In this document: one piece after another, positions 1-58,980 of the stretch | Layout of the letters: the number at the start of each line of letters is the position of its first letter | Numbering within the stretch: the stretch's first letter is position 1 | IMG/VR virus record: IMGVR_UViG_3300046804_001768 | Coordinates: 1-58,980 of that record | DNA length: 58,980 bases | Strand: one strand, 5' to 3' | Source of the DNA: a virus | Taxonomy: Duplodnaviria > Caudoviricetes | The notes under the pieces: generated by a model | What the model saw: only the letters and a program-made list of their open reading frames with translations | Database searches by the model: none | Told to the model about the DNA's origin: nothing | Position numbers and translations under genes: made by a program

Positions 1-1
1 C

Positions 2-1792
2 CGAACGTAAATATGGGTGATATCCTACTTCACTTGAAATTAATTTACTATCATCCGCTTGAGGTGCGTTAGTTACTGGTCGAGGAAGTGCGGATTTAAT
101 AAACCCTATTCCGTACAATCCAAATGACTCAAGAGGTAAAACACTAGCTACGCCTTGCTGTTCGTCGTTTAATAATACATTGACGAAAAATTCCCATGAA
201 ATTAAATACCCTCCACGAGTATTAGTTTCGGCGTTATGTGTTCCTGATGCTGCTTGATTTTGATTAGTTTCTGGTTGTCTTAACGGTATTACATGTGACT
301 GCCATTTTTCCCTTAACGGTCCACTTTCAACACTTTCCATTAATTTTTTAAATGAATTCACTTTCCATGAATACGATTCATCAAAATATTCTTTAATATC
401 AAATGTTTTACAACCATCACCAATCGACGTACAAGTGGCTTTGGCACCCGTATGTATTGTGGGGACTTCAAACTGTTGAGAGGAGTTTACTGTTAGTGTT
501 ATTTCGAATGTGTTATTTTTTGTGTATTTAAAATTAAAATTAGCGACATAACCGATGAGTGCCTCATAGTTACCATAATTTCCATACACCGTTTGATCTA
601 TAAATTTTTTCTGTTCTGCTGGGTCTGTAATAAGTTTTACAATTTCTGCAGAAATAACGTCTTTATCCCGATTCCAGTTAAAAGGAGTTATACTGGATTC
701 ATTATCACTACTTGATACTCTTCCGAATTCAAGCAATACGTTTGTAGATTGTCGTAAAAAGTACGTAAGTAACGCATTCACTTGACCAATTGAATGTGCT
801 AATATCGTTATGTTTGCTTTAAACAATCCACCACGAACCCCCATTGGTCCAGATATACTACGTTCTGTAGTTACACTCGTAATACCAGGTACTGGAATAT
901 TATTCGCGTCGGTTTCAGGATTCTGCACCAGTACTGGAACTCTAATAAATCTTCCATCCTTTTTTGTTGTAGCATATGCTACAATACTATTATTTCCTTG
1001 TGGAAAATAAATGTTATTAAATGTTTCATTAGATTGTCCGTGTATACCTAATGTGGGACACCATGCTTCCGTTACTCCATCCAAATTTTCCTTATCGACT
1101 TTTAATAATGATGTCAATTTAATGAACGGCATGTGACTATTGGCCGTTTCCGTCGCTAATTGTCTACGATTCAATTCATATTGAATGTTAGGATGGAATG
1201 ATTCAAACGAAGCTAGGTGGGGAGACATACCACCCACAGAAGGCGACGGTGATGGTATAGTTGCTTGTGCTAATGCAGCGACCGCGGCACGGCGGTCAAC
1301 GGCAATTAAATATTCAGTAGGGTCTATAGGAGTATCAGGAACTCTAAACGTATCTCCTGGAGCATCAGGACCTCTATTAACTCGCTTAAGTATAAAATGT
1401 AAATGTGGACCATATGTTCGTCCTGTCATCCCCACTCTACCAATTAGTTGTCCGGCCGTTACTGACGAACCTTCTCGAAGATTAAATTCTGCTGTAGAAT
1501 TTTCTCTCATATGACAATATGTGGTAGTATACTGTGGAGGGCGGCCATATCTTAAGGTGTTCCCCACATTAATTTCGTTGTGTAGTAACACAATCCCGGT
1601 ACCACATCTACCATCGTTTACTATCCGATGCACAACACCATCGCTTACGGCCAATAACGGAGTACCTTCTGCTCCCCGAATATCTACCGCGTTGTGAGGT
1701 TCTTCCGCATCATTTAAAGACCGTTGCCCAAATGGACTGGTAATTACTAATCGAGATGTTGCTATAGGTAAAGAATCAAAACGTATCGTCAT
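2..1792 (-). CDS. Baseplate hub-like virion protein with N-terminal M23 peptidase (partial, runs off the window start)
   Basis: Not in the ORF track because there is no stop in the window. Manual translation from the ATG at 1792 gives MTIRFDSLPIATSRLVITSPFGQR...HNAVDIRG...YCHM...GQLIGRVGMTGRTYGPHLHF, which has the M23 HxxxD and HxH motifs. The same frame is open at the window start, and the gene follows a LysM/gpX-like baseplate gene. Confidence 0.8.
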   Translation of the reverse strand, partial: MTIRFDSLPIATSRLVITSPFGQRSLNDAEEPHNAVDIRGAEGTPLLAVSDGVVHRIVNDGRCGTGIVLLHNEINVGNTLRYGRPPQYTTTYCHMRENSTAEFNLREGSSVTAGQLIGRVGMTGRTYGPHLHFILKRVNRGPDAPGDTFRVPDTPIDPTEYLIAVDRRAAVAALAQATIPSPSPSVGGMSPHLASFESFHPNIQYELNRRQLATETANSHMPFIKLTSLLKVDKENLDGVTEAWCPTLGIHGQSNETFNNIYFPQGNNSIVAYATTKKDGRFIRVPVLVQNPETDANNIPVPGITSVTTERSISGPMGVRGGLFKANITILAHSIGQVNALLTYFLRQSTNVLLEFGRVSSSDNESSITPFNWNRDKDVISAEIVKLITDPAEQKKFIDQTVYGNYGNYEALIGYVANFNFKYTKNNTFEITLTVNSSQQFEVPTIHTGAKATCTSIGDGCKTFDIKEYFDESYSWKVNSFKKLMESVESGPLREKWQSHVIPLRQPETNQNQAASGTHNAETNTRGGYLISWEFFVNVLLNDEQQGVASVLPLESFGLYGIGFIKSALPRPVTNAPQADDSKLISSEVGYHPYLRS

Positions 1793-2046
1793 AGATTAGG
1801 TATAAATAACTTGGTTCCGGCAGGTATCGCTATCGTACCGTTTGCTAAATTATTTGCTTTAGCAAGTACCCACCAATTGTTTGGAGTATCGTAAAATAAT
1901 GATGAGATAGTGTCTAACCTATCTCCTTCTTGCGTCACATAATAGTATGGAATATCTTCCGATGGAATCGGTGTAACAATATCAGTTTTATAATATGGAA
2001 CGTCTTTTGTTGTATCTACTTGAAGAGGAATAATATATCTGTCCAT
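1789..2046 (-). CDS. LysM/gpX-like baseplate protein
   Basis: YVTQEGDRLDTISSLFYDTPNNWWVLAKAN...IPAGTKLFIP is a LysM-like motif, and the gene sits in the baseplate position. Confidence 0.8.
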   Translation of the reverse strand: MDRYIIPLQVDTTKDVPYYKTDIVTPIPSEDIPYYYVTQEGDRLDTISSLFYDTPNNWWVLAKANNLANGTIAIPAGTKLFIPNL

Positions 2047-2049
2047 GCT

Positions 2050-3729
2050 TTATCTCCCAAGTAAACCTGTGTTATTTTGATTTTGTTTTGAAGAAAGTTC
2101 TTCGGTAATTTTATAGAATGGACTATTGTAGAACTTAGTACGCTTTTCAAGTAATATCAAGTTCATTCTTACATTGATAACTTGTGACACTTGTTTATCA
2201 ATATCAAATGTTATGCTTTGGTCAAGCATATCATAATCTAACGAATCTATATAACACGGTTGTAAATCATAAATTTTACCAGCCGTAAGTTTAAATAATG
2301 GTGGTGCCATAAATCCACTACGAGATGCCCCGACTGGAAATGCTAATCCTGTTAGGTAATTTACGCGAGTCCACATATCGTCTATTTCGTTGGTAGAGAA
2401 CGCAACAATATTAAATTCTAATGATACACTACGTTTCACCCCACCGTAGGTAACAAATCGTTCCGTGCGTCCAACATATCGTTGGTCTGAGAATTCCGGC
2501 TTTACTGTTTCTTTAATCGATGAAATAAATGCTCTAAACTGGATTGATTCTTTATCTGGAATACTAAAGAAAAAATTGATAATGTCCGGGTCTGTTCCTG
2601 CGATACTTTCATAATTAATTTTATTAGTAGCATCAACTGCTAAGTTTTTTCCGATTCCTTGATTTAATGTGTCGTATAATTTACTGACCGACCCTTCGCC
2701 GATTACAGGCTGTCCATTATTATACGACACAACTGTATCCGGCTGTGTTGCCCAGTCCGATAATGAGTTACCACCAAAATATTTCGTGTTCAATCTATCA
2801 GATGTATTTCGTAATTGTTTTTGCTTAAAATCCTTTGCTGCTTCAATAAATGAAGTCAACGGTGGTTGTTGAATAGCAGGAATAGACGTGCGTACAATTT
2901 TTCCTGCTTTGGATAGTGTATTTAATATACGTTGCTTACTAAATGTCTTTGCTATATTCCGTGGACTAAACGCGTTTCTTATATTATTAATGCTTGCTAA
3001 ACTCCTAATATTGATTACCGTTTGTCTAGCTAAACTTTGTGTGACTTTTTGAGTAATCGAATTAATAGAGAGTACCGCTGAAGTGTTTTTACTTGCTCTA
3101 GTACTAAGTGCCGGTGGAACATTGATTCGAGGATTATAATCTACAACCGGATTACCGAATACCACGAATTCTGGTCTAGAGGTGTTATATACTTGATTTG
3201 TGACATTTGAGATTGCTGCATTTGCTCTTCTGGTAAGTTCTCCACGAGCGAGGTCACGTAGCGTTACTAAAGTATTTGTAATAGATGAAAATCCAGATGA
3301 AGCTGGGAGAATAGTAGCTTTACTATAACCCGCCAAAGTACCATTCTGTAGTAATCCAGTAGTACGTTGAATAAATGCATCTGTAGAAATAAATCGTTTA
3401 GCATGAACACCTGGCACAGTATTCAATAATGGAGACACTGGATTATAAATTTTCGTGTTTGCAAACGTATTAGCAGATTGTAATAATGCTTGTTTTGCGG
3501 TGAATAGTACTCCATCACCTGATGTTAAAAATTTACTAACACGGGTATAGTCTCTACTAACCGATACTCCAAGAGGAAATAAACGGATATCGTCTTTAAT
3601 ACGAGTACGTGTTGCATCGGTGTCTGGCTTGACCGAGACAAACGGTTGATTACTATTTGGTGTTTGGGGAGTAAATCGACCGTAGATTTCCTTAGACGAT
3701 GCGTTAAAAAGTTCTGCCAAAGTTGCCAT
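2050..3729 (-). CDS. Putative baseplate/tail tube initiator protein
   Basis: The C-terminal region FRAFISSIKE...YVGRTERFVTYGGVKRSVSLEF...PPLFKLTAG resembles tube-initiator proteins. It lies between the tape measure and LysM genes. Confidence 0.6.
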   Translation of the reverse strand: MATLAELFNASSKEIYGRFTPQTPNSNQPFVSVKPDTDATRTRIKDDIRLFPLGVSVSRDYTRVSKFLTSGDGVLFTAKQALLQSANTFANTKIYNPVSPLLNTVPGVHAKRFISTDAFIQRTTGLLQNGTLAGYSKATILPASSGFSSITNTLVTLRDLARGELTRRANAAISNVTNQVYNTSRPEFVVFGNPVVDYNPRINVPPALSTRASKNTSAVLSINSITQKVTQSLARQTVINIRSLASINNIRNAFSPRNIAKTFSKQRILNTLSKAGKIVRTSIPAIQQPPLTSFIEAAKDFKQKQLRNTSDRLNTKYFGGNSLSDWATQPDTVVSYNNGQPVIGEGSVSKLYDTLNQGIGKNLAVDATNKINYESIAGTDPDIINFFFSIPDKESIQFRAFISSIKETVKPEFSDQRYVGRTERFVTYGGVKRSVSLEFNIVAFSTNEIDDMWTRVNYLTGLAFPVGASRSGFMAPPLFKLTAGKIYDLQPCYIDSLDYDMLDQSITFDIDKQVSQVINVRMNLILLEKRTKFYNSPFYKITEELSSKQNQNNTGLLGR

Positions 3730-3731
3730 AC

Positions 3732-5150
3732 TTATGCTCTCTCATTACGTGAGTATACACCAACCAAACTCATACGAGGAACCGTTTTTTGTGTACCATT
3801 AATATTAATAGTTGTAGTTGCACTGTTGACCGTATCAATAAATCTATCAATCTTACTCATTAATGCGGAGTTGTCCGCCATTTGTACAGACCCCCGTGGC
3901 ATCAAATTAGTACCTGCGATAACAGTATCATTATTATTTAATGCGATGTTTCCTTTTGGAGTGACAAGTGTTCTATCTCCGTATGATGACACTACGTCAT
4001 TTCCAAGTATAGTTGCGGTGGCTAGTCCGGCTTGAGGGCCAAAGACAGACCCAACCAAGATGGACGCTATCCCTACGCCTACTTTTTTAGCTACATCTAC
4101 CGCTAAACTACCACCAGGAACACTTTGTACATCTTGAATACCTCTAGTTGCAGCTAATATTGCTTTAACGAATAAATCAATCGGACCATCAGGTTTAGCT
4201 GATTCAGCGAGTCGTTGTTCGAATGTGTCAATACCACCTTGCTTTAATAAATCTTCTACCTTAACTCCTGGTAATTGTTCTGTTAATGCACGGAAACTTG
4301 AACTGGTTTTTAGTAATGCATCTGGTATATTTTGGTCCAAGTATCTGAATGCTGCTTCTGGTCCTTCTAATTCAGATATTCTAACGAATGTACTAAAATC
4401 AATGCTTGCACCTAACTGATCTAATTGATTAATAGTGTCTAATGTACCTTCTAAATTAGTAACAACTCCTTGCTGTACTGACCGATATTGTTCTAAACTT
4501 ACTCCAATTCGGTCTAGATTAATCGATGACTTTGCAGCACTCAGACCAAATATTAATAAAGAAGGAATATTTCTACTTAAAACTTTATCTAATTGTGCAC
4601 CAGAAAATCCGGCGCGACCTGTAGCAATTTTAAATTGCTCTAGCTGTTCTGAGGTGGTTAATCCTAATATTCCAAAGTTTTTTAATGTATTCGATGTAAG
4701 TGTGAATTCTGACCCAAAAATCTTTTTTAATTCAGAAGCGAATTCTGCAGAAGCTTCTGCACTTACAGTCATTCCAGCGGGGAAATTAACGAACGCGTCT
4801 GATGTTGCGGCATATACTGCTTTAATTTGTTCTGAGGTGGCCGCAATATTAGCTCCTAACGTGAAATATTGTTGGGCCGCATTAGTTCTTGCTGCAAGTT
4901 CCAGTTCAACACCTCGTACTGCATTCACACCTAACTTCGTTGATAATAATAATGCAGAATTACCCAACTCTGCCAAAGACACTCCAAATTTTTTTAAAGC
5001 TTCTGCTGCAAACTTCTGATTTTTTGATGTTTCTGCCGAAGTACCCGCTCCGCCTGGTTTAGTAGCAGCCTCCGTGTTTTTATTTAGCGCATTAATTAAC
5101 TCATCAACTTTACTATTAAATGATCGAAAATCAACGGTCGGGTCTGCCAT
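3732..5150 (-). CDS. Putative tape measure protein
   Basis: 472 aa, Ala/Gly/Leu-rich and helical, directly downstream of the tail chaperone pair. Confidence 0.55.
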   Translation of the reverse strand: MADPTVDFRSFNSKVDELINALNKNTEAATKPGGAGTSAETSKNQKFAAEALKKFGVSLAELGNSALLLSTKLGVNAVRGVELELAARTNAAQQYFTLGANIAATSEQIKAVYAATSDAFVNFPAGMTVSAEASAEFASELKKIFGSEFTLTSNTLKNFGILGLTTSEQLEQFKIATGRAGFSGAQLDKVLSRNIPSLLIFGLSAAKSSINLDRIGVSLEQYRSVQQGVVTNLEGTLDTINQLDQLGASIDFSTFVRISELEGPEAAFRYLDQNIPDALLKTSSSFRALTEQLPGVKVEDLLKQGGIDTFEQRLAESAKPDGPIDLFVKAILAATRGIQDVQSVPGGSLAVDVAKKVGVGIASILVGSVFGPQAGLATATILGNDVVSSYGDRTLVTPKGNIALNNNDTVIAGTNLMPRGSVQMADNSALMSKIDRFIDTVNSATTTININGTQKTVPRMSLVGVYSRNERA

Positions 5151-5152
5151 AG

Positions 5153-5362
5153 TTATCTCTTATTGGATTTTGGTCGAGATTTTGGTTTTGATGCTTCCGC
5201 TTCCTGCGTTTTAGCATCTTCCAATTGTTTTGTGTAAAAGGTTCGTAAATAGACCGGCATATTATAGACATCTTGGAATGTAAACGCACCATTACTATAA
5301 TATGACAACATAAACAACAATTTGTGAACTTCTACTTTATGCTCGGAGGTCAGGCCAAAAAA
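5153..5362 (-). CDS. Tail assembly chaperone second ORF (gp51/GT-like), probably expressed as a frameshift extension
   Basis: FFGLTSEHK...FTFQDVYNMPVYLRTFY overlaps the end of the upstream gene in the +1 frame across a T7 run, with no strong start or RBS of its own. Confidence 0.65.
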   Translation of the reverse strand, partial: FFGLTSEHKVEVHKLLFMLSYYSNGAFTFQDVYNMPVYLRTFYTKQLEDAKTQEAEASKPKSRPKSNKR

Positions 5363-6089
5363 AGCTTGCCCCAAAGGGCATCCTCGCTTTGACTGAAGTT
5401 TCACACAACGTGCATGTAACGGTTAAATCAAAATTCACATCAGGTGTAACCTTTTTCACTTCTTCACGAAATGCTCGTAAATCTCGAATAATCATAGACT
5501 CCGAAAATTCCCGAATGACTTTCTTATCCCGATTACCGTTGACCGCAGTAATCATATAACTTAATCTAGTCGGTGTATCTCCTTGTACGGTATTATCTAT
5601 TTTCTTTATTGCTTCAACTTCTTGTTCGATAGCTTTTTCATCCTTTCGTGTCAACAATCGAAATGATACTTGGATTCCTGTTGGGAGGTTGACTGTAAAT
5701 TCTCCGTTATTTGAATTTACCTCTGGGTTGGTCGTATCCAACTTCGTTAAATCTATCGTATAATCAAATCGTTTCCCACACGAATTACATGGTAATTGAA
5801 CTTCGTAATCTTTACCATATGCTAAGATACGAGAAGCGACCATTACCGCATTCAAGTCACCTGCTAACAAATCTTCAGGTTTGACGCCCTTTGTAACAAT
5901 TAAACTTTCCAACAACTTGTCTAATACCGTCCCCTTTTGGATAAGGTTGGTTGAGGTCAAAATATCTTCTTCTTTAGCGGTCATGTACTTGACATCAACT
6001 TTACCACTCCGTAACGGACTCCCTTCTGGATAGAGCTTCCCACCACTTGGGAGGTCTATCGTTTCTGTTGGGAAATTGTATTCTGCCAT
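5337..6089 (-). CDS. Baseplate hub assembly / tail assembly chaperone (T4 gp26-like)
   Basis: IDLPSGG..Y...VKYMTAKEEDIL...R..AYGKDY with two CxxC motifs, and an AAGGAG RBS. Confidence 0.75.
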   Translation of the reverse strand: MAEYNFPTETIDLPSGGKLYPEGSPLRSGKVDVKYMTAKEEDILTSTNLIQKGTVLDKLLESLIVTKGVKPEDLLAGDLNAVMVASRILAYGKDYEVQLPCNSCGKRFDYTIDLTKLDTTNPEVNSNNGEFTVNLPTGIQVSFRLLTRKDEKAIEQEVEAIKKIDNTVQGDTPTRLSYMITAVNGNRDKKVIREFSESMIIRDLRAFREEVKKVTPDVNFDLTVTCTLCETSVKARMPFGASFFWPDLRA

Positions 6090-6123
6090 AATAACTCCTT
6101 AAACTATTTGGTTTTACCACCTA

Positions 6124-6131
6124 TATAAATA
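6124..6131 (-). promoter_or_regulatory. Putative late promoter motif TATTTATA
   Basis: About 35 bp upstream of the gp26-like gene; the motif recurs before many genes. Confidence 0.6.
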
Positions 6132-8021
6132 TTAATCTTCTATATTTTGAGTGGAAATATCCTCTTTATATACCATATTAATTTTCTTCACAAATTCCTT
6201 AAAATACGACTTCGAACGTTCAGGAGTGACCAACGCCCCGTCCACCACAAGGTCAGCCACCTGCTGTTTCTCTTTGAGGATATCCCGCATATATTCGTCA
6301 ATCGTATCCGCACATAACATATAATAGACCTGAACCTGACTCTTTTGACCGATACGGTGGGTGCGGTCTTCAGCTTGTTCGTGATTTGCGGGTACCCAAT
6401 CGCAATTGAGGAATACGACCGTATCTATCTGTTTCTGCAATCCGTCAATACCCATACCTGCCGCCATCAAACTAAATAGACCCACTTTAGCTTCCCCACT
6501 GGTCAATCGGTCAATGGATTTCTGACGTTCCTTACTGTTCATTTCACCTGTCAGTATAGCCGACTTCTCCCCATAGTGTTCACCGAGGAACTTCAATGGA
6601 GCGAGGTAGTTACTGAAAATAAGAATAGGTTTATCGTTGTCCAAGAATTCATCAATCATTTCTACCAATCGTGGCATTTTCTTTTCAATAAGGAACCCTT
6701 GGAGTTTTGGCATATGACCGATAGAAGGTTTTTCTACCTTCCACTTCCCGAATACTTCTCTGAGTAATTCCTTATATTGTTTCTGCTCGTCCTTCGTCAA
6801 TTCTACATACAGGTCATTTCTCTGTTTGGCAGGAAGTTCAGTTAAGATTTGTTCCTTCTTTCTACGGATGACCAAATCTTTTGTACGGTCGTGGAGGTCT
6901 TGGAGGTTACGAGGAGCATCACCCTTCCATCCCCCGTACCGTTGGGTAAAATGGAAGAAGTTGTTGAAACGTTCTTTATCGAGAAAGTTCAACAAAGCGA
7001 ACGCTTCGATGGGACGGGACATTACTGGTGTACCCGTAAGAAACAGACAATATTTGGTTTTGATACCCGGATACTTTCGTCGTTCCTTATATGACCCCAG
7101 AATACTCTTTGCTCGAATCGTTTGTCTATTTTTCAGATAGGTAGCTTCGTCACAGACTAGCAAATCAAATTCCTGCTTCCGTAAATCTGCTGCGACCTTC
7201 GCAACGGCATCATAATGAACGATATGGAACTGATTATTCAACTTTCCATAATAGTGTTTACTATCCCACACAGTAGAATCTTTTCCAGTAAACTTCTTGA
7301 TTTCACGTTGCCAGTTGACCACCACAGAGAGTGGACAGACGATAATAGTTTTAAGATTCTTGTGTTGTGCAAATCCGATTGCTTGTGCAGTTTTACCCAA
7401 TCCAGGAGCATCCGCAATCAAACACCTACCCTCTGCTCGTTCCACAAACTTGACACCCACTTTCTGATAGGGATAAAGTTGAAGTTGCATCCCCTTAATA
7501 TCAAATTCCACATCTTCTTTGACCCGAATCTCGTCCAAATCCTCTCTGCGGTCCCTTAGTTTACTCAGTAGACTAAGTACTTTGTCATCACAGATAATAT
7601 TTTCTTCCCCAAAGACTTTGAATACCTTGGGTAAATGCACAGCGGGAAATTCCCACGTTTTGTTTTCCCCATTCCATTTCCGTCCATCGACTTCGTACTT
7701 GAAGCGTTCCATCAAGGATGGGTTATATGGCATAGAAACAGCCCCCGTCTTATTATTTAAGAGGGTGACTGTGACTTGAACAGAGGTAGAAGTTTGTGGT
7801 TTGGGTGTGCTGACTTGGGTAGTCTTAGCAATCTTTAAATGAGAGATATCTTCTCCAGCTAACACAAGTTTCGCTGCTTCTTGCCATACTGGCGGAATCC
7901 CGACAGTCGTACTCATCCACGTGAGATACGACTGATTAGTGTAATAGATACGGGAGAGCGAATATCCTTTAAACTTGCCCCACGTAAGTATTGCTTGGTC
8001 AGCTGACGGATGGAGTATCAT
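6132..8021 (-). CDS. SNF2-family (SMARCAL1/HARP-like) helicase
   Basis: Motifs LYPYQ, ADAPGLGKT, DEA, LTGTP and QAEDRTHRIGQ. The N-terminus has a WGKFKG..SYLTW domain and a HARP-like YNPSLMERFK..GRKW...KTWEFP region. Confidence 0.9.
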   Translation of the reverse strand: MILHPSADQAILTWGKFKGYSLSRIYYTNQSYLTWMSTTVGIPPVWQEAAKLVLAGEDISHLKIAKTTQVSTPKPQTSTSVQVTVTLLNNKTGAVSMPYNPSLMERFKYEVDGRKWNGENKTWEFPAVHLPKVFKVFGEENIICDDKVLSLLSKLRDRREDLDEIRVKEDVEFDIKGMQLQLYPYQKVGVKFVERAEGRCLIADAPGLGKTAQAIGFAQHKNLKTIIVCPLSVVVNWQREIKKFTGKDSTVWDSKHYYGKLNNQFHIVHYDAVAKVAADLRKQEFDLLVCDEATYLKNRQTIRAKSILGSYKERRKYPGIKTKYCLFLTGTPVMSRPIEAFALLNFLDKERFNNFFHFTQRYGGWKGDAPRNLQDLHDRTKDLVIRRKKEQILTELPAKQRNDLYVELTKDEQKQYKELLREVFGKWKVEKPSIGHMPKLQGFLIEKKMPRLVEMIDEFLDNDKPILIFSNYLAPLKFLGEHYGEKSAILTGEMNSKERQKSIDRLTSGEAKVGLFSLMAAGMGIDGLQKQIDTVVFLNCDWVPANHEQAEDRTHRIGQKSQVQVYYMLCADTIDEYMRDILKEKQQVADLVVDGALVTPERSKSYFKEFVKKINMVYKEDISTQNIED

Positions 8022-8220
8022 CTTGTTCAATCTTGACGTAAGTGTAATTGTCTACGTCTAATCGCCAGCCTTCGTTGGGGTCTAATCCCAAAATACGCAT
8101 CATTTCTTCATTAGCGACCATTACTTTACTAGTAAGGTCATTTTGATATTGCTTTAGTAATTGATTATTACTTTCAATTAATTGACGCAATGCTAATGGT
8201 ACTGGAACCGTTGTTGTCAT
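7999..8220 (-). CDS. Small hypothetical protein
   Basis: 73-aa ORF with an RBS (GCAGGT) and an upstream sigma70-like promoter; it overlaps the helicase start. Confidence 0.65.
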   Translation of the reverse strand: MTTTVPVPLALRQLIESNNQLLKQYQNDLTSKVMVANEEMMRILGLDPNEGWRLDVDNYTYVKIEQDDTPSVS

Positions 8221-8245
8221 ATTACCTGCCTTTGGTGTTTAATGA

Positions 8246-8274
8246 AATTTAAAATATAGTTTATTATTTGTCAA
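8246..8274 (-). promoter_or_regulatory. Sigma70-like promoter for the 73-aa ORF and helicase
   Basis: Minus strand reads TTGACA-17 bp-TAAATT. Confidence 0.55.
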
Positions 8275-8657
8275 GGGGTATATGACGATGGACAAATAAT
8301 CGTCGTACCCGTGCATGGAACGGGAAGTGGAATACAAACAATACTATATCCCGTTGGTGGGGTCAATGAAGGACATGCGATGTATCCAGATGGACAATCA
8401 TAATTTGCTTGACCACGGGAACCACTTGGACCTAGTGATCCTGTTGGTCCTTGTACGGTACCGACACATCCCGTAGCATCAGCTCCCCGTGACCCACTAG
8501 GTCCAATGTTACCTACCGTTGCTGCATAGAATGTAGATTGTGCAAGTACACCCGATGATGCGGTAAAACTTGAGGTAACGGATTGTTGAGCAATTGAACT
8601 GGTTAGAATAGACCCAGAGTTCGCACCAGAAATATTAAATGGAAAATAAAATGACAT
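8271..8657 (-). CDS. Mini collagen-like protein with Cys-rich C-terminus
   Basis: MSFYFPF start, GPS/GPT triplets, Cys-rich tail. Confidence 0.7.
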   Translation of the reverse strand: MSFYFPFNISGANSGSILTSSIAQQSVTSSFTASSGVLAQSTFYAATVGNIGPSGSRGADATGCVGTVQGPTGSLGPSGSRGQANYDCPSGYIACPSLTPPTGYSIVCIPLPVPCTGTTIICPSSYTP

Positions 8658-8660
8658 ATG

Positions 8661-9056
8661 TTATGCGCAGTTCGAGTTAGTGCCACCACATGCAATATAA
8701 TCTACACACGATAAATTTCCGACACAGTTGTTATCGTATGTATATAAATCTACACCCACACAATATGTGTCAAACGGAGTACAGCACGTTGCGGTTGTTA
8801 AACTCCCCGTATAACTTCCATATCCCCGAGGACCAGTTGGACCCGTTGGACCCGTTACTCCTTGGGGACCGGTGACCGTTTGGTTTGAACCGGCTGGACC
8901 TTGTGGACCTTGATATGCGATATCAGCTGATAATGCAAGAGATGCACTAGGAATAGGTCTGGCTGGATTGAATAGAAATGATGCGGATACTGCAAGACTT
9001 GCACTTTCCAAATATGATACTAAGTTTGCTGCTCCACCGTGCGGATAAAATCTCAT
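8661..9056 (-). CDS. Mini collagen-like protein with Cys-rich C-terminus
   Basis: MRFYPHG start, GPQ/GPT triplets, Cys-rich tail. Confidence 0.7.
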   Translation of the reverse strand: MRFYPHGGAANLVSYLESASLAVSASFLFNPARPIPSASLALSADIAYQGPQGPAGSNQTVTGPQGVTGPTGPTGPRGYGSYTGSLTTATCCTPFDTYCVGVDLYTYDNNCVGNLSCVDYIACGGTNSNCA

Positions 9057-9059
9057 ACA

Positions 9060-9302
9060 TTATGCTCCAGGTCTACCGATTTCACCAATCGGTCCTTGAC
9101 TTCCAGATGGTCCTTGTGGACCTTGACTGCCTGATTGTTGAACACAAACCCCAGACGGACCTTGTGACCCACTTGGTCCTTGAACTGCATATGAAGCAGA
9201 CATAGCCGTGATATAATGTTGGGTATCATTTGTATATGCGGCGAATGATGCGGTAGCTGGAAAATACGTTTGTGACCCAGACCCAAATGGATAGTATCTC
9301 AT
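9060..9302 (-). CDS. Mini collagen-like protein
   Basis: MRYYPFG start and GPS/GSQ/GPQ triplets; its N-terminus is paralogous to the two neighbours. Confidence 0.7.
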   Translation of the reverse strand: MRYYPFGSGSQTYFPATASFAAYTNDTQHYITAMSASYAVQGPSGSQGPSGVCVQQSGSQGPQGPSGSQGPIGEIGRPGA

Positions 9303-9303
9303 A

Positions 9304-10074
9304 TTAAGTCTCTAATGGGTAAATGTAAAGTGATGCGGTAACTGGTGCATCTGCCCCCGTGGTATTCTGTACAATATATGAGTAGGTATTAGTTCCAACA
9401 TAAGAACTATTCAAATTGTATGCTTCTAGTATCGGGGACATCTTATATCCATACGAAGCACTATCAACTAACATATCAACAATTAATTTTGAATTATCTT
9501 CTGGTAACGTACCGATTGCTCGTACCTTTTCATTGAGAGGAATGCCAGAATCTACCGAGTATAATCGGATTCGACTGAGAGTATTTGCACTAGCGCTCAT
9601 AATAATGAACGCCTTTGGCGCGGTAAATGTCCCTTCGTGAATAACACTATTTGCTAATGCATATTGCTGAATGGTAATGGTTTGTCGGTCAGTAAATTGT
9701 TCAATCGGATAGTACGTGAATGTGACATTTGTACCACCGGACCCACTTATATTATACCACGTTTGACCACCAACAAATGTTGACCCCAATACTGGTGGGT
9801 CTAGAGTTAAACTCAAATCATTATCTAATGTTGCATCAAAAGTTAACCCCACAGAGGCACTGATATTTAATGATGCACTAGGGCGAAGGTCATCAATCGC
9901 AACACTTGCACTATCCGAGTAGAGTCTAACTCGACACGGATTATTTGCTGTCACCCCAAGTAGAACGTAACTTGGACCTAACGTTGTAGTACTTGATGAA
10001 GGTGGACTGTTGGTTAATGTTACCGTTTGACGGGTAAACAACGCCCCACTTTGAATTTGTTCTAATAAACCCAT
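9304..10074 (-). CDS. Putative virion/fibre-associated protein with an internal duplication
   Basis: Two similar halves (CRVRLYSDSAS..IDDLR and SRIRLYSVDS..NEKVR), with an upstream TATTTATA motif. Confidence 0.55.
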   Translation of the reverse strand: MGLLEQIQSGALFTRQTVTLTNSPPSSSTTTLGPSYVLLGVTANNPCRVRLYSDSASVAIDDLRPSASLNISASVGLTFDATLDNDLSLTLDPPVLGSTFVGGQTWYNISGSGGTNVTFTYYPIEQFTDRQTITIQQYALANSVIHEGTFTAPKAFIIMSASANTLSRIRLYSVDSGIPLNEKVRAIGTLPEDNSKLIVDMLVDSASYGYKMSPILEAYNLNSSYVGTNTYSYIVQNTTGADAPVTASLYIYPLET

Positions 10075-10100
10075 GTGGTTTTCCTATAGAATGGTACCAC

Positions 10101-10108
10101 TATAAATA
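10101..10108 (-). promoter_or_regulatory. Putative late promoter motif TATTTATA
   Basis: About 27 bp upstream of the 9304-10074 gene. Confidence 0.6.
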
Positions 10109-10135
10109 TCTAATCTACCTAATAATATACAAATT

Positions 10136-10723
10136 TTACCGATAATGGTCACCACCAAGCCACAATACGAACGACCGACGAACCCCTTGGGTTACAGGGG
10201 TAACTCTATGCATCATATAAGACGGGAAAATAACTACATTTCCACGGCCTCTAGGAGCTATATCTGCGGAGTCACCACCTTTCCAAATCTCTAAGTCTCC
10301 ACCTTTATAATCATCGGTATCCGATAATTGTACGGTAATAGACACTTTTCGAATGGATAGTCCGCCTGGTCCTATATCTTGATGCCACCCATAGTGACCA
10401 GCAGCAGAAGCATGGTATTCTGTATACTGAATCATTTCCGGTGCCGAATATAATTCAAAATTCCACAATATGTCATTTGCTTCTACCGCCATATTGAGTA
10501 ACTTGGTGTATAACCAGTCCCATTTATCTACTTGTGGTATCCATTTAATTGACGATGACCGAATCGATTTATCGTTTCCCGCTGTCGTTGCTTCGTGAAA
10601 CGGTAATTCTGCTACGTCATTATAAATTTTGTTAAGTTCTTCGCTTGAGAATCCTTGATTAAACCAATAATAATTCTGAGGGTCTGGTACGTGTTTTCTT
10701 GGAAATACATAATGTTTTTGCAT
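10136..10723 (-). CDS. 2OG-Fe(II) oxygenase (prolyl-hydroxylase/PKHD-like)
   Basis: WHQD (HxD), RKVSITVQLS, YKGGDL, FPSYMMHRVTPV and RRSFVLW. Confidence 0.9.
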   Translation of the reverse strand: MQKHYVFPRKHVPDPQNYYWFNQGFSSEELNKIYNDVAELPFHEATTAGNDKSIRSSSIKWIPQVDKWDWLYTKLLNMAVEANDILWNFELYSAPEMIQYTEYHASAAGHYGWHQDIGPGGLSIRKVSITVQLSDTDDYKGGDLEIWKGGDSADIAPRGRGNVVIFPSYMMHRVTPVTQGVRRSFVLWLGGDHYR

Positions 10724-10745
10724 ACTACTCTCCTATTCAAATTTA

Positions 10746-13700
10746 TTACCACGTTTTCACGGTTCTGTCTAATAAAGAATACCCATCTGCTTGTCTACTA
10801 TATACCTTGTTGGTAGTATATCTCAATTGCGGATGGTGACAGAAGATATGGTTGAACCACAGGTCACCCACATCCCATTCACAATCTTGAATCCGTGCGG
10901 TCCACCAATTTTTATGACGATTTGCTACTAGATAACAATGAGCAAGGTCTTGGTGGTGTGCTGTTTTACTGAATAATCCATCGACGGTATCTTTTGCTCC
11001 CGAGGGGTTGTTAGCGAAAGAAATATGATATACATTGTCTCGTTCAGAAATAAAACATGCTTTGTGTACGATATTTACGAATTCTTCTACCCCAACACTC
11101 AGATAGGCGTCTGCCTCAAAAATGAGTGTATAATCGTAATTAATATCATCCATACTTGCAACCGCATTTCTATGAGCGAGATAACATCCGTAATGTCTTC
11201 CTGTTATCTTCCCCAATCCCTTGTTATTTTGAAATTCTCCCGGCGTACTATCAATATCATCCGGTCGTCTGCACATTTCTTTTGGTGGTAATCCTTCATA
11301 AACTTCGTTGACGATTGGTTGATAGTCCATCCCATACTTTTGTAATTGCTTAATCGATTCTGCACTTACAATTTCTCGTAAATCATCTGGACGAGTCAAC
11401 ATATGTTTGATTTGGATACGTGGCTTTCTTCTGATGAATGAGTACCCCTTTCTCTCAAACTGTCCGTAGAAAAACTCATCTGCGGCTCGGGTGACCCCTT
11501 CAAATACGGTATAATCATCACCACTAATAATACCACCAGCCTTTACCTTGTTATACCATGTGAGTAAGTCATCCATCAATGCGTCATACGAATGTCCTGC
11601 GTCAATCATAATAAAATCAATACTATTATTAGCGAATTGATTTGCAGCATTTCGTGAGGTGTCCTTAATCAAATTAAATGTTCTATGATTATTTGACTTG
11701 ACCGTATTCTTGATAAACTCAGGAAAGATGTCCCCGCCATATCCACTTACGACTTCTTGATGTGACTGTTCATCGTCGGTTCCTTTCCACGTATCAATGG
11801 TAGTAAACTGTATCGGTTTCTTTGAGTCCGTAATTCTCCGTGCCATATGGTTAGTTGATTTTCCTAACCATGCCCCAATCTCAACAAAAGTTTCTCCACC
11901 AACAGCGGAGTCCACTACGTCATTATATAATTCCTCATAGGAAAACCACCCAGGAATATCGGAGTCGGTCTTATTGAAAAACTTTTCCAATTCGTCGATT
12001 ACCGTTTGTCCCGTGATATTTTTTGAACATTCATAGTGTCGAGGAGTATTCTTGTGGTCGGGGCACCAATGCCAGTCTCCAGCATCCAATCGTACTCTGT
12101 TAAAACATCCACTACAGCTTCCCTTTGGAGCAGTGATACGGATGCACTCCTGCATTTCTGATATTGGGTCGGAGAACCCACTGATAATCATTGTTGGAAC
12201 ATTTAATGCCCAACTTACCCAACTCAATCCACTTCCTAATCCAATAAACAATACGGACTTCTTCAATTCTTCCATTACACTTTCTAGTGAAGATGCGGGA
12301 TGATGTTCTATCCCCTTCGGATGAGAATTGCCCATATATCCATCGTGTTCGTTTGACAATAACTTTACGGTATATCCCTTGGACTTCAGATAATCTACAA
12401 CTTCCTGCCACCCCGTAGGATTGTTCCAGTATTTAGCCTGGGTGGTAGAATGGAATCCAATAGTGACCAAATTAGAATCTTTTTGTACTTGTGGTTGCTT
12501 GACCAAAGGACGTATTTCTCTATAGGGTAATCCTAAGATATCCGACGAAATCTGTTGTAACGGTTTTACCAACGGATTTGAAGGATGTAAATTGTAATCT
12601 AACTGATTATGTTCTGTATAGAACAATCCGATGCGATACAATGCCGCTAATTCATGTACCACTTCCGATGGTTCTACGAATTGAATTTCTGGATATTGTT
12701 CAGTGAATAACTTATTAAAGAACGTCGAGCAGATAAGTGTACAGTTATGCTTTTTTCTAAATTCTTCGGCGTATGGAATCCACGCCAACGTGTCTCCCAA
12801 CGACTTTGATTCTAGACTTATGTATACTCGTTGCCATGCCAGATTCAAATCATGCGTGTACGTGTACGATGAATTGATATCTTGTATCTCGACTCTCCAA
12901 TCTACGAAATATTTCTTAGATGGTTTTACCCAACTATTATTGTTTACTGTCGTTTCATATACGACTTCGTTGGTAGACTTATCGATACACTTAATATTGT
13001 ATTGTGTTACCGGACCACCAACGATTTCCACAAATAATCCGTCTACATTATGAATTTTAACCACAGGCGTTCCTACCCTTGGGGTTTTGACAGTTTTCTT
13101 GTAGTGTTTGATTAATTGTTCTTTCATAGTTGCCGACCTATCTGCTTCGTAAATAGTGAGAAATTCTTTTGCTTGATTACTCCAACTCAACTGTTCTGCT
13201 TGTTGTCGTGCAGTCGTGCTATATTCATCATAGTTACTAATAATACGTTCAATACCGGCGGTGACCTCATCAACGTCCCGAGTAACAATAATCATCCCAT
13301 TTAATGAATTATTGGGTTCAAACGTTCCTACTACGGGTAACCCACATGCCATTGCTTCAGTTAATGTCAAGTTTGGGTGACCCGCTTCAAGTTCCGAAGG
13401 ATGTAGGAATATTGTATGCGTGTGATATGCCTCTAACAGTTCTTCTTCTGACAAATCATATCGAATCGTCAACTTATCATACTCTACTGGATTATTATCA
13501 AAATATAATTGATTGTTTTTCGGACCAGCGACCGTAATCGGTAATCCTAGTCGTTTTGCTGCTGCGATAGCAATACCAAACCCCTTTCTATCTTCTGATG
13601 GATTGTGTTGGTATCCGTTGTTCGCAACACACAATAACCGATGTTCTGTCGGTTTAACTGTCGGTGGTGCAAAGTAATCTGTATTTACTCCATACGGCGA

Positions 13701-14063
13701 GTATTCTGGAACTCCTTCGAAATAGTCCACCAAATACTTTCCACCAACAAATGTTCTGATAGAGTTTTTCATCGCAGTCATATTTGTCTTGAAGATATGA
13801 TAATCTTTTCCATACAAATATGCATGGTGGTCACTCATTGTAAAATAATACGGGATACCTCGTTCGTGTGCTAGATTTGCTAAATTCCCAACGTGAATGT
13901 GTACGATATCCTCGTCACCCGTGAGTTCGTCTAAATAGACAATCTTAGAATCGTGACCTTCTTTGAGAAAATTACAATGCAGTTCCCATATTAATTTTTC
14001 AATAGCTCCCCATCCTTTTGGTGGAATCGGGAGGATGCCGGGTGTGACTTGGGCAATCTTCAT
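10746..14063 (-). CDS. Multidomain glycosyltransferase: GT4 + AAH/TibC-like O-heptosyltransferase + class I methyltransferase + C-terminal GT-like domain
   Basis: GT4: IPPKGWGAIE and EAMACGLPVV. Heptosyltransferase-like: SKSLGDTLAWIPY, AKYWNNPTGWQEVVDYL, FIGLGSGLSW and CSGCFN..WCP..C. Methyltransferase: VEIGAWLGKS, IDAGHSY and GDDY. C-terminal domain: HYGCYLAH and LIFEADA. Confidence 0.85.
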   Translation of the reverse strand: MKIAQVTPGILPIPPKGWGAIEKLIWELHCNFLKEGHDSKIVYLDELTGDEDIVHIHVGNLANLAHERGIPYYFTMSDHHAYLYGKDYHIFKTNMTAMKNSIRTFVGGKYLVDYFEGVPEYSPYGVNTDYFAPPTVKPTEHRLLCVANNGYQHNPSEDRKGFGIAIAAAKRLGLPITVAGPKNNQLYFDNNPVEYDKLTIRYDLSEEELLEAYHTHTIFLHPSELEAGHPNLTLTEAMACGLPVVGTFEPNNSLNGMIIVTRDVDEVTAGIERIISNYDEYSTTARQQAEQLSWSNQAKEFLTIYEADRSATMKEQLIKHYKKTVKTPRVGTPVVKIHNVDGLFVEIVGGPVTQYNIKCIDKSTNEVVYETTVNNNSWVKPSKKYFVDWRVEIQDINSSYTYTHDLNLAWQRVYISLESKSLGDTLAWIPYAEEFRKKHNCTLICSTFFNKLFTEQYPEIQFVEPSEVVHELAALYRIGLFYTEHNQLDYNLHPSNPLVKPLQQISSDILGLPYREIRPLVKQPQVQKDSNLVTIGFHSTTQAKYWNNPTGWQEVVDYLKSKGYTVKLLSNEHDGYMGNSHPKGIEHHPASSLESVMEELKKSVLFIGLGSGLSWVSWALNVPTMIISGFSDPISEMQECIRITAPKGSCSGCFNRVRLDAGDWHWCPDHKNTPRHYECSKNITGQTVIDELEKFFNKTDSDIPGWFSYEELYNDVVDSAVGGETFVEIGAWLGKSTNHMARRITDSKKPIQFTTIDTWKGTDDEQSHQEVVSGYGGDIFPEFIKNTVKSNNHRTFNLIKDTSRNAANQFANNSIDFIMIDAGHSYDALMDDLLTWYNKVKAGGIISGDDYTVFEGVTRAADEFFYGQFERKGYSFIRRKPRIQIKHMLTRPDDLREIVSAESIKQLQKYGMDYQPIVNEVYEGLPPKEMCRRPDDIDSTPGEFQNNKGLGKITGRHYGCYLAHRNAVASMDDINYDYTLIFEADAYLSVGVEEFVNIVHKACFISERDNVYHISFANNPSGAKDTVDGLFSKTAHHQDLAHCYLVANRHKNWWTARIQDCEWDVGDLWFNHIFCHHPQLRYTTNKVYSRQADGYSLLDRTVKTW

Positions 14064-16030
14064 ACACGTACCTTTGTAGCGTATAAGACTTCACTTACAT
14101 CTACTAACTTACCTGGGTTTGGATTGATTTCTTCCACGATATACCCCAACGTGCTTAATCGGTTCTTGAGCTTATCGAACCGTTGCTTATAACCTTCTTC
14201 AAAGAAATGACATTCAACCATCAAATGGTTGATATGTGAGAATACTTCATCCTTTGCTTGGAACAGAATTTCATATTCTGCTCCTTCGATGTCAATTTTG
14301 ATTAAATCGATTGTGCCGTAGGTGTTTACCAATTGTTCTAATGTAATCGTGTCTACGGTTAATGTGTTATCACTTTGTAATCCCGCACCGTGCCCCACGA
14401 TACGGTCGGGGGATAGGGTGGTACTGACTACTGGGTTTTCGGTAAACTGATAGAAGGTAATCGGGTCTTCCGAATAGTGTAATGCCTTTGGAATAATCGT
14501 TACGTTCTTAGTCCGCTTGAAGTTGCGTTGTAAGTCCTTTAAAGCAATACTATCACATTCAACCGCAACAACTTCTTGGGCATATCCTCTACTTAACATA
14601 TATTCAGTAAATACCCCGGCGTTCGCTCCTACATCCACCACCAACCCGTATTGATGGTCAGTGCATCTACTAAACTTTCCTTGTACAAAGAATTCTACAT
14701 AATTTAACCGATATGGTATAAAATTACTTAATGATACTGTGGGAACATTAACGAATTTATGAAAGAACGGCTGTTCGAATATCTGCTCTTCCGTGTCTTT
14801 TCTGTAAATACAGAACTTAATCCCTGTGAAATGCGGGTCATGTTCGTATGAGTGATGATGTTTACTAATCGGCAACATCCAGTAATTTACCCCAGCAACA
14901 ATAGAATCTAAATTACTTGCCCACAGTACGGCATCTGACTTATATTCTTTAATGCTGACAATAACCGGGAAGTCTACTTGCTTCTGGCATGAATAATATA
15001 CTTTTTGTTCTTCTAAATTCCACTCTACTGAAAATCCGTAATCCATTTTGAAACTCCGTGTATTCGGTATATTAAGTACATCTAAAATCTTTCCTGCGTT
15101 TTCCTCTATATTATCATTCAAGTAATTGATGGTGGGATATTTGTTGAAATAATTGAGATATACTGGAAGGTTATATATCAATGATGGTGCTTTCCAACTC
15201 AATGCTTCACGAATGACCAACGGCATCGTTTCGTGGTCCGTATTGTGTCCCCGTGATGTAAAGAGAAATAAGTCTGCTGCTTCGTAAAACTTATCTACAT
15301 CATCTCGTTCATTCCACCACTTACAATTGGGTGGAAAATGTTTCATTAATGGACCCCAATAATACTCAAAGTTTTCCGCTTGGTTCCCCAAGAAATGAAA
15401 CTGGATTGGGTAGTCTTTCAACATCTTTGCATATTCAATCACTTCCGCTTGATTCTTCCGTGGGGTGAATAGTCCGACATTGATTACGTGCTTAAGATTG
15501 GGGTCTAATCCCAACTCTTGTAATGCTTCTTCCCGTGTCTTTGTTCTGATTTTATTTTCAATCGGATATTCTACAACCGCACACGGAACTCCCAAGGGCC
15601 GATATCGGTTCTCTTGGTATTTACTGACCATTAAAAACTTGTCAGGAAGGTATATCTTTTGTGTCGTATCAAAACTTGAGTCGTGGGAAGTTTCGATTAA
15701 TTTATACGACCGGTCTATATGATATAATTTTTGTGCAACATCATGTGACATAAACAGTTCAGGAATTTCCTGAATATGAATAATGTCTGGTTGCAGTTGT
15801 TCGATGACTGTAAATAATTGATGTTTATCTTCTGGAAGCGTAATCAGTCTGTCACCTAATAGGTTAACTACCCGATTACGTTGGATGACCAGCACTCCTC
15901 CCGTAACATTTTCCCATTCAATGCAGTATACATCGAAGTCATCAACTAATGACTCCATTTGCTTGAACAAATATTGTGGAAGGCCGCCCGTTGAGAGATG
16001 GGGAGCAATAAATAATATTTTTTCTTTCAT
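14060..16030 (-). CDS. GT4 glycosyltransferase fused to an FkbM-family methyltransferase
   Basis: PHLSTGGLPQY, NVGLFTPRKNQ and ETMPLVIREA; C-terminal VDVGANAGVF and IKIDIEGAEY. Confidence 0.85.
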   Translation of the reverse strand: MKEKILFIAPHLSTGGLPQYLFKQMESLVDDFDVYCIEWENVTGGVLVIQRNRVVNLLGDRLITLPEDKHQLFTVIEQLQPDIIHIQEIPELFMSHDVAQKLYHIDRSYKLIETSHDSSFDTTQKIYLPDKFLMVSKYQENRYRPLGVPCAVVEYPIENKIRTKTREEALQELGLDPNLKHVINVGLFTPRKNQAEVIEYAKMLKDYPIQFHFLGNQAENFEYYWGPLMKHFPPNCKWWNERDDVDKFYEAADLFLFTSRGHNTDHETMPLVIREALSWKAPSLIYNLPVYLNYFNKYPTINYLNDNIEENAGKILDVLNIPNTRSFKMDYGFSVEWNLEEQKVYYSCQKQVDFPVIVSIKEYKSDAVLWASNLDSIVAGVNYWMLPISKHHHSYEHDPHFTGIKFCIYRKDTEEQIFEQPFFHKFVNVPTVSLSNFIPYRLNYVEFFVQGKFSRCTDHQYGLVVDVGANAGVFTEYMLSRGYAQEVVAVECDSIALKDLQRNFKRTKNVTIIPKALHYSEDPITFYQFTENPVVSTTLSPDRIVGHGAGLQSDNTLTVDTITLEQLVNTYGTIDLIKIDIEGAEYEILFQAKDEVFSHINHLMVECHFFEEGYKQRFDKLKNRLSTLGYIVEEINPNPGKLVDVSEVLYATKVRV

Positions 16031-16053
16031 ATGTAACCCTTATATTATACTAT

Positions 16054-16082
16054 AACTTATCTATAAATAGATGATTTGTCAA
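16054..16082 (-). promoter_or_regulatory. Composite promoter of the glycosyltransferase operon
   Basis: TTGACA-17 bp-TAAGTT, with a TATTTATA motif (16062-16069) inside the spacer. Confidence 0.5.
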
Positions 16083-16092
16083 GGGGAAATAC

Positions 16093-16123
16093 AAAACTAC
16101 CCATCCAACGGACAGGTAGTTTT
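16093..16123 (-). terminator. Rho-independent terminator
   Basis: AAAACTACC...GGTAGTTTT inverted repeat downstream of the 16145-16576 gene. Confidence 0.6.
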
Positions 16124-16144
16124 ATACTAAAATATTCATTTTTA

Positions 16145-16576
16145 TTAAACGAGCTTTAATTCTTGAACTGGTTCATCTTTCATTAGAGGAACCAACGCAT
16201 TTAATATCGCAGGTTCTAATTCCATCGTATCTGGGAATTCTGACAACTTGAATTCTACGTTATGCACTTCAACGGTTTGTAACAAAATGTCATCCATTTC
16301 TTTATTGACAATCGTAATCTTGTCGTTTGGAATTTGAAGGGTGTTCGGAATAGTATTACCATCCTTGTCTACTGCTTCGACCAAATTATCTAAATGGTCA
16401 CGGAGAGCATACTTCAACCGAATTTCCTTCAACGGTCCTTCTACTGCTTTTGCAAATGGTTCGAGACTACGCATAGCGGTAGTGACTCTCCAGGCGAGCT
16501 TGAATGGAAGCTTTTGTTGACCTAATGAACTAAGTGCTTGAACTGCATTTAAAACCTGAACGTTCGTTAACTGCAT
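16145..16576 (-). CDS. Hypothetical phage protein
   Basis: 143-aa ORF with a GGAGGT RBS and an upstream TTGACA-16 bp-TATACT promoter. Confidence 0.7.
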   Translation of the reverse strand: MQLTNVQVLNAVQALSSLGQQKLPFKLAWRVTTAMRSLEPFAKAVEGPLKEIRLKYALRDHLDNLVEAVDKDGNTIPNTLQIPNDKITIVNKEMDDILLQTVEVHNVEFKLSEFPDTMELEPAILNALVPLMKDEPVQELKLV

Positions 16577-16675
16577 TTGTAACCTCCAAATATATTAATT
16601 AATAGGTTGGTATATACCCGTTTATAAGTATATAGTTTTTATAAAGTTTGTCAAGTACCCAATAAATATTGTATA

Positions 16676-16987
16676 TTAAATACAGCTTGCTGGGAAATTA
16701 CAATCGTTTACACCGTAACAGAAACACCCATTGTTGTAACACGGAGCTGAGCATGTGTTTGAAAGACATTGACATCCCACCGTAGTTGTAGTCGCACTAT
16801 GATTATATCCGTACCATTCACTCATACTGGCTGGGTTTCCGGACGAAGGATAAAATGGTGAATAGGTATTAATTGCAACATACCCTCCATTTTCTGCTGT
16901 ATCCAGAGAAAACGGTGCTTGACTTGTTACCGTCAATTCTGTACGTATTTGGGACATCGCAATTTGTCCAGACGAAGGTAATACCAT
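16676..16987 (-). CDS. Putative fibre-tip/adhesin-like small protein with Cys-rich C-terminus
   Basis: The N-terminal motif MVLPSSGQIAMSQIRTEL...SMSEWYGY is typical of genes following tail fibres; the tail is Cys-rich. Confidence 0.55.
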   Translation of the reverse strand: MVLPSSGQIAMSQIRTELTVTSQAPFSLDTAENGGYVAINTYSPFYPSSGNPASMSEWYGYNHSATTTTVGCQCLSNTCSAPCYNNGCFCYGVNDCNFPASCI

Positions 16988-16990
16988 ATA

Positions 16991-17365
16991 TTATACAGAT
17001 CCGGTAATCGGTGCTGGCGATGGACCTGCAAGATTTTGTCCCCAAGGTGCGGTGTCAACATCTCCCCACGGGTCATTCTTCTTAGTGATTTGCTTTTGAA
17101 TTTGTTCGTTCACGTGTTGTTCATATGTTCCTACAACCACGGCTTGAACCCATCCTAAGACTTGTTCTTTGGTTAAATCTTCATAGGCGGTAAAACTTCC
17201 ACTATTTGGTGCAGATAATGGGGTAGCACCTTGGAATTCACCTGTTGTACCATTTTCATCTGTGCCAGTTTTCTTCCAACGAACATGAACCAATACATTG
17301 TTCATTCCATTAAGTTGAGGTGCCTTCCGAAGATTGGTGATTTCCCACGTGTATGTAATTGCCAT
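16991..17365 (-). CDS. Tail fibre-associated protein (paralog of 20864-21247)
   Basis: MAITYTWEI...VHVRW...FTAYEDLTKEQVLGWV...PW, following an S74-type fibre gene. Confidence 0.65.
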   Translation of the reverse strand: MAITYTWEITNLRKAPQLNGMNNVLVHVRWKKTGTDENGTTGEFQGATPLSAPNSGSFTAYEDLTKEQVLGWVQAVVVGTYEQHVNEQIQKQITKKNDPWGDVDTAPWGQNLAGPSPAPITGSV

Positions 17366-17404
17366 TGTGTTTCTCCTACCAGGTTATCTGGTTCTGTTTG
17401 AGAA

Positions 17405-20400
17405 TTATAAATTATTTATACGACTTTCCAGCTCTTCAATCTTTGCTTGTTGTTCCTTGATGGCTTGCACCAACACAGGAACCAACCTGTTGTAATCCAA
17501 CGTCAGATAATTTTCACCAGATTTTGAAAACTGCCGCGGATTTTGTTCGTCGCTGAAATCTGTCCCGATATCGAACGGAGCCAATTTCACCAACTGCGGA
17601 AACGTTGCCTGAACCTCTTGCGCACTCAATCCGATTTGCTCCTCCGAACTGGCGAACCCAAAAGAATTGGCAACATCATTGTCCATATATCTGAATGGCA
17701 CCCAAGTTTTCACCACATTGAGCGCGCCGTCAAGAGTGCCCGTCTTTCTTTTAAGTCGTTCATCGGAATAATACGAGTTGACTGCCTGAACAACGTTGAG
17801 GTTTTTGTTATATGTCAACGTCATACCTTCGCCGCGATGGTCGGGGTAACCCGAACCAGCAAATCCAGTCACAAATGTTGTCTGAATTGAACCGATGGTC
17901 ATCCCGCCACCCGAAGTGAAACAAATTTGCCCGCTATTTCCGCCATCTTCGCCCGTTGCGCCGCCATCTATGTAGTATCTACCACCATCTACTCGAATAT
18001 TTACTATTCGGGATGTACTGTTGGGGTCCACATAAAAACCGGTATCGTTATAATCATAGAAAATAGTAGCACGTAAGTCGCCAAAGTTTGTACCTGACGC
18101 TCCGCCTCCATTTATCCCACCATATAACCAGTTGTGTCCTGCAGAATAGATACCTGAGGGATGCCATGAAGCTGCACCAGTGCCGCCTACGTTACCATTT
18201 CCTTGATAAGAATATGCCTGTAGTGCATTGACATTTGAGGTACCATTTGGGTCTGTATAATATCCGGTGTTATTAGCGTCATAGAAAATAGTACCATCAA
18301 CACGCCCATCAAAATATCCACCCTTGACTACATATACACCATAGCTAGAATTGGTTGAGGATGTACCAATACCCATGCAACCATTACCAACATAGTAGTA
18401 GAAATACCAAAGACCGTTGCCTTCACGATAGACACCGCCGTTACCGGAACTATCATACATTCCAAAATTTACTCCACTATGGTCGGCCCACATACCACTA
18501 TAGCCATTTTTACTACCATTTATACGAAGTTGTGTATATGTGGATCCATTATTCGGATATAAATGTGCTCCATAGTTGTTCGGCCAATATAATCCATAGT
18601 TGCCGTCAAACTGAATCCAGTTGCTTGGACGGAAATATCCTCCTCCAGCTAAGATTAAATTGTACAGATAGGTGGTGGAGTTTGGGTCTATATAATAACC
18701 TGTATCATTATAATCGTAGAACAACGGTGCTCGCGCAGATGTTCTAAAATTTACATAACTACCGTCTTGGGTTGGATATGCTTGCATTGCCCAATCCCAG
18801 CTACTACCGTCAGTTGCCCCTCGACCAATGTACAATGACCATTTATCATCAATGTGATGTAGAACATATGCTTGTGCGCCAACTGTGGAACGTTGGCAAA
18901 TGGAAGCATATGAACTTCTAATGGTTAGTGTTTCATGCCCGGACGCATATGGAGATGAACCCCAAGCACCGGTAAGTTGCAAATATTTTAAATTACTTCC
19001 ATTATTTCCATCTACATAATAACCTGTATCACCACTATCATAGAAGATAGGTGCACGGGAAGATGCAGCACTGTATGAATTACCATCACCACTAATATAA
19101 AATGGAGATGTTGCGGCGTAATCAGTGTACGTTCTCTTATTTCGGAATACCCATTGGTCTTGATATGCGGTTTCAATATCATCAACTAATTCAAACACCA
19201 TACGTACATTATTTGATGATGGTGCTTCACCATAAATTCTCCATCCGTCATTATCACCAACGGTCTGTGATAACATATATGGTGGTGTACCAGACTGACC
19301 GCTCCCGTATGTGGTACCTACTGGATTTTGTGGAAGAGCAGCGGGACCGGCGGGACCAGTAGGCCCCGTAGGTCCAGTTGCGCCTGTCGGACCTGTTGCG
19401 CCGGTGGGTCCGGTTGGACCCGTTGGACCAGGTGACCCTGTAGCACCAGTAGGTCCGGTTGCTCCTTGTGGTCCGGTTGGTCCGGTTGCTCCAGCCGCCC
19501 CCGAAGTACCCGAGGTGCCGCTTGGTCCAGTTGGGCCTGTTGCTCCTTGTGGTCCTGTTGCACCAGTTGGGCCTGTTGAACCGGTCGGTCCTGTTGGTCC
19601 CGTAGCTCCCGATGTACCACTCGTACCACTTGCTCCAGTAGGTCCGGTAGCACCGGTTGCTCCTGATGTACCTGACGTTCCTCTGGTACCTGATGTTCCG
19701 GATGTACCATCTATTCCAGATGTGCCCGAAGTACCTCTAGTTCCAGAGGTTCCTGACGTGCCTTGTGCACCAGATGTACCTGCTGAGCCAGAAGTTCCCG
19801 ATGACCCGGATGTACCATCTATTCCAGATGTGCCAGAAGTACCTCTAGTACCTGATGTTCCTGACGTGCCTTGTGCACCAGATGTACCTGCTGAGCCAGA
19901 AGTTCCCGATGACCCACTACTACCACTACTACCACTACTGCCAGAGCTACCCGAACTACCATTTGCCCCACTTGTCCCTGCGGTACCACTTGTACCAGAT
20001 GGAGTTAATGCAAAGTTTGCGGTAGTTGCATAACTGGCGGTTCCAAAGAATCCGGCTGATGCAGTAACTCCACCCGTAAAGGTGTGAGTATCATCTGCAC
20101 TATTACCGAATTGGGTACTTCCTGACTTATATATGATAGAAGAAGAAACAAACTCTGTGTGATATTCTTCTGCGATAATACGACCACCGACTGTGAGGTT
20201 TTGTGGAAACGTATAATCTGATGCGGCAAAGGTGTTCCCCGAAAGTGAATTGAGTTGTACTTGGGAAGAATGGGAAACACTACCTTCTGGGAGGAATGCT
20301 TTGACTTGTGCGGAATGTGAAACAATATTTTGGGGAACTGCTGCGAGTCGATTGTACACAACCCCAGATAAATTTGCTCCACTTCCAGAAAATGACCCAG

Positions 20401-20794
20401 AAAATACACCACTGATTGGTGTATCCGTATCATTAGGGTCAGGTTGAATTGCCGAATCTACTCGAATCGTTTTCTTGACCGAAAGTGCTCCATTTCTTTC
20501 GGTAAGTTTTAATCCGCCAAGATAAATGGTGGACCCAGAGAGATAGAGGTCACGGAATTGATTGGTTGCACTTCCCAAGTCATAGATTTCATTTGCGGTA
20601 GGAACGATATGTCCAGAGGCACTAATAACACCGGTATTGACCACTTGCCCTTCAAGATGGGCGAGAGTTTGAGCAGAACTCGATACTGTCCCCGTAGGTA
20701 ATGACCCGGTGACTTGACTAGAAAAATTGGTAATCGCAGTAACGGGAATACTTCCCGATTGAATTAACAGACCTGATAATCTGGTTTCAGCCAC
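17405..20794 (-). CDS. Tail fibre with GTS/GPT collagen-like region and C-terminal peptidase S74 chaperone
   Basis: YDLGS..FRDLYLS motif, Gly-X-Y repeats, four IFYD..DTGYY.DP repeats, and SDERLK...GLSAQEV...[20 protein letters not shown] start with a GGAG RBS. Confidence 0.85.
19698..19915. repeat. 108-bp tandem duplication within the Gly-Thr-Ser region
   Basis: Near-identical units start at 19698 and 19806 (ccggatgtaccatctattccagatgtgcc...). Confidence 0.85.
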
Positions 20795-20863
20795 AATAAC
20801 AACTCCATATCATAGATGGACTACACTATATAAGTAGAAAGTTTACGGGGTAAGTATGTGATT

Positions 20864-21247
20864 TTACTCACCCGACCCCGAAGGAATTGGTGGATTTGGG
20901 TCAACCCATGGTGGAGATACAAGACCACGTGTTGGATGAAGGTCATATGCGATAGACGCACTTAATCCTACCTTTATATTGTTGACTTGTTCTTCGCCCA
21001 TTTGCCCTTCAACCCACGTAGTGACTTGTTCTTTGGTCACATCTGCGAATGGAATGAAGCTTTCTGGGTCTGGTGTACTAAATCCAATCGTTCCGATAGA
21101 AGTCTTGGTAATAGATCCTGTTTCTGATCCCGAAAGATAGGTGGCGTGCATTTGCCAGTGCACAACATTGATGATGTCTTGCATACTGGCAGAATGATAC
21201 GTGATTTCCATTGGATTAAAAGTCCAGTTATACGTAATGTCTGACAT
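20864..21247 (-). CDS. Tail fibre-associated protein (paralog of 16991-17365)
   Basis: MSDITYNWTF...VHW...FIPFADVTKEQVTTWV...PPW, following an S74-type fibre gene. Confidence 0.65.
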   Translation of the reverse strand: MSDITYNWTFNPMEITYHSASMQDIINVVHWQMHATYLSGSETGSITKTSIGTIGFSTPDPESFIPFADVTKEQVTTWVEGQMGEEQVNNIKVGLSASIAYDLHPTRGLVSPPWVDPNPPIPSGSGE

Positions 21248-21259
21248 ACTGCGTACTCC

Positions 21260-24200
21260 TTATGAATTGTGTTTGAGTGTATCGATTTCTGCTTTGAGTT
21301 CTTTGATTGCTTCGACTAAGAGTGGGATAATTGCTCGGTCACGAAGACTGAGTTTTCCATCTTCGTTTTCTCTTACAATCGTTGGAAGAACTTCACGAAC
21401 TTCTTGTGCGATAAATCCGATATCATCCGAAATATTGGTCATCTTATAACTGTCCGTATCTTCCTTCCACTTGAATGTGACACCACGAAGTTTTTGCACA
21501 GTGTCTAATGCATTGGTAAGCTGATGGATATCATGCTTGTATCGAATATCTGACGGTGTTCCGTAGGCTACTACGTCAGCGGATACAGTAAGCGTACCTG
21601 CTCCAGTGATTGCAAAAGTTCTTGTACCACTAGCATTTAATCCACTGTATGTAAAATATGCATTATTACTGACTTGTGCACCAAATCCGTTATACCCCGT
21701 TACATATGAAGAAACTGCAGCGGAGTCAATCGCTGAACCGACATAAAATGTTCCTACATATGTGATTGCTGCACGTTGGGCATTTGACCCTGCATTATAC
21801 GTGTAGAATGAAATATCACCAGATTCTGCTGCGGCTGTACTTGAAACAATACGTGAATAAATTCCTGCATAGTTAATCTTTGTACCTGATGCATTTTGTT
21901 GTGCAAATACGATACCCGAAAGATTGGATGCGGTACTCTGTGTACGATATACGGATAGTATGTCCGATGTACCGGTGTTTGCTACCGTTAGTCGTTCTAC
22001 AGGACTCGTCGTGCCGATGCCAACGTTGCCGGAGCTATTACCGTATAACCACGTTACAGTTCCACCGTAACCAGTATTATTAAAGTTTAATCCATTTGCA
22101 TTAACTTCAAATTGCTGACTACTTGCACGCGTTCTTACCGTCCAATTGGTACCCGTGCCGGCGGTATGACCCATGTAAAGATAGTTAGACCCTACTATAC
22201 CCACATCACCGTTCGTATCCAACTTGTAATATGGACTTGTCTGTGCGATACCGACGTTGCCGCCAGAGGTAATAACTATATTGTTTGTTGTTCCTCCATT
22301 GACACGGAACACAAACCCGCAACCCGTTGCGGCCATAAAATACATTCCATCATTAGCATTTGACGCCGCAAGTATTCGGTTGCCTCCATCGCTTGTTGAA
22401 TTAAAACCAACGACTTTATACGGGCTTCCGTATGTAGAATCGTCACCTAAAATAATACCGTTTGCGTTGGTGTTGCCGTTTACATCTAGCCTATATCCCG
22501 GACTCGTCGTGCCGATGCCGACGTTGCCGGAAGTGTTGATACTTACGTGTGTTGTCCACCCAAAAGTTCCTGTACCTGCGGCGGCATATGCAAAATCCAT
22601 TCTATTATTAATACCAAATGTAATTCTCCATGACGTATCGTTGGCGATTTTGGTATACGCACTATTAAACGCATTATAGTTATATCCTATTTCTGGATAA
22701 CCACTGGCATACGTTCCCACGAAAAATCTACCAGGTAACAATACTGCTCGACCGTCAAATGTAGTTGGGTCTGCATATATCATATATGAGTTTGCAGAAC
22801 CTGCTATTTCTAATTTACCATTACTTGGACTCGTCGTGCCAATGCCGACGTTACCCGAACCTTTAATTCTCATCAATTCACTACGCGAAGATGCACCGGT
22901 TCCCGCAAAGAACACATGGTCATCACCGGTTGTATAAGTGGAATATACTAATGTGGCTGATTCAACACCAAACCCATAAAATTGATAATTGTTATTTGCT
23001 CCTTCATACAATACTATTTTTCTAGTAGCTGTGGAAGTAGCAAATTGTAACGGAGCATTTGGACTCGTCGTACCGATGCCGACGTTACCTGAACTGTTGA
23101 TGTATACATAAGTCGTACTACCATTTCTATTACGGAAATAGTGTTGTGAGTTATAGTAATAATTGCTTGAGTCGGTAGTATTACCTAAGTAAATTGACCC
23201 AGTGCCGGATGGTTCGTATATTTGATTATAGTTTCCTGATTTTACTGCGAACGGGAATCCCGATAATCCAATAGTTCCACTAACATCTAATGTATAGGAT
23301 GGACTCGTCGTGCCGATGCCGACGTTGCCAGCGCTGGTAATACGCATTCTGGTGGTATTACTTGTACCTAAATCTAAATATCCTGCACTCAATTGATAGA
23401 GTTGAGTCCCATCGGTTAATCCACGAAGTTCGGTTGCAAATACTGCCGAATCTAATCGTAATGTTGATGTAGCACTTGACTGTTGGATTTCCAATCCACT
23501 TCCTGCTGTGAACGCCGGTGTGGCACCAATACCTACACTTTGTCCACTCGCAGGAGATAATACGATGTGACCACTTCCCGTTTCATTTGCGATGGTCAAG
23601 TTATCACTAGTTGCTCCACCATATCCAATATATGCCTTACGTCCGGCTCCCAATCCATCTGGATAAAATCCTGCGTATACGTGGTCAGTACCAATCAAAT
23701 TCAATACTTGTGCATTACTTGAAACGGATAATGTGCTTCCATTAAACGTTAGTCCAGATTCCCCTTGTAGTGTGTTAGTTGTACCCGTTGCGGTTACCAC
23801 ATAGTTGTCAACGTTACTATTGATGGTGACGGACGCGGAAGTACCGGAAGTACCAGAACTACCATTTGCCCCAGCTGTTCCTGAGGTACCACTGCTACCA
23901 TTTGCCCCAGAGGTACCTGAGCTACCGTTTGCTCCCGAGGTTCCTGAACTTCCGCTAGTTCCAGATGAACCCGATGTTCCACTAGTACCTTGTGCGCCAG
24001 ATGTACCTGAGGAACCAGATGTTCCAGACGATCCTGACGTTCCTGACGAACCAGAAGAACCGGATGTTCCGGAATTACCTGAGGTTCCAGACGAACCACT
24101 ACTTCCAGAACTACCTGATGACCCCGATGTACCACTTTCACCAGAAGTTCCACTTGAGCCGGAAGAACCCGACGATCCTGATGTTCCAGAACTACCTGAC

Positions 24201-24751
24201 GTGCCACTTACTCCACTCGTCCCGGAAGTACCAGTTGTACCACTTGTTCCAGAGCTTCCCGATGTACCATTAACTCCAGACGTGCCACTAGTACCCGATG
24301 GTGTTAATGCAAATCCAGCTGTAGTTGCATAACTTGCACTTGCAATAATACCAAAAAACGACCCACTAAATGAACCGGTGACATTTTCGGTTGCATTTAC
24401 GAGGGCCGTAACAACGATGATTGATTCTGTGGGTGGTGCGGAAACGAAAACAACAGTACTACCCGAAATCGTGTAGTCTGTGGATGCATTAAAACTTAAA
24501 CCACCAACTGTAACAAATAGGGAATTAATATTATAGTTGGCATTTAAATTGAAATTCGTTTGTACCCCACTACCAGTAAAGTAGTAGGTATCAACGTCAA
24601 CGGTAGAATTTGCGGTTGGAAGATTGGTAAGTTGACTACCATCACCTTTGAAATATGATGCTGTAACCGACCCGTTGATACTCGCTGAACCAGAAATTGT
24701 TGTACTGCCAGAAACTATCAGTCCCTTTCTGGCTACGAATTCATTTGCCAT
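21260..24751 (-). CDS. Tail fibre with GTS/GSS repeats, GNVGIGTTSP modules and C-terminal peptidase S74 chaperone
   Basis: MANEFVARKGL N-terminus, six GNVGI(G/A)xTSP repeats, and SDIRYK...GFIAQEV...LLVEAIKEL. Confidence 0.85.
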   Translation of the reverse strand: MANEFVARKGLIVSGSTTISGSASINGSVTASYFKGDGSQLTNLPTANSTVDVDTYYFTGSGVQTNFNLNANYNINSLFVTVGGLSFNASTDYTISGSTVVFVSAPPTESIIVVTALVNATENVTGSFSGSFFGIIASASYATTAGFALTPSGTSGTSGVNGTSGSSGTSGTTGTSGTSGVSGTSGSSGTSGSSGSSGSSGTSGESGTSGSSGSSGSSGSSGTSGNSGTSGSSGSSGTSGSSGTSGSSGTSGAQGTSGTSGSSGTSGSSGTSGANGSSGTSGANGSSGTSGTAGANGSSGTSGTSASVTINSNVDNYVVTATGTTNTLQGESGLTFNGSTLSVSSNAQVLNLIGTDHVYAGFYPDGLGAGRKAYIGYGGATSDNLTIANETGSGHIVLSPASGQSVGIGATPAFTAGSGLEIQQSSATSTLRLDSAVFATELRGLTDGTQLYQLSAGYLDLGTSNTTRMRITSAGNVGIGTTSPSYTLDVSGTIGLSGFPFAVKSGNYNQIYEPSGTGSIYLGNTTDSSNYYYNSQHYFRNRNGSTTYVYINSSGNVGIGTTSPNAPLQFATSTATRKIVLYEGANNNYQFYGFGVESATLVYSTYTTGDDHVFFAGTGASSRSELMRIKGSGNVGIGTTSPSNGKLEIAGSANSYMIYADPTTFDGRAVLLPGRFFVGTYASGYPEIGYNYNAFNSAYTKIANDTSWRITFGINNRMDFAYAAAGTGTFGWTTHVSINTSGNVGIGTTSPGYRLDVNGNTNANGIILGDDSTYGSPYKVVGFNSTSDGGNRILAASNANDGMYFMAATGCGFVFRVNGGTTNNIVITSGGNVGIAQTSPYYKLDTNGDVGIVGSNYLYMGHTAGTGTNWTVRTRASSQQFEVNANGLNFNNTGYGGTVTWLYGNSSGNVGIGTTSPVERLTVANTGTSDILSVYRTQSTASNLSGIVFAQQNASGTKINYAGIYSRIVSSTAAAESGDISFYTYNAGSNAQRAAITYVGTFYVGSAIDSAAVSSYVTGYNGFGAQVSNNAYFTYSGLNASGTRTFAITGAGTLTVSADVVAYGTPSDIRYKHDIHQLTNALDTVQKLRGVTFKWKEDTDSYKMTNISDDIGFIAQEVREVLPTIVRENEDGKLSLRDRAIIPLLVEAIKELKAEIDTLKHNS
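22002..23329 (-). repeat. Interspersed 29-bp GC-rich direct repeats, consensus GGCAACGTCGGCATCGGCACGACGAGTCC (minus strand)
   Basis: Copies at 22002-22030, 22500-22528, 22827-22855, 23061-23089 and 23301-23329 (0-2 mismatches), plus a degenerate copy at 22233-22261. The sequences between them are unique and in frame. Confidence 0.9.
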
Positions 24752-24813
24752 AATTCCCCTTTTTCATTATCCAAAGGTGATGTGTTTAAGTTGTACGTAA
24801 CCTACTATTATAA

Positions 24814-27114
24814 TTAGAGAGCGCGAACCGCTGTCTTTACAATCCAGTTGTCTGATGCGACGGTTGCTTTCAACCGTGCTGTTGCTGAAAGAATATCTAC
24901 GACAAACACCACATCTGTTGTGTTCCCCAAGTCATTTGTTGAGGTGTCGGTGAATTCTACATTAGAGGTACCTGCTTCCCACACTGCCATCACGGTACCT
25001 GCACGATAACTTGATCCCTTCTTAACTACATAATCGAAGAATGCTGCGTCATAACTACCAGTTTGTACAGTCGCAACTACTTCAGTACCTGTGTCTACAT
25101 CGGCGTTACTACCAGAAGTAAAGAGTACTCCGTGGATAACTGCTCCACCATTTAGTACAAGTTGGTCTGCGGTAGTAGCACCTTGTGAGGTAATGTTAGC
25201 AAGACCAAATGAATATGCGGAACCAAGATTGAGTGGGACACTATTAAAGGTGATTGCACTTGCGGTTACTTGACCACCTACAACTGAGAAGTTTGCGCTG
25301 TTGAATGCTGCGACACCCTTTGTAGTAGTCGTTGCGTCACTACCACTAATCGTGATAGTTTGACCACTGACTGTTGCGGTAAGACCGTTAGTACCATCAA
25401 CAGTTAATGCTTGTGTCTTAAGAGATACAGTACCTGTACCACCATCTGAGCCGGTGATATTAAGGTTTGTGACGATACCAGTAAGGTTACTACCATCACC
25501 AGAGAATGCAGATGCGGTTACTGAACCTGTGACGTATACATTACCTTCTGCGTGTAAAGTGGTTCCTGCAACACGAAGAGGTGAGACTGCGGGTCGTGTA
25601 TCGATGTGGTCATCACCAACTGCTACAGGAATACGACCGGTGATTAATCCAACTTCATCGCCAAGCGAACCAGTGTTTTGTGGACCAGCAATGATAACTG
25701 CGGAATTGTATGCTACGTCATCTGCTTCATAAATCCAACGATTGTTTAAACTATCCCAGAGGAGTGATCCTGTACCATAGGTCGAACCAGAGTCAACTAC
25801 TGAGATTCCAGAGAAACGTACCAAATCATCATCATTGAGGATGATGCGACTTACACCAACAGTATATTGAGAAGATGTAACATATTGGGTAGACATACTG
25901 ACTGCGGTAAGCAATCCGTCAACATTTAAACTACCAGAAATATATACATCCTTTGCAATTCCGACACCGCCTTGTACAATTAATGCACCATCTGTGTAAT
26001 TGGTACTGTTGGTGGTATTACTAATAGTTTGAATACCTGTAAAGGTATTTGAACCTGTAGTTGCAATTGTTGCGATACCCGTAGTGTTACGAACATCAAC
26101 TTGACCAGATGATGATACGGTTCCTGTTGGTAGTAATGCGGTAACTTGTGCACTACTTGATACAACTCCGTTGGTTGAAAGAAGTGAACCAGTAATACCT
26201 TCGGTTACCTTCAATGAACCCGTAACTTGTACACCACCGTCATTGACGATAAACTTTTGTGTCCAAGTAGTTCCGTTAAATGATGCTACGTGGAAGTTTG
26301 CATTTGCATTATTTCTGTTGTCGTATACGAATTCTGCTGAACCAATTTGTTGTGAAGAACCGGCAGCGTTACCACCCCACATTTGATAGTATGCACCTAA
26401 GATATTACTACCATCAAAGAACCCAAACAGTGTATTGGCGGTGTTACTTGGTATACGAATTTGTCCGTTTGACCCAAGTGCAATATTTCCGCTTATAATT
26501 TGGTCGGCGGTGAATGTATTTGAACCCGTGGTTGCGATGGTTGCAATACCAGTAGTTTGGCGAACATCGGTTTGGATAGAACTACTGAATACTCCATCGG
26601 TATTAAGTTTTGACTTAACACCGCCAGTAAAGTGTGCAGATGATGTATCTAGTGTTAAAGTGCGGGTAGCGGTAATATCACCACCGCCACTTAAACCGCT
26701 TCCTGCGGTTATGGATACTGTACTGTGGTCAATGTGTTGGTTTGCTACATAATTGGTTGTAGCGTTGTGGTCAACTTGAGATGAAGCGGAAACTGTACCG
26801 GTTGGGATACCGATAGTTACAGTATTATTAGTAACAACCGTAGTAACCCCGTTAGACCCCAATAAGCTTAGGGAATCAGTAAGGAGACTGACGACATCGG
26901 TACCTGTTGACCCGGTAATACGAAGTTCAGAAACAAGCCCCGTAAGTTGTGACCCATCACCCTTGAATGAGCCGGTAAACGAACCAGTTGCACCTGCCGA
27001 CGCGGTGACCGGTCCACTAAAGATACTATCACCTGATACGCCGAGCGAACCAGTTATCTTTGCACCGTTATTAAGGACTATTAGACCTTTACGGGCAATA
27101 AATTCATTTGCCAT
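24814..27114 (-). CDS. Ser/Thr/Gly-rich virion fibre/decoration protein
   Basis: Its MANEFIARKGL N-terminus is shared with 21260-24751, and its C-terminal FFDYVVK..RAGTVMAVW..FTDTST.DLG domain is shared with 27161-27760. Confidence 0.75.
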   Translation of the reverse strand: MANEFIARKGLIVLNNGAKITGSLGVSGDSIFSGPVTASAGATGSFTGSFKGDGSQLTGLVSELRITGSTGTDVVSLLTDSLSLLGSNGVTTVVTNNTVTIGIPTGTVSASSQVDHNATTNYVANQHIDHSTVSITAGSGLSGGGDITATRTLTLDTSSAHFTGGVKSKLNTDGVFSSSIQTDVRQTTGIATIATTGSNTFTADQIISGNIALGSNGQIRIPSNTANTLFGFFDGSNILGAYYQMWGGNAAGSSQQIGSAEFVYDNRNNANANFHVASFNGTTWTQKFIVNDGGVQVTGSLKVTEGITGSLLSTNGVVSSSAQVTALLPTGTVSSSGQVDVRNTTGIATIATTGSNTFTGIQTISNTTNSTNYTDGALIVQGGVGIAKDVYISGSLNVDGLLTAVSMSTQYVTSSQYTVGVSRIILNDDDLVRFSGISVVDSGSTYGTGSLLWDSLNNRWIYEADDVAYNSAVIIAGPQNTGSLGDEVGLITGRIPVAVGDDHIDTRPAVSPLRVAGTTLHAEGNVYVTGSVTASAFSGDGSNLTGIVTNLNITGSDGGTGTVSLKTQALTVDGTNGLTATVSGQTITISGSDATTTTKGVAAFNSANFSVVGGQVTASAITFNSVPLNLGSAYSFGLANITSQGATTADQLVLNGGAVIHGVLFTSGSNADVDTGTEVVATVQTGSYDAAFFDYVVKKGSSYRAGTVMAVWEAGTSNVEFTDTSTNDLGNTTDVVFVVDILSATARLKATVASDNWIVKTAVRAL

Positions 27115-27140
27115 ACATTTCTCCCAACGGGGTTATTGTA

Positions 27141-27148
27141 TATAAATA
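27141..27148 (-). promoter_or_regulatory. Putative late promoter motif TATTTATA
   Basis: About 27 bp upstream of the 766-aa fibre gene. Confidence 0.6.
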
Positions 27149-27160
27149 TTAAATACTTTT

Positions 27161-27760
27161 TTAAGGATTCAAATTCGGGAACAATTTAAATAAACTTTGT
27201 ACTGTCCATGCCCCACTTCCTGACCCGCTACTATTCACCCGTAGTTTGAATACACTTCCAGATTGAATAAAGGTAAATGAAATGTCCTTTGTATCCCCAA
27301 TATCCGCGGTAGATACATCCGTAAAGACAATACTACTTCCAGACCAGGTAGCCATAATCATGCCGATTCTGGTTGCTCCTGGACGTTGTGCGACATATTC
27401 TATGGTCGTACCTGCATATTGGGTGGTCGAGATATATGGATATACATCTTCGGTAGCCCCAAAAATACCACTATTAATAGACCCCGTAAAGGTCATTGAT
27501 ACGGTACCAGCATCTAATTTAAATTCACTAGATTCAACCGACCGTGGTTGAATATCGGTGTTATAGATTAGACCAACAACTTGTGCACTACTAGATACGA
27601 AATTCGTGGTATCATTAAGCGAAACGATTACTGACCCACTCTTTGTATATAGTTTTCCATCAGAGATGTTGACCGCAAGTTCACCATCATACATGGCACT
27701 AGCGGTCGGAACTGCTCCGTATTGACTATTGTATAAAGGTATAAAACGATTTGCTGGCAT
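27161..27760 (-). CDS. Virion fibre-associated protein
   Basis: N-terminal VPTAS..DGELAVNISDGKLY fibre motif; the C-terminal domain is paralogous to the end of the 766-aa gene. Confidence 0.65.
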   Translation of the reverse strand: MPANRFIPLYNSQYGAVPTASAMYDGELAVNISDGKLYTKSGSVIVSLNDTTNFVSSSAQVVGLIYNTDIQPRSVESSEFKLDAGTVSMTFTGSINSGIFGATEDVYPYISTTQYAGTTIEYVAQRPGATRIGMIMATWSGSSIVFTDVSTADIGDTKDISFTFIQSGSVFKLRVNSSGSGSGAWTVQSLFKLFPNLNP

Positions 27761-27763
27761 CTT

Positions 27764-28618
27764 TTAAAATCCCACTGATTGTTGAATACGTGTTATGAAA
27801 TTATCTACTACTGTCTTACATTCTGCCGCAGTAACTTGTACTCCAGACGCTTTACTTAATAATGTATTGATTGCTAAGATATTACTAGTATTTGACCCAC
27901 TTGAAAAGAATCGAACCCCACATCCACCTAAACTTACTACATCCGACCCACTAACAATAGTTCCAAATGTAGAATTCCAGTTTGGATGTCCCAATAATAT
28001 AATTACTGTACAATGTGATGGGTCGGTTGCATTATATGTTTGTCTATAAAATGCATGTACGGTAAATCCATTTACAACACTTCCAGTATAAATACTTCCA
28101 GTTGCTAATAGACCACCACCATCTGCTCCAGAGTTACCGCCAACTTGCCAACCCACCGGTCCAGTAGTAGCCCGTGACCCGATTACTGTTAATGGGTGAA
28201 ATGCTGCACTTTGTGTTACTCCATATTGCACATAACCTAAACTAATATAATGAAAATCTCCATCTAAAATAGCACTAGAACTTGCTTGTGTGTAATTACT
28301 TGCCGAAGGATATAATGCTGCAGAATATGCTGAAGTACCTGTATATGACGTTCCTGACCGAAGCGCAGGTGTGGTGATGTTACCACCGTCATACATATCA
28401 AATCCTCCATCAAGAATTTGAAACCCCGTCCCATCTAATCGATATGTGTAGAAACTTGGGTTACGAAAATCAGTCATATACCCACGAAGATACACAGCGA
28501 TGTCTTGTAGTTGTTGAAATGGAAAGCCTCTTCCTTGTAACGAAAATCTACCACTATTATTCTGGTTTGACAAAGAAAAACCACCTGCATTGTTTATATT
28601 TGATAGTGTTAGTGGCAT
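27764..28618 (-). CDS. Hypothetical protein, probably virion-associated
   Basis: Gly/Ser/Thr-rich ORF within the fibre cluster; likely start MPLTLSN. Confidence 0.55.
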   Translation of the reverse strand: MPLTLSNINNAGGFSLSNQNNSGRFSLQGRGFPFQQLQDIAVYLRGYMTDFRNPSFYTYRLDGTGFQILDGGFDMYDGGNITTPALRSGTSYTGTSAYSAALYPSASNYTQASSSAILDGDFHYISLGYVQYGVTQSAAFHPLTVIGSRATTGPVGWQVGGNSGADGGGLLATGSIYTGSVVNGFTVHAFYRQTYNATDPSHCTVIILLGHPNWNSTFGTIVSGSDVVSLGGCGVRFFSSGSNTSNILAINTLLSKASGVQVTAAECKTVVDNFITRIQQSVGF

Positions 28619-28632
28619 ATTATATTTTACTC

Positions 28633-29241
28633 TTACCAAGATTTTGTTGACGTTCCTATGAATTGAAATATTGGTGCTGCATTAGCCCACGATACCCACG
28701 TATCATATGGCGCAGCACAATCGTACCAAGAGTTCGGATATTGTGTTGTTCCTCCAGTACGGTTAGTCGATGAAACCGACCCAACATATGTTGTTACTGA
28801 GTTTGCGGTAGTTGGTGCTTTTCTTACAAAATAACGTCTAGTTCCTTGTACTAAAGTTGGACTATTTGCTAAACTTGTATATGTACCCTTTGCTGCGGTT
28901 GAAGTTAGTACCGTGAATGTTCCATTGGTATTAAACAATCTAGCGGAAAACCCAATAATATATTCTCCTGCCGGGGATGTCACAGACCCCGATGGAAGCA
29001 AGTGTGCACAGGTACCCGTCCATGCAGCCGAAGATTCATTTGCTTGTGCTTCGGTCATGCCACGAGTAACAACCCCGGTTACTGTAGCCTTTACGTTTGC
29101 ATATTCTGCTGATGTCACTTCTACCCAGTTTCCGACAGTAGCCGCATCGTATGCCGACCCAGACGTACTTAATGCTGCTCGAATTGCATCAGCTACCGCG
29201 GGTTGAGTTATTCTAAAACCACTTGAAAACGTTATACTCAT
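28633..29241 (-). CDS. Hypothetical protein, probably virion-associated
   Basis: 202-aa Thr/Ala-rich ORF within the fibre cluster. Confidence 0.55.
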   Translation of the reverse strand: MSITFSSGFRITQPAVADAIRAALSTSGSAYDAATVGNWVEVTSAEYANVKATVTGVVTRGMTEAQANESSAAWTGTCAHLLPSGSVTSPAGEYIIGFSARLFNTNGTFTVLTSTAAKGTYTSLANSPTLVQGTRRYFVRKAPTTANSVTTYVGSVSSTNRTGGTTQYPNSWYDCAAPYDTWVSWANAAPIFQFIGTSTKSW

Positions 29242-29243
29242 AG

Positions 29244-32171
29244 TTATACCAAACTTGCACTACGATATTGTGTTCCAGTATACACATAAATAAATGAACC
29301 ACTAAAATACATAGACCCTGTTTGTGGTACTGCTGGGGCGCCCGTTGGTAATACGAAATTACCTGATACAATAAGTGAACCAGTAACTTCCGCAGAACCA
29401 TTATTTTGTACATACAAATTACTACCACTGGTTAAGTAAAGCGACGAACTATTCGTTGTTAATGAAGAACTTACTAATGCAACGCTACTGACTGTCAATG
29501 ACCCCGTAATAGTTTGATTACCATTGAATTGGTTAGACCCCGTAGTTGCTAAAATATTATAATTAGTTACTTGTACAGAACTACTAACAGTTCCAGCAGG
29601 TACTGTTGCGTTTTGTGCATAACTTGCGGTCAATGCGTATGATGCGCTTGTAATACTACCACTAAATGAACCTGTGATACCTTGAGTTACATTCAAAGAC
29701 CCAGTAATCGTTTGGTTACCATTAAATACATTTGACCCCGTTGTTGCAAATGAGCCTGTATTCACCAAGGAAGATGTTCCCGATGTACCAGAAGAACCCG
29801 AATTTCCAGAACTTCCTGATGTTCCTGATGACCCAACGGTTCCACTACTTCCAGATGTTCCCGAAGAACCAGAACTACCAGAGGTTCCTGAGGTTCCTGT
29901 ACTTCCTGATGAACCAGATGTACCTGAACTACCTGATGTTCCTGATGACCCCGTAGTACCACTTGAACCAGATGTTCCTGAACTTCCTGAACTGCCGCTT
30001 GTACCAGAACTTCCCGATGTTCCATTTGCACCAGAGATACCAGAAGAACCAGATGTTCCGTTTTCACCTGATGTTCCGCTGGTTCCTGAACTACCGCTTT
30101 GACCAGAGGTACCGGAAGAGCCTGAAGTACCCGTTTGGCCGGAAGTTCCGCTCGTGCCATTTTGCCCCGAAGTACCACTGGTGCCGGATGAACCAGCACC
30201 ACCACTTAATACATAACTTGCGGTTACTGCGGTTTGTGCAACACTTGCGGTACCAAGCAATGAACCAGTGATTCCTTCAACAACATTCAATGAGCCACTA
30301 AATATTGCGGGTCCAATATTTGTTAATGTAGATGAACCAGATACAATTAATGACCCAGTAACAGTTACCTTTCCAATAAAGGCACTAGAACCTGTGGTGG
30401 TTAACGACCCACTAAATACCATTGTATCTGCGGTTGTCAGTAACGACCCCGTAATGGTTTGATTACCACTAAGTACTAAGGATGTTCCGTCAAAAGTAAG
30501 ATTTGTTTCCGCCACGGCGGCGTTAGATGTTCCATCTGATGTTAGTATTCTATTATCTGCTGCATTAGATACGGTATTGAATCCCGTTCCACTAGTTCCT
30601 GATGTACCAGAGGAACCTCTAGTGCCTGATGTTCCAGAACTTCCACTCGTTCCTGATGTACCAGAGGAACCAGAAGTTCCTGATGTACCTGAGCTACCTG
30701 ATGTTCCGTTGGTACCCGAGGTGCCTGCTGTTCCTGATGTACCTGAGCTACCTGATGTTCCGTTGGTACCCGAGGTGCCTGCTGTTCCCGATGTACCAGA
30801 CCCACCACCTCCGCCACCATTGAGAGCATAACTTGCGGTTACGGCATACGATGAACTAATTGATGTTTGAACTGGAAAATAAAATACTTGAGCTGAACTA
30901 GAGACAAGTCCTTCCGGTTTATCTAATAAAACATTCCAAGAATTATTTGCTATGTAACTTGCGGTTAATGCATAGCTTGCACTAGTTATATAACTTAATC
31001 CACCGGACGGTGTAGGGATAATATAACTACCACTACCAGATTCATATACTCCGGCAAAGATAACATCAATACCATCTGCTACACTAGCAGTACCATATAA
31101 TGACCCCGTAAATCCTGTAGCGACAACTGGAACATTAACTGATAATTCTGTTGAAGTTAGTTCCGCTGTTGCGGTACCGTCTGCATTCCATACCCACTTA
31201 TTTTCATTTCCGTCATAATATGCTCTAATCTTCGATTGACCGTCAGATATAACAATAAAATTACTACCAGTGCGGAAATCATATCCGTTTTGGTTACCGT
31301 TGAATCGACCAAGATAGGTATTATAACTACCAGTGACATAACGACCAGCTTGTGCACCAAGCATCGTATTACTGTCACCGTGGGCATATTCAAATGATTG
31401 TACACCGATTGAGGTGTTGTAACTACCCGTATCATCATGAAGTTGTGCAAACGCACCCACTGCCGTATTTCCAACTCCAGTACGGTTGTAGTACATCGTA
31501 GCAGGACCGATTGCTACGTTTTGACTACCCGTGGTGTTTCTATTTAAGGAAAATGCACCAACACCTACATTACTACTACCACTATAACTAGAACTGAGTG
31601 CGTGATACCCAATTGCCGTATTATCAGTACCTACGGTGTTTGAACGTAATGTTTCGTGACCAATAGCGGTATTGTAAACACCGGTCGTCAACCGTTCTAA
31701 GGCATCATTACCAAATACGATATTATTTTCAGCGCTAATAGCTCCATTAGGACCAGCACCAATTCGTACTCCACGAACGTAAATGTCTGACCCGTATACA
31801 GTAAGTGATGGACCACTAGTAGAGCTGGTGATGAGTAATGAACCGGTGATAACTGCGGACCCACTGAATGGGAATCCTGCACCCTGACCAGCATTAATTG
31901 CATACGAAGCCGTAGTTGCGTATGAGGATGAAATTGATGTAGCAGCTTGATTGACATATGACGCAGAAATAGCAGTTAGTGCTAATTGCGCAATAGTATT
32001 AAACGACCCCGTGCGTAATGTTTTAATAACAGCAGGGGTAACGTTTACATTGTAATCGGAATTCTTTTCAACTTTGACAACTAGATTTGGTACATCTAGA
32101 GTTAAGTTTGCATCATCAGCTTCCCGAATTACAACCCGAATATTTGGAAGACCGGTACTCGGTGTCGTCAT
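29244..32171 (-). CDS. Fibre/decoration protein with YadA-head-like NTAIG repeats and two GTS/GSS tracts
   Basis: NTAIGHETL, NTAIGYHAL and NVGVGAFSL beta-roll repeats, repeated ASYA.TASY motifs, and long Gly-X-Ser tracts. Confidence 0.75.
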   Translation of the reverse strand: MTTPSTGLPNIRVVIREADDANLTLDVPNLVVKVEKNSDYNVNVTPAVIKTLRTGSFNTIAQLALTAISASYVNQAATSISSSYATTASYAINAGQGAGFPFSGSAVITGSLLITSSTSGPSLTVYGSDIYVRGVRIGAGPNGAISAENNIVFGNDALERLTTGVYNTAIGHETLRSNTVGTDNTAIGYHALSSSYSGSSNVGVGAFSLNRNTTGSQNVAIGPATMYYNRTGVGNTAVGAFAQLHDDTGSYNTSIGVQSFEYAHGDSNTMLGAQAGRYVTGSYNTYLGRFNGNQNGYDFRTGSNFIVISDGQSKIRAYYDGNENKWVWNADGTATAELTSTELSVNVPVVATGFTGSLYGTASVADGIDVIFAGVYESGSGSYIIPTPSGGLSYITSASYALTASYIANNSWNVLLDKPEGLVSSSAQVFYFPVQTSISSSYAVTASYALNGGGGGGSGTSGTAGTSGTNGTSGSSGTSGTAGTSGTNGTSGSSGTSGTSGSSGTSGTSGSSGTSGTRGSSGTSGTSGTGFNTVSNAADNRILTSDGTSNAAVAETNLTFDGTSLVLSGNQTITGSLLTTADTMVFSGSLTTTGSSAFIGKVTVTGSLIVSGSSTLTNIGPAIFSGSLNVVEGITGSLLGTASVAQTAVTASYVLSGGAGSSGTSGTSGQNGTSGTSGQTGTSGSSGTSGQSGSSGTSGTSGENGTSGSSGISGANGTSGSSGTSGSSGSSGTSGSSGTTGSSGTSGSSGTSGSSGSTGTSGTSGSSGSSGTSGSSGTVGSSGTSGSSGNSGSSGTSGTSSLVNTGSFATTGSNVFNGNQTITGSLNVTQGITGSFSGSITSASYALTASYAQNATVPAGTVSSSVQVTNYNILATTGSNQFNGNQTITGSLTVSSVALVSSSLTTNSSSLYLTSGSNLYVQNNGSAEVTGSLIVSGNFVLPTGAPAVPQTGSMYFSGSFIYVYTGTQYRSASLV
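30676..30788. repeat. 54-bp perfect tandem duplication in a GTS tract
   Basis: gttcctgatgtacctgagctacctgatgttccgttggtacccgaggtgcctgct occurs at 30676 and 30730. Confidence 0.85.
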
Positions 32172-32174
32172 CTA

Positions 32175-32513
32175 TTATCTCGTAGCGGCTGGTCGGACAA
32201 CAAAATATCCTTCAAGAATACGGCGAGTTATTGAACCGCTCGTCATTTTGATGTCATATACGTATTTTCTTTGAGTAAAGGTACTGGTCTGTTCAGGGGT
32301 TAATTCGATATAAATACTTCCCGATACATACGGACTAATTCTACTAACGCTGATACTTGCAGCTACTTCATCGGTTTGGAAGTTTTCACGAACTTGACCT
32401 TCAAATGAATAATCGGTCAAGTCAAGCGTTCCGCCAGTATCCATATTTTCAATGGTAGCGACAATCTTGAATGTTTCTCCTTGACCGATATTAAATTCAG
32501 TAATTTCTGCCAT
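32175..32513 (-). CDS. BppU-N-like fibre attachment/adaptor protein
   Basis: IGQGETF...LDLTDYSFEGQVR...LTPEQT...YVYDI...RILEG. The likely start is MAEITEF with a GAGG RBS. Confidence 0.65.
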   Translation of the reverse strand: MAEITEFNIGQGETFKIVATIENMDTGGTLDLTDYSFEGQVRENFQTDEVAASISVSRISPYVSGSIYIELTPEQTSTFTQRKYVYDIKMTSGSITRRILEGYFVVRPAATR

Positions 32514-32540
32514 ATTTGTCCTCGAAAAAATACACCTTTC

Positions 32541-32548
32541 TATAAGTA
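32541..32548 (-). promoter_or_regulatory. Putative late promoter motif TACTTATA
   Basis: Just past the tube terminator, about 28 bp upstream of the adaptor gene. Confidence 0.6.
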
Positions 32549-32578
32549 TCACAAAGTATTGGTATATAGTAATTTCCA

Positions 32579-32610
32579 ATAAAAAACCCCACCTTTTGAG
32601 TGGGGTTTTC
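32579..32610 (-). terminator. Rho-independent terminator after the tail tube gene
   Basis: AAAACCCCAC...GTGGGGTTTT hairpin followed by a U run on the minus strand. Confidence 0.8.
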
Positions 32611-32626
32611 TGTGCATCTGTGTGTA

Positions 32627-33115
32627 TTAGTAGTTGAGGATGCAGTAGTCTGGTTGAACCGTTAATGAGATTGAAACGGGATCATCCTTTTCCCATGCCA
32701 TTTCACCAAACTCAACTTTGGTGATTTGTGTGCCCTTCAAAATCCATTCTTCAACCTTATCACCTACTGGACCAAGAACATTGATAACAATATCCTTCTT
32801 GTAGAATTCTGCATATCCATCACGACCCGTGACTGATTCGTGGTGTAAACGAACCCATTCCATTACTGCTTGTGCACCAGATGGAACTACGGGGTCATAT
32901 AATTCAAGTACCATTTCGTCCCATACAGTCTTACCCTTGACGTAACGTTGAAGATTGATGTGGTCTAAACGCTTCTTTTCTTGGGTTAACTTTGGACGGT
33001 CTGCCTTCTTGATAAGATAGGCAGGTACACCTTCGATATACATCACATACCGATTTTGAGTCTTTGGCTCAAATGCGGTGAAAAATAGTTCTTGTTCGTT
33101 GACCAAATTTGCCAT
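32627..33115 (-). CDS. Tail tube protein (T4 gp19-like)
   Basis: FEPKTQNRY...W..M.LELYDP...YKKDI...GDKVEEWILKG, directly after the sheath gene. Confidence 0.9.
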   Translation of the reverse strand: MANLVNEQELFFTAFEPKTQNRYVMYIEGVPAYLIKKADRPKLTQEKKRLDHINLQRYVKGKTVWDEMVLELYDPVVPSGAQAVMEWVRLHHESVTGRDGYAEFYKKDIVINVLGPVGDKVEEWILKGTQITKVEFGEMAWEKDDPVSISLTVQPDYCILNY

Positions 33116-33173
33116 ATGGCTCTCCAAATATAGATTGGTACTTGAAATAAATAGTGGTTATTGAAAAAACTGA

Positions 33174-35474
33174 TTAGATTGTATCGAAGGTTGCACCAGT
33201 TGGGAGAATGTTGAAGTCCAACTTGATGAATTCTGCGGTACGGGTTGGTTGGAGATAGATTGCACCAACCAAGATGTTGCGGTCAATAATATCTGGAGTA
33301 TTATTGGTTTCATCCATAACCACACGGAATGCGGTCAAACCAGAACGTTGTTGGATACCTGCGAGGTATGGGTTGACAATGTTCAAGAAACGGTTTCTGG
33401 TTGCTTCGGTATTTTGTTCGAATACCAAATAACGAGCGGAACTTGCGATAAACTTCTTCACAGTGATGAGGAGACGACGAACGTTTACACGGTCAAGTGC
33501 TGATGAACGGCGTTGGAGTGTCTTTTGTCCCCATACACAGATACCTTGTCCTGGGAATTGTGCGATTGGGTTGACCTTTGATTCGTACAATTCGTCACGT
33601 TGTGCTTGGTTTAAGCGAGTCTTGACACCAACTGCGCCTGGGATTCCACCACGATTCAATCCTGCTGGAGCGAACCATTCTGCACCAACGTTATCACTAT
33701 ATGCGTAGACTTCTGGGAGAACCACAGATGGTGGTGCCCAAGTATACTTGTTAGTGTTTGTATCTACGATACGAACCCAAGGATAGTATGCTGCGGCGTA
33801 ATTGGTATCAAGACTTTCTGCTAAACCAGTGACACTACCGATGGTTGCATCAAGAGTATCAAGGTCAAGAAGATAGAAACAATCACCACGTACTTCACAA
33901 AGGTCAATTGCTGATTGTGCGATATAACTGTGTTGTGAGTAGAGAACGCCTGGGATAACCAAGAGGTTAAGGTCTACACTATCTGGATTCCCGAGGGTAT
34001 TTAATGCTCTCTTATATTCAACTGACCCAGATGCGGTTGCATTTGAGAGGTTGAATCCTTGTGTATTGGTTGAAGTGATTGCTCCACCCAATGCGATATA
34101 TCGTGCTGGGTTTAGTCCATCAAATCCACTTTGAAGAGGAACGGTGAATCGACGATATGCCACTTGGTCACGGTTGGTAAGTGAAAGTGGACTACCAGCA
34201 ATTTCGTTAGACGCAAGTGAACTACTAAGGTTAAATTCTGACCCAACCGTTAATCCACCAACAGCTGGTGCGAGAAGTGATAGGTTGGTAGTCTTTGAGA
34301 AATCATATCCGTAGTATGCGCGAGTATCGATAGCATCTGCGTTGTATCCATAAGTACTACCACTTAACCAACGACTGGTGACATATGAACCACTAGTAAC
34401 TTGACCAGCGGTAGTATTGAATACTGAAGTTAATGCTGCGAATCCGTAAGGTACAGCGTTTTCTGGAATGACATTTTCACTCATTTCTACACGGATATAC
34501 TTTGAAGTGATTGGATAATCACCTTCATAATAAGTTTCACCCGTTGATGAATTATATGTTGGAGCTGCATTACCGATACGGCGTGCGATATAATTTGGAC
34601 TGTCTGGATTGAGGTTCAAGTTGTCATAACTTTCAAGAACGTTGGTAGATGTATCAGTATCGGTGAAGTCACGAACGAGAAGTGAGAATGAACCGTAGTT
34701 ACTATCTGGGTCAAGACTTGGTGAAACACCAGTAATAGAAATCTTGATTTCCTTATTTGCTGCGGTTCCATCACTTAATGTATGAACCTTAAATAAGTTA
34801 TATTTAGTTCCACCGATTGGTTGTGAACGAATCCATGGGGTGGTTGCATTATCGTATTGAGTGTTAAGTGCGAGTGATGCGGTCGATGCAGTAAGAGTTA
34901 CTGTATTTCCAGCTTGTGCAAGTGCATCTGGGAAGATAGCGTAGACATATGCTGGATATGAAGAATCACTTTCTGCTGTGGTTCCGAAGTAGGTACCGAT
35001 GAAGGAATTATCACCTTCAATTGCACTTAGATTACTTGCTGAAGTATGTAAACTATTTGAACTACTGACTACCAAACCAAAACTTGCGGTTGTACCGAGG
35101 ATACTAACATTTGTAAGACTACTTCCCGATACAGTTGGGTGAAGAACTGCGAATAATTTACTACCGAGCGAACCAGTAGCGAAGATAGTTGCGGCGGTAG
35201 TAGTGTACCCGGCTAATCCAAGAACACGAACGATAGTTGCACTTCCTGCTTCTTGGAGGTAGTTTTTAACTGCATAACTCATGTAAGAGGTACCGTTTGG
35301 TTCGCCGAAAGTCGTGACGAACCCATCGATACCATCTACCGAAGTAGGAATAAATGCTGGTCCTTTAGTGGTTGGACCAACAAACGCCGCACCAATTTGA
35401 GCTACGCCTTGTGCGAGGAATGTTTGGTCGCGTTCTTGTGTAAAGACACCAGGCGACACGATTCTTTCTGCCAT
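33174..35474 (-). CDS. Tail sheath protein (T4 gp18-like)
   Basis: SPGVFTQERD, YYPWV, WFAPAGLNRG, WGQKTLQ, RVNVRRLL and PTRTAEFI. Confidence 0.95.
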   Translation of the reverse strand: MAERIVSPGVFTQERDQTFLAQGVAQIGAAFVGPTTKGPAFIPTSVDGIDGFVTTFGEPNGTSYMSYAVKNYLQEAGSATIVRVLGLAGYTTTAATIFATGSLGSKLFAVLHPTVSGSSLTNVSILGTTASFGLVVSSSNSLHTSASNLSAIEGDNSFIGTYFGTTAESDSSYPAYVYAIFPDALAQAGNTVTLTASTASLALNTQYDNATTPWIRSQPIGGTKYNLFKVHTLSDGTAANKEIKISITGVSPSLDPDSNYGSFSLLVRDFTDTDTSTNVLESYDNLNLNPDSPNYIARRIGNAAPTYNSSTGETYYEGDYPITSKYIRVEMSENVIPENAVPYGFAALTSVFNTTAGQVTSGSYVTSRWLSGSTYGYNADAIDTRAYYGYDFSKTTNLSLLAPAVGGLTVGSEFNLSSSLASNEIAGSPLSLTNRDQVAYRRFTVPLQSGFDGLNPARYIALGGAITSTNTQGFNLSNATASGSVEYKRALNTLGNPDSVDLNLLVIPGVLYSQHSYIAQSAIDLCEVRGDCFYLLDLDTLDATIGSVTGLAESLDTNYAAAYYPWVRIVDTNTNKYTWAPPSVVLPEVYAYSDNVGAEWFAPAGLNRGGIPGAVGVKTRLNQAQRDELYESKVNPIAQFPGQGICVWGQKTLQRRSSALDRVNVRRLLITVKKFIASSARYLVFEQNTEATRNRFLNIVNPYLAGIQQRSGLTAFRVVMDETNNTPDIIDRNILVGAIYLQPTRTAEFIKLDFNILPTGATFDTI

Positions 35475-35499
35475 ACGGTATTCTCCAAACTAAATTTGT

Positions 35500-35766
35500 T
35501 TATCTCTCTGGGGTAAATTCGCCGGTTTCAAAATTAATTGACCCGACACCATACTTTTCCGATAACCGATTAATTAAATCTTGTTCTTCTGTAAGTAAAC
35601 TTTTAAATAGTTTGGCTTGTTCACCAATCTTTAATTTTAGTTCTGCGATATCCAATTCTAACATTTCAACTTGAAGTTGGAACTGGCCAGTGTCAGAGAC
35701 TACCGTTGCTAACTTATCACGCAAAACATTAATTTCGTTTAATTCATCTTTGGTAATTTCTGCCAT
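35500..35766 (-). CDS. Small coiled-coil hypothetical protein
   Basis: 88 aa, ending LSEKYGVGSINFETGEF, with a GAGG RBS. Confidence 0.7.
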   Translation of the reverse strand: MAEITKDELNEINVLRDKLATVVSDTGQFQLQVEMLELDIAELKLKIGEQAKLFKSLLTEEQDLINRLSEKYGVGSINFETGEFTPER

Positions 35767-35833
35767 AATAACCTCGTTTTGAGTTACAAAATACCTCGTA
35801 TCATAAATATCTGTTTTTTTACCTAAACATCAA

Positions 35834-36616
35834 TTATTCACTTTCTATTTCGGTAAAAGTGACCACTTTTTTGATAGAATAGCGTTTTCTGGTGGTGAGG
35901 GTTCTGTTGTTCTGCTTATCCAACATATTCTCAGGCAACAAATATGCGTAAATGGTCATATCAAATTGCGTCCGCACCACACGGTCCTCTGATGTTGGTA
36001 ATTCGGTCAATGGTTCAAAAGACTTGACTGAAGTACGGAATTTATAGTTATTTTGTTCTCCCCAATATTGGTCCGTTTCGAATGAAATATTTTCTACCAC
36101 AGAATTCATTTGTTCCATATATTCGGTCCAAATCATGCAACGATAAGTTATTTCATAATAGTCAGGAAGTGTGGTGACCAAATATTCCCGATTTGGGGTA
36201 ATCTTATTCTTGACCGCAAATTGGTCATATGGAGTCCGTCTATTCCATCCCGTTTCAAAGGTTCGTTCCAAGTACTTGTTGACGGGAGAATTAATGATAG
36301 ACTTTTTCATACCAGTTCGACGAATCATAATCATCGGTAATTGAATCTTACCAATAGAATCACGCATAACACCATCACGTTGTGCTGACTTCCAGCGTTC
36401 AGGGTCACCATAAATCACAGGTACTTTAACTTCATTCCCGTTTTGAGTAACTATTGGCTTAATCCGCTTATTCATATGACTAAGAATAGTATTATCAATC
36501 GTAAATAAAGTGACCGCAATGTTTGGTGTACTACCTAACGGAATGTCATTTGCTCTATCTTGTACGACTTTTTGTTGTTGCAAATCTACCTTCTGTAGTA
36601 CTGGTTCGTGGCTCAT
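35834..36616 (-). CDS. Tail terminator/sheath stabiliser (T4 gp15-like)
   Basis: KVPVIYGDPERW...IQLPMI motif, and position between the neck and sheath genes. Confidence 0.75.
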   Translation of the reverse strand: MSHEPVLQKVDLQQQKVVQDRANDIPLGSTPNIAVTLFTIDNTILSHMNKRIKPIVTQNGNEVKVPVIYGDPERWKSAQRDGVMRDSIGKIQLPMIMIRRTGMKKSIINSPVNKYLERTFETGWNRRTPYDQFAVKNKITPNREYLVTTLPDYYEITYRCMIWTEYMEQMNSVVENISFETDQYWGEQNNYKFRTSVKSFEPLTELPTSEDRVVRTQFDMTIYAYLLPENMLDKQNNRTLTTRKRYSIKKVVTFTEIESE

Positions 36617-37071
36617 ACTTGTGCCTCTTCGATGTCAATACTTGTACGGCGGGTTAAGTGTGCCATACAAATGATTGCGGTATTAAACCCTGGCTTACCT
36701 GCGATAAGTTGTGTTTCCGTGATGTTATGGACTTCATAGTAGTGATTATTATATCCGATAATATCACCAATTTCTGGATATGTGTTTACTTCTTGCAACA
36801 TACGACGAGCAAATCTGAATTCTGTTTGTTGGTCTTGATTGACCCCAAACCCTTCTTCTCGGACGGTAGTGTTTTTATTATATTTAACAATTGAGTTGAC
36901 AATAACAGGGGTGTATCGTGGTTTTGACACACTTTCCCCATAGATGTTTACCTTGGCGGATTCAACAACAATTTTATATAAGACTACCGACACATCCATC
37001 GTTTCGTCAATTAACTCACGGGTGATGTGTTGAATAAACTCAAAGTCACGTTGTGTAACAAAGCGTGCCAT
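36613..37071 (-). CDS. Head closure/neck protein (gp14-like)
   Basis: NIYGES...YPEIGDII...YYEV, and position. Confidence 0.7.
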   Translation of the reverse strand: MARFVTQRDFEFIQHITRELIDETMDVSVVLYKIVVESAKVNIYGESVSKPRYTPVIVNSIVKYNKNTTVREEGFGVNQDQQTEFRFARRMLQEVNTYPEIGDIIGYNNHYYEVHNITETQLIAGKPGFNTAIICMAHLTRRTSIDIEEAQV

Positions 37072-37074
37072 GTA

Positions 37075-38235
37075 TTAACCTATGTAGATGAGGGTAGGAA
37101 TATTCTTAAACACTTCTTGTGTTGCCTTTGCATTTTCTGCTTGGCGTTGTAACTGTGCTTTTTGGCCAGTTTGGTCAAGTGTCTCTTGTAATTCTTTAAT
37201 AAGTTGTTCTTTTTCGGTTAATCCTTCACGACGAAGGAGTTCACCATCCATACGAATTTGTCCATCTGGGTATGGAATGTTTTCAAACTTTGACCGAATG
37301 ATACCCAATAATTCCTTCGCTAATGCTAATGTGTATCGGAAAATCCAAGTACGTGATAATGAATTTGTACTTCCGTATACGATTTGTGTATATGGAATGT
37401 TACTTAAATCACTTGCAAATTGACTTGCACTTCCAGATTGATATACATTTGCTTGCTTTTGTGGTACTACCATATAGTCAAAGAAGATTGCTTTGTTTTG
37501 CGTAAAGATAGGAGTAAATCTAATGATGTTATTGGAGATTTCAAATCCGTATTGACTCTTACGAATCATATCATTGATTTCAATTGCTTGAATACGGAGT
37601 AAATCTTCGTAGGCTGGCATCATCACGAAGGTGACTGGTGGTGAATATCCATCAAACCCGAATTCTGCCATCAAGTTAGTTAACCCAAGACCCGTGGTTG
37701 CGAATGGGTCATAGTAACGAGCGATGGCGGGTGGCATGTAGTGATAGACACGACGAATTTCGATTGCATTACCACTTTCACTAACATCCGCCCACAATGT
37801 TTTTAAGTCATATGATTGAGTGTATGCGGATGCAGAAATGTATCCACGTTTAACTGTGACATTACCACCAGATTGTGCTTCTGTGCCGTAATCACTTGCA
37901 ATCTTGACCATTTGTGGAATTGCTGACCCCACAATATTTCGTTGTGTAGCAGAATTTGCAGTTGGTGACCCTTGTAAGGTCATCATATATTCACGTGCAT
38001 TAAATTGATTAACTTGATTGCCGTATGTCGTAATTGCTTCTTCAAAACAGGCATAAATTTGTTTATCAATCAATTCCACTTCTACGACAGGAAATCCTAA
38101 CTTTCTTGCAACGAATTCAGCTGCTTTTGGAGCATCTGTTTGGAAGTCAGTATCGTTGTCAAAGAATCCAAATGGAGTTACGCCAAGAGGATTACTAGGA
38201 CTACCATCGTAAAAAATTGGTTCTTGTGTTTCCAT
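37075..38235 (-). CDS. Neck/head-tail adaptor (T4 gp13-like)
   Basis: RKLGFPVVEVEL...QIYACFEEA...WIFRYTLALAKELLGIIRSKF. Confidence 0.85.
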   Translation of the reverse strand: METQEPIFYDGSPSNPLGVTPFGFFDNDTDFQTDAPKAAEFVARKLGFPVVEVELIDKQIYACFEEAITTYGNQVNQFNAREYMMTLQGSPTANSATQRNIVGSAIPQMVKIASDYGTEAQSGGNVTVKRGYISASAYTQSYDLKTLWADVSESGNAIEIRRVYHYMPPAIARYYDPFATTGLGLTNLMAEFGFDGYSPPVTFVMMPAYEDLLRIQAIEINDMIRKSQYGFEISNNIIRFTPIFTQNKAIFFDYMVVPQKQANVYQSGSASQFASDLSNIPYTQIVYGSTNSLSRTWIFRYTLALAKELLGIIRSKFENIPYPDGQIRMDGELLRREGLTEKEQLIKELQETLDQTGQKAQLQRQAENAKATQEVFKNIPTLIYIG

Positions 38236-38307
38236 AAAACTCTCTGTTTAAGGACTAGTAATAAATAGTTTTATTAAATGATTAACTCATATTTTCACCA
38301 GCCGGAA

Positions 38308-38340
38308 ATAAAAAGGGTGACCTTTCGGCCACCCAATTTA
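38308..38340 (-). terminator. Rho-independent terminator after the major capsid gene
   Basis: Minus strand reads GGGTGGCCGAAAGGTCACCC followed by TTTTT. Confidence 0.85.
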
Positions 38341-38360
38341 TTCTCACCGTTACTACGAGA

Positions 38361-39941
38361 TTAGACGTTTGCGAGTCCGTCGATAACAATCTTACCGAAG
38401 AATTCTGGACGTACAACCTTCTTAGCGTAACGGGTCATCACGCCACGGCGTGGTGTGAAGTTCGTTGGGTCATAGACCAACGGAGTCATAATGAGAGGAA
38501 TGTATGGTGCGTATACTGCGCCGGTTTCGAGGAAGTTACTTCCGCGGAAGCCGAGGAGTACGATGTTTTCCTTCATGTATGGGTTCTTGTAGATGGTGTA
38601 ACGGTTTTGGAATGAACCAACCTTGGTTACGCCACCTGCGAATTCCATCTTGTCACCATCGGTTCCAGCCATAAAGCCTGGGATGGTTTCGAGGATGGTT
38701 GCGACGGTTGGTGAAACAACTGCGAAGTTTGCACCACCACGCATGGTGAGTTGGTGAATCTTGTTACTTACCTTTTGCATCTTTTGACCGAGGGTTTGGT
38801 ACCAGGTCATGTTGGTCCATGCAGTTCCAGTGAAGGATGATGCTGCGAAGGATGAACCGTTCCAAGTAGTACCAATTTGTGCTGACCAGTATTCAGTGGT
38901 TACTGATGGTGCTGCTTGAATTAACATGTCGAGGATTTCAAGGTCGATTTCTGCTGAGATGTAGTCACTCAACATTGCGGTTAATTCAGCTTCTGCATCA
39001 ACACTGTGGTAAGCGTTCAAGTCTTGTGCAAGTTCTGGTGACCAGACTGCCTTCAACTTACGGGTCTTTGCTACGATGGTTTCTGAACGGAGTTCAAGAT
39101 TCATTTCTGGAATTCCGATGTCGCCTGAACCAGTTGTATCTTCGAAGTCACCACGGGTGGTGTCGGTTGGTTGCTTAGTGTAGATAACTGAGTTGATTGT
39201 CTTGCCTGCTGCTACTGCGGTGTTAACGATGAATACAACGTTTGCACCTGATACCTTGGTGAATTCTGGAAGAACGAGTGCACCGAAGTCAACTACTGAA
39301 CCACTTGGTACGAATGAACGTACTGCGAGGAAATCACCATTGGTGAAACTTGAAGTTGCTATGGTGTACTTTGAGAGACTACCAGTTGCTACATAGTCAT
39401 CGTTGAAGTTTACGTCTGCGAATGATGCAGATGCTGGTGCGGTGGTTAAACCAGTTAAGGTGAAGTCGTTTACTGTGTAAGAGAAGCGACCTGCACCATA
39501 GAGGCCACCGGTGTTGGTGTTACCAAAGGTACTGAATGGTGAACCGAGGTTATCACCATATACTGAAGTACCTGAGGTTTGACCGTTACGGGTGGTGCCG
39601 TACTTGAAGTCCATATAGAACACAAGTCCTGAAGGAAGGTTCATTGGTTGGACTGATACGAAGTTCTTCGATGCGATTGAACCGAAGACCTTACGAACTA
39701 ATGGAAGTGCAACGCCTGCCCATTGTTCACCAGCAGTTCCTGCTTGGTTGGTGTATGAGTTTTCTTGGAGGAGTTGTGATGCTTGGTTTTCAAGCATTAC
39801 TGCCATTGCTTGCTTGTCATAACTCTTAAGGCCTTCAAGAAGGCCTGACTTTTCCCACTTGCCCGCTAACTTGCGGGATTCTTCAGTGATTACCTTGTGT
39901 GCTGAACCGGCTTCACTGATAAGGTTCATTACGTCGGACAT
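38361..39941 (-). CDS. Major capsid protein (T4 gp23-like)
   Basis: VQPMNLPSGLVF, AKTRKLKAVWSPELAQDLNAYH, YAPYIPL and FTPRRGVMTRYA. Confidence 0.97.
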   Translation of the reverse strand: MSDVMNLISEAGSAHKVITEESRKLAGKWEKSGLLEGLKSYDKQAMAVMLENQASQLLQENSYTNQAGTAGEQWAGVALPLVRKVFGSIASKNFVSVQPMNLPSGLVFYMDFKYGTTRNGQTSGTSVYGDNLGSPFSTFGNTNTGGLYGAGRFSYTVNDFTLTGLTTAPASASFADVNFNDDYVATGSLSKYTIATSSFTNGDFLAVRSFVPSGSVVDFGALVLPEFTKVSGANVVFIVNTAVAAGKTINSVIYTKQPTDTTRGDFEDTTGSGDIGIPEMNLELRSETIVAKTRKLKAVWSPELAQDLNAYHSVDAEAELTAMLSDYISAEIDLEILDMLIQAAPSVTTEYWSAQIGTTWNGSSFAASSFTGTAWTNMTWYQTLGQKMQKVSNKIHQLTMRGGANFAVVSPTVATILETIPGFMAGTDGDKMEFAGGVTKVGSFQNRYTIYKNPYMKENIVLLGFRGSNFLETGAVYAPYIPLIMTPLVYDPTNFTPRRGVMTRYAKKVVRPEFFGKIVIDGLANV

Positions 39942-39960
39942 TTGTTATTCTCCTATGAGG

Positions 39961-41205
39961 TTAGATAAGACCTGCTAATTGTTGTAAACGCTTTGCAACT
40001 GAGTTTTCTGAGATAACTTCAGTTGCCTTTGGTGCGGTACTTGGGGTTGCCTTACTTGCGAACCCTTCAGTCACGACCTTGGTTGACTTTACTGCCTTTA
40101 CTGCCTTTGCTGTTGAAGTTAATGTTTCAACAAGAACTGTGTATACCATCTTGACTTCACGAACTGATGATGCACGGTCAAAGTTTTCAATGACTGACAC
40201 CTTTTGTTCGGTGGTCAAACCTTCCTTACGGAAGATTTTGTTGGTATATAAAAGTTTTGCGTTGAGAAGATTTACTTCATTTAGCTTGCCTCGTAGGAGT
40301 TGTACAGCCTTACGATATTCTGCGAGCTCTTTTTCAAGGGAAGCCATTTTTTCAGACTTATGCTTTTCCATTTCGTCTTCGGCTTCGAGTTCCTTGAGGA
40401 TTGCTTCTAAATCCAATTCTTCTTCTTCGCCTTCTTCTTCGTGACCCTTCATTTCTTCTTCACCTTCCATCTTTGGTTCTGATGGTTCGGTTACGAACTT
40501 ATTGACATCGGCTGCCATTTCTGCGCCTTCTTCCTTAGTTCCAATGTGTGAGGTCTTGGCTGGAACTTCTGGCTTCATAGTACCAGCTTCTGGTTCTTCT
40601 GCTGGATATGCTTCGTTTTCTTCTTCGCCTTCTTCTTCCTTGCCTTCTGACCAACTTTCGTCTAATTCTTCTTCCTCTTCTTCCTTCTTTGCTTCATCAA
40701 GTTCTTCTTCGCCTTCTTCTTCGTGCTTCATTTCTTGGAGGTCGGCTTCTAATTCCTTGATTACTTCGTCAAGGTCGAAATCTGCTTCGGTCCAATCTTC
40801 GTACCATTCAGTTTCGCCTTCACCTGCATCTTCACCACTGTGGTCATCTTCTGCTGAATCAAATGCTGAAGCGGAAGGTTCCTTGTTATCTGAAGAGCCG
40901 ATGTCTGAAGTTGCGAGGTTCATGTCTGACTTGCCTTCTGGTTCGGCTTCGTGTGCATCAACTTCTTTTGCTTCTTCAGTTTCCATAGGCTTCTTTTCCA
41001 TTTCTGGAGCCTTCTTTTCTTCTTCATCATCGTGTTCCATGCCTTCTGCTTCAGCACGGAGTCTACGAGAAATCATAGACTTGATTTGGGGTGTGAACGA
41101 TTCTTCTAATGAAAGCTTTGCGTTTTCAATAGCAGTTTGACGTACTGCTTCTGCGTCTGCAATTGCTTCCTTTAAAAGCTTGTTCGTAAATTCGAACTCT
41201 GCCAT
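39961..41205 (-). CDS. Prohead core/scaffolding protein (gp22-like)
   Basis: Very acidic coiled coil directly upstream of the capsid gene, with LNEVNLLNAKLLY and the C-terminal RLQQLAGLI. Confidence 0.8.
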   Translation of the reverse strand: MAEFEFTNKLLKEAIADAEAVRQTAIENAKLSLEESFTPQIKSMISRRLRAEAEGMEHDDEEEKKAPEMEKKPMETEEAKEVDAHEAEPEGKSDMNLATSDIGSSDNKEPSASAFDSAEDDHSGEDAGEGETEWYEDWTEADFDLDEVIKELEADLQEMKHEEEGEEELDEAKKEEEEEELDESWSEGKEEEGEEENEAYPAEEPEAGTMKPEVPAKTSHIGTKEEGAEMAADVNKFVTEPSEPKMEGEEEMKGHEEEGEEEELDLEAILKELEAEDEMEKHKSEKMASLEKELAEYRKAVQLLRGKLNEVNLLNAKLLYTNKIFRKEGLTTEQKVSVIENFDRASSVREVKMVYTVLVETLTSTAKAVKAVKSTKVVTEGFASKATPSTAPKATEVISENSVAKRLQQLAGLI

Positions 41206-41336
41206 AAAATTGCTCTCCTATAAGGATAAAATGGCTATTCAAGCCATTAACGAGTATACATACAACAAAAATCACACCCCAGCAGAGGTGTACTTTAAAT
41301 ATATATTAACGTTTTCTTAAAAACATCAATTTTTAG

Positions 41337-41558
41337 TTAAAACGTATTATTACTGTTCTTCTTTTGGGCCTTACTTTCTTCACGTTTTCTACGACGAAGG
41401 GCGTCTTGACTTTTCTTTTGAAGTCTCTTGGACTTCTTCAGATAGAATTCTTTTTTCTTTAAATCTTCCATCAATTCAGCCCGCTTGACTTGCTTGACGA
41501 ATTGTTGGAGTGCCCGTTCTAAATCAGACTGCTTATCACCTTTGACTTCTACGTACAT
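41337..41558 (-). CDS. rpsU: Phage-encoded 30S ribosomal protein bS21
   Basis: V.V....LERALQQF.KQV....LMEDLKKKEFYLKKS.R..K...A.RR matches the bS21 pattern; 73 aa and basic. Confidence 0.8.
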   Translation of the reverse strand: MYVEVKGDKQSDLERALQQFVKQVKRAELMEDLKKKEFYLKKSKRLQKKSQDALRRRKREESKAQKKNSNNTF

Positions 41559-41570
41559 ACTGCCTCCGTT

Positions 41571-42158
41571 TTACCGAGTAACTAATTGATATGCGATTGC
41601 AACCATCTTATTAACAGATTCGTTGCAGAATTTCTTTCTGTTTTCTGGGGATAGCTGGTGCATAACAGTCACCAACAGCTTAGCTGTGTATCCGTCCACG
41701 TAATGTTCATCTATCTTTTGGGCTTTTCCAGTTTTTGCGACTTGAAGAATTGACTTGATTTTTCCTTCCATATTGGTATGGAATCCCCATGGACCTACAT
41801 TGAATATTTCAAACATTTCTGGATGAATCATACGAAACCGACGCATTAATACCCCAGCCTTTGCATTTGCTTCTGCTTCAATGTCGGATTCATCTGACCC
41901 ATCAAGAACTCTACCTTCTTCACGTTGCTTATGATGAACCAATTCGTGTGCTAGTGTCCGTAAGACATCCGCTATATGGCGGCCGCCCATCACTACAGTG
42001 ACGGTATCTGAGTCGGGGTGATAATGTCCAAATGTCAAGTAGTGTGACGCAAACCCATCGGTAGCAAATTTAATTCGTGGCAATGTTTTTAACTTTAACT
42101 CTGCCACGATAAATTTGATAAATTCTGTGATGAGGAATTTTGGGTCTTGACGATGCAT
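41571..42158 (-). CDS. Zincin-like (HExxH) metallopeptidase domain protein
   Basis: RTLAHELVHHKQ...EAEANAKAG. Confidence 0.75.
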   Translation of the reverse strand: MHRQDPKFLITEFIKFIVAELKLKTLPRIKFATDGFASHYLTFGHYHPDSDTVTVVMGGRHIADVLRTLAHELVHHKQREEGRVLDGSDESDIEAEANAKAGVLMRRFRMIHPEMFEIFNVGPWGFHTNMEGKIKSILQVAKTGKAQKIDEHYVDGYTAKLLVTVMHQLSPENRKKFCNESVNKMVAIAYQLVTR

Positions 42159-42742
42159 TACTTTACTTCACTTAAGAAATCATAAATAAGAGATTCAATA
42201 CGGTCATACTTTGGAGAAACAATCGTCTTACTTTCATTAATAAACGCCCCATGTGTACTTGGGTTACTGACGATATCAAAGCAGATGAGACTGAAATCAT
42301 CTTGGACTTCTACTGTGCTTTCGCCCATTTGACGAACTGACCCCATACCACGTGAAGATACTCCAAGACGAATATTGTTCTTGATAAGTTCACGAACGAT
42401 GTTACCAGATGGGGTAGAGAGGATTTCGATGTTACCACGAACGTCCTTACCGTCAAACCATAATTCAGTAACGTTGCAACAGACGTTCTTTAAGTTAACA
42501 ACTGGACTTTCTGGGTGGTCAAGTTCCCCGAGTGCACGGCGTTGTGCGACAAAGTTTTCCTTGTATAATCCAGCTTCACGTTGTAAAATTTCAATTGGAT
42601 AGATACGACCGTTTTGATTCTTTGCTTCAGCACGTTGAAGAAGTACGTTCTTCAACATTAATGGCTTACTAACATCTGCTGCTTCTGCAAGAAGGTCTTT
42701 ACCGTATTCAATGACGTTATATTCAACTAATAAGTTCTTCAT
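42158..42742 (-). CDS. Prohead core protease (T4 gp21-like)
   Basis: NQNGRIYP, ALGELDHP, GVSSRGMGS and FDIVSNPS. Confidence 0.95.
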   Translation of the reverse strand: MKNLLVEYNVIEYGKDLLAEAADVSKPLMLKNVLLQRAEAKNQNGRIYPIEILQREAGLYKENFVAQRRALGELDHPESPVVNLKNVCCNVTELWFDGKDVRGNIEILSTPSGNIVRELIKNNIRLGVSSRGMGSVRQMGESTVEVQDDFSLICFDIVSNPSTHGAFINESKTIVSPKYDRIESLIYDFLSEVK

Positions 42743-42743
42743 A

Positions 42744-43247
42744 TTACTTTCCTCTGATTTCCCGAATCTTTCCTGCGAGATGAATAAGACGAGCTTCTAA
42801 TTTGATAAGACCTTGTTGAGTACGACGATATAATGCTTCACTGGATACGTTTGATTCCTTTTGTAATCGAGCGTTCATCTTGATACTACGTTCGATTTCT
42901 TGAAGATTTTTATTGACTTCGGAAATAGCTTTTGCAATCTTTTGGGTGGGGGTAGAACTTTCATCCTTCTTATATTCGTGGTACCGCATCTTTGATTCAG
43001 CTAAGTTCTCCCTTTGAAGTTGTTCAAGTCTATCTGCACGGTGTTGTAATTCCTTTTCACCTTTATCTGTTAAGGTGTAGCCTAATTGTGTAGCTACATT
43101 CTTCATTTTTGCGATATTCTTGGTAATGTTACCACGGAATGCTTTAGGAGTTAAATACGCTCCTGCACCAGCGGACGTACTGATTTCATCTAGTTCTTGT
43201 TCAAGAACCTTGCGGATGAACGCTCTAAGCTTTTTTTCGTTGGTCAT
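42744..43247 (-). CDS. Hypothetical head-module protein
   Basis: LRAFIRKVLEQELDE N-terminus and a GAYLTPKAF motif; lies between portal and protease. Confidence 0.65.
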   Translation of the reverse strand: MTNEKKLRAFIRKVLEQELDEISTSAGAGAYLTPKAFRGNITKNIAKMKNVATQLGYTLTDKGEKELQHRADRLEQLQRENLAESKMRYHEYKKDESSTPTQKIAKAISEVNKNLQEIERSIKMNARLQKESNVSSEALYRRTQQGLIKLEARLIHLAGKIREIRGK

Positions 43248-44116
43248 AGGGACTTAAGCTCCTTAAGAATTTCATATGCAATCAACATTGCGGTCATATG
43301 ATTTTCCTTGATGACCGATGCTGATTGAATTTTTTGTAATTGTGATACGATTTCGGCTAACTTAATACGAATGACCTTATCAGTAATCTTCTTAGATTTT
43401 TCACCGATTTCTTTTACTAACCGGCGACTTTCAGTAGTGGTGTATTTCTTTAAATTTCCAGTATTAGAAATATTATAGATATATTCTTGGAGAAGTTTCT
43501 TTTGTGCTTCGTCCAATCCCTTATATTTTTCATTGAAACGTTCAATTAAGATTCTATAGGAAAGGAAGCGAATATCATCTTCTTGACTACGAATGATGGA
43601 TGCTAATTCGTTATGTTCCTTGATTTCTTTTGCAGAAATTTTACCTGACAAATGTTCTACAATTGTGAATTGACTACTAGCCAATTCTTCGATGGTGGTT
43701 ACATCACCAATACCATTTACTGCTGCATCAAAACTCTTGTAGATAGAAGCGTAAATCTTGTAAGAAGGAACACGTGCAGAGAAGAATTCTTTGAGGTCAA
43801 AGTTCTTCTTGATTTCCTTAATTAAATGGTATTTTTGTGCGTTTAATGCGTTTTGGTCGAGATTCTTTCGTTGCTCAGTAACTAACTTTAATAATTGGAA
43901 TGCCTTTTGTTCAGAAAGATTTTGAACATTAAAGAATGCCCGATATAACATTAATTCTTTTCCAAGTTCTTTCTTGGAGTTAAAGAATTCACGCATGAGC
44001 TTAACAGCGACACTATCCTTCTTGTTTTCCATCACATCAGAAGTGATTTGACGTACTAACAATTCGAAAAGGATGCCGGTGTTTCTTAACTTATTATGTT
44101 TGATACTAGATTTCAT
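43244..44116 (-). CDS. Conserved hypothetical protein downstream of portal
   Basis: 290-aa helical protein beginning IKHNKLRNTGILFELLVRQIT. Confidence 0.7.
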   Translation of the reverse strand: MKSSIKHNKLRNTGILFELLVRQITSDVMENKKDSVAVKLMREFFNSKKELGKELMLYRAFFNVQNLSEQKAFQLLKLVTEQRKNLDQNALNAQKYHLIKEIKKNFDLKEFFSARVPSYKIYASIYKSFDAAVNGIGDVTTIEELASSQFTIVEHLSGKISAKEIKEHNELASIIRSQEDDIRFLSYRILIERFNEKYKGLDEAQKKLLQEYIYNISNTGNLKKYTTTESRRLVKEIGEKSKKITDKVIRIKLAEIVSQLQKIQSASVIKENHMTAMLIAYEILKELKSL

Positions 44117-44175
44117 AAGAAAATCCGCCGTAAGTGAAAAAATACCTTATCATATATTAAATAGTATGAAGATTC

Positions 44176-46077
44176 TTAGTCCGTTAGATTTTGGTCCATT
44201 TCTAAGATATTTTCTTCATTTAAGATACTGCTGGTTTTTTCTGATTTAGTTTCCAACTGTTTAATAAGATTAGAGATTTCAGCACTTTCTAATGATAATG
44301 GGGACTTCTTAGAAGGTTTACGTTGTTGGCCGACCCGTAATGCACCAAGGTTTTCTCTGTGACCGAGTGGGTCACGACCACGGGGGTGACTATCTTGACC
44401 ATACTTTTGACCGACCTTTGGACGACCCATCTTGGCTTCTTCTAATTCCTCTTCTGGAACTTCAAGTTCTGTTTCTTCTTCACCAGAATTTAATGACGCT
44501 AAAATGGTGTCTACATCATCAATCTTTTCCTCTCCTTCAGCTGGGACTTCATCTCCCGCCGAAGGTTCTTCACTAGGTTGTGCTTCTGCTGGTTGTTGTC
44601 CCTGCTGCTGTGGATTTGCTGCAGCTTGTTCAGTCGCCTGTAACTGACCTAGCATCTCTACGTCCTTTGCCACCTTTTCCTGTTCGTTGCGTGCGTCATC
44701 TTCAGCAATTTGAAGAATATTGTGGTAAATCCAATCACGGGATAAGAACTTACTTGAAGCGATATCATTTGCCAACGCAATCTTCTCCTTCCAAAGATTG
44801 AGTTTTTCTTGTTCGTAAATGACTGATGGTGAGGTCATTTCGATTTCAAAGTCAATCAATTCTTCGTCGGTGAATCCTTGGACGTATAAATGGATGATTG
44901 CAATTTTGGTGAGTTCTGACACCATAATACGTTGAATACGTTCGATGGTACGTGCGAAACGAACGTCTTGTGCTGCCAACGATGCCTTTCCACTATTATC
45001 TTCTTCGTACCCAAGGAATGACTTCGGTACCTTGAACGCTGCCATCAACTTGTTACGGAGATATTCAATATCTTCAATTGCGTTGAATTGAAGACCTGGA
45101 AGGTTGGTAATATCGGTTCCAGAATCCTTACCACGTACAGGAAGATAGAAATCTTCCGTGATATTCATCATATTATAACGAAGGTTATAATCACCAGTCT
45201 TTGGGTCCACCAACGGTACCTTCTTCATGCGGTCAATGATACGTTGCATGTGGGTATCAATTTCATTTGGTGGAATATTACCAATATCGACCAATACCTT
45301 ACGCTTGTCTGGTGCTCTCATAATACGATGAATCAACATCGCATCTTCCATCAATTGAAGTTGCTTCCAAACACGGCGACCACCTTCAACCATACTCTTA
45401 CCATATGGGAGGAAGTTTGTATCAGATAGTAAACGGAAATGTGCGATTTCGTAGTTATCGAATTCTTTTTTGCCTAATGCTAAGAAATCATTTTCAATCT
45501 TAAACTTGACTGAGAATGGATTTGCCGCGTCTGTACCTTCTACACGAATGGTTTCATAAACTGAAAGTGGTATAACGTTTACAACCCCATACTTTTCATC
45601 AATGTCAAGGAATAAGAAAAAGTCCCCATACTTTGCCATATTTCTGACCCAAGGCCAGAGATTGAATTCAACATTCAATACGTCATAGAATAAGTTATGG
45701 AGAATATCTTGAATTTGTTGGTTCTTTGAGCGGATACTAAGTACTTGGCCGAATTCGTCTTTAACTGTTGATTCATCGGCGTAAATGTCCATTACTGATG
45801 AGATAATAGGGTCATTATCCATCATGTCATAATCACGGAACAATTGTAACCGTGACCCTTGGAATGCTGCCGCGGATTCATAACGTCCTTGGTGTGAACC
45901 ATATCCGCCTGTTGCAGACGAATATACACGATGATACCGGTCAATACCCCGTCTATTAATAAACGATTGGATATTGTCGGTATCAGCGACTTTAAGACGT
46001 TTTCCGCCTACATTACGGACAACTGTATTTGTAGAGAACAGTTTCCGTAGGCGACCAAAAATACTAGTATCTGCCAT
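44176..46077 (-). CDS. Portal protein (T4 gp20-like)
   Basis: QLMEDAMLIHRIMRAPDKR...IDIGN, EDFYLPVRG, DIEYLRNKL..A.KVPK and FARTIERIQ. Confidence 0.95.
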   Translation of the reverse strand: MADTSIFGRLRKLFSTNTVVRNVGGKRLKVADTDNIQSFINRRGIDRYHRVYSSATGGYGSHQGRYESAAAFQGSRLQLFRDYDMMDNDPIISSVMDIYADESTVKDEFGQVLSIRSKNQQIQDILHNLFYDVLNVEFNLWPWVRNMAKYGDFFLFLDIDEKYGVVNVIPLSVYETIRVEGTDAANPFSVKFKIENDFLALGKKEFDNYEIAHFRLLSDTNFLPYGKSMVEGGRRVWKQLQLMEDAMLIHRIMRAPDKRKVLVDIGNIPPNEIDTHMQRIIDRMKKVPLVDPKTGDYNLRYNMMNITEDFYLPVRGKDSGTDITNLPGLQFNAIEDIEYLRNKLMAAFKVPKSFLGYEEDNSGKASLAAQDVRFARTIERIQRIMVSELTKIAIIHLYVQGFTDEELIDFEIEMTSPSVIYEQEKLNLWKEKIALANDIASSKFLSRDWIYHNILQIAEDDARNEQEKVAKDVEMLGQLQATEQAAANPQQQGQQPAEAQPSEEPSAGDEVPAEGEEKIDDVDTILASLNSGEEETELEVPEEELEEAKMGRPKVGQKYGQDSHPRGRDPLGHRENLGALRVGQQRKPSKKSPLSLESAEISNLIKQLETKSEKTSSILNEENILEMDQNLTD

Positions 46078-46087
46078 AACCCCTCAC

Positions 46088-46423
46088 TTAGTAAGTAAGA
46101 ATGGAGTCGAGAATCTTCATCAATGGGAAGAAATCGACTTCCTTATTATCTTCTGCAATATCTTCTGCGACTAAACGTAATTCTGCGACCTTACCTGCCA
46201 ACACCATCTTTAACAACTTCCAGTGGTCGTGGTTGAAGATAGTATATGGAGTTTCATTTAATGAGGTCGCTAACATTTGTAATTCAACTAATGCACCAGC
46301 CAACTTATTTTGGTCTGCTTCACTTAACTTGGTAGATAATTCTGCCAAATGTGATTCGAGTGCAACGAGAGAAACGCGACGTTCTGTTTCTTCTAATAAT
46401 AAATCTTTTAATTTTGTACTCAT
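46088..46423 (-). CDS. Small hypothetical protein (KLKDLLLEE leader)
   Basis: Likely start MSTKLKDLLLEE. Confidence 0.6.
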   Translation of the reverse strand: MSTKLKDLLLEETERRVSLVALESHLAELSTKLSEADQNKLAGALVELQMLATSLNETPYTIFNHDHWKLLKMVLAGKVAELRLVAEDIAEDNKEVDFFPLMKILDSILTY

Positions 46424-46424
46424 C

Positions 46425-46640
46425 TTATTTCTCCACATACTTCTTAAGTAATGTATAATATTTGGGGTTCTCTGTCAAGTGGGCCGCGGCGATTTTTGCC
46501 GTGGTAACCACATTTCCATTCGTAACGTCTTTATGTTCCATTTCGACATTCATACCCATATGGAATTCTTTTGGGTCAAATTTATAACCCATTTTCTTTA
46601 GAATAGCATCGGAAACTTTCCGTGAGACTTTTTCTTTCAT
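46425..46640 (-). CDS. Small protein with GM.VEMEH...IA..HL.E.P.YY motif (DUF5661-like)
   Basis: Motif recognised from memory; likely start MKEKVS. Confidence 0.6.
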   Translation of the reverse strand: MKEKVSRKVSDAILKKMGYKFDPKEFHMGMNVEMEHKDVTNGNVVTTAKIAAAHLTENPKYYTLLKKYVEK

Positions 46641-46641
46641 A

Positions 46642-47058
46642 TTACCATTTCCGACACGACCAATAACGAGCCTTGGTACGTGGGCCTGGGTTTGCACAAT
46701 TATGACGTGCTCTAAATGAACGGCGACGAGCTGGATTCGACTTCTTAATTCTCATTGTCTTATCACCGAAGTTGACCTTCTTGACGTTTCCAGTACTTGG
46801 GTCTTTGACGAATACCTTAAACTTCTTTACGTCACCACGCATTGGTTTTCCAAGTGGAACCTTACGACCGTGATATTCTGCTTCTTGAAGAGGTTGACCT
46901 TGTGCCCGCATAATTTCCATTGCGAGACAACGTGGACAATATTCTTCAATAATATCTTCTTCGTTAACAGGAACGCAATTTGGAACCATCTTACCACCCT
47001 TATCCTTCATTCCAACTTGCTTATATCCTTCCCAACAAGCTTCAGTCATTTGTTCCAT
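46642..47058 (-). CDS. Small basic protein (CWEGY..VPNCVP and FRARHNC..YWSCRKW modules)
   Basis: Contains recurrent phage head-region motifs; likely start MEQMTEAC. Confidence 0.65.
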   Translation of the reverse strand: MEQMTEACWEGYKQVGMKDKGGKMVPNCVPVNEEDIIEEYCPRCLAMEIMRAQGQPLQEAEYHGRKVPLGKPMRGDVKKFKVFVKDPSTGNVKKVNFGDKTMRIKKSNPARRRSFRARHNCANPGPRTKARYWSCRKW

Positions 47059-47059
47059 A

Positions 47060-47392
47060 TTATTCTTCCTTTTTCTTAAAGGTTGAAACCATCGTTGGTT
47101 TCCCACCGGGGTTTCCTGCCTTCCGTTTTCTGGTGACTGCTGACCGTTTTTCACCTTTACTCATTGCTGCTGCGGAACGAGCGGGTCTACACTTTGGATA
47201 CTTTGCTGACCCACCCTTTCGTTCTTTCTTACCAGCGGAAGCTCCACACGGTGGATGCTTGCCGGTCTTAGGGTCTTTTCTGGAAATGTCTACCCACTTT
47301 TGACGAATCCACTTTCCAAGTTCACCCTTGGTTTGGTACTTTTCGTCGAGGTCGATAGAAACTTCAACAAGTAAATCGGAGAGTCGTGTCAT
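47060..47392 (-). CDS. Small basic protein
   Basis: MTRLSDLLVE leader, then LGKWIRQKWVDI...CG...YPKCRP. Confidence 0.65.
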   Translation of the reverse strand: MTRLSDLLVEVSIDLDEKYQTKGELGKWIRQKWVDISRKDPKTGKHPPCGASAGKKERKGGSAKYPKCRPARSAAAMSKGEKRSAVTRKRKAGNPGGKPTMVSTFKKKEE

Positions 47393-47724
47393 ACTGGTTT
47401 AGATTTGGTTTTACCACCACGCTTCCGCTTTCTGCGAGCTGCGCAATGGGCTCGTTGACTAAAGCCTTTGGGATTGTTGCAGTTGATAGATTTTTTATAT
47501 TCTTTTGTCCAAGTTTCGTCTATAGAAACTAGTCCACTCTTTTGTAAGAAATCTTTTACATTAATTTTTATATTTTGTTTTTTAAAATCTTTTAATCTAT
47601 CTAACGCCATTTCTTTTCTATTGTTGATATCTTTAACTTGATTAAGCATATCAATGACCCCATCAATCATTTCTTTTTGGTCGGAGTCCACTTCTTCAAG
47701 TATTATATCAACTAATTTAATCAT
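47389..47724 (-). CDS. Small basic protein
   Basis: MIKLVDIILEE leader, then WTKEYKKSINCNNPKGFSQRAHC. Confidence 0.65.
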   Translation of the reverse strand: MIKLVDIILEEVDSDQKEMIDGVIDMLNQVKDINNRKEMALDRLKDFKKQNIKINVKDFLQKSGLVSIDETWTKEYKKSINCNNPKGFSQRAHCAARRKRKRGGKTKSKPV

Positions 47725-48035
47725 TACTTTCCCCTCTTCCACCCACCGCCCATACTCTTGTACTTCTTTGCTGCCCACAAGTTAGCATATGCGGATGGGT
47801 AAACTTTGAACTTGGCTCGGGCTGCTGCCTTTGCCTTAGCCCACTTATCTGGACTAGTTGGAATATTTCTTTCCAAAATATCACTAATACGGGAACTCCG
47901 AACTGCTAAATCATCTGGATTGTCTGGGGTTTTCTTGGGTTCATCGACCTTAACATCAAAGTCACCTTTGGTAGCATCAAATCCACCCCAAGGGTATGCT
48001 TCGTATAAGTCAGAAAAGAAATCTTTGTATTTCAT
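47724..48035 (-). CDS. Small basic protein (KF.VYPSAYAN.W..K.YK..GG.W motif)
   Basis: Conserved motif seen in phage proteins; MKYKDFFSDLYE leader. Confidence 0.65.
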   Translation of the reverse strand: MKYKDFFSDLYEAYPWGGFDATKGDFDVKVDEPKKTPDNPDDLAVRSSRISDILERNIPTSPDKWAKAKAAARAKFKVYPSAYANLWAAKKYKSMGGGWKRGK

Positions 48036-48036
48036 A

Positions 48037-48399
48037 TTACTTTAAGAACTTCAACTTGTAAATAGTTGATGAGATTAATCCAGAAATTTCATCAACAGTA
48101 TTGTTGAGTTCACCATCTTGTGGAAGTTGACCACGGGTTTCGTCTACAAACTTTTGAAGCCCAGTAAAGTAGCTCACGGTAGAATCATCTTCAAGGATGG
48201 TGTTACTTGGCTTATATCCCTTAAGAATACCATAACGACCTTGATATGATTCTACATAAGTGTCAACCAAGTCCACGATATCTTCATAATACCCTTGCAA
48301 TGCCTTATGTTGTGCATAAGATGGAGTTTGGAGATGGAAGATATGTGCTTGTTCTCTACTGGAAAGGAGAATAGAGATAAACTTGACGACTGGTGACAT
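48037..48399 (-). CDS. Ferritin/Dps-like four-helix protein
   Basis: AHIFHLQT.SYAQHKAL..YY......D...E.YQG; likely start MSPVVK. Confidence 0.7.
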   Translation of the reverse strand: MSPVVKFISILLSSREQAHIFHLQTPSYAQHKALQGYYEDIVDLVDTYVESYQGRYGILKGYKPSNTILEDDSTVSYFTGLQKFVDETRGQLPQDGELNNTVDEISGLISSTIYKLKFLK

Positions 48400-48401
48400 G
48401 A

Positions 48402-49361
48402 TTACTTTCCTTCCTTCTTTGGATGATATCCCTTCTTCTTCATCCAGTGTGCAAGTGCCCAAGGATTATCAATTTCCTTGTGCTTCTTCATAGCGAGAAC
48501 CGTCTTTTCCCAACCTTCAGGTGCTACTTCACTGACTGATTCTGCCATTGCTGCCATATCTTGGTCAACTGGCTTATCGGTCTTTTCTTCTTGACCGTAT
48601 TCGTGATAACTCGTATTTGCTTGGTCTAAATTATTTTCTGCAACTGCGATGTGGTCTTGAATCCATGCTGGAATGTCCTTTTCTTCCATTCCAATCTTAC
48701 CCTTTAATTCAGTTGCATGACGGATGATAGAATCAAGGGTTTTGGTTGCCATTGATACTTCATGGTCTTCGTTTTCCTTACCTTCCTTTTGCATTGCCTT
48801 ACCGATTGCATCACGACGATTCTTTAAATACTTGTCGGATGAATCTACGTCCCCATCATTATCAATGTCAGCATCTTCTTGACCAACTGGGTCTAATGCT
48901 TCCAACATTCCGTCAATCTTTGCAAGTTGTTCTTCGGTAAGGTTAGCTTCTTCCTTTAACTTCTTTAAGGTCATTGCGAGACGAGCACGCTTTCCAAGCT
49001 TACCACCCTTTTCTGCCGCTGCCTTAAGGTCAGCTGCTGGAATCTTTTCTCCAGCTGGGACACCGAGTTGCTTATGGAGTGCACCTGGCTTTTCGATTGC
49101 CTTTTGAATCCACTTTTCTTCTTCTTTAAGTGAACCCACGGCTGGTAGTTCAACTAATCCCATCAACTTAATCATATTGTTCTCCATTTTTGCAGCTGGT
49201 ACTTGTAATGGTGTTTTGGTTTTACGTGCTTGCATATAACGCTTAAACAAATCTCTTTTTGCTTTCAGATACTTGTCGCTAATATCTACCTTTCCATCGT
49301 TATTAATATCCGAATCTTCTCCACCAATTGGGTCTTTTCGGATATGACTATGCTTGGACAT
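48402..49361 (-). CDS. Multi-module head-region protein with two EF-hand-like DxDNDG.VD repeats
   Basis: DPIGGEDSDINNDGKVDISDKYLK and DPVGQEDADIDNDGDVDSSDKYLK; likely start MSKHSH. Confidence 0.65.
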   Translation of the reverse strand: MSKHSHIRKDPIGGEDSDINNDGKVDISDKYLKAKRDLFKRYMQARKTKTPLQVPAAKMENNMIKLMGLVELPAVGSLKEEEKWIQKAIEKPGALHKQLGVPAGEKIPAADLKAAAEKGGKLGKRARLAMTLKKLKEEANLTEEQLAKIDGMLEALDPVGQEDADIDNDGDVDSSDKYLKNRRDAIGKAMQKEGKENEDHEVSMATKTLDSIIRHATELKGKIGMEEKDIPAWIQDHIAVAENNLDQANTSYHEYGQEEKTDKPVDQDMAAMAESVSEVAPEGWEKTVLAMKKHKEIDNPWALAHWMKKKGYHPKKEGK

Positions 49362-49362
49362 A

Positions 49363-49665
49363 TTACTTACTTCTAAGTGCTGCGGCGGATGCTGCTGCCC
49401 AAAGGTAATCTTTCCAGTCGTCACCATACTTTTTACGGAACTTACTGGTAGTTTTTTCACTTGCTAACATTTCTCGACCAATCTTTCTACGCTTTTCAAC
49501 TTGACTTTTTGTCATTTTACGAGCGCCTTTTCTGTTGTATGGTTGGGGAACTGACTTTTCCTCAATACACCCCTCTCCTTCGCAAATAGAATCTTGGTCA
49601 AGTCGTTCCTTAATAACGGCTTGGAGTTCTTCACGAATTATACGACGAATATCTTCTGCCTTCAT
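49363..49665 (-). CDS. Small basic protein
   Basis: IRRIIREEL leader, KKYGDDWKDYLWA motif, and an upstream TACTTATA motif. Confidence 0.65.
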   Translation of the reverse strand: MKAEDIRRIIREELQAVIKERLDQDSICEGEGCIEEKSVPQPYNRKGARKMTKSQVEKRRKIGREMLASEKTTSKFRKKYGDDWKDYLWAAASAAALRSK

Positions 49666-49704
49666 AATGATTCTCGAAAAATATTGTATAAAATGACACT
49701 ACTA

Positions 49705-49712
49705 TATAAGTA
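49705..49712 (-). promoter_or_regulatory. Putative late promoter motif TACTTATA
   Basis: Upstream of the small-protein/portal operon. Confidence 0.55.
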
Positions 49713-49720
49713 TAATGTAT

Positions 49721-51304
49721 TTACAATAACCACCGTAAATTTTCCTTAAAATCTCCAATTTGCATTTCGTATGGGTTATGATTTCCCATCTTATCTGTAT
49801 ACACGGTACCGACCACACTGTACTTGGCTTTATCTAATGCTAATTTAGTCAATTCTATACCCTCTTGACGTAACCGAAGGGCGGTATCCCGTACCCAGAG
49901 TCCAATACACAACGCGAGTACCAAATCGTCATTGTACCCACCTAACGCTTCTGGGCGACCATTTTTCCAGATAAACGTCTCCAGTTCCGCAATCATCCGA
50001 CTTGACCGAATAGTAAATGAATTATCCAACATATATTCTTTCAATCTGGCGATAATCAATGGACGAGTCCGTTGGGAAATCATAAATCCAGGTACCATAT
50101 TTCGTTCTTCTTTGTAGAACTTTCCACTCATCTGATGTTCTACGTCCACATATTGTAAGTCTTTGGACATATAAAATAGATTTTTGTACCCACGGTCAAT
50201 AATCTGTTGGATTGCGTTCCACCCGATAGAACTATTATCGGGGATGAGAAGAGCATCATTGTACTGGGTCGCAATAGAAACTAACATATTTCCGAACTGC
50301 TTAGTTTCAATTTTCCCCTTATATTCTGCAACTTGGGTAGATGATTCTACATCAATTACGTGGAATGTTGAATAGTCCTCACCGTCTCCACGGGAAACGT
50401 CCGCACAGACAATGTAGGTCTTTGACGGATGCGGATATTCCCATACCCACAGATTTCCGTCAAATCCTTCCTTTGATATAGGTTCTTGGACATATGTTTT
50501 CTTATAGAATTCCATTATTTCTGCAGGAATAACCGTATTACCCGAGAAGATAAATGATGCATCATGTTCTTGAATTGCTTGAATTTCACCCATCAATTCG
50601 GTCTGACGGTCACGCCAAGCTTGGTCACGTTCTGGATGTACTCTCCAATCCAGTAGAATTGGATTAAAGTTGTTCACCTTTGTTTCTGCTTGTTGCCACA
50701 TCTTGTGGAAGAAGTTACCCACGCCATTAGGAGTAGACAAAAGAATTGCTTTACCACCCGTAGATAACGTACTAGATGCTGCCGTCCAAATAATGTCCGC
50801 GTCATCAATGAACGCCGCTTCGTCAAGAATCAGAAGTGATAGTGCTTCAGAACGACCGGCATCTGGACTTGATGCAACAGCCTTAATCTGTGACCCATTA
50901 GAAAATTGTAGAGAAAGTTTATTATCTGTTATTACGTTGCCCCGCAACCATACAGGGAGATTTTGATGCATGAACTTCACTTTCGTGACCAAGTTCTTTG
51001 CAGTTTCTTGTTTAGTTGCGATAACAAGGATGTTTTTATCTTTATGAAATAACATTAACCACAGAGAATATCCTGCGACCAATGTAGAAATACCAATCTG
51101 ACGACCTTTTAATACGATATTATAATCGTTGTGTTCAAAATCTTTAAGTGCATCTTTTTGATAATGGTATAAATCAAACAACACCCGACCACGAATCGGG
51201 TGTTGAATATACGAGTATTTACTCAAAAAGTATGCAGGGTCAACCGCACACTTCTTAAACTCTTCTTTGATTTTGTCACGTAACTGCTGTGCTGTACCGG
51301 CCAT
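49721..51304 (-). CDS. Terminase large subunit (T4 gp17-like)
   Basis: KGRQIGIST (Walker A), LILDEAAF (Walker B), STPNG, ADVSRGDGEDYS and NDDLVLAL. Confidence 0.95.
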   Translation of the reverse strand: MAGTAQQLRDKIKEEFKKCAVDPAYFLSKYSYIQHPIRGRVLFDLYHYQKDALKDFEHNDYNIVLKGRQIGISTLVAGYSLWLMLFHKDKNILVIATKQETAKNLVTKVKFMHQNLPVWLRGNVITDNKLSLQFSNGSQIKAVASSPDAGRSEALSLLILDEAAFIDDADIIWTAASSTLSTGGKAILLSTPNGVGNFFHKMWQQAETKVNNFNPILLDWRVHPERDQAWRDRQTELMGEIQAIQEHDASFIFSGNTVIPAEIMEFYKKTYVQEPISKEGFDGNLWVWEYPHPSKTYIVCADVSRGDGEDYSTFHVIDVESSTQVAEYKGKIETKQFGNMLVSIATQYNDALLIPDNSSIGWNAIQQIIDRGYKNLFYMSKDLQYVDVEHQMSGKFYKEERNMVPGFMISQRTRPLIIARLKEYMLDNSFTIRSSRMIAELETFIWKNGRPEALGGYNDDLVLALCIGLWVRDTALRLRQEGIELTKLALDKAKYSVVGTVYTDKMGNHNPYEMQIGDFKENLRWLL

Positions 51305-51312
51305 AAAACCTC

Positions 51313-51981
51313 TTACTTGATTACAAGGACTCCAGCCCCAATACCCATTGCTAATCCCACTGCAAATGATGCTTTTCTACTTGGTAACTTGATACCAAAC
51401 ATGCGGTTAGGATTCTTTGGTGCGGGTGGAATTAAATTGATTACTGCTTGGAGACTATCACCACGCATCATTGCTAACTTTAATGCATCATCTTTCTTCC
51501 CCAATGCACTTTCAAGTTCAGTTACTTGTGTTGATTGTAAAGTAATAGTTTCTTTTTGTTTTGCGATAATAGAGTCTTTAAGTGGTAAGACTTGACGAGC
51601 CAATTCTAATGTGTCGAGGAGTGTTTCCTTCATCACTTCTGCTCGTTCTTCCATACTCAATGTTTCATTCTTTAAAGAATTAACTTGACGACCCAATATT
51701 TTTGCTCGACTTTCTGCTGCTCTAGATTCGTTATCTGCGATAACTACTTCTTGTGCTAAACTATCCGCAAGTTCCGTAGCGGCTTCTGCCTTCGCTTGGA
51801 ATACCTTGTATTCTGCGATATACTTGTCCATTTCATCTTCTTGCTTGTTTAGCTTGAGCATCATTACCAACCCAAGTACTCCGGCAGCTACCAATGCAAT
51901 TTTAGCTAACGGAAGTACGGCTGTGATGGTTTCAGCTATTAGCTTCGTCCGTTCCAGTAACGATTTCGTTTTTCTCTTCAT
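51313..51981 (-). CDS. Membrane-anchored coiled-coil protein (possible spanin-like lysis protein)
   Basis: Hydrophobic segments at both termini flank a long coiled coil. A GGAG RBS precedes MKRKTK. The function is inferred. Confidence 0.45.
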   Translation of the reverse strand: MKRKTKSLLERTKLIAETITAVLPLAKIALVAAGVLGLVMMLKLNKQEDEMDKYIAEYKVFQAKAEAATELADSLAQEVVIADNESRAAESRAKILGRQVNSLKNETLSMEERAEVMKETLLDTLELARQVLPLKDSIIAKQKETITLQSTQVTELESALGKKDDALKLAMMRGDSLQAVINLIPPAPKNPNRMFGIKLPSRKASFAVGLAMGIGAGVLVIK

Positions 51982-52576
51982 TTTCTTCTCCAGTTCCATA
52001 TGTTTCAATGGTTTCTGCTAGCCATTCTTTTAATTGAGCTATATCTTTTCTAAGGTCTGCCTTAACTTTTTCAATATCTACGTCCCACTTTTCAATCATT
52101 AAGATTTTAGTTTCGTCAGCATTAACGAATTCTGGTTTGGTAATCGTGTCGTGATAATCTTGGAGTTCTGCAATTTTATCTGTTACTTCTGCAATATAAT
52201 TGCGTAACATTACCGTCTGTTCGTACTTTTTCCAGGCTTCTTCCCCTTGAGCACGAATCTTCATTTCTTCCTTGATATTACAATCCATGCAGTGACCACG
52301 GATACGCCAAAACTTAATGTCAAATCGATGGTTCATCGGTTTACTACATTTTGGACACCACCAAGGGGTTTTAGCCGAGTCCTGCTTTGTAACAGATTGG
52401 CGGATACCATTTTTTATAGTCCACTTTTTTCCATCGACATCATACCACTCGTCACCTTCCTTACGGGTAGGTTCTGGGTCACCTCTCCAACCAAATACTA
52501 ATCTGTTACCTTCCTTACCAACCTTTTCAGCAACCTTTCTGCGTACATCTGCTAATGCCTTTTCATCTTTAAACAT
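51932..52576 (-). CDS. Zn-finger hypothetical protein
   Basis: CPKC...CMDC and W..DGKKW.IKNGI motifs. Confidence 0.65.
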   Translation of the reverse strand: MFKDEKALADVRRKVAEKVGKEGNRLVFGWRGDPEPTRKEGDEWYDVDGKKWTIKNGIRQSVTKQDSAKTPWWCPKCSKPMNHRFDIKFWRIRGHCMDCNIKEEMKIRAQGEEAWKKYEQTVMLRNYIAEVTDKIAELQDYHDTITKPEFVNADETKILMIEKWDVDIEKVKADLRKDIAQLKEWLAETIETYGTGEENEEKNEIVTGTDEANS

Positions 52577-52583
52577 AGAAACC

Positions 52584-55319
52584 TCATTTCTTTGCGAATT
52601 GTTTTGCTCGTTCTAAACTACCGAAATATCCAATCTTACTTTGACTATTCTTAGCTCCAAACCGTCCACTAGGTGTTTGCCACGTTTGACCCGGTTTGTA
52701 TGCTTGTCTATCTTTTTCAATATCAACGTCTGCGGGCTTTTTCTTCATCTTCTTTGGTGCTTCTGGTGCTGCTTTTGGTTCCGCAGGCTTCTCTTTATAC
52801 GTATCAGTGACCTTTCTCTCTTCTTCTGCTTTTGTCGTGGTTTTGACAATTTTATTGAAGATATCTTGGTCAAACTTTCCATATACCTTGGTAAAGATTT
52901 CCTGCTTAGCTCTATCCGTGATATTATCGTCACCAAAGATAGCACGAAGTTGAGTACCACTAATATTCTTTCCGTTGACCGATAATTGCATTTCTGGTGC
53001 GATGACAAAGTAGCCTTGTTCTTTATATCCCTTCTTATCGGTTACGTCATCAAAGTTCTTAAAGTATTTTCCACCCAAGCGTTCTGCGTCCTTTTGACTG
53101 ACCGCAGTAACGTAAGTGGTATCATCTGGCATCTTTTGTAAGATTTCAGCCGGAGCGTATGGATTCTTCACTTGTACTACTTTGTCCGCAGGAATCCCGA
53201 ACATTTGTGTCATAATCTCTTCTTTATCCTTGAATCGGAATGGAGATTTGATTGCTTCTGTCTTGTCGCTTGATGCGATATATACGTTATCCACACCGAA
53301 TCGGTCTACTAAGTTCTTATAAACACTATAATGACCCGAATGGAATGGTTGGAATCGACCAGTGAAGATGGCGATGGTTTTCTTTGGACCAGTTTCTTTT
53401 GGTGCTTCTTCTGGTACCTCGACCGCTTTACCTTTATCAAACTTAAGTGTTCCTAAAATTTGGTTGACGGGAGCGAATGCCCCAGTAAACTTATATGGCT
53501 TTCCATTGTAAATGAATACCAATCCTTCAGTTGGAACTACCTTGTCTATACCGATGTTTTCTAGGCGTTCAACCTGTTTTTGAAGAACGGCTAGTTTATT
53601 TCTATCGTCGGTGTTTCTGAGTTCTTTAATAGTATCCAATACTTCCTTCTTTAATTGAGCTGCCATTTCTGGGTTATTGGCAGAAAGGAAATTGGTAACT
53701 CGACGAAGTGATTGTGCTCCGACTTGAAGAAATACACTTTCCAGCGGACGAGCAACTTCACGTTGAGCATCCTTTAATTGTTCTACTTCAAATGTACGGA
53801 AGAACTTTTTCTTGTTAGGGTCTTCGATATCTTTGACACCGAACTTCTTTTCACCCATAGCCCATCGACTGATAAGACCTTCACGTTCTTGCTTAGTCCA
53901 TTCGACATCCATATTATCAATTTCACGGGACCACCACGCTCTCTTGTAATCTTCGATGGTATCGTTATCATTTAAACCATATTGTTTTTCTAAACGATTA
54001 ACCATAGTACCGTACTTTTGCATGAGCTTCTTATTTTCAGCAGTTTCTGCATCGCTGAAAGCTATACTCTTTGGACCGGAAATACCGAATGTTTTTTGTT
54101 GTTGTGCGTTCACCTTTGTGATTTGATCGGCTAACGTCTTTCCATCATCAATTGAACGACCCACTTCGTTACCATCCTTATCGTAATCTACGGTACCGTG
54201 AAATACTAATACGGACTTATCGTAAGGAATGACGTTCTTGGTATCTGGAAAGACGATTTCAACATTCATAAACTTTCCACCTTCTTTGAACATTTCACTT
54301 CGTTGTTCCGGTGGGAGGGCGTCTATGGCACGTTGTAAATCTTCTGCGGCTCCAGTAAATGCTTTTTCAATGTTACCACGACCCGCAAACATTTGACGAA
54401 TTCCGGCAACGTCAAGAGCGTTCTTACCTTTATCCTTGACTTGTCCCTTGTTACGAGCGAAATATACTTGTCCGTCCTTGACCGTAAACATAATGTTTTG
54501 ACCGTCAAGTTTTTCGGTGACCGGTGCTTCAGCATCAAGTTGTCCAACTAATCCACGACGAATCATTTCCTTGACATCCTTGAACGTCAACGAATCATCT
54601 TCGTATGGATGTGCCATATGTCCTGCAGCACCACCTTCGTTGATAAGAATCCAATTACTATGTGGTACATTTCCTTCTAATAATTCTTCAAGGTATACAT
54701 AATTTTCGTTTTTCTTATCTCGTCCGTGGTCCTTCTTTGCTAAACGCCACGTACCACCATTCGGTCCATTTGGATGGTGGACATCGTGATTATTCATCTT
54801 TTTCTTTCCATACTTCTTAACTGCCTTACGACGGTCACGGTTGCGAGCTACACGGTCCTTGACAGTATCCTTCAAATACTTACGAACTTTTTCTGGATGG
54901 CGACGATAGTATCGACGAACGCGTTCCGTACTGGAATCTGCTTCATTTGTTAATTCTTCGTCATCGTCTGGACCAATCGAATTTGGATATACTAATCCCG
55001 TTCCTTGAATCTCACCGACTGCACCAGCATCGCCACCGTCTGCACCGGCATCTGCCCCAGAATCACCAGTATCTCCGCCATCGGATGGAGGAGTAGGTTC
55101 TGGTTTGGTCATATATCTGTCCCAGACAGGGGCATAATGTATTCCCCAAATCTTGGCTTGCTTACATTTTTTTCTAATTTTATTACCTGAATCAGTTGGA
55201 TAAATTGTACACTGCTTTCGTTTCTTTTCATCCAACGCAGAGACTCTGTGATTGAATTCACGAATTTCTGCTTGAATTTCATCAAGCTGTTCAAATAAAA
55301 TATCTACTGGTGATTTCAT
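52584..55319 (-). CDS. Multidomain protein: HNH-like remnant + KxDG ligase-type domain + HIGH-family cytidylyltransferase-like domain
   Basis: DVHHPNG; GGAAGHMAHP...TEKLDGQN...EGLVF...YKFTG; IFTGRFQPFHSGH...ISGTQLR. Confidence 0.7.
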   Translation of the reverse strand: MKSPVDILFEQLDEIQAEIREFNHRVSALDEKKRKQCTIYPTDSGNKIRKKCKQAKIWGIHYAPVWDRYMTKPEPTPPSDGGDTGDSGADAGADGGDAGAVGEIQGTGLVYPNSIGPDDDEELTNEADSSTERVRRYYRRHPEKVRKYLKDTVKDRVARNRDRRKAVKKYGKKKMNNHDVHHPNGPNGGTWRLAKKDHGRDKKNENYVYLEELLEGNVPHSNWILINEGGAAGHMAHPYEDDSLTFKDVKEMIRRGLVGQLDAEAPVTEKLDGQNIMFTVKDGQVYFARNKGQVKDKGKNALDVAGIRQMFAGRGNIEKAFTGAAEDLQRAIDALPPEQRSEMFKEGGKFMNVEIVFPDTKNVIPYDKSVLVFHGTVDYDKDGNEVGRSIDDGKTLADQITKVNAQQQKTFGISGPKSIAFSDAETAENKKLMQKYGTMVNRLEKQYGLNDNDTIEDYKRAWWSREIDNMDVEWTKQEREGLISRWAMGEKKFGVKDIEDPNKKKFFRTFEVEQLKDAQREVARPLESVFLQVGAQSLRRVTNFLSANNPEMAAQLKKEVLDTIKELRNTDDRNKLAVLQKQVERLENIGIDKVVPTEGLVFIYNGKPYKFTGAFAPVNQILGTLKFDKGKAVEVPEEAPKETGPKKTIAIFTGRFQPFHSGHYSVYKNLVDRFGVDNVYIASSDKTEAIKSPFRFKDKEEIMTQMFGIPADKVVQVKNPYAPAEILQKMPDDTTYVTAVSQKDAERLGGKYFKNFDDVTDKKGYKEQGYFVIAPEMQLSVNGKNISGTQLRAIFGDDNITDRAKQEIFTKVYGKFDQDIFNKIVKTTTKAEEERKVTDTYKEKPAEPKAAPEAPKKMKKKPADVDIEKDRQAYKPGQTWQTPSGRFGAKNSQSKIGYFGSLERAKQFAKK

Positions 55320-57127
55320 GGTAGCGTACCTAAGTCAATATTTGACCCAGTAAAGAATGTTGGTGTCGATATCGCCGCAACATCAGTTGAGTTGTTATTG
55401 ATATCAAAGAACTCAATCTTGTGTTCCAAATAATCGTTAAAATATTCGGTATTTGGTACTAAGAATTGTGTTTCGTCTGGTGAAAATAGTTTGTCAGACG
55501 CAGGTTTGATTGAAATATTTGCAAAATTCCAGAACCCGTTAGATATAACAAATCGTAACGCAACTTTACCAGAAGTAGCTAACGCCGGAGTAAAGTTGAA
55601 GTTTTGTTGTTGATACCATTGAATCGGACTATTATTTACTACTTTTAATTGCCCAATTTTTTGTCCTAATGGGTCATTACTTACAAGTGCTGACCCACTA
55701 ACACCTATAATATAAATATCGACAATCGGAGTCTTACCCGTTAAAGTTACAGATCCTGACGATTGTTTATAATACGCATCGAGTGCTAGGGTATATTCTG
55801 TAGTAGGAAATACTGTAATGTCTCGTCTGTTGCCGATAAAATACCCACTTTCCGATAGTTGTCCACTATAGGAATTATTATTTATCGTCGGTACAGATGC
55901 GGATACGGAACTTAATAAAATTTCATCACCAACCGACAAGGTGAATGGGGTAACCGAAACCGATGAATCATAATATGCCGTTGACCCCGATACAGTATAA
56001 ACTGCATTAGAACTGGTTTCCAATCTATCAGAATACCAGTTCGCTGAAGCTGTTGGTGACAATGTAAAATTACCGATTGCGATATCGCCACGGATGGAAC
56101 CCGTCACCAAAAGTTCTTCTGTTCCGACAGAAACGTTTGCTACTAACTTATAATCAGATATATTAGTTGATACTTTACTATATACCTTTGCTTTATTAAT
56201 TTCACCGCTGACTGTTCTAAGATTTGCTACTCGTAACTTGGCGTAAGAAATTGGAATATTTACATTTATAATATTCATCTTACTATAATTAATTTTTGCT
56301 GACGATGTAATGGTCGTGGTTACAGCCGATATCGGCGTGGTATAACTACCACTTGTCAAATATAACTTATCAATAGTTCTACCATCGCTGGTTTGTATCA
56401 AATATCCATCACTAAATGCTGTAGTGGAATTTAAAATACTAGTGATTGGTAAATACATACTTGCACTAACATTATCTATTAGTAATGAACCAGTGATGTA
56501 TGAGTTAGTTAAATCGGCTGAGAATGTGGTTGGACTGACAGCGGATATTAAATATCCCACTTGAATACTAGAATATAATGTCGGTGTTAAACTTGCAGTA
56601 AATGGAATACTAGCAGTTGTAAATGACGAAGTATCTACATTATATAGTCTACGTTCTTCGGATAGTACCACGGGATTATCTAAAAATACTATTTGTGAAG
56701 AATTTCGGAGGTTATGTTCAATGAGAAGTTTACCTACCCACCGAACATTATACTTGTTTTGCCAATCCGGTGGAATAGGACGACCATCAATCGTGGAAAC
56801 AGCCGTACCCATAATGATGACAGTCGCAGGACCAACTGCTGTATTTTCGTTAATTTCCACCGATACCATTCTTGCATCACCCTGGATGTATTTTGGTACA
56901 GGGTTATAGAAAACTGGTTGGTTATTTGAGTCTAAAATTTCTATCTGAATTGATGAACCATTTTGTAAAACCGATGACCCACCTATAAAAAACGAATTTC
57001 TGCCGCCAGTAAAGTACTGTGGCAGATTCGTTACTTGGAAATATACTGAGTTTGGTGTATTGTCCTCAATATATACGTCATATGATGCTAGATTTTTTGC
57101 TTGTATCGTATTTCTAGTCTTTGACAT
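55316..57127 (-). CDS. Ser/Thr-rich putative virion structural protein
   Basis: 603 aa, beta-rich with many TGS/SGS/SAS motifs, and an upstream TATTTATA. Confidence 0.55.
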   Translation of the reverse strand: MSKTRNTIQAKNLASYDVYIEDNTPNSVYFQVTNLPQYFTGGRNSFFIGGSSVLQNGSSIQIEILDSNNQPVFYNPVPKYIQGDARMVSVEINENTAVGPATVIIMGTAVSTIDGRPIPPDWQNKYNVRWVGKLLIEHNLRNSSQIVFLDNPVVLSEERRLYNVDTSSFTTASIPFTASLTPTLYSSIQVGYLISAVSPTTFSADLTNSYITGSLLIDNVSASMYLPITSILNSTTAFSDGYLIQTSDGRTIDKLYLTSGSYTTPISAVTTTITSSAKINYSKMNIINVNIPISYAKLRVANLRTVSGEINKAKVYSKVSTNISDYKLVANVSVGTEELLVTGSIRGDIAIGNFTLSPTASANWYSDRLETSSNAVYTVSGSTAYYDSSVSVTPFTLSVGDEILLSSVSASVPTINNNSYSGQLSESGYFIGNRRDITVFPTTEYTLALDAYYKQSSGSVTLTGKTPIVDIYIIGVSGSALVSNDPLGQKIGQLKVVNNSPIQWYQQQNFNFTPALATSGKVALRFVISNGFWNFANISIKPASDKLFSPDETQFLVPNTEYFNDYLEHKIEFFDINNNSTDVAAISTPTFFTGSNIDLGTLP

Positions 57128-57149
57128 AGGTTCTCGTGTAAAGTCTCAA

Positions 57150-57157
57150 TATAAATA
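57150..57157 (-). promoter_or_regulatory. Putative late promoter motif TATTTATA
   Basis: About 23 bp upstream of the 603-aa gene. Confidence 0.6.
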
Positions 57158-57163
57158 GTTGAT

Positions 57164-58978
57164 TTAGACGTTAATATACGAGAATCCGTCCTCCCGTTTG
57201 ATTTCAATTACCTTGTCCACCATATCCCGTGCGGTGTCCAAGTGACTGATAAGGATAATAAAATCGAATTGAGACTTCAGAATACCCATCATTGTCCCCA
57301 TCGCACTGAGATTTTCTGGGTCCAAGGTACCCAATCCTTCGTCAATAATCATAAAGTTGGGCTTCGGGAGATTGGAAGCGTTCAACAGTGCCACCCGAAT
57401 GGCGAGACTACTGATGAATCGTTCCATACCCGACGAGTTTTCCAACGGCCAGATACGTTCGTGGTCGTAGTTCAACTTCCCAAGGATATTCTTCCCGTCT
57501 ACTTCCAACGAAATCGTGAACTCCACAATCTGGGTCAGAATATTGTTAATCTCCGATTCAATTGCAGGGATAGCACGGGACATCAGTTCATACGGAATAC
57601 CGTCACGACCAACTGCTTCCATATAGTACTTGTAAGCCTCGTAGGTATCTTCCAGTTCTTCGGCTTCCTTAATTTGATTGAGGATATCAGTCTTGGACGC
57701 TTCCAATACCTTGATTTCTCCGTGGAGTTCCCGAAGTTGCTTTTCCAACTTGTCCATTGTTTTCTTGTTTACGGCAATATCGTACTCTACGTGACTGATG
57801 TGTTCATCAATCTCACGATTATGTTTGATATTTCCTTCGTTTGTCAGATAGGATTGAATATCGTTTTTCGTCTGTTCTGCGGTACGGTCACACTTTTCAA
57901 TCGTGGTAATCAACTTCTGAATTTCTAGCTCAACCCCACTTGCTTTCTTCTGGAGTTGTTGGACTTCGGTTTGTAACTTCTCGTAGTTAGCACAGAGATT
58001 GACCTTCTCAACCAACGGTTCCATTTGAACCTTGATTTGTTCCACTGCCTCTTCCTGCTTACTTTGTAGTTCGTACAGTTCACTCAGTTCGTGGGTGACT
58101 TGTTCCATATCGTCAATCACGGACTTATTGTTTTCTACGCAGACGTTGCAATCTGGATTGTACTTGTAACTTTCCAGTTTACCCTTAAACTTTTCCTTCT
58201 CCGACACCTTGGAGGTGGTGAGTTTGAGTGCCGATGTTCCCTTGTTCAGTAAGGTAGATAACTTATTATATTCCTCTACTGATTTCCGAAGTTCTGGGAT
58301 ATTGGCGTCAATCACTTGTTGGGTTTGTTCCCTGATAGTATTATTGATTTCTTCCAATCGTCCTTCTGCCTTCAACTTTTCTTCGGTATACTTGACTATT
58401 AACGTATTTGTTTTTTGAAGGTCAGACCGTAATACGTCAATATCTAACGTGATATTCGGTACTGGACGCTTCTGACTCTGCCATTCCCGTAACTTGACAT
58501 CCAACATATCCCGTTCTTCTTTAATATCATCGACAATCCCTTCCACCCGTTGGTGATTGACTTTAGTATCTTCAAGTTTTGTCTGTGTTTCTGCTAGAAG
58601 TTGACCGAAATCAATCTTCTTGAACTTTTTCAACGCACCAGTAAGCTCCTTACTCTCTTCATTCGCCTCATCAAATAACTTATCAAACACATTCAGCCCC
58701 ATAAACTGAATGAGTAAGTCCTTTCGTTCAGAATGAGACTTGTCAATAAAGAGTGCGTTCCCCGTCTGACTACTGAGTGTGGTCAATACGAAATCTTCAT
58801 AACTGCCAACATAGTTACGAATGTTAGCATTAGTGTCCCGGCGGTCTTCACCGTTCAACGAAGTGTGGGTTCCGTCTGGATTCTCCTTCCAGAATGATAC
58901 GTCTACCTTGACATCTCCACCCTTCTTACGATTACCAATACGGCGGATATAATAGATTTCTTGATTGATTTCAAACTT
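57164..58978 (-). CDS. SbcC/Rad50 (T4 gp46-like) recombination ATPase, partial (5' end outside window)
   Basis: Coiled coil with a CNVC zinc hook, signature SSGME, Walker B IIDEG and ISH. The frame is open to the window end. Confidence 0.9.
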   Translation of the reverse strand, partial: KFEINQEIYYIRRIGNRKKGGDVKVDVSFWKENPDGTHTSLNGEDRRDTNANIRNYVGSYEDFVLTTLSSQTGNALFIDKSHSERKDLLIQFMGLNVFDKLFDEANEESKELTGALKKFKKIDFGQLLAETQTKLEDTKVNHQRVEGIVDDIKEERDMLDVKLREWQSQKRPVPNITLDIDVLRSDLQKTNTLIVKYTEEKLKAEGRLEEINNTIREQTQQVIDANIPELRKSVEEYNKLSTLLNKGTSALKLTTSKVSEKEKFKGKLESYKYNPDCNVCVENNKSVIDDMEQVTHELSELYELQSKQEEAVEQIKVQMEPLVEKVNLCANYEKLQTEVQQLQKKASGVELEIQKLITTIEKCDRTAEQTKNDIQSYLTNEGNIKHNREIDEHISHVEYDIAVNKKTMDKLEKQLRELHGEIKVLEASKTDILNQIKEAEELEDTYEAYKYYMEAVGRDGIPYELMSRAIPAIESEINNILTQIVEFTISLEVDGKNILGKLNYDHERIWPLENSSGMERFISSLAIRVALLNASNLPKPNFMIIDEGLGTLDPENLSAMGTMMGILKSQFDFIILISHLDTARDMVDKVIEIKREDGFSYINV

Positions 58979-58980
58979 CA

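Follow-up and report, generated by a model that had tools for sequence, protein, structure and literature searches.

We propose that a large, uncultured T4-like phage encodes its own cytoplasmic protein O-glycosylation cassette, the likeliest acceptors of which are probably the Gly-Ser/Thr-Ser/Thr (G-S/T-S/T) tracts of its three long fibres. The phage is represented by a fragment of 58,980 nucleotides (the window), and the region of interest extends from 8271 to 32171, with all genes on the minus strand. The window contains a T4-type structural block (terminase, Gp20 portal, prohead protease, Gp23 capsid, sheath and tube, with a T4 baseplate protein and an M23 peptidase), amid which there is a single SNF2 helicase gene (6132–8030).

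A first-pass annotation of this DNA had suggested that the phage enzymes O-glycosylate the Ser/Thr-rich fibres of the phage itself. Four independent comparative tests support this idea, and statistical, positional and phylogenetic evidence links this branch of enzymes, whose domains and catalytic residues we identify below, to G-S/T-S/T repeats. We infer that the fibres carry a glycan because the enzyme gene is enriched in viral records with such repeats, lies beside a fibre gene in a complete record of another phage type, adjoins repeat proteins in bacteria and falls on a separate branch of the tree.

The enzymes and their domains

The two large enzyme fusions described in the first-pass annotation were recovered in Pfam, NCBIfam and PDB matches, as was the 2OG-Fe(II) oxygenase beside them, and the domain and structure searches that it had recommended returned TIGR04414 at 276.1 bits, with GT4, FkbM and Methyltransf_24 matched as well.

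10746–14063, minus strand: enzyme of 1105 aa, GT4 + TibC-like + Methyltransf_24/TylF-like + GT25-like
13134–14063, minus strand: its GT4 (GT-B) domain, residues ~1–310 (PF13692 35.4 bits, PF00534 31.8 bits)
11982–13013, minus strand: its TibC/AAH-like iron-finger glycosyltransferase domain, residues 351–694 (TIGR04414, PDB 4rap)
11469–11933, minus strand: its Methyltransf_24/TylF-like SAM-dependent methyltransferase domain, residues 711–865 (PF13578 68.4 bits, PF05711 27.2 bits)
10749–11456, minus strand: its predicted GT-A fold, GT25-like domain, residues 870–1105 (fold and sub-threshold Pfam match)
14060–16030, minus strand: enzyme of 656 aa, GT4 + FkbM methyltransferase (PF00534 48.4 bits, cut-off 26.4; PF05050 59.9 bits; TIGR01444 88.6 bits, cut-off 37.7)
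10136–10723, minus strand: 2OG-Fe(II) oxygenase, PKHD-type (PF13640, 2OG-FeII_Oxy_3, 54.3 bits)

The 1105-aa gene begins where the 656-aa gene ends, start and stop overlapping. Among the matches listed, full-length homologues of the 1105-aa enzyme (P0001–P0005) are 62–99% identical to it, and the majority of the 120 homologues listed are metagenome proteins of ~695 aa that correspond to the GT4–TibC-like fusion.

The TibC-like domain scores 276–279 bits with TIGR04414 (cut-off 200) and matches TibC itself (PDB 4rap) with an E value of 2.3e-56. It is homologous to the catalytic domain of the E. coli BAHT systems TibC-TibA and Aah-AIDA-I (TIGR04414, PDB 4RAP/4RB4; PMC4358343), and has the same catalytic Asp, β-phosphate Thr/Lys, sugar-contacting Trp and four iron-finger Cys. 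Specifically, the residues essential in TibC (PMC4358343) have as counterparts D424, T540, K544, W615 and C650/C653/C667/C679. Across 19 aligned sequences D110, K230, W305 and the four Cys never vary (19/19), and T226 is either Thr or Ser.

As modelled by AF2 (pLDDT 76), the C-terminal domain is of the GT-A fold, with GT25 as the nearest family. Its best Foldseek match is human COLGALT1 (9evj_A, E 8.7e-8, TMq 0.62), and A64R-D1 (2p73) is also among the fold matches. PF01755 (GT25) reaches only 19.2 bits (cut-off 24), and the family set of PF01755 accounts for 23 of 30 ESM Atlas matches. All 16 sequences compared have E-A-D at model residues 114–116.

In the 39 viral groups compared, the GT4 domain of the 1105-aa enzyme is present in 36, and no farther than 10 kb from the TibC-like gene there is a homologue of the GT4 part of the 656-aa enzyme in 35 and an FkbM homologue in 27. 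A homologue of the 2OG oxygenase is found within that distance in only 2 of the 39; it is a neighbour, not a conserved partner of the cassette. The best solved relatives of the oxygenase (PDB 3dkq, E 3.1e-7) are PKHD-type hydroxylases. The multi-sugar, methyl-capped glycan proposed in the first-pass annotation may be envisaged from a tally of four glycosyltransferase and two methyltransferase domains.

The fibres and their neighbours

17405–20794, minus strand: tail fibre of 1129 aa, candidate acceptor, with a G-S/T-S/T then G-P/A-T tract (19340–19996) and a C-terminal Peptidase_S74 chaperone (Collagen 96.8 bits, S74 33.9 bits)
16991–17365, minus strand: small DUF7936 protein after the 1129-aa S74 fibre (PF25590 75.7 bits)
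21260–24751, minus strand: tail fibre of 1163 aa, candidate acceptor, with a G-S/T-S/T tract (23837–24295) and Peptidase_S74 (Collagen 75.6 bits, S74 59.6 bits)
20864–21247, minus strand: small DUF7936 protein after the 1163-aa S74 fibre (PF25590 77.5 bits)
29244–32171, minus strand: fibre of 975 aa, candidate acceptor, with two G-S/T-S/T tracts (30591–30797 and 29772–30194; Collagen 88.3 bits)
24814–27114, minus strand: fibre-like protein of 766 aa without a collagen tract (from its translation)
8271–9302, minus strand: three small ORFs (128, 131 and 80 aa) whose G-X-Y runs are short and interrupted

The long fibres are indeed rich in Ser/Thr at the Y position, which is Ser or Thr in 77% of the 73 triplets of the 1129-aa fibre, in 88% of the 51 triplets of the 1163-aa fibre, and in 78% and 91% of the 23 and 47 triplets of the two tracts of the 975-aa fibre. 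The X position, which the earlier annotation had not stressed, is also mainly Ser/Thr (52–100%), and proline is missing from most of the G-S/T-S/T tracts; reading of the translations by eye revealed no Lys in the G-X-Y tracts of the window. The nucleotide pattern (GGN WSN WSN)x7 has 25 matches in the window, every one of them in the three fibre genes, and none in any of 100 dinucleotide-preserving shuffles.

The three small ORFs do not sustain the earlier name of mini-collagens: one has 7 triplets, one reaches 20 bits with Pfam Collagen (cut-off 27.2), and their PHROG tail-fibre matches come solely from the G-X-Y part. The 766-aa protein has no Pfam or PHROG match and has an N-terminal sequence, MANEF(V/I)ARKGLIV, in common with the 1163-aa fibre, the translation of which also contains a repeated GNVGIGTTSP region.

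It is conceivable, if rather doubtful, that the G-S/T-S/T tracts are glycosylated but act as flexible, mucin-like spacers in place of forming triple helices; their glycan would in that case be there for hydration, extension or shielding, with no part in helix stability. Ser/Thr at both X and Y, the lack of proline in most tracts and the occurrence of such repeats in small bacterial proteins (see below) would all be consistent with a spacer. However, a Gly at every third residue, which a spacer does not need, is held over 51–73 triplets, two of the fibres have the trimer-specific S74 chaperone, and the Pfam Collagen scores are 75–97 bits.

TibC-like genes and Ser/Thr repeats in viruses and bacteria

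Of 44 viral records sampled solely for a (G-S/T-S/T)7 tract, 16 contain a TIGR04414 match, compared with 2 of 46 sampled for a (G-P-X)7 tract, both of which also have S/T tracts, and, among terminase relatives, with 2 of 30. Fisher's test, with records treated as independent, gives p = 1.4e-4 and 4.9e-3, respectively; the counts carry no correction for shared ancestry. This lends support to the co-occurrence of glycosyltransferases and fibres across phages that the first-pass annotation had put forward as a check. Of 35 TibC-positive records, 20 have the S/T pattern, including 4/4 of those at least 90% complete, and the 15 without a strict S/T tract are mostly fragments; the pattern was found in 0 of 2 near-complete TibC-negative relatives. 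Counting against the link, 28 of the 44 S/T-tract records, including 3 of 7 near-complete ones, show no TibC-like gene.

The record G034, complete at 66 kb and with inverted terminal repeats, gave no match to Gp23 (T4-type capsid). In it the genes for a collagen+S74 fibre, a DUF7936 protein, GT4-TibC and a protein of 454 aa that has a class-I methyltransferase motif lie side by side, the order of fibre then DUF7936 being the same as in the window. In the isolate Microcystis phage Mel-JY01, an open frame that spans 760 aa or more and contains ~200 G-X-Y triplets (Y = S/T 48–73%) is located 2.4 kb upstream of an FkbM+TibC-like gene, although Mel-JY01 does not show the strict S/T pattern.

At 19 of the 80 best genome loci, an ORF that counts 12 or more G-X-Y triplets, with a Y = S/T fraction of 0.58 or above, lies no more than 10 kb from the TibC-like gene; the 17 loci with such an ORF within 3 kb were labelled ST. 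The closest bacterial TibC-like genes adjoin small (GTS)n/(GSS)n proteins, without virion proteins near. One of these loci (L472) is chromosomal, given its neighbours thyA, lgt and lpxC. By eye, the N-termini of these small proteins resemble signal or lipoprotein signals, and no trimerisation domain was among the matches returned for them. As a positive control for the assumption that the neighbour is the substrate, all 8 of the autotransporter-labelled loci that were checked have, immediately downstream, a gene for an AIDA-type autotransporter. In the tree, a branch with SH-aLRT 100 separates 46 rows (labelled autotransporter 31, short 9 and none 6) from 71 rows (phage 41, ST 17, short 10 and none 3), with no autotransporter row among the phages and no ST row among the autotransporter rows.

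The tree labels also bear on the donor sugar. Arg-286 of TibC, which contacts adenine N1 and is required for TibC activity, corresponds to Val596 of the 1105-aa enzyme, a change that counts against the fibre reading. Arg fills this column in 30 of 31 autotransporter-linked rows, as opposed to only 22 of the 58 phage/ST rows, so that the donor sugar may differ from that of TibC. Moreover, no GmhA gene was found in 10 TibC-positive records. ADP-heptose, the donor named in the first-pass annotation, is thus doubtful.

These data also allow the choice of acceptor to be weighed. Were the cassette to glycosylate other virion proteins, such as capsid, sheath or tube, the S/T fibres would be mere neighbours in the structural block, which we consider improbable. 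It would be in keeping with the mycobacteriophages, in which glycosyltransferases likewise decorate the virion proteins of the phage itself, with the glycans, according to PMC12619734 (citing Freeman et al. 2023), on capsid and tail-tube C-termini, compared with the fibre tracts and TibC-family initiator proposed here. In addition, only 15 of the 39 viral groups have a collagen ORF at 10 kb or less from the TibC-like gene, and in three annotated loci the glycosyltransferase genes adjoin sheath (L070 and L016) or terminase and portal (L009). Yet five groups without a nearby collagen ORF (L073, L019, L012, L088 and L054) have S/T tracts elsewhere in the same record, the closest bacterial homologues adjoin a (GTS)n/(GSS)n protein with no virion genes present, and the enrichment is limited to S/T tracts, with none for G-P-X collagen.

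Remodelling of host envelope glycans (LPS core, O-antigen or capsule), for instance to block superinfection or to free progeny, would be a quite unlikely function. Counting against the fibre reading, GT4, GT9-like and GT25 are also classic families of LPS-core and LOS-core enzymes. In favour of remodelling, homologues of the C-terminal domain carry the JGI name 'GR25 family glycosyltransferase' (involved in LPS biosynthesis), and there are weak matches to LPS heptosyltransferases I and RfaC (28–29 bits). However, the TIGR04414 score is ten times those scores, all the iron-finger Cys of the protein-modifying family are present, the genes belong to the late structural module of a lytic, T4-like phage, neither enzyme has a flippase, polymerase or membrane domain in Pfam, and the link to S/T repeats would be left without explanation. 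Hypermodification of phage DNA bases, which phage glycosyltransferases often carry out according to PMC12619734, can be set aside as very improbable, since the window has no base-hydroxymethylase or related gene, membership of the family indicates protein acceptors and the association with fibres would lack explanation.

Proposed mechanism and related systems

The scheme that we infer for the fibres covers the acceptor and the sugars, the sequence of steps, what is methylated and the benefit. The TibC-like GT-B domain, with its catalytic Asp424 and four-Cys iron finger, would add the first sugar to Ser/Thr hydroxyls of the repeats, both GT4 domains and the GT-A (GT25-like) domain would lengthen the glycan, and the FkbM and TylF/Methyltransf_24 domains would O-methylate its sugars. 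The fibres would then trimerise, two of them via the C-terminal S74 chaperone, and enter the virion.

Our literature search found no paper tying TibC relatives to phages. In TibC/Aah, too, a cytoplasmic enzyme acts on many Ser of a fibrous, repeat-built surface protein whose gene lies close by. However, those enzymes lie across the fully supported branch (support 100), have as partner an AIDA-type β-helix autotransporter instead of a G-S/T-S/T repeat, and have Arg-286 where the phage-encoded enzyme, fused to GT4, methyltransferase and GT25-like domains, has Val; TibC acts on a folded β-helix inside a dodecamer ring, an acceptor shape very unlike a collagen-like tract, which counts against the fibre reading. 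Two viral systems have partial likeness, as described in PMC9614988. Chlorovirus PBCV-1 A064R combines two glycosyltransferase domains and a sugar O-methyltransferase in one polypeptide and gives a methylated glycan on the capsid, but it belongs to a eukaryotic virus, the glycans are N-linked on capsid protein, and there is no TibC-like domain. Mimivirus L230, in which a GLT25D1-like glycosyltransferase and a lysyl hydroxylase act on the collagen-like proteins of the virus, likewise places a virus-encoded GT25-like domain beside 2OG oxygenase and collagen-like genes, but the L230/COLGALT1 route needs hydroxylysine, whereas no Lys was seen in the window's tracts and the PKHD-type oxygenase does not accompany the cassette in a conserved manner.

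The exosporium protein BclA of Bacillus anthracis and Riftia cuticle collagen also have collagen-like G-X-Thr repeats, in which Thr is O-glycosylated, although the glycosyltransferases are other ones and the window, in a viral system, has Ser/Thr at both X and Y. PMC11923368 describes glycosylation as able to stand in for hydroxyproline as a helix stabiliser, and a (Gly-Pro-Thr)10 triple helix as forming only with galactosylated Thr. If the phage fibres are glycosylated as we propose, the benefit would likely be a stiffer or more stable triple helix, nearly free of proline, together with shielding from proteases.

Domain organisation of the two cassette enzymes

The two enzymes are encoded on the minus strand, which carries every long ORF of the window, by genes that overlap by 4 bases and lie between the fibre and baseplate genes; a PKHD-type 2OG oxygenase gene adjoins them.

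14060-16030, minus strand: 656-aa enzyme, GT4 and FkbM domains
10746-14063, minus strand: 1105-aa enzyme, GT4, TibC-like, Methyltransf_24/TylF-like and C-terminal domains

The profile checks called for by the first-pass annotation placed both families of the 656-aa enzyme over their cut-offs. Specifically, GT4 (PF00534) exceeds its Pfam gathering threshold of 26.4 bits in both enzymes (31.8 and 48.4 bits), and the FkbM part of the 656-aa enzyme scores 88.6 bits with TIGR01444 (cut-off 37.7) and 59.9 bits with PF05050 (cut-off 22.7). The TibC-like identity that had been claimed for the 1105-aa enzyme was borne out as well, as residues 351-694 match TIGR04414, the BAHT (Aah/TibC) family, at 276.1 bits as protein and 279.2 bits as DNA against a cut-off of 200, and align with the solved structure of TibC (4rap) at E 2.3e-56. 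Between the GT4 and FkbM domains, the 656-aa enzyme has a middle part of about 125 residues (window 14663-15070) without a family match; it is kept in 26 of 39 viral groups, and BLASTP found no similarity between residues 321-456 of this enzyme and the TibC-type N-terminal region.

The C-terminal domain of the 1105-aa enzyme (residues 870-1105) falls below the gathering threshold of PF01755 (GT25, LPS and collagen galactosyltransferases), with 19.2 against 24 bits, and a sequence search of the PDB, with the single sequence and with a profile, gave no match. It has 187 shorter homologues, several of which carry the JGI name GR25-family, and in its ESM Atlas neighbourhood 23 of 30 matches fall within the PF01755 family set. 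Its AlphaFold2 model (pLDDT 76) has the human collagen galactosyltransferase COLGALT1 as the best Foldseek match (E 8.7e-8, TMq 0.62); ranks 1-7 are either COLGALT1 or an untitled glycosyltransferase, at 10-13% identity, and mimivirus R655 and PBCV-1 A64R are also among the best matches. An E-A-D triplet, which resembles a DxD motif, is invariant in 16/16 sequences. On the model, the domain is thus predicted to adopt a GT-A fold closest to GT25 structures, and it can be placed among PDB structures because of the fold search, the sequence search alone having found none. With this domain included, the placements therefore give a locus with four glycosyltransferase and two methyltransferase domains.

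Collagen-like fibres and their structural setting

The window is an entire IMG/VR virus record of 58,980 bases, with an estimated completeness of about 30%. Pfam identifies a T4-type structural block in the window that comprises terminase, Gp20 portal, prohead protease, Gp23 capsid, sheath, a T4 baseplate protein and an M23 peptidase, to which PHROGs adds a tail-tube match; the capsid protein shares 54% identity with that of Flavobacterium phage immuto and 51% with that of Microcystis phage Mel-JY01. Between the capsid and prohead-protease genes sits an extremely Glu/Asp-rich protein of 414 aa (39961-41205) without a family match, which is probably a scaffold. A 911-aa protein at 52584-55319 has no Pfam match at 1e-5; by eye it carries what we take to be a KLDG ligase-like motif and, at its C-terminus, a GRFQPFHSGH nucleotidyltransferase motif.

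Three fibres, of 975, 1163 and 1129 aa, contain 70, 51 and 73 G-X-Y triplets respectively, in which Y is Ser or Thr in 77-91% and X in 52-100%. In the same order they score 88.3, 75.6 and 96.8 bits with Pfam Collagen (PF01391, threshold 27.2), so that on sequence they belong to this family with uninterrupted G-X-Y repeats, and the triple helix is putative. A strict DNA pattern of seven G-S/T-S/T triplets has 25 matches in the window and none in 100 shuffles. Two of the three fibres end in an S74 intramolecular chaperone, and each collagen and S74 fibre is followed by a small DUF7936 gene (16991-17365 and 20864-21247), which may encode a fibre accessory or tip protein. DUF7936 is found near a TibC-like gene in only 3 of the 39 viral groups. 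Three small ORFs at 8271-9302, which the first-pass annotation had described as mini-collagens, contain only short G-X-Y runs, and the Collagen score of 20 bits found for one of them lies below the threshold of 27.2. Those at 8271-9056 end in Cys-rich tails, and a Cys-rich C-terminus is also seen in a 103-aa protein (16676-16987), whose gene separates the fibre block from the enzyme genes and whose homologues occur near a TibC-like gene in 5/39 viral groups.

Distribution of the cassette in viruses

The GT4 and TibC-like fusion is abundant. Among 7999 candidate proteins scored, 2054 matched it at E <= 0.001, many of them about 695 aa long and 56-70% identical, and 298 of 315 candidate stretches on viral contigs were confirmed; the TibC-like domain itself is matched by 716 representative clusters at E <= 1e-30, in many architectures. 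A locus query with a single protein returned only 10 viral loci and was replaced by an alignment query. Of 90 viral loci fetched, the TibC-like gene could be assigned in 89, and clustering these at 80% identity gives 39 groups. At distances of up to 10 kb from the TibC-like gene, a homologue of the GT4 part of the 656-aa enzyme is found in 35/39 groups, FkbM in 27/39, a collagen ORF with 20 or more triplets in 15/39 and a 2OG oxygenase in 2/39. In 25 of 26 collagen ORFs near TibC-like genes, the Ser/Thr fraction at Y is at least 0.63. The cassette adjoins the sheath, or terminase and portal, in three annotated viral loci, which differ in their additional GT2, methyltransferase, aminotransferase and acetyltransferase genes. 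In one fetched locus (L070, 12225-16139) the tail sheath directly after the cassette, at 1304 aa, is roughly double the normal size and 19% of its residues are Ser or Thr, and in another (L016, 1-2340) four successive 2OG-Fe(II) oxygenase genes, one Oxy_3 and three Oxy_5, lie upstream of it.

The first-pass annotation had proposed that the phage glycosylates its own Ser/Thr-rich collagen-like fibres and had asked whether enzymes and fibres co-occur. This comparison came out in its favour, as TIGR04414 is commoner in records with S/T tracts (G-S/T-S/T triplet repeats) than in either control.

Table. Viral records with a TIGR04414 match in three samples
S/T-tract sample, chosen only by a (G-S/T-S/T)7 tract, among the matches listed: 16/44 (14 over the cut-off)
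Pro-collagen control, chosen only by a (G-P-X)7 tract: 2/46
Clade control, terminase relatives: 2/30

Both positives of the G-P-X control also have S/T tracts. Conversely, with one record taken per group, the S/T pattern is present in 20 of 35 TibC-positive records, including 4/4 that are at least 90% complete, and in 2/30 terminase relatives, both of them near-duplicate fragments; the reversed-pattern control gave 0 everywhere. Fisher tests gave p = 1.4e-4, 4.9e-3 and 3.8e-5, with the records treated as independent, though they are not. The terminase-based sample consists mostly of short fragments, and this within-clade control is weak because no more than 2 of its 30 records reach 90% completeness; the S/T pattern is absent from both near-complete TibC-negative genomes in it. 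There are also results that run counter to the association: 28/44 S/T-tract records, including 3 of 7 near-complete ones, are without a TibC-like gene, and the strict tract is absent from 15/35 TibC-positive records, mostly fragments.

G034 is a complete phage record of 66,344 bases that has inverted terminal repeats and lacks a Gp23 match. In it four genes lie side by side, those of an 1105-aa collagen and S74 fibre, of DUF7936 (after the fibre gene, at 9132-9476 of the corresponding locus, L460), of a GT4 and TibC-like protein, and of a 454-aa protein bearing a class-I methyltransferase motif. The same gene cluster is thus found in this phage, and therefore the module moves as a cassette between phage lineages. 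Mel-JY01, an isolate of 190 kb, has a gene for a 1226-aa FkbM and TibC-like protein. The strict S/T pattern has no match in it; however, 2.4 kb upstream of that gene, from position 2 to about 2300 of PP395634 on the plus strand, there is an open frame of at least 760 codons that encodes about 200 G-X-Y triplets, in which Y is Ser or Thr in 48-73% and X in 71-95%. The deposited annotation here consists of two minus-strand hypothetical CDS (1-651 and 739-2298), so that the collagen-like fibre gene of Mel-JY01 looks unannotated, and it may run across the ends of the record.

Bacterial relatives, active site and proposed function

Relatives of the TibC-like domain occur in at least 630 stretches of species-representative genomes, and the best 80 of these were analysed. 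In 20 of the 80 loci an ORF within 10 kb encodes 12 or more G-X-Y triplets; the Ser/Thr fraction at Y is at least 0.67 in 18 of the 20, 0.58 in L508 and 0.15 in L526, which is not S/T-rich. In six loci that were read, a standalone TibC-like gene has as its immediate neighbour the gene of a repeat protein, for example (GTS)39 or (GSS)n, 132-534 aa long; by eye, some of these proteins have signal- or lipoprotein-like N-termini. One such pair, with a (GTS)39 protein, in the Methylococcales locus L472, has thyA, lgt and lpxC as neighbours and is therefore chromosomal, not prophage. In two gammaproteobacterial loci (L483, 9132-9962; L488, 9060-9902) a DUF6502 gene separates the (GSS)n lipoprotein-like gene from the TibC-like gene, perhaps as a third conserved component of the bacterial system.

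The TibC family (BAHT) is known for O-heptosyltransferases that transfer heptose from ADP-heptose to Ser. Its enzymes have their substrate encoded next door, and an AIDA-type autotransporter downstream is the known enzyme-substrate arrangement. By content within 3 kb, the best 80 of the at least 630 stretches comprised 17 repeat-linked and 31 autotransporter-linked loci; none had both kinds of partner, 9 had neither, the flanks of a further 19 were too short to label, and 4 were dropped for a short or interrupted match. Pfam confirmed an AIDA-type autotransporter directly downstream in 8/8 autotransporter-labelled loci checked; of the 50 proteins scanned in the window, none has a Pfam autotransporter domain. 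In an unrooted maximum-likelihood tree of 117 domains, one branch (SH-aLRT 100) separates all 31 autotransporter-linked rows from all 17 repeat-linked bacterial and 41 phage rows, the window included.

In the structural account of TibC (PMC4358343), Asp-110 is the base, Thr-226 and Lys-230 act on the beta-phosphate, Trp-305 contacts heptose O4, and Cys-339, Cys-342, Cys-358 and Cys-370 hold iron in a four-cysteine iron finger; Arg-286 contacts adenine N1 and is tied to ADP specificity, and R286A impairs the enzyme. A phmmer alignment to 4rap gives D424, T540, K544, W615, V596 and C650/653/667/679 as the counterparts in the 1105-aa enzyme, so that every listed residue is retained except Arg-286, which is V596. 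The Asp, Lys and Trp columns are invariant in 19/19 sequences and the Thr-226 column is Thr or Ser; the four iron-finger cysteines are invariant in all 89 rows compared. [quoted passage not shown] The TibC-like domain of the 1105-aa enzyme therefore looks active by its residues. Among the 89 aligned domains, the Arg-286 column is Arg in 30/31 autotransporter-linked rows against 22/58 phage and repeat-linked rows, and the donor need not be ADP-heptose.

Heptose synthesis encoded by the phages themselves was rejected, as GmhA (TIGR00441) was found in none of the 10 TibC-positive phage records searched and the RfaE-domain-II-like matches, in 5 of the 10, were all below the cut-off (40-96 bits against 181.5). 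One record, G149 (that of locus L006), encodes at 229675-230067 a 143-aa nucleotidyltransferase with 86 bits of similarity to RfaE domain II (cut-off 181.5), which starts within the last bases of the TibC-like gene (228531-229682) and may supply the TibC-like enzyme as a sugar-1-phosphate nucleotidyltransferase; within the record set examined, such a gene abutting a TibC-like gene was seen only here, and sub-threshold. A hydroxylysine route, with the GT25-like domain and the oxygenase acting in the manner of mimivirus L230, was dropped because no Lys was seen in the tracts, as read from translations, and also because the 2OG oxygenase is not conserved with the cassette.

The neighbour of a TibC-family enzyme is its substrate, and enzymes of this branch, both in bacteria and in the two phage genome types, have a G-S/T-S/T repeat protein for a neighbour. 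On the most parsimonious account, the TibC-like domain would therefore O-glycosylate the repeat tracts of the three fibres, although we infer both acceptor and donor. The remaining glycosyltransferase domains would extend the glycan, in a step order that we infer, and the methyltransferases would modify it. The system would differ from BAHT in its partner, an S/T repeat protein and not an AIDA-type autotransporter, and it has V596 for Arg-286. It has viral parallels in a published account (PMC9614988), where PBCV-1 A064R joins glycosyltransferase and methyltransferase domains in one viral protein, as the 1105-aa enzyme does, and builds a virion glycan, and where mimivirus L230 is likewise a virus enzyme that modifies the virus's own collagen-like proteins. 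Moreover, another report (PMC11923368) describes how a (GPT)10 peptide that is otherwise a random coil can become a triple helix when its Thr residues are glycosylated. The titles and abstracts searched contained no link of TibC-family enzymes to phage fibres or collagen repeats.

We tentatively propose, at slightly less than an even chance, that a distinct branch of iron-finger TibC-like enzymes defines an O-glycosylation system, widespread and not yet described, that is devoted to proline-poor G-S/T-S/T repeats and occurs both in free-living bacteria and in phages with two or more genome types, in which dense glycan replaces hydroxyproline as the helix stabiliser, enabling very long proline-free collagen fibres, and in which the donor has diversified from ADP-heptose because the adenine-reading Arg is relaxed in the branch. 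Two simple experimental systems are at hand, the isolate Mel-JY01 and the bacterial two-gene arrangement in which a (GTS)n protein accompanies a TibC-like enzyme. If the proposal is true, it would provide a natural, testable example of glycosylation substituting for hydroxyproline in a collagen helix, and it would add collagen-like repeats, as a second substrate class besides autotransporters, to the range of the sole protein heptosyltransferase family characterised so far. Many large aquatic phages would then coat their host-recognition fibres with sugar by means of their own enzymes, with a bearing on fibre stability, host range and protease resistance.
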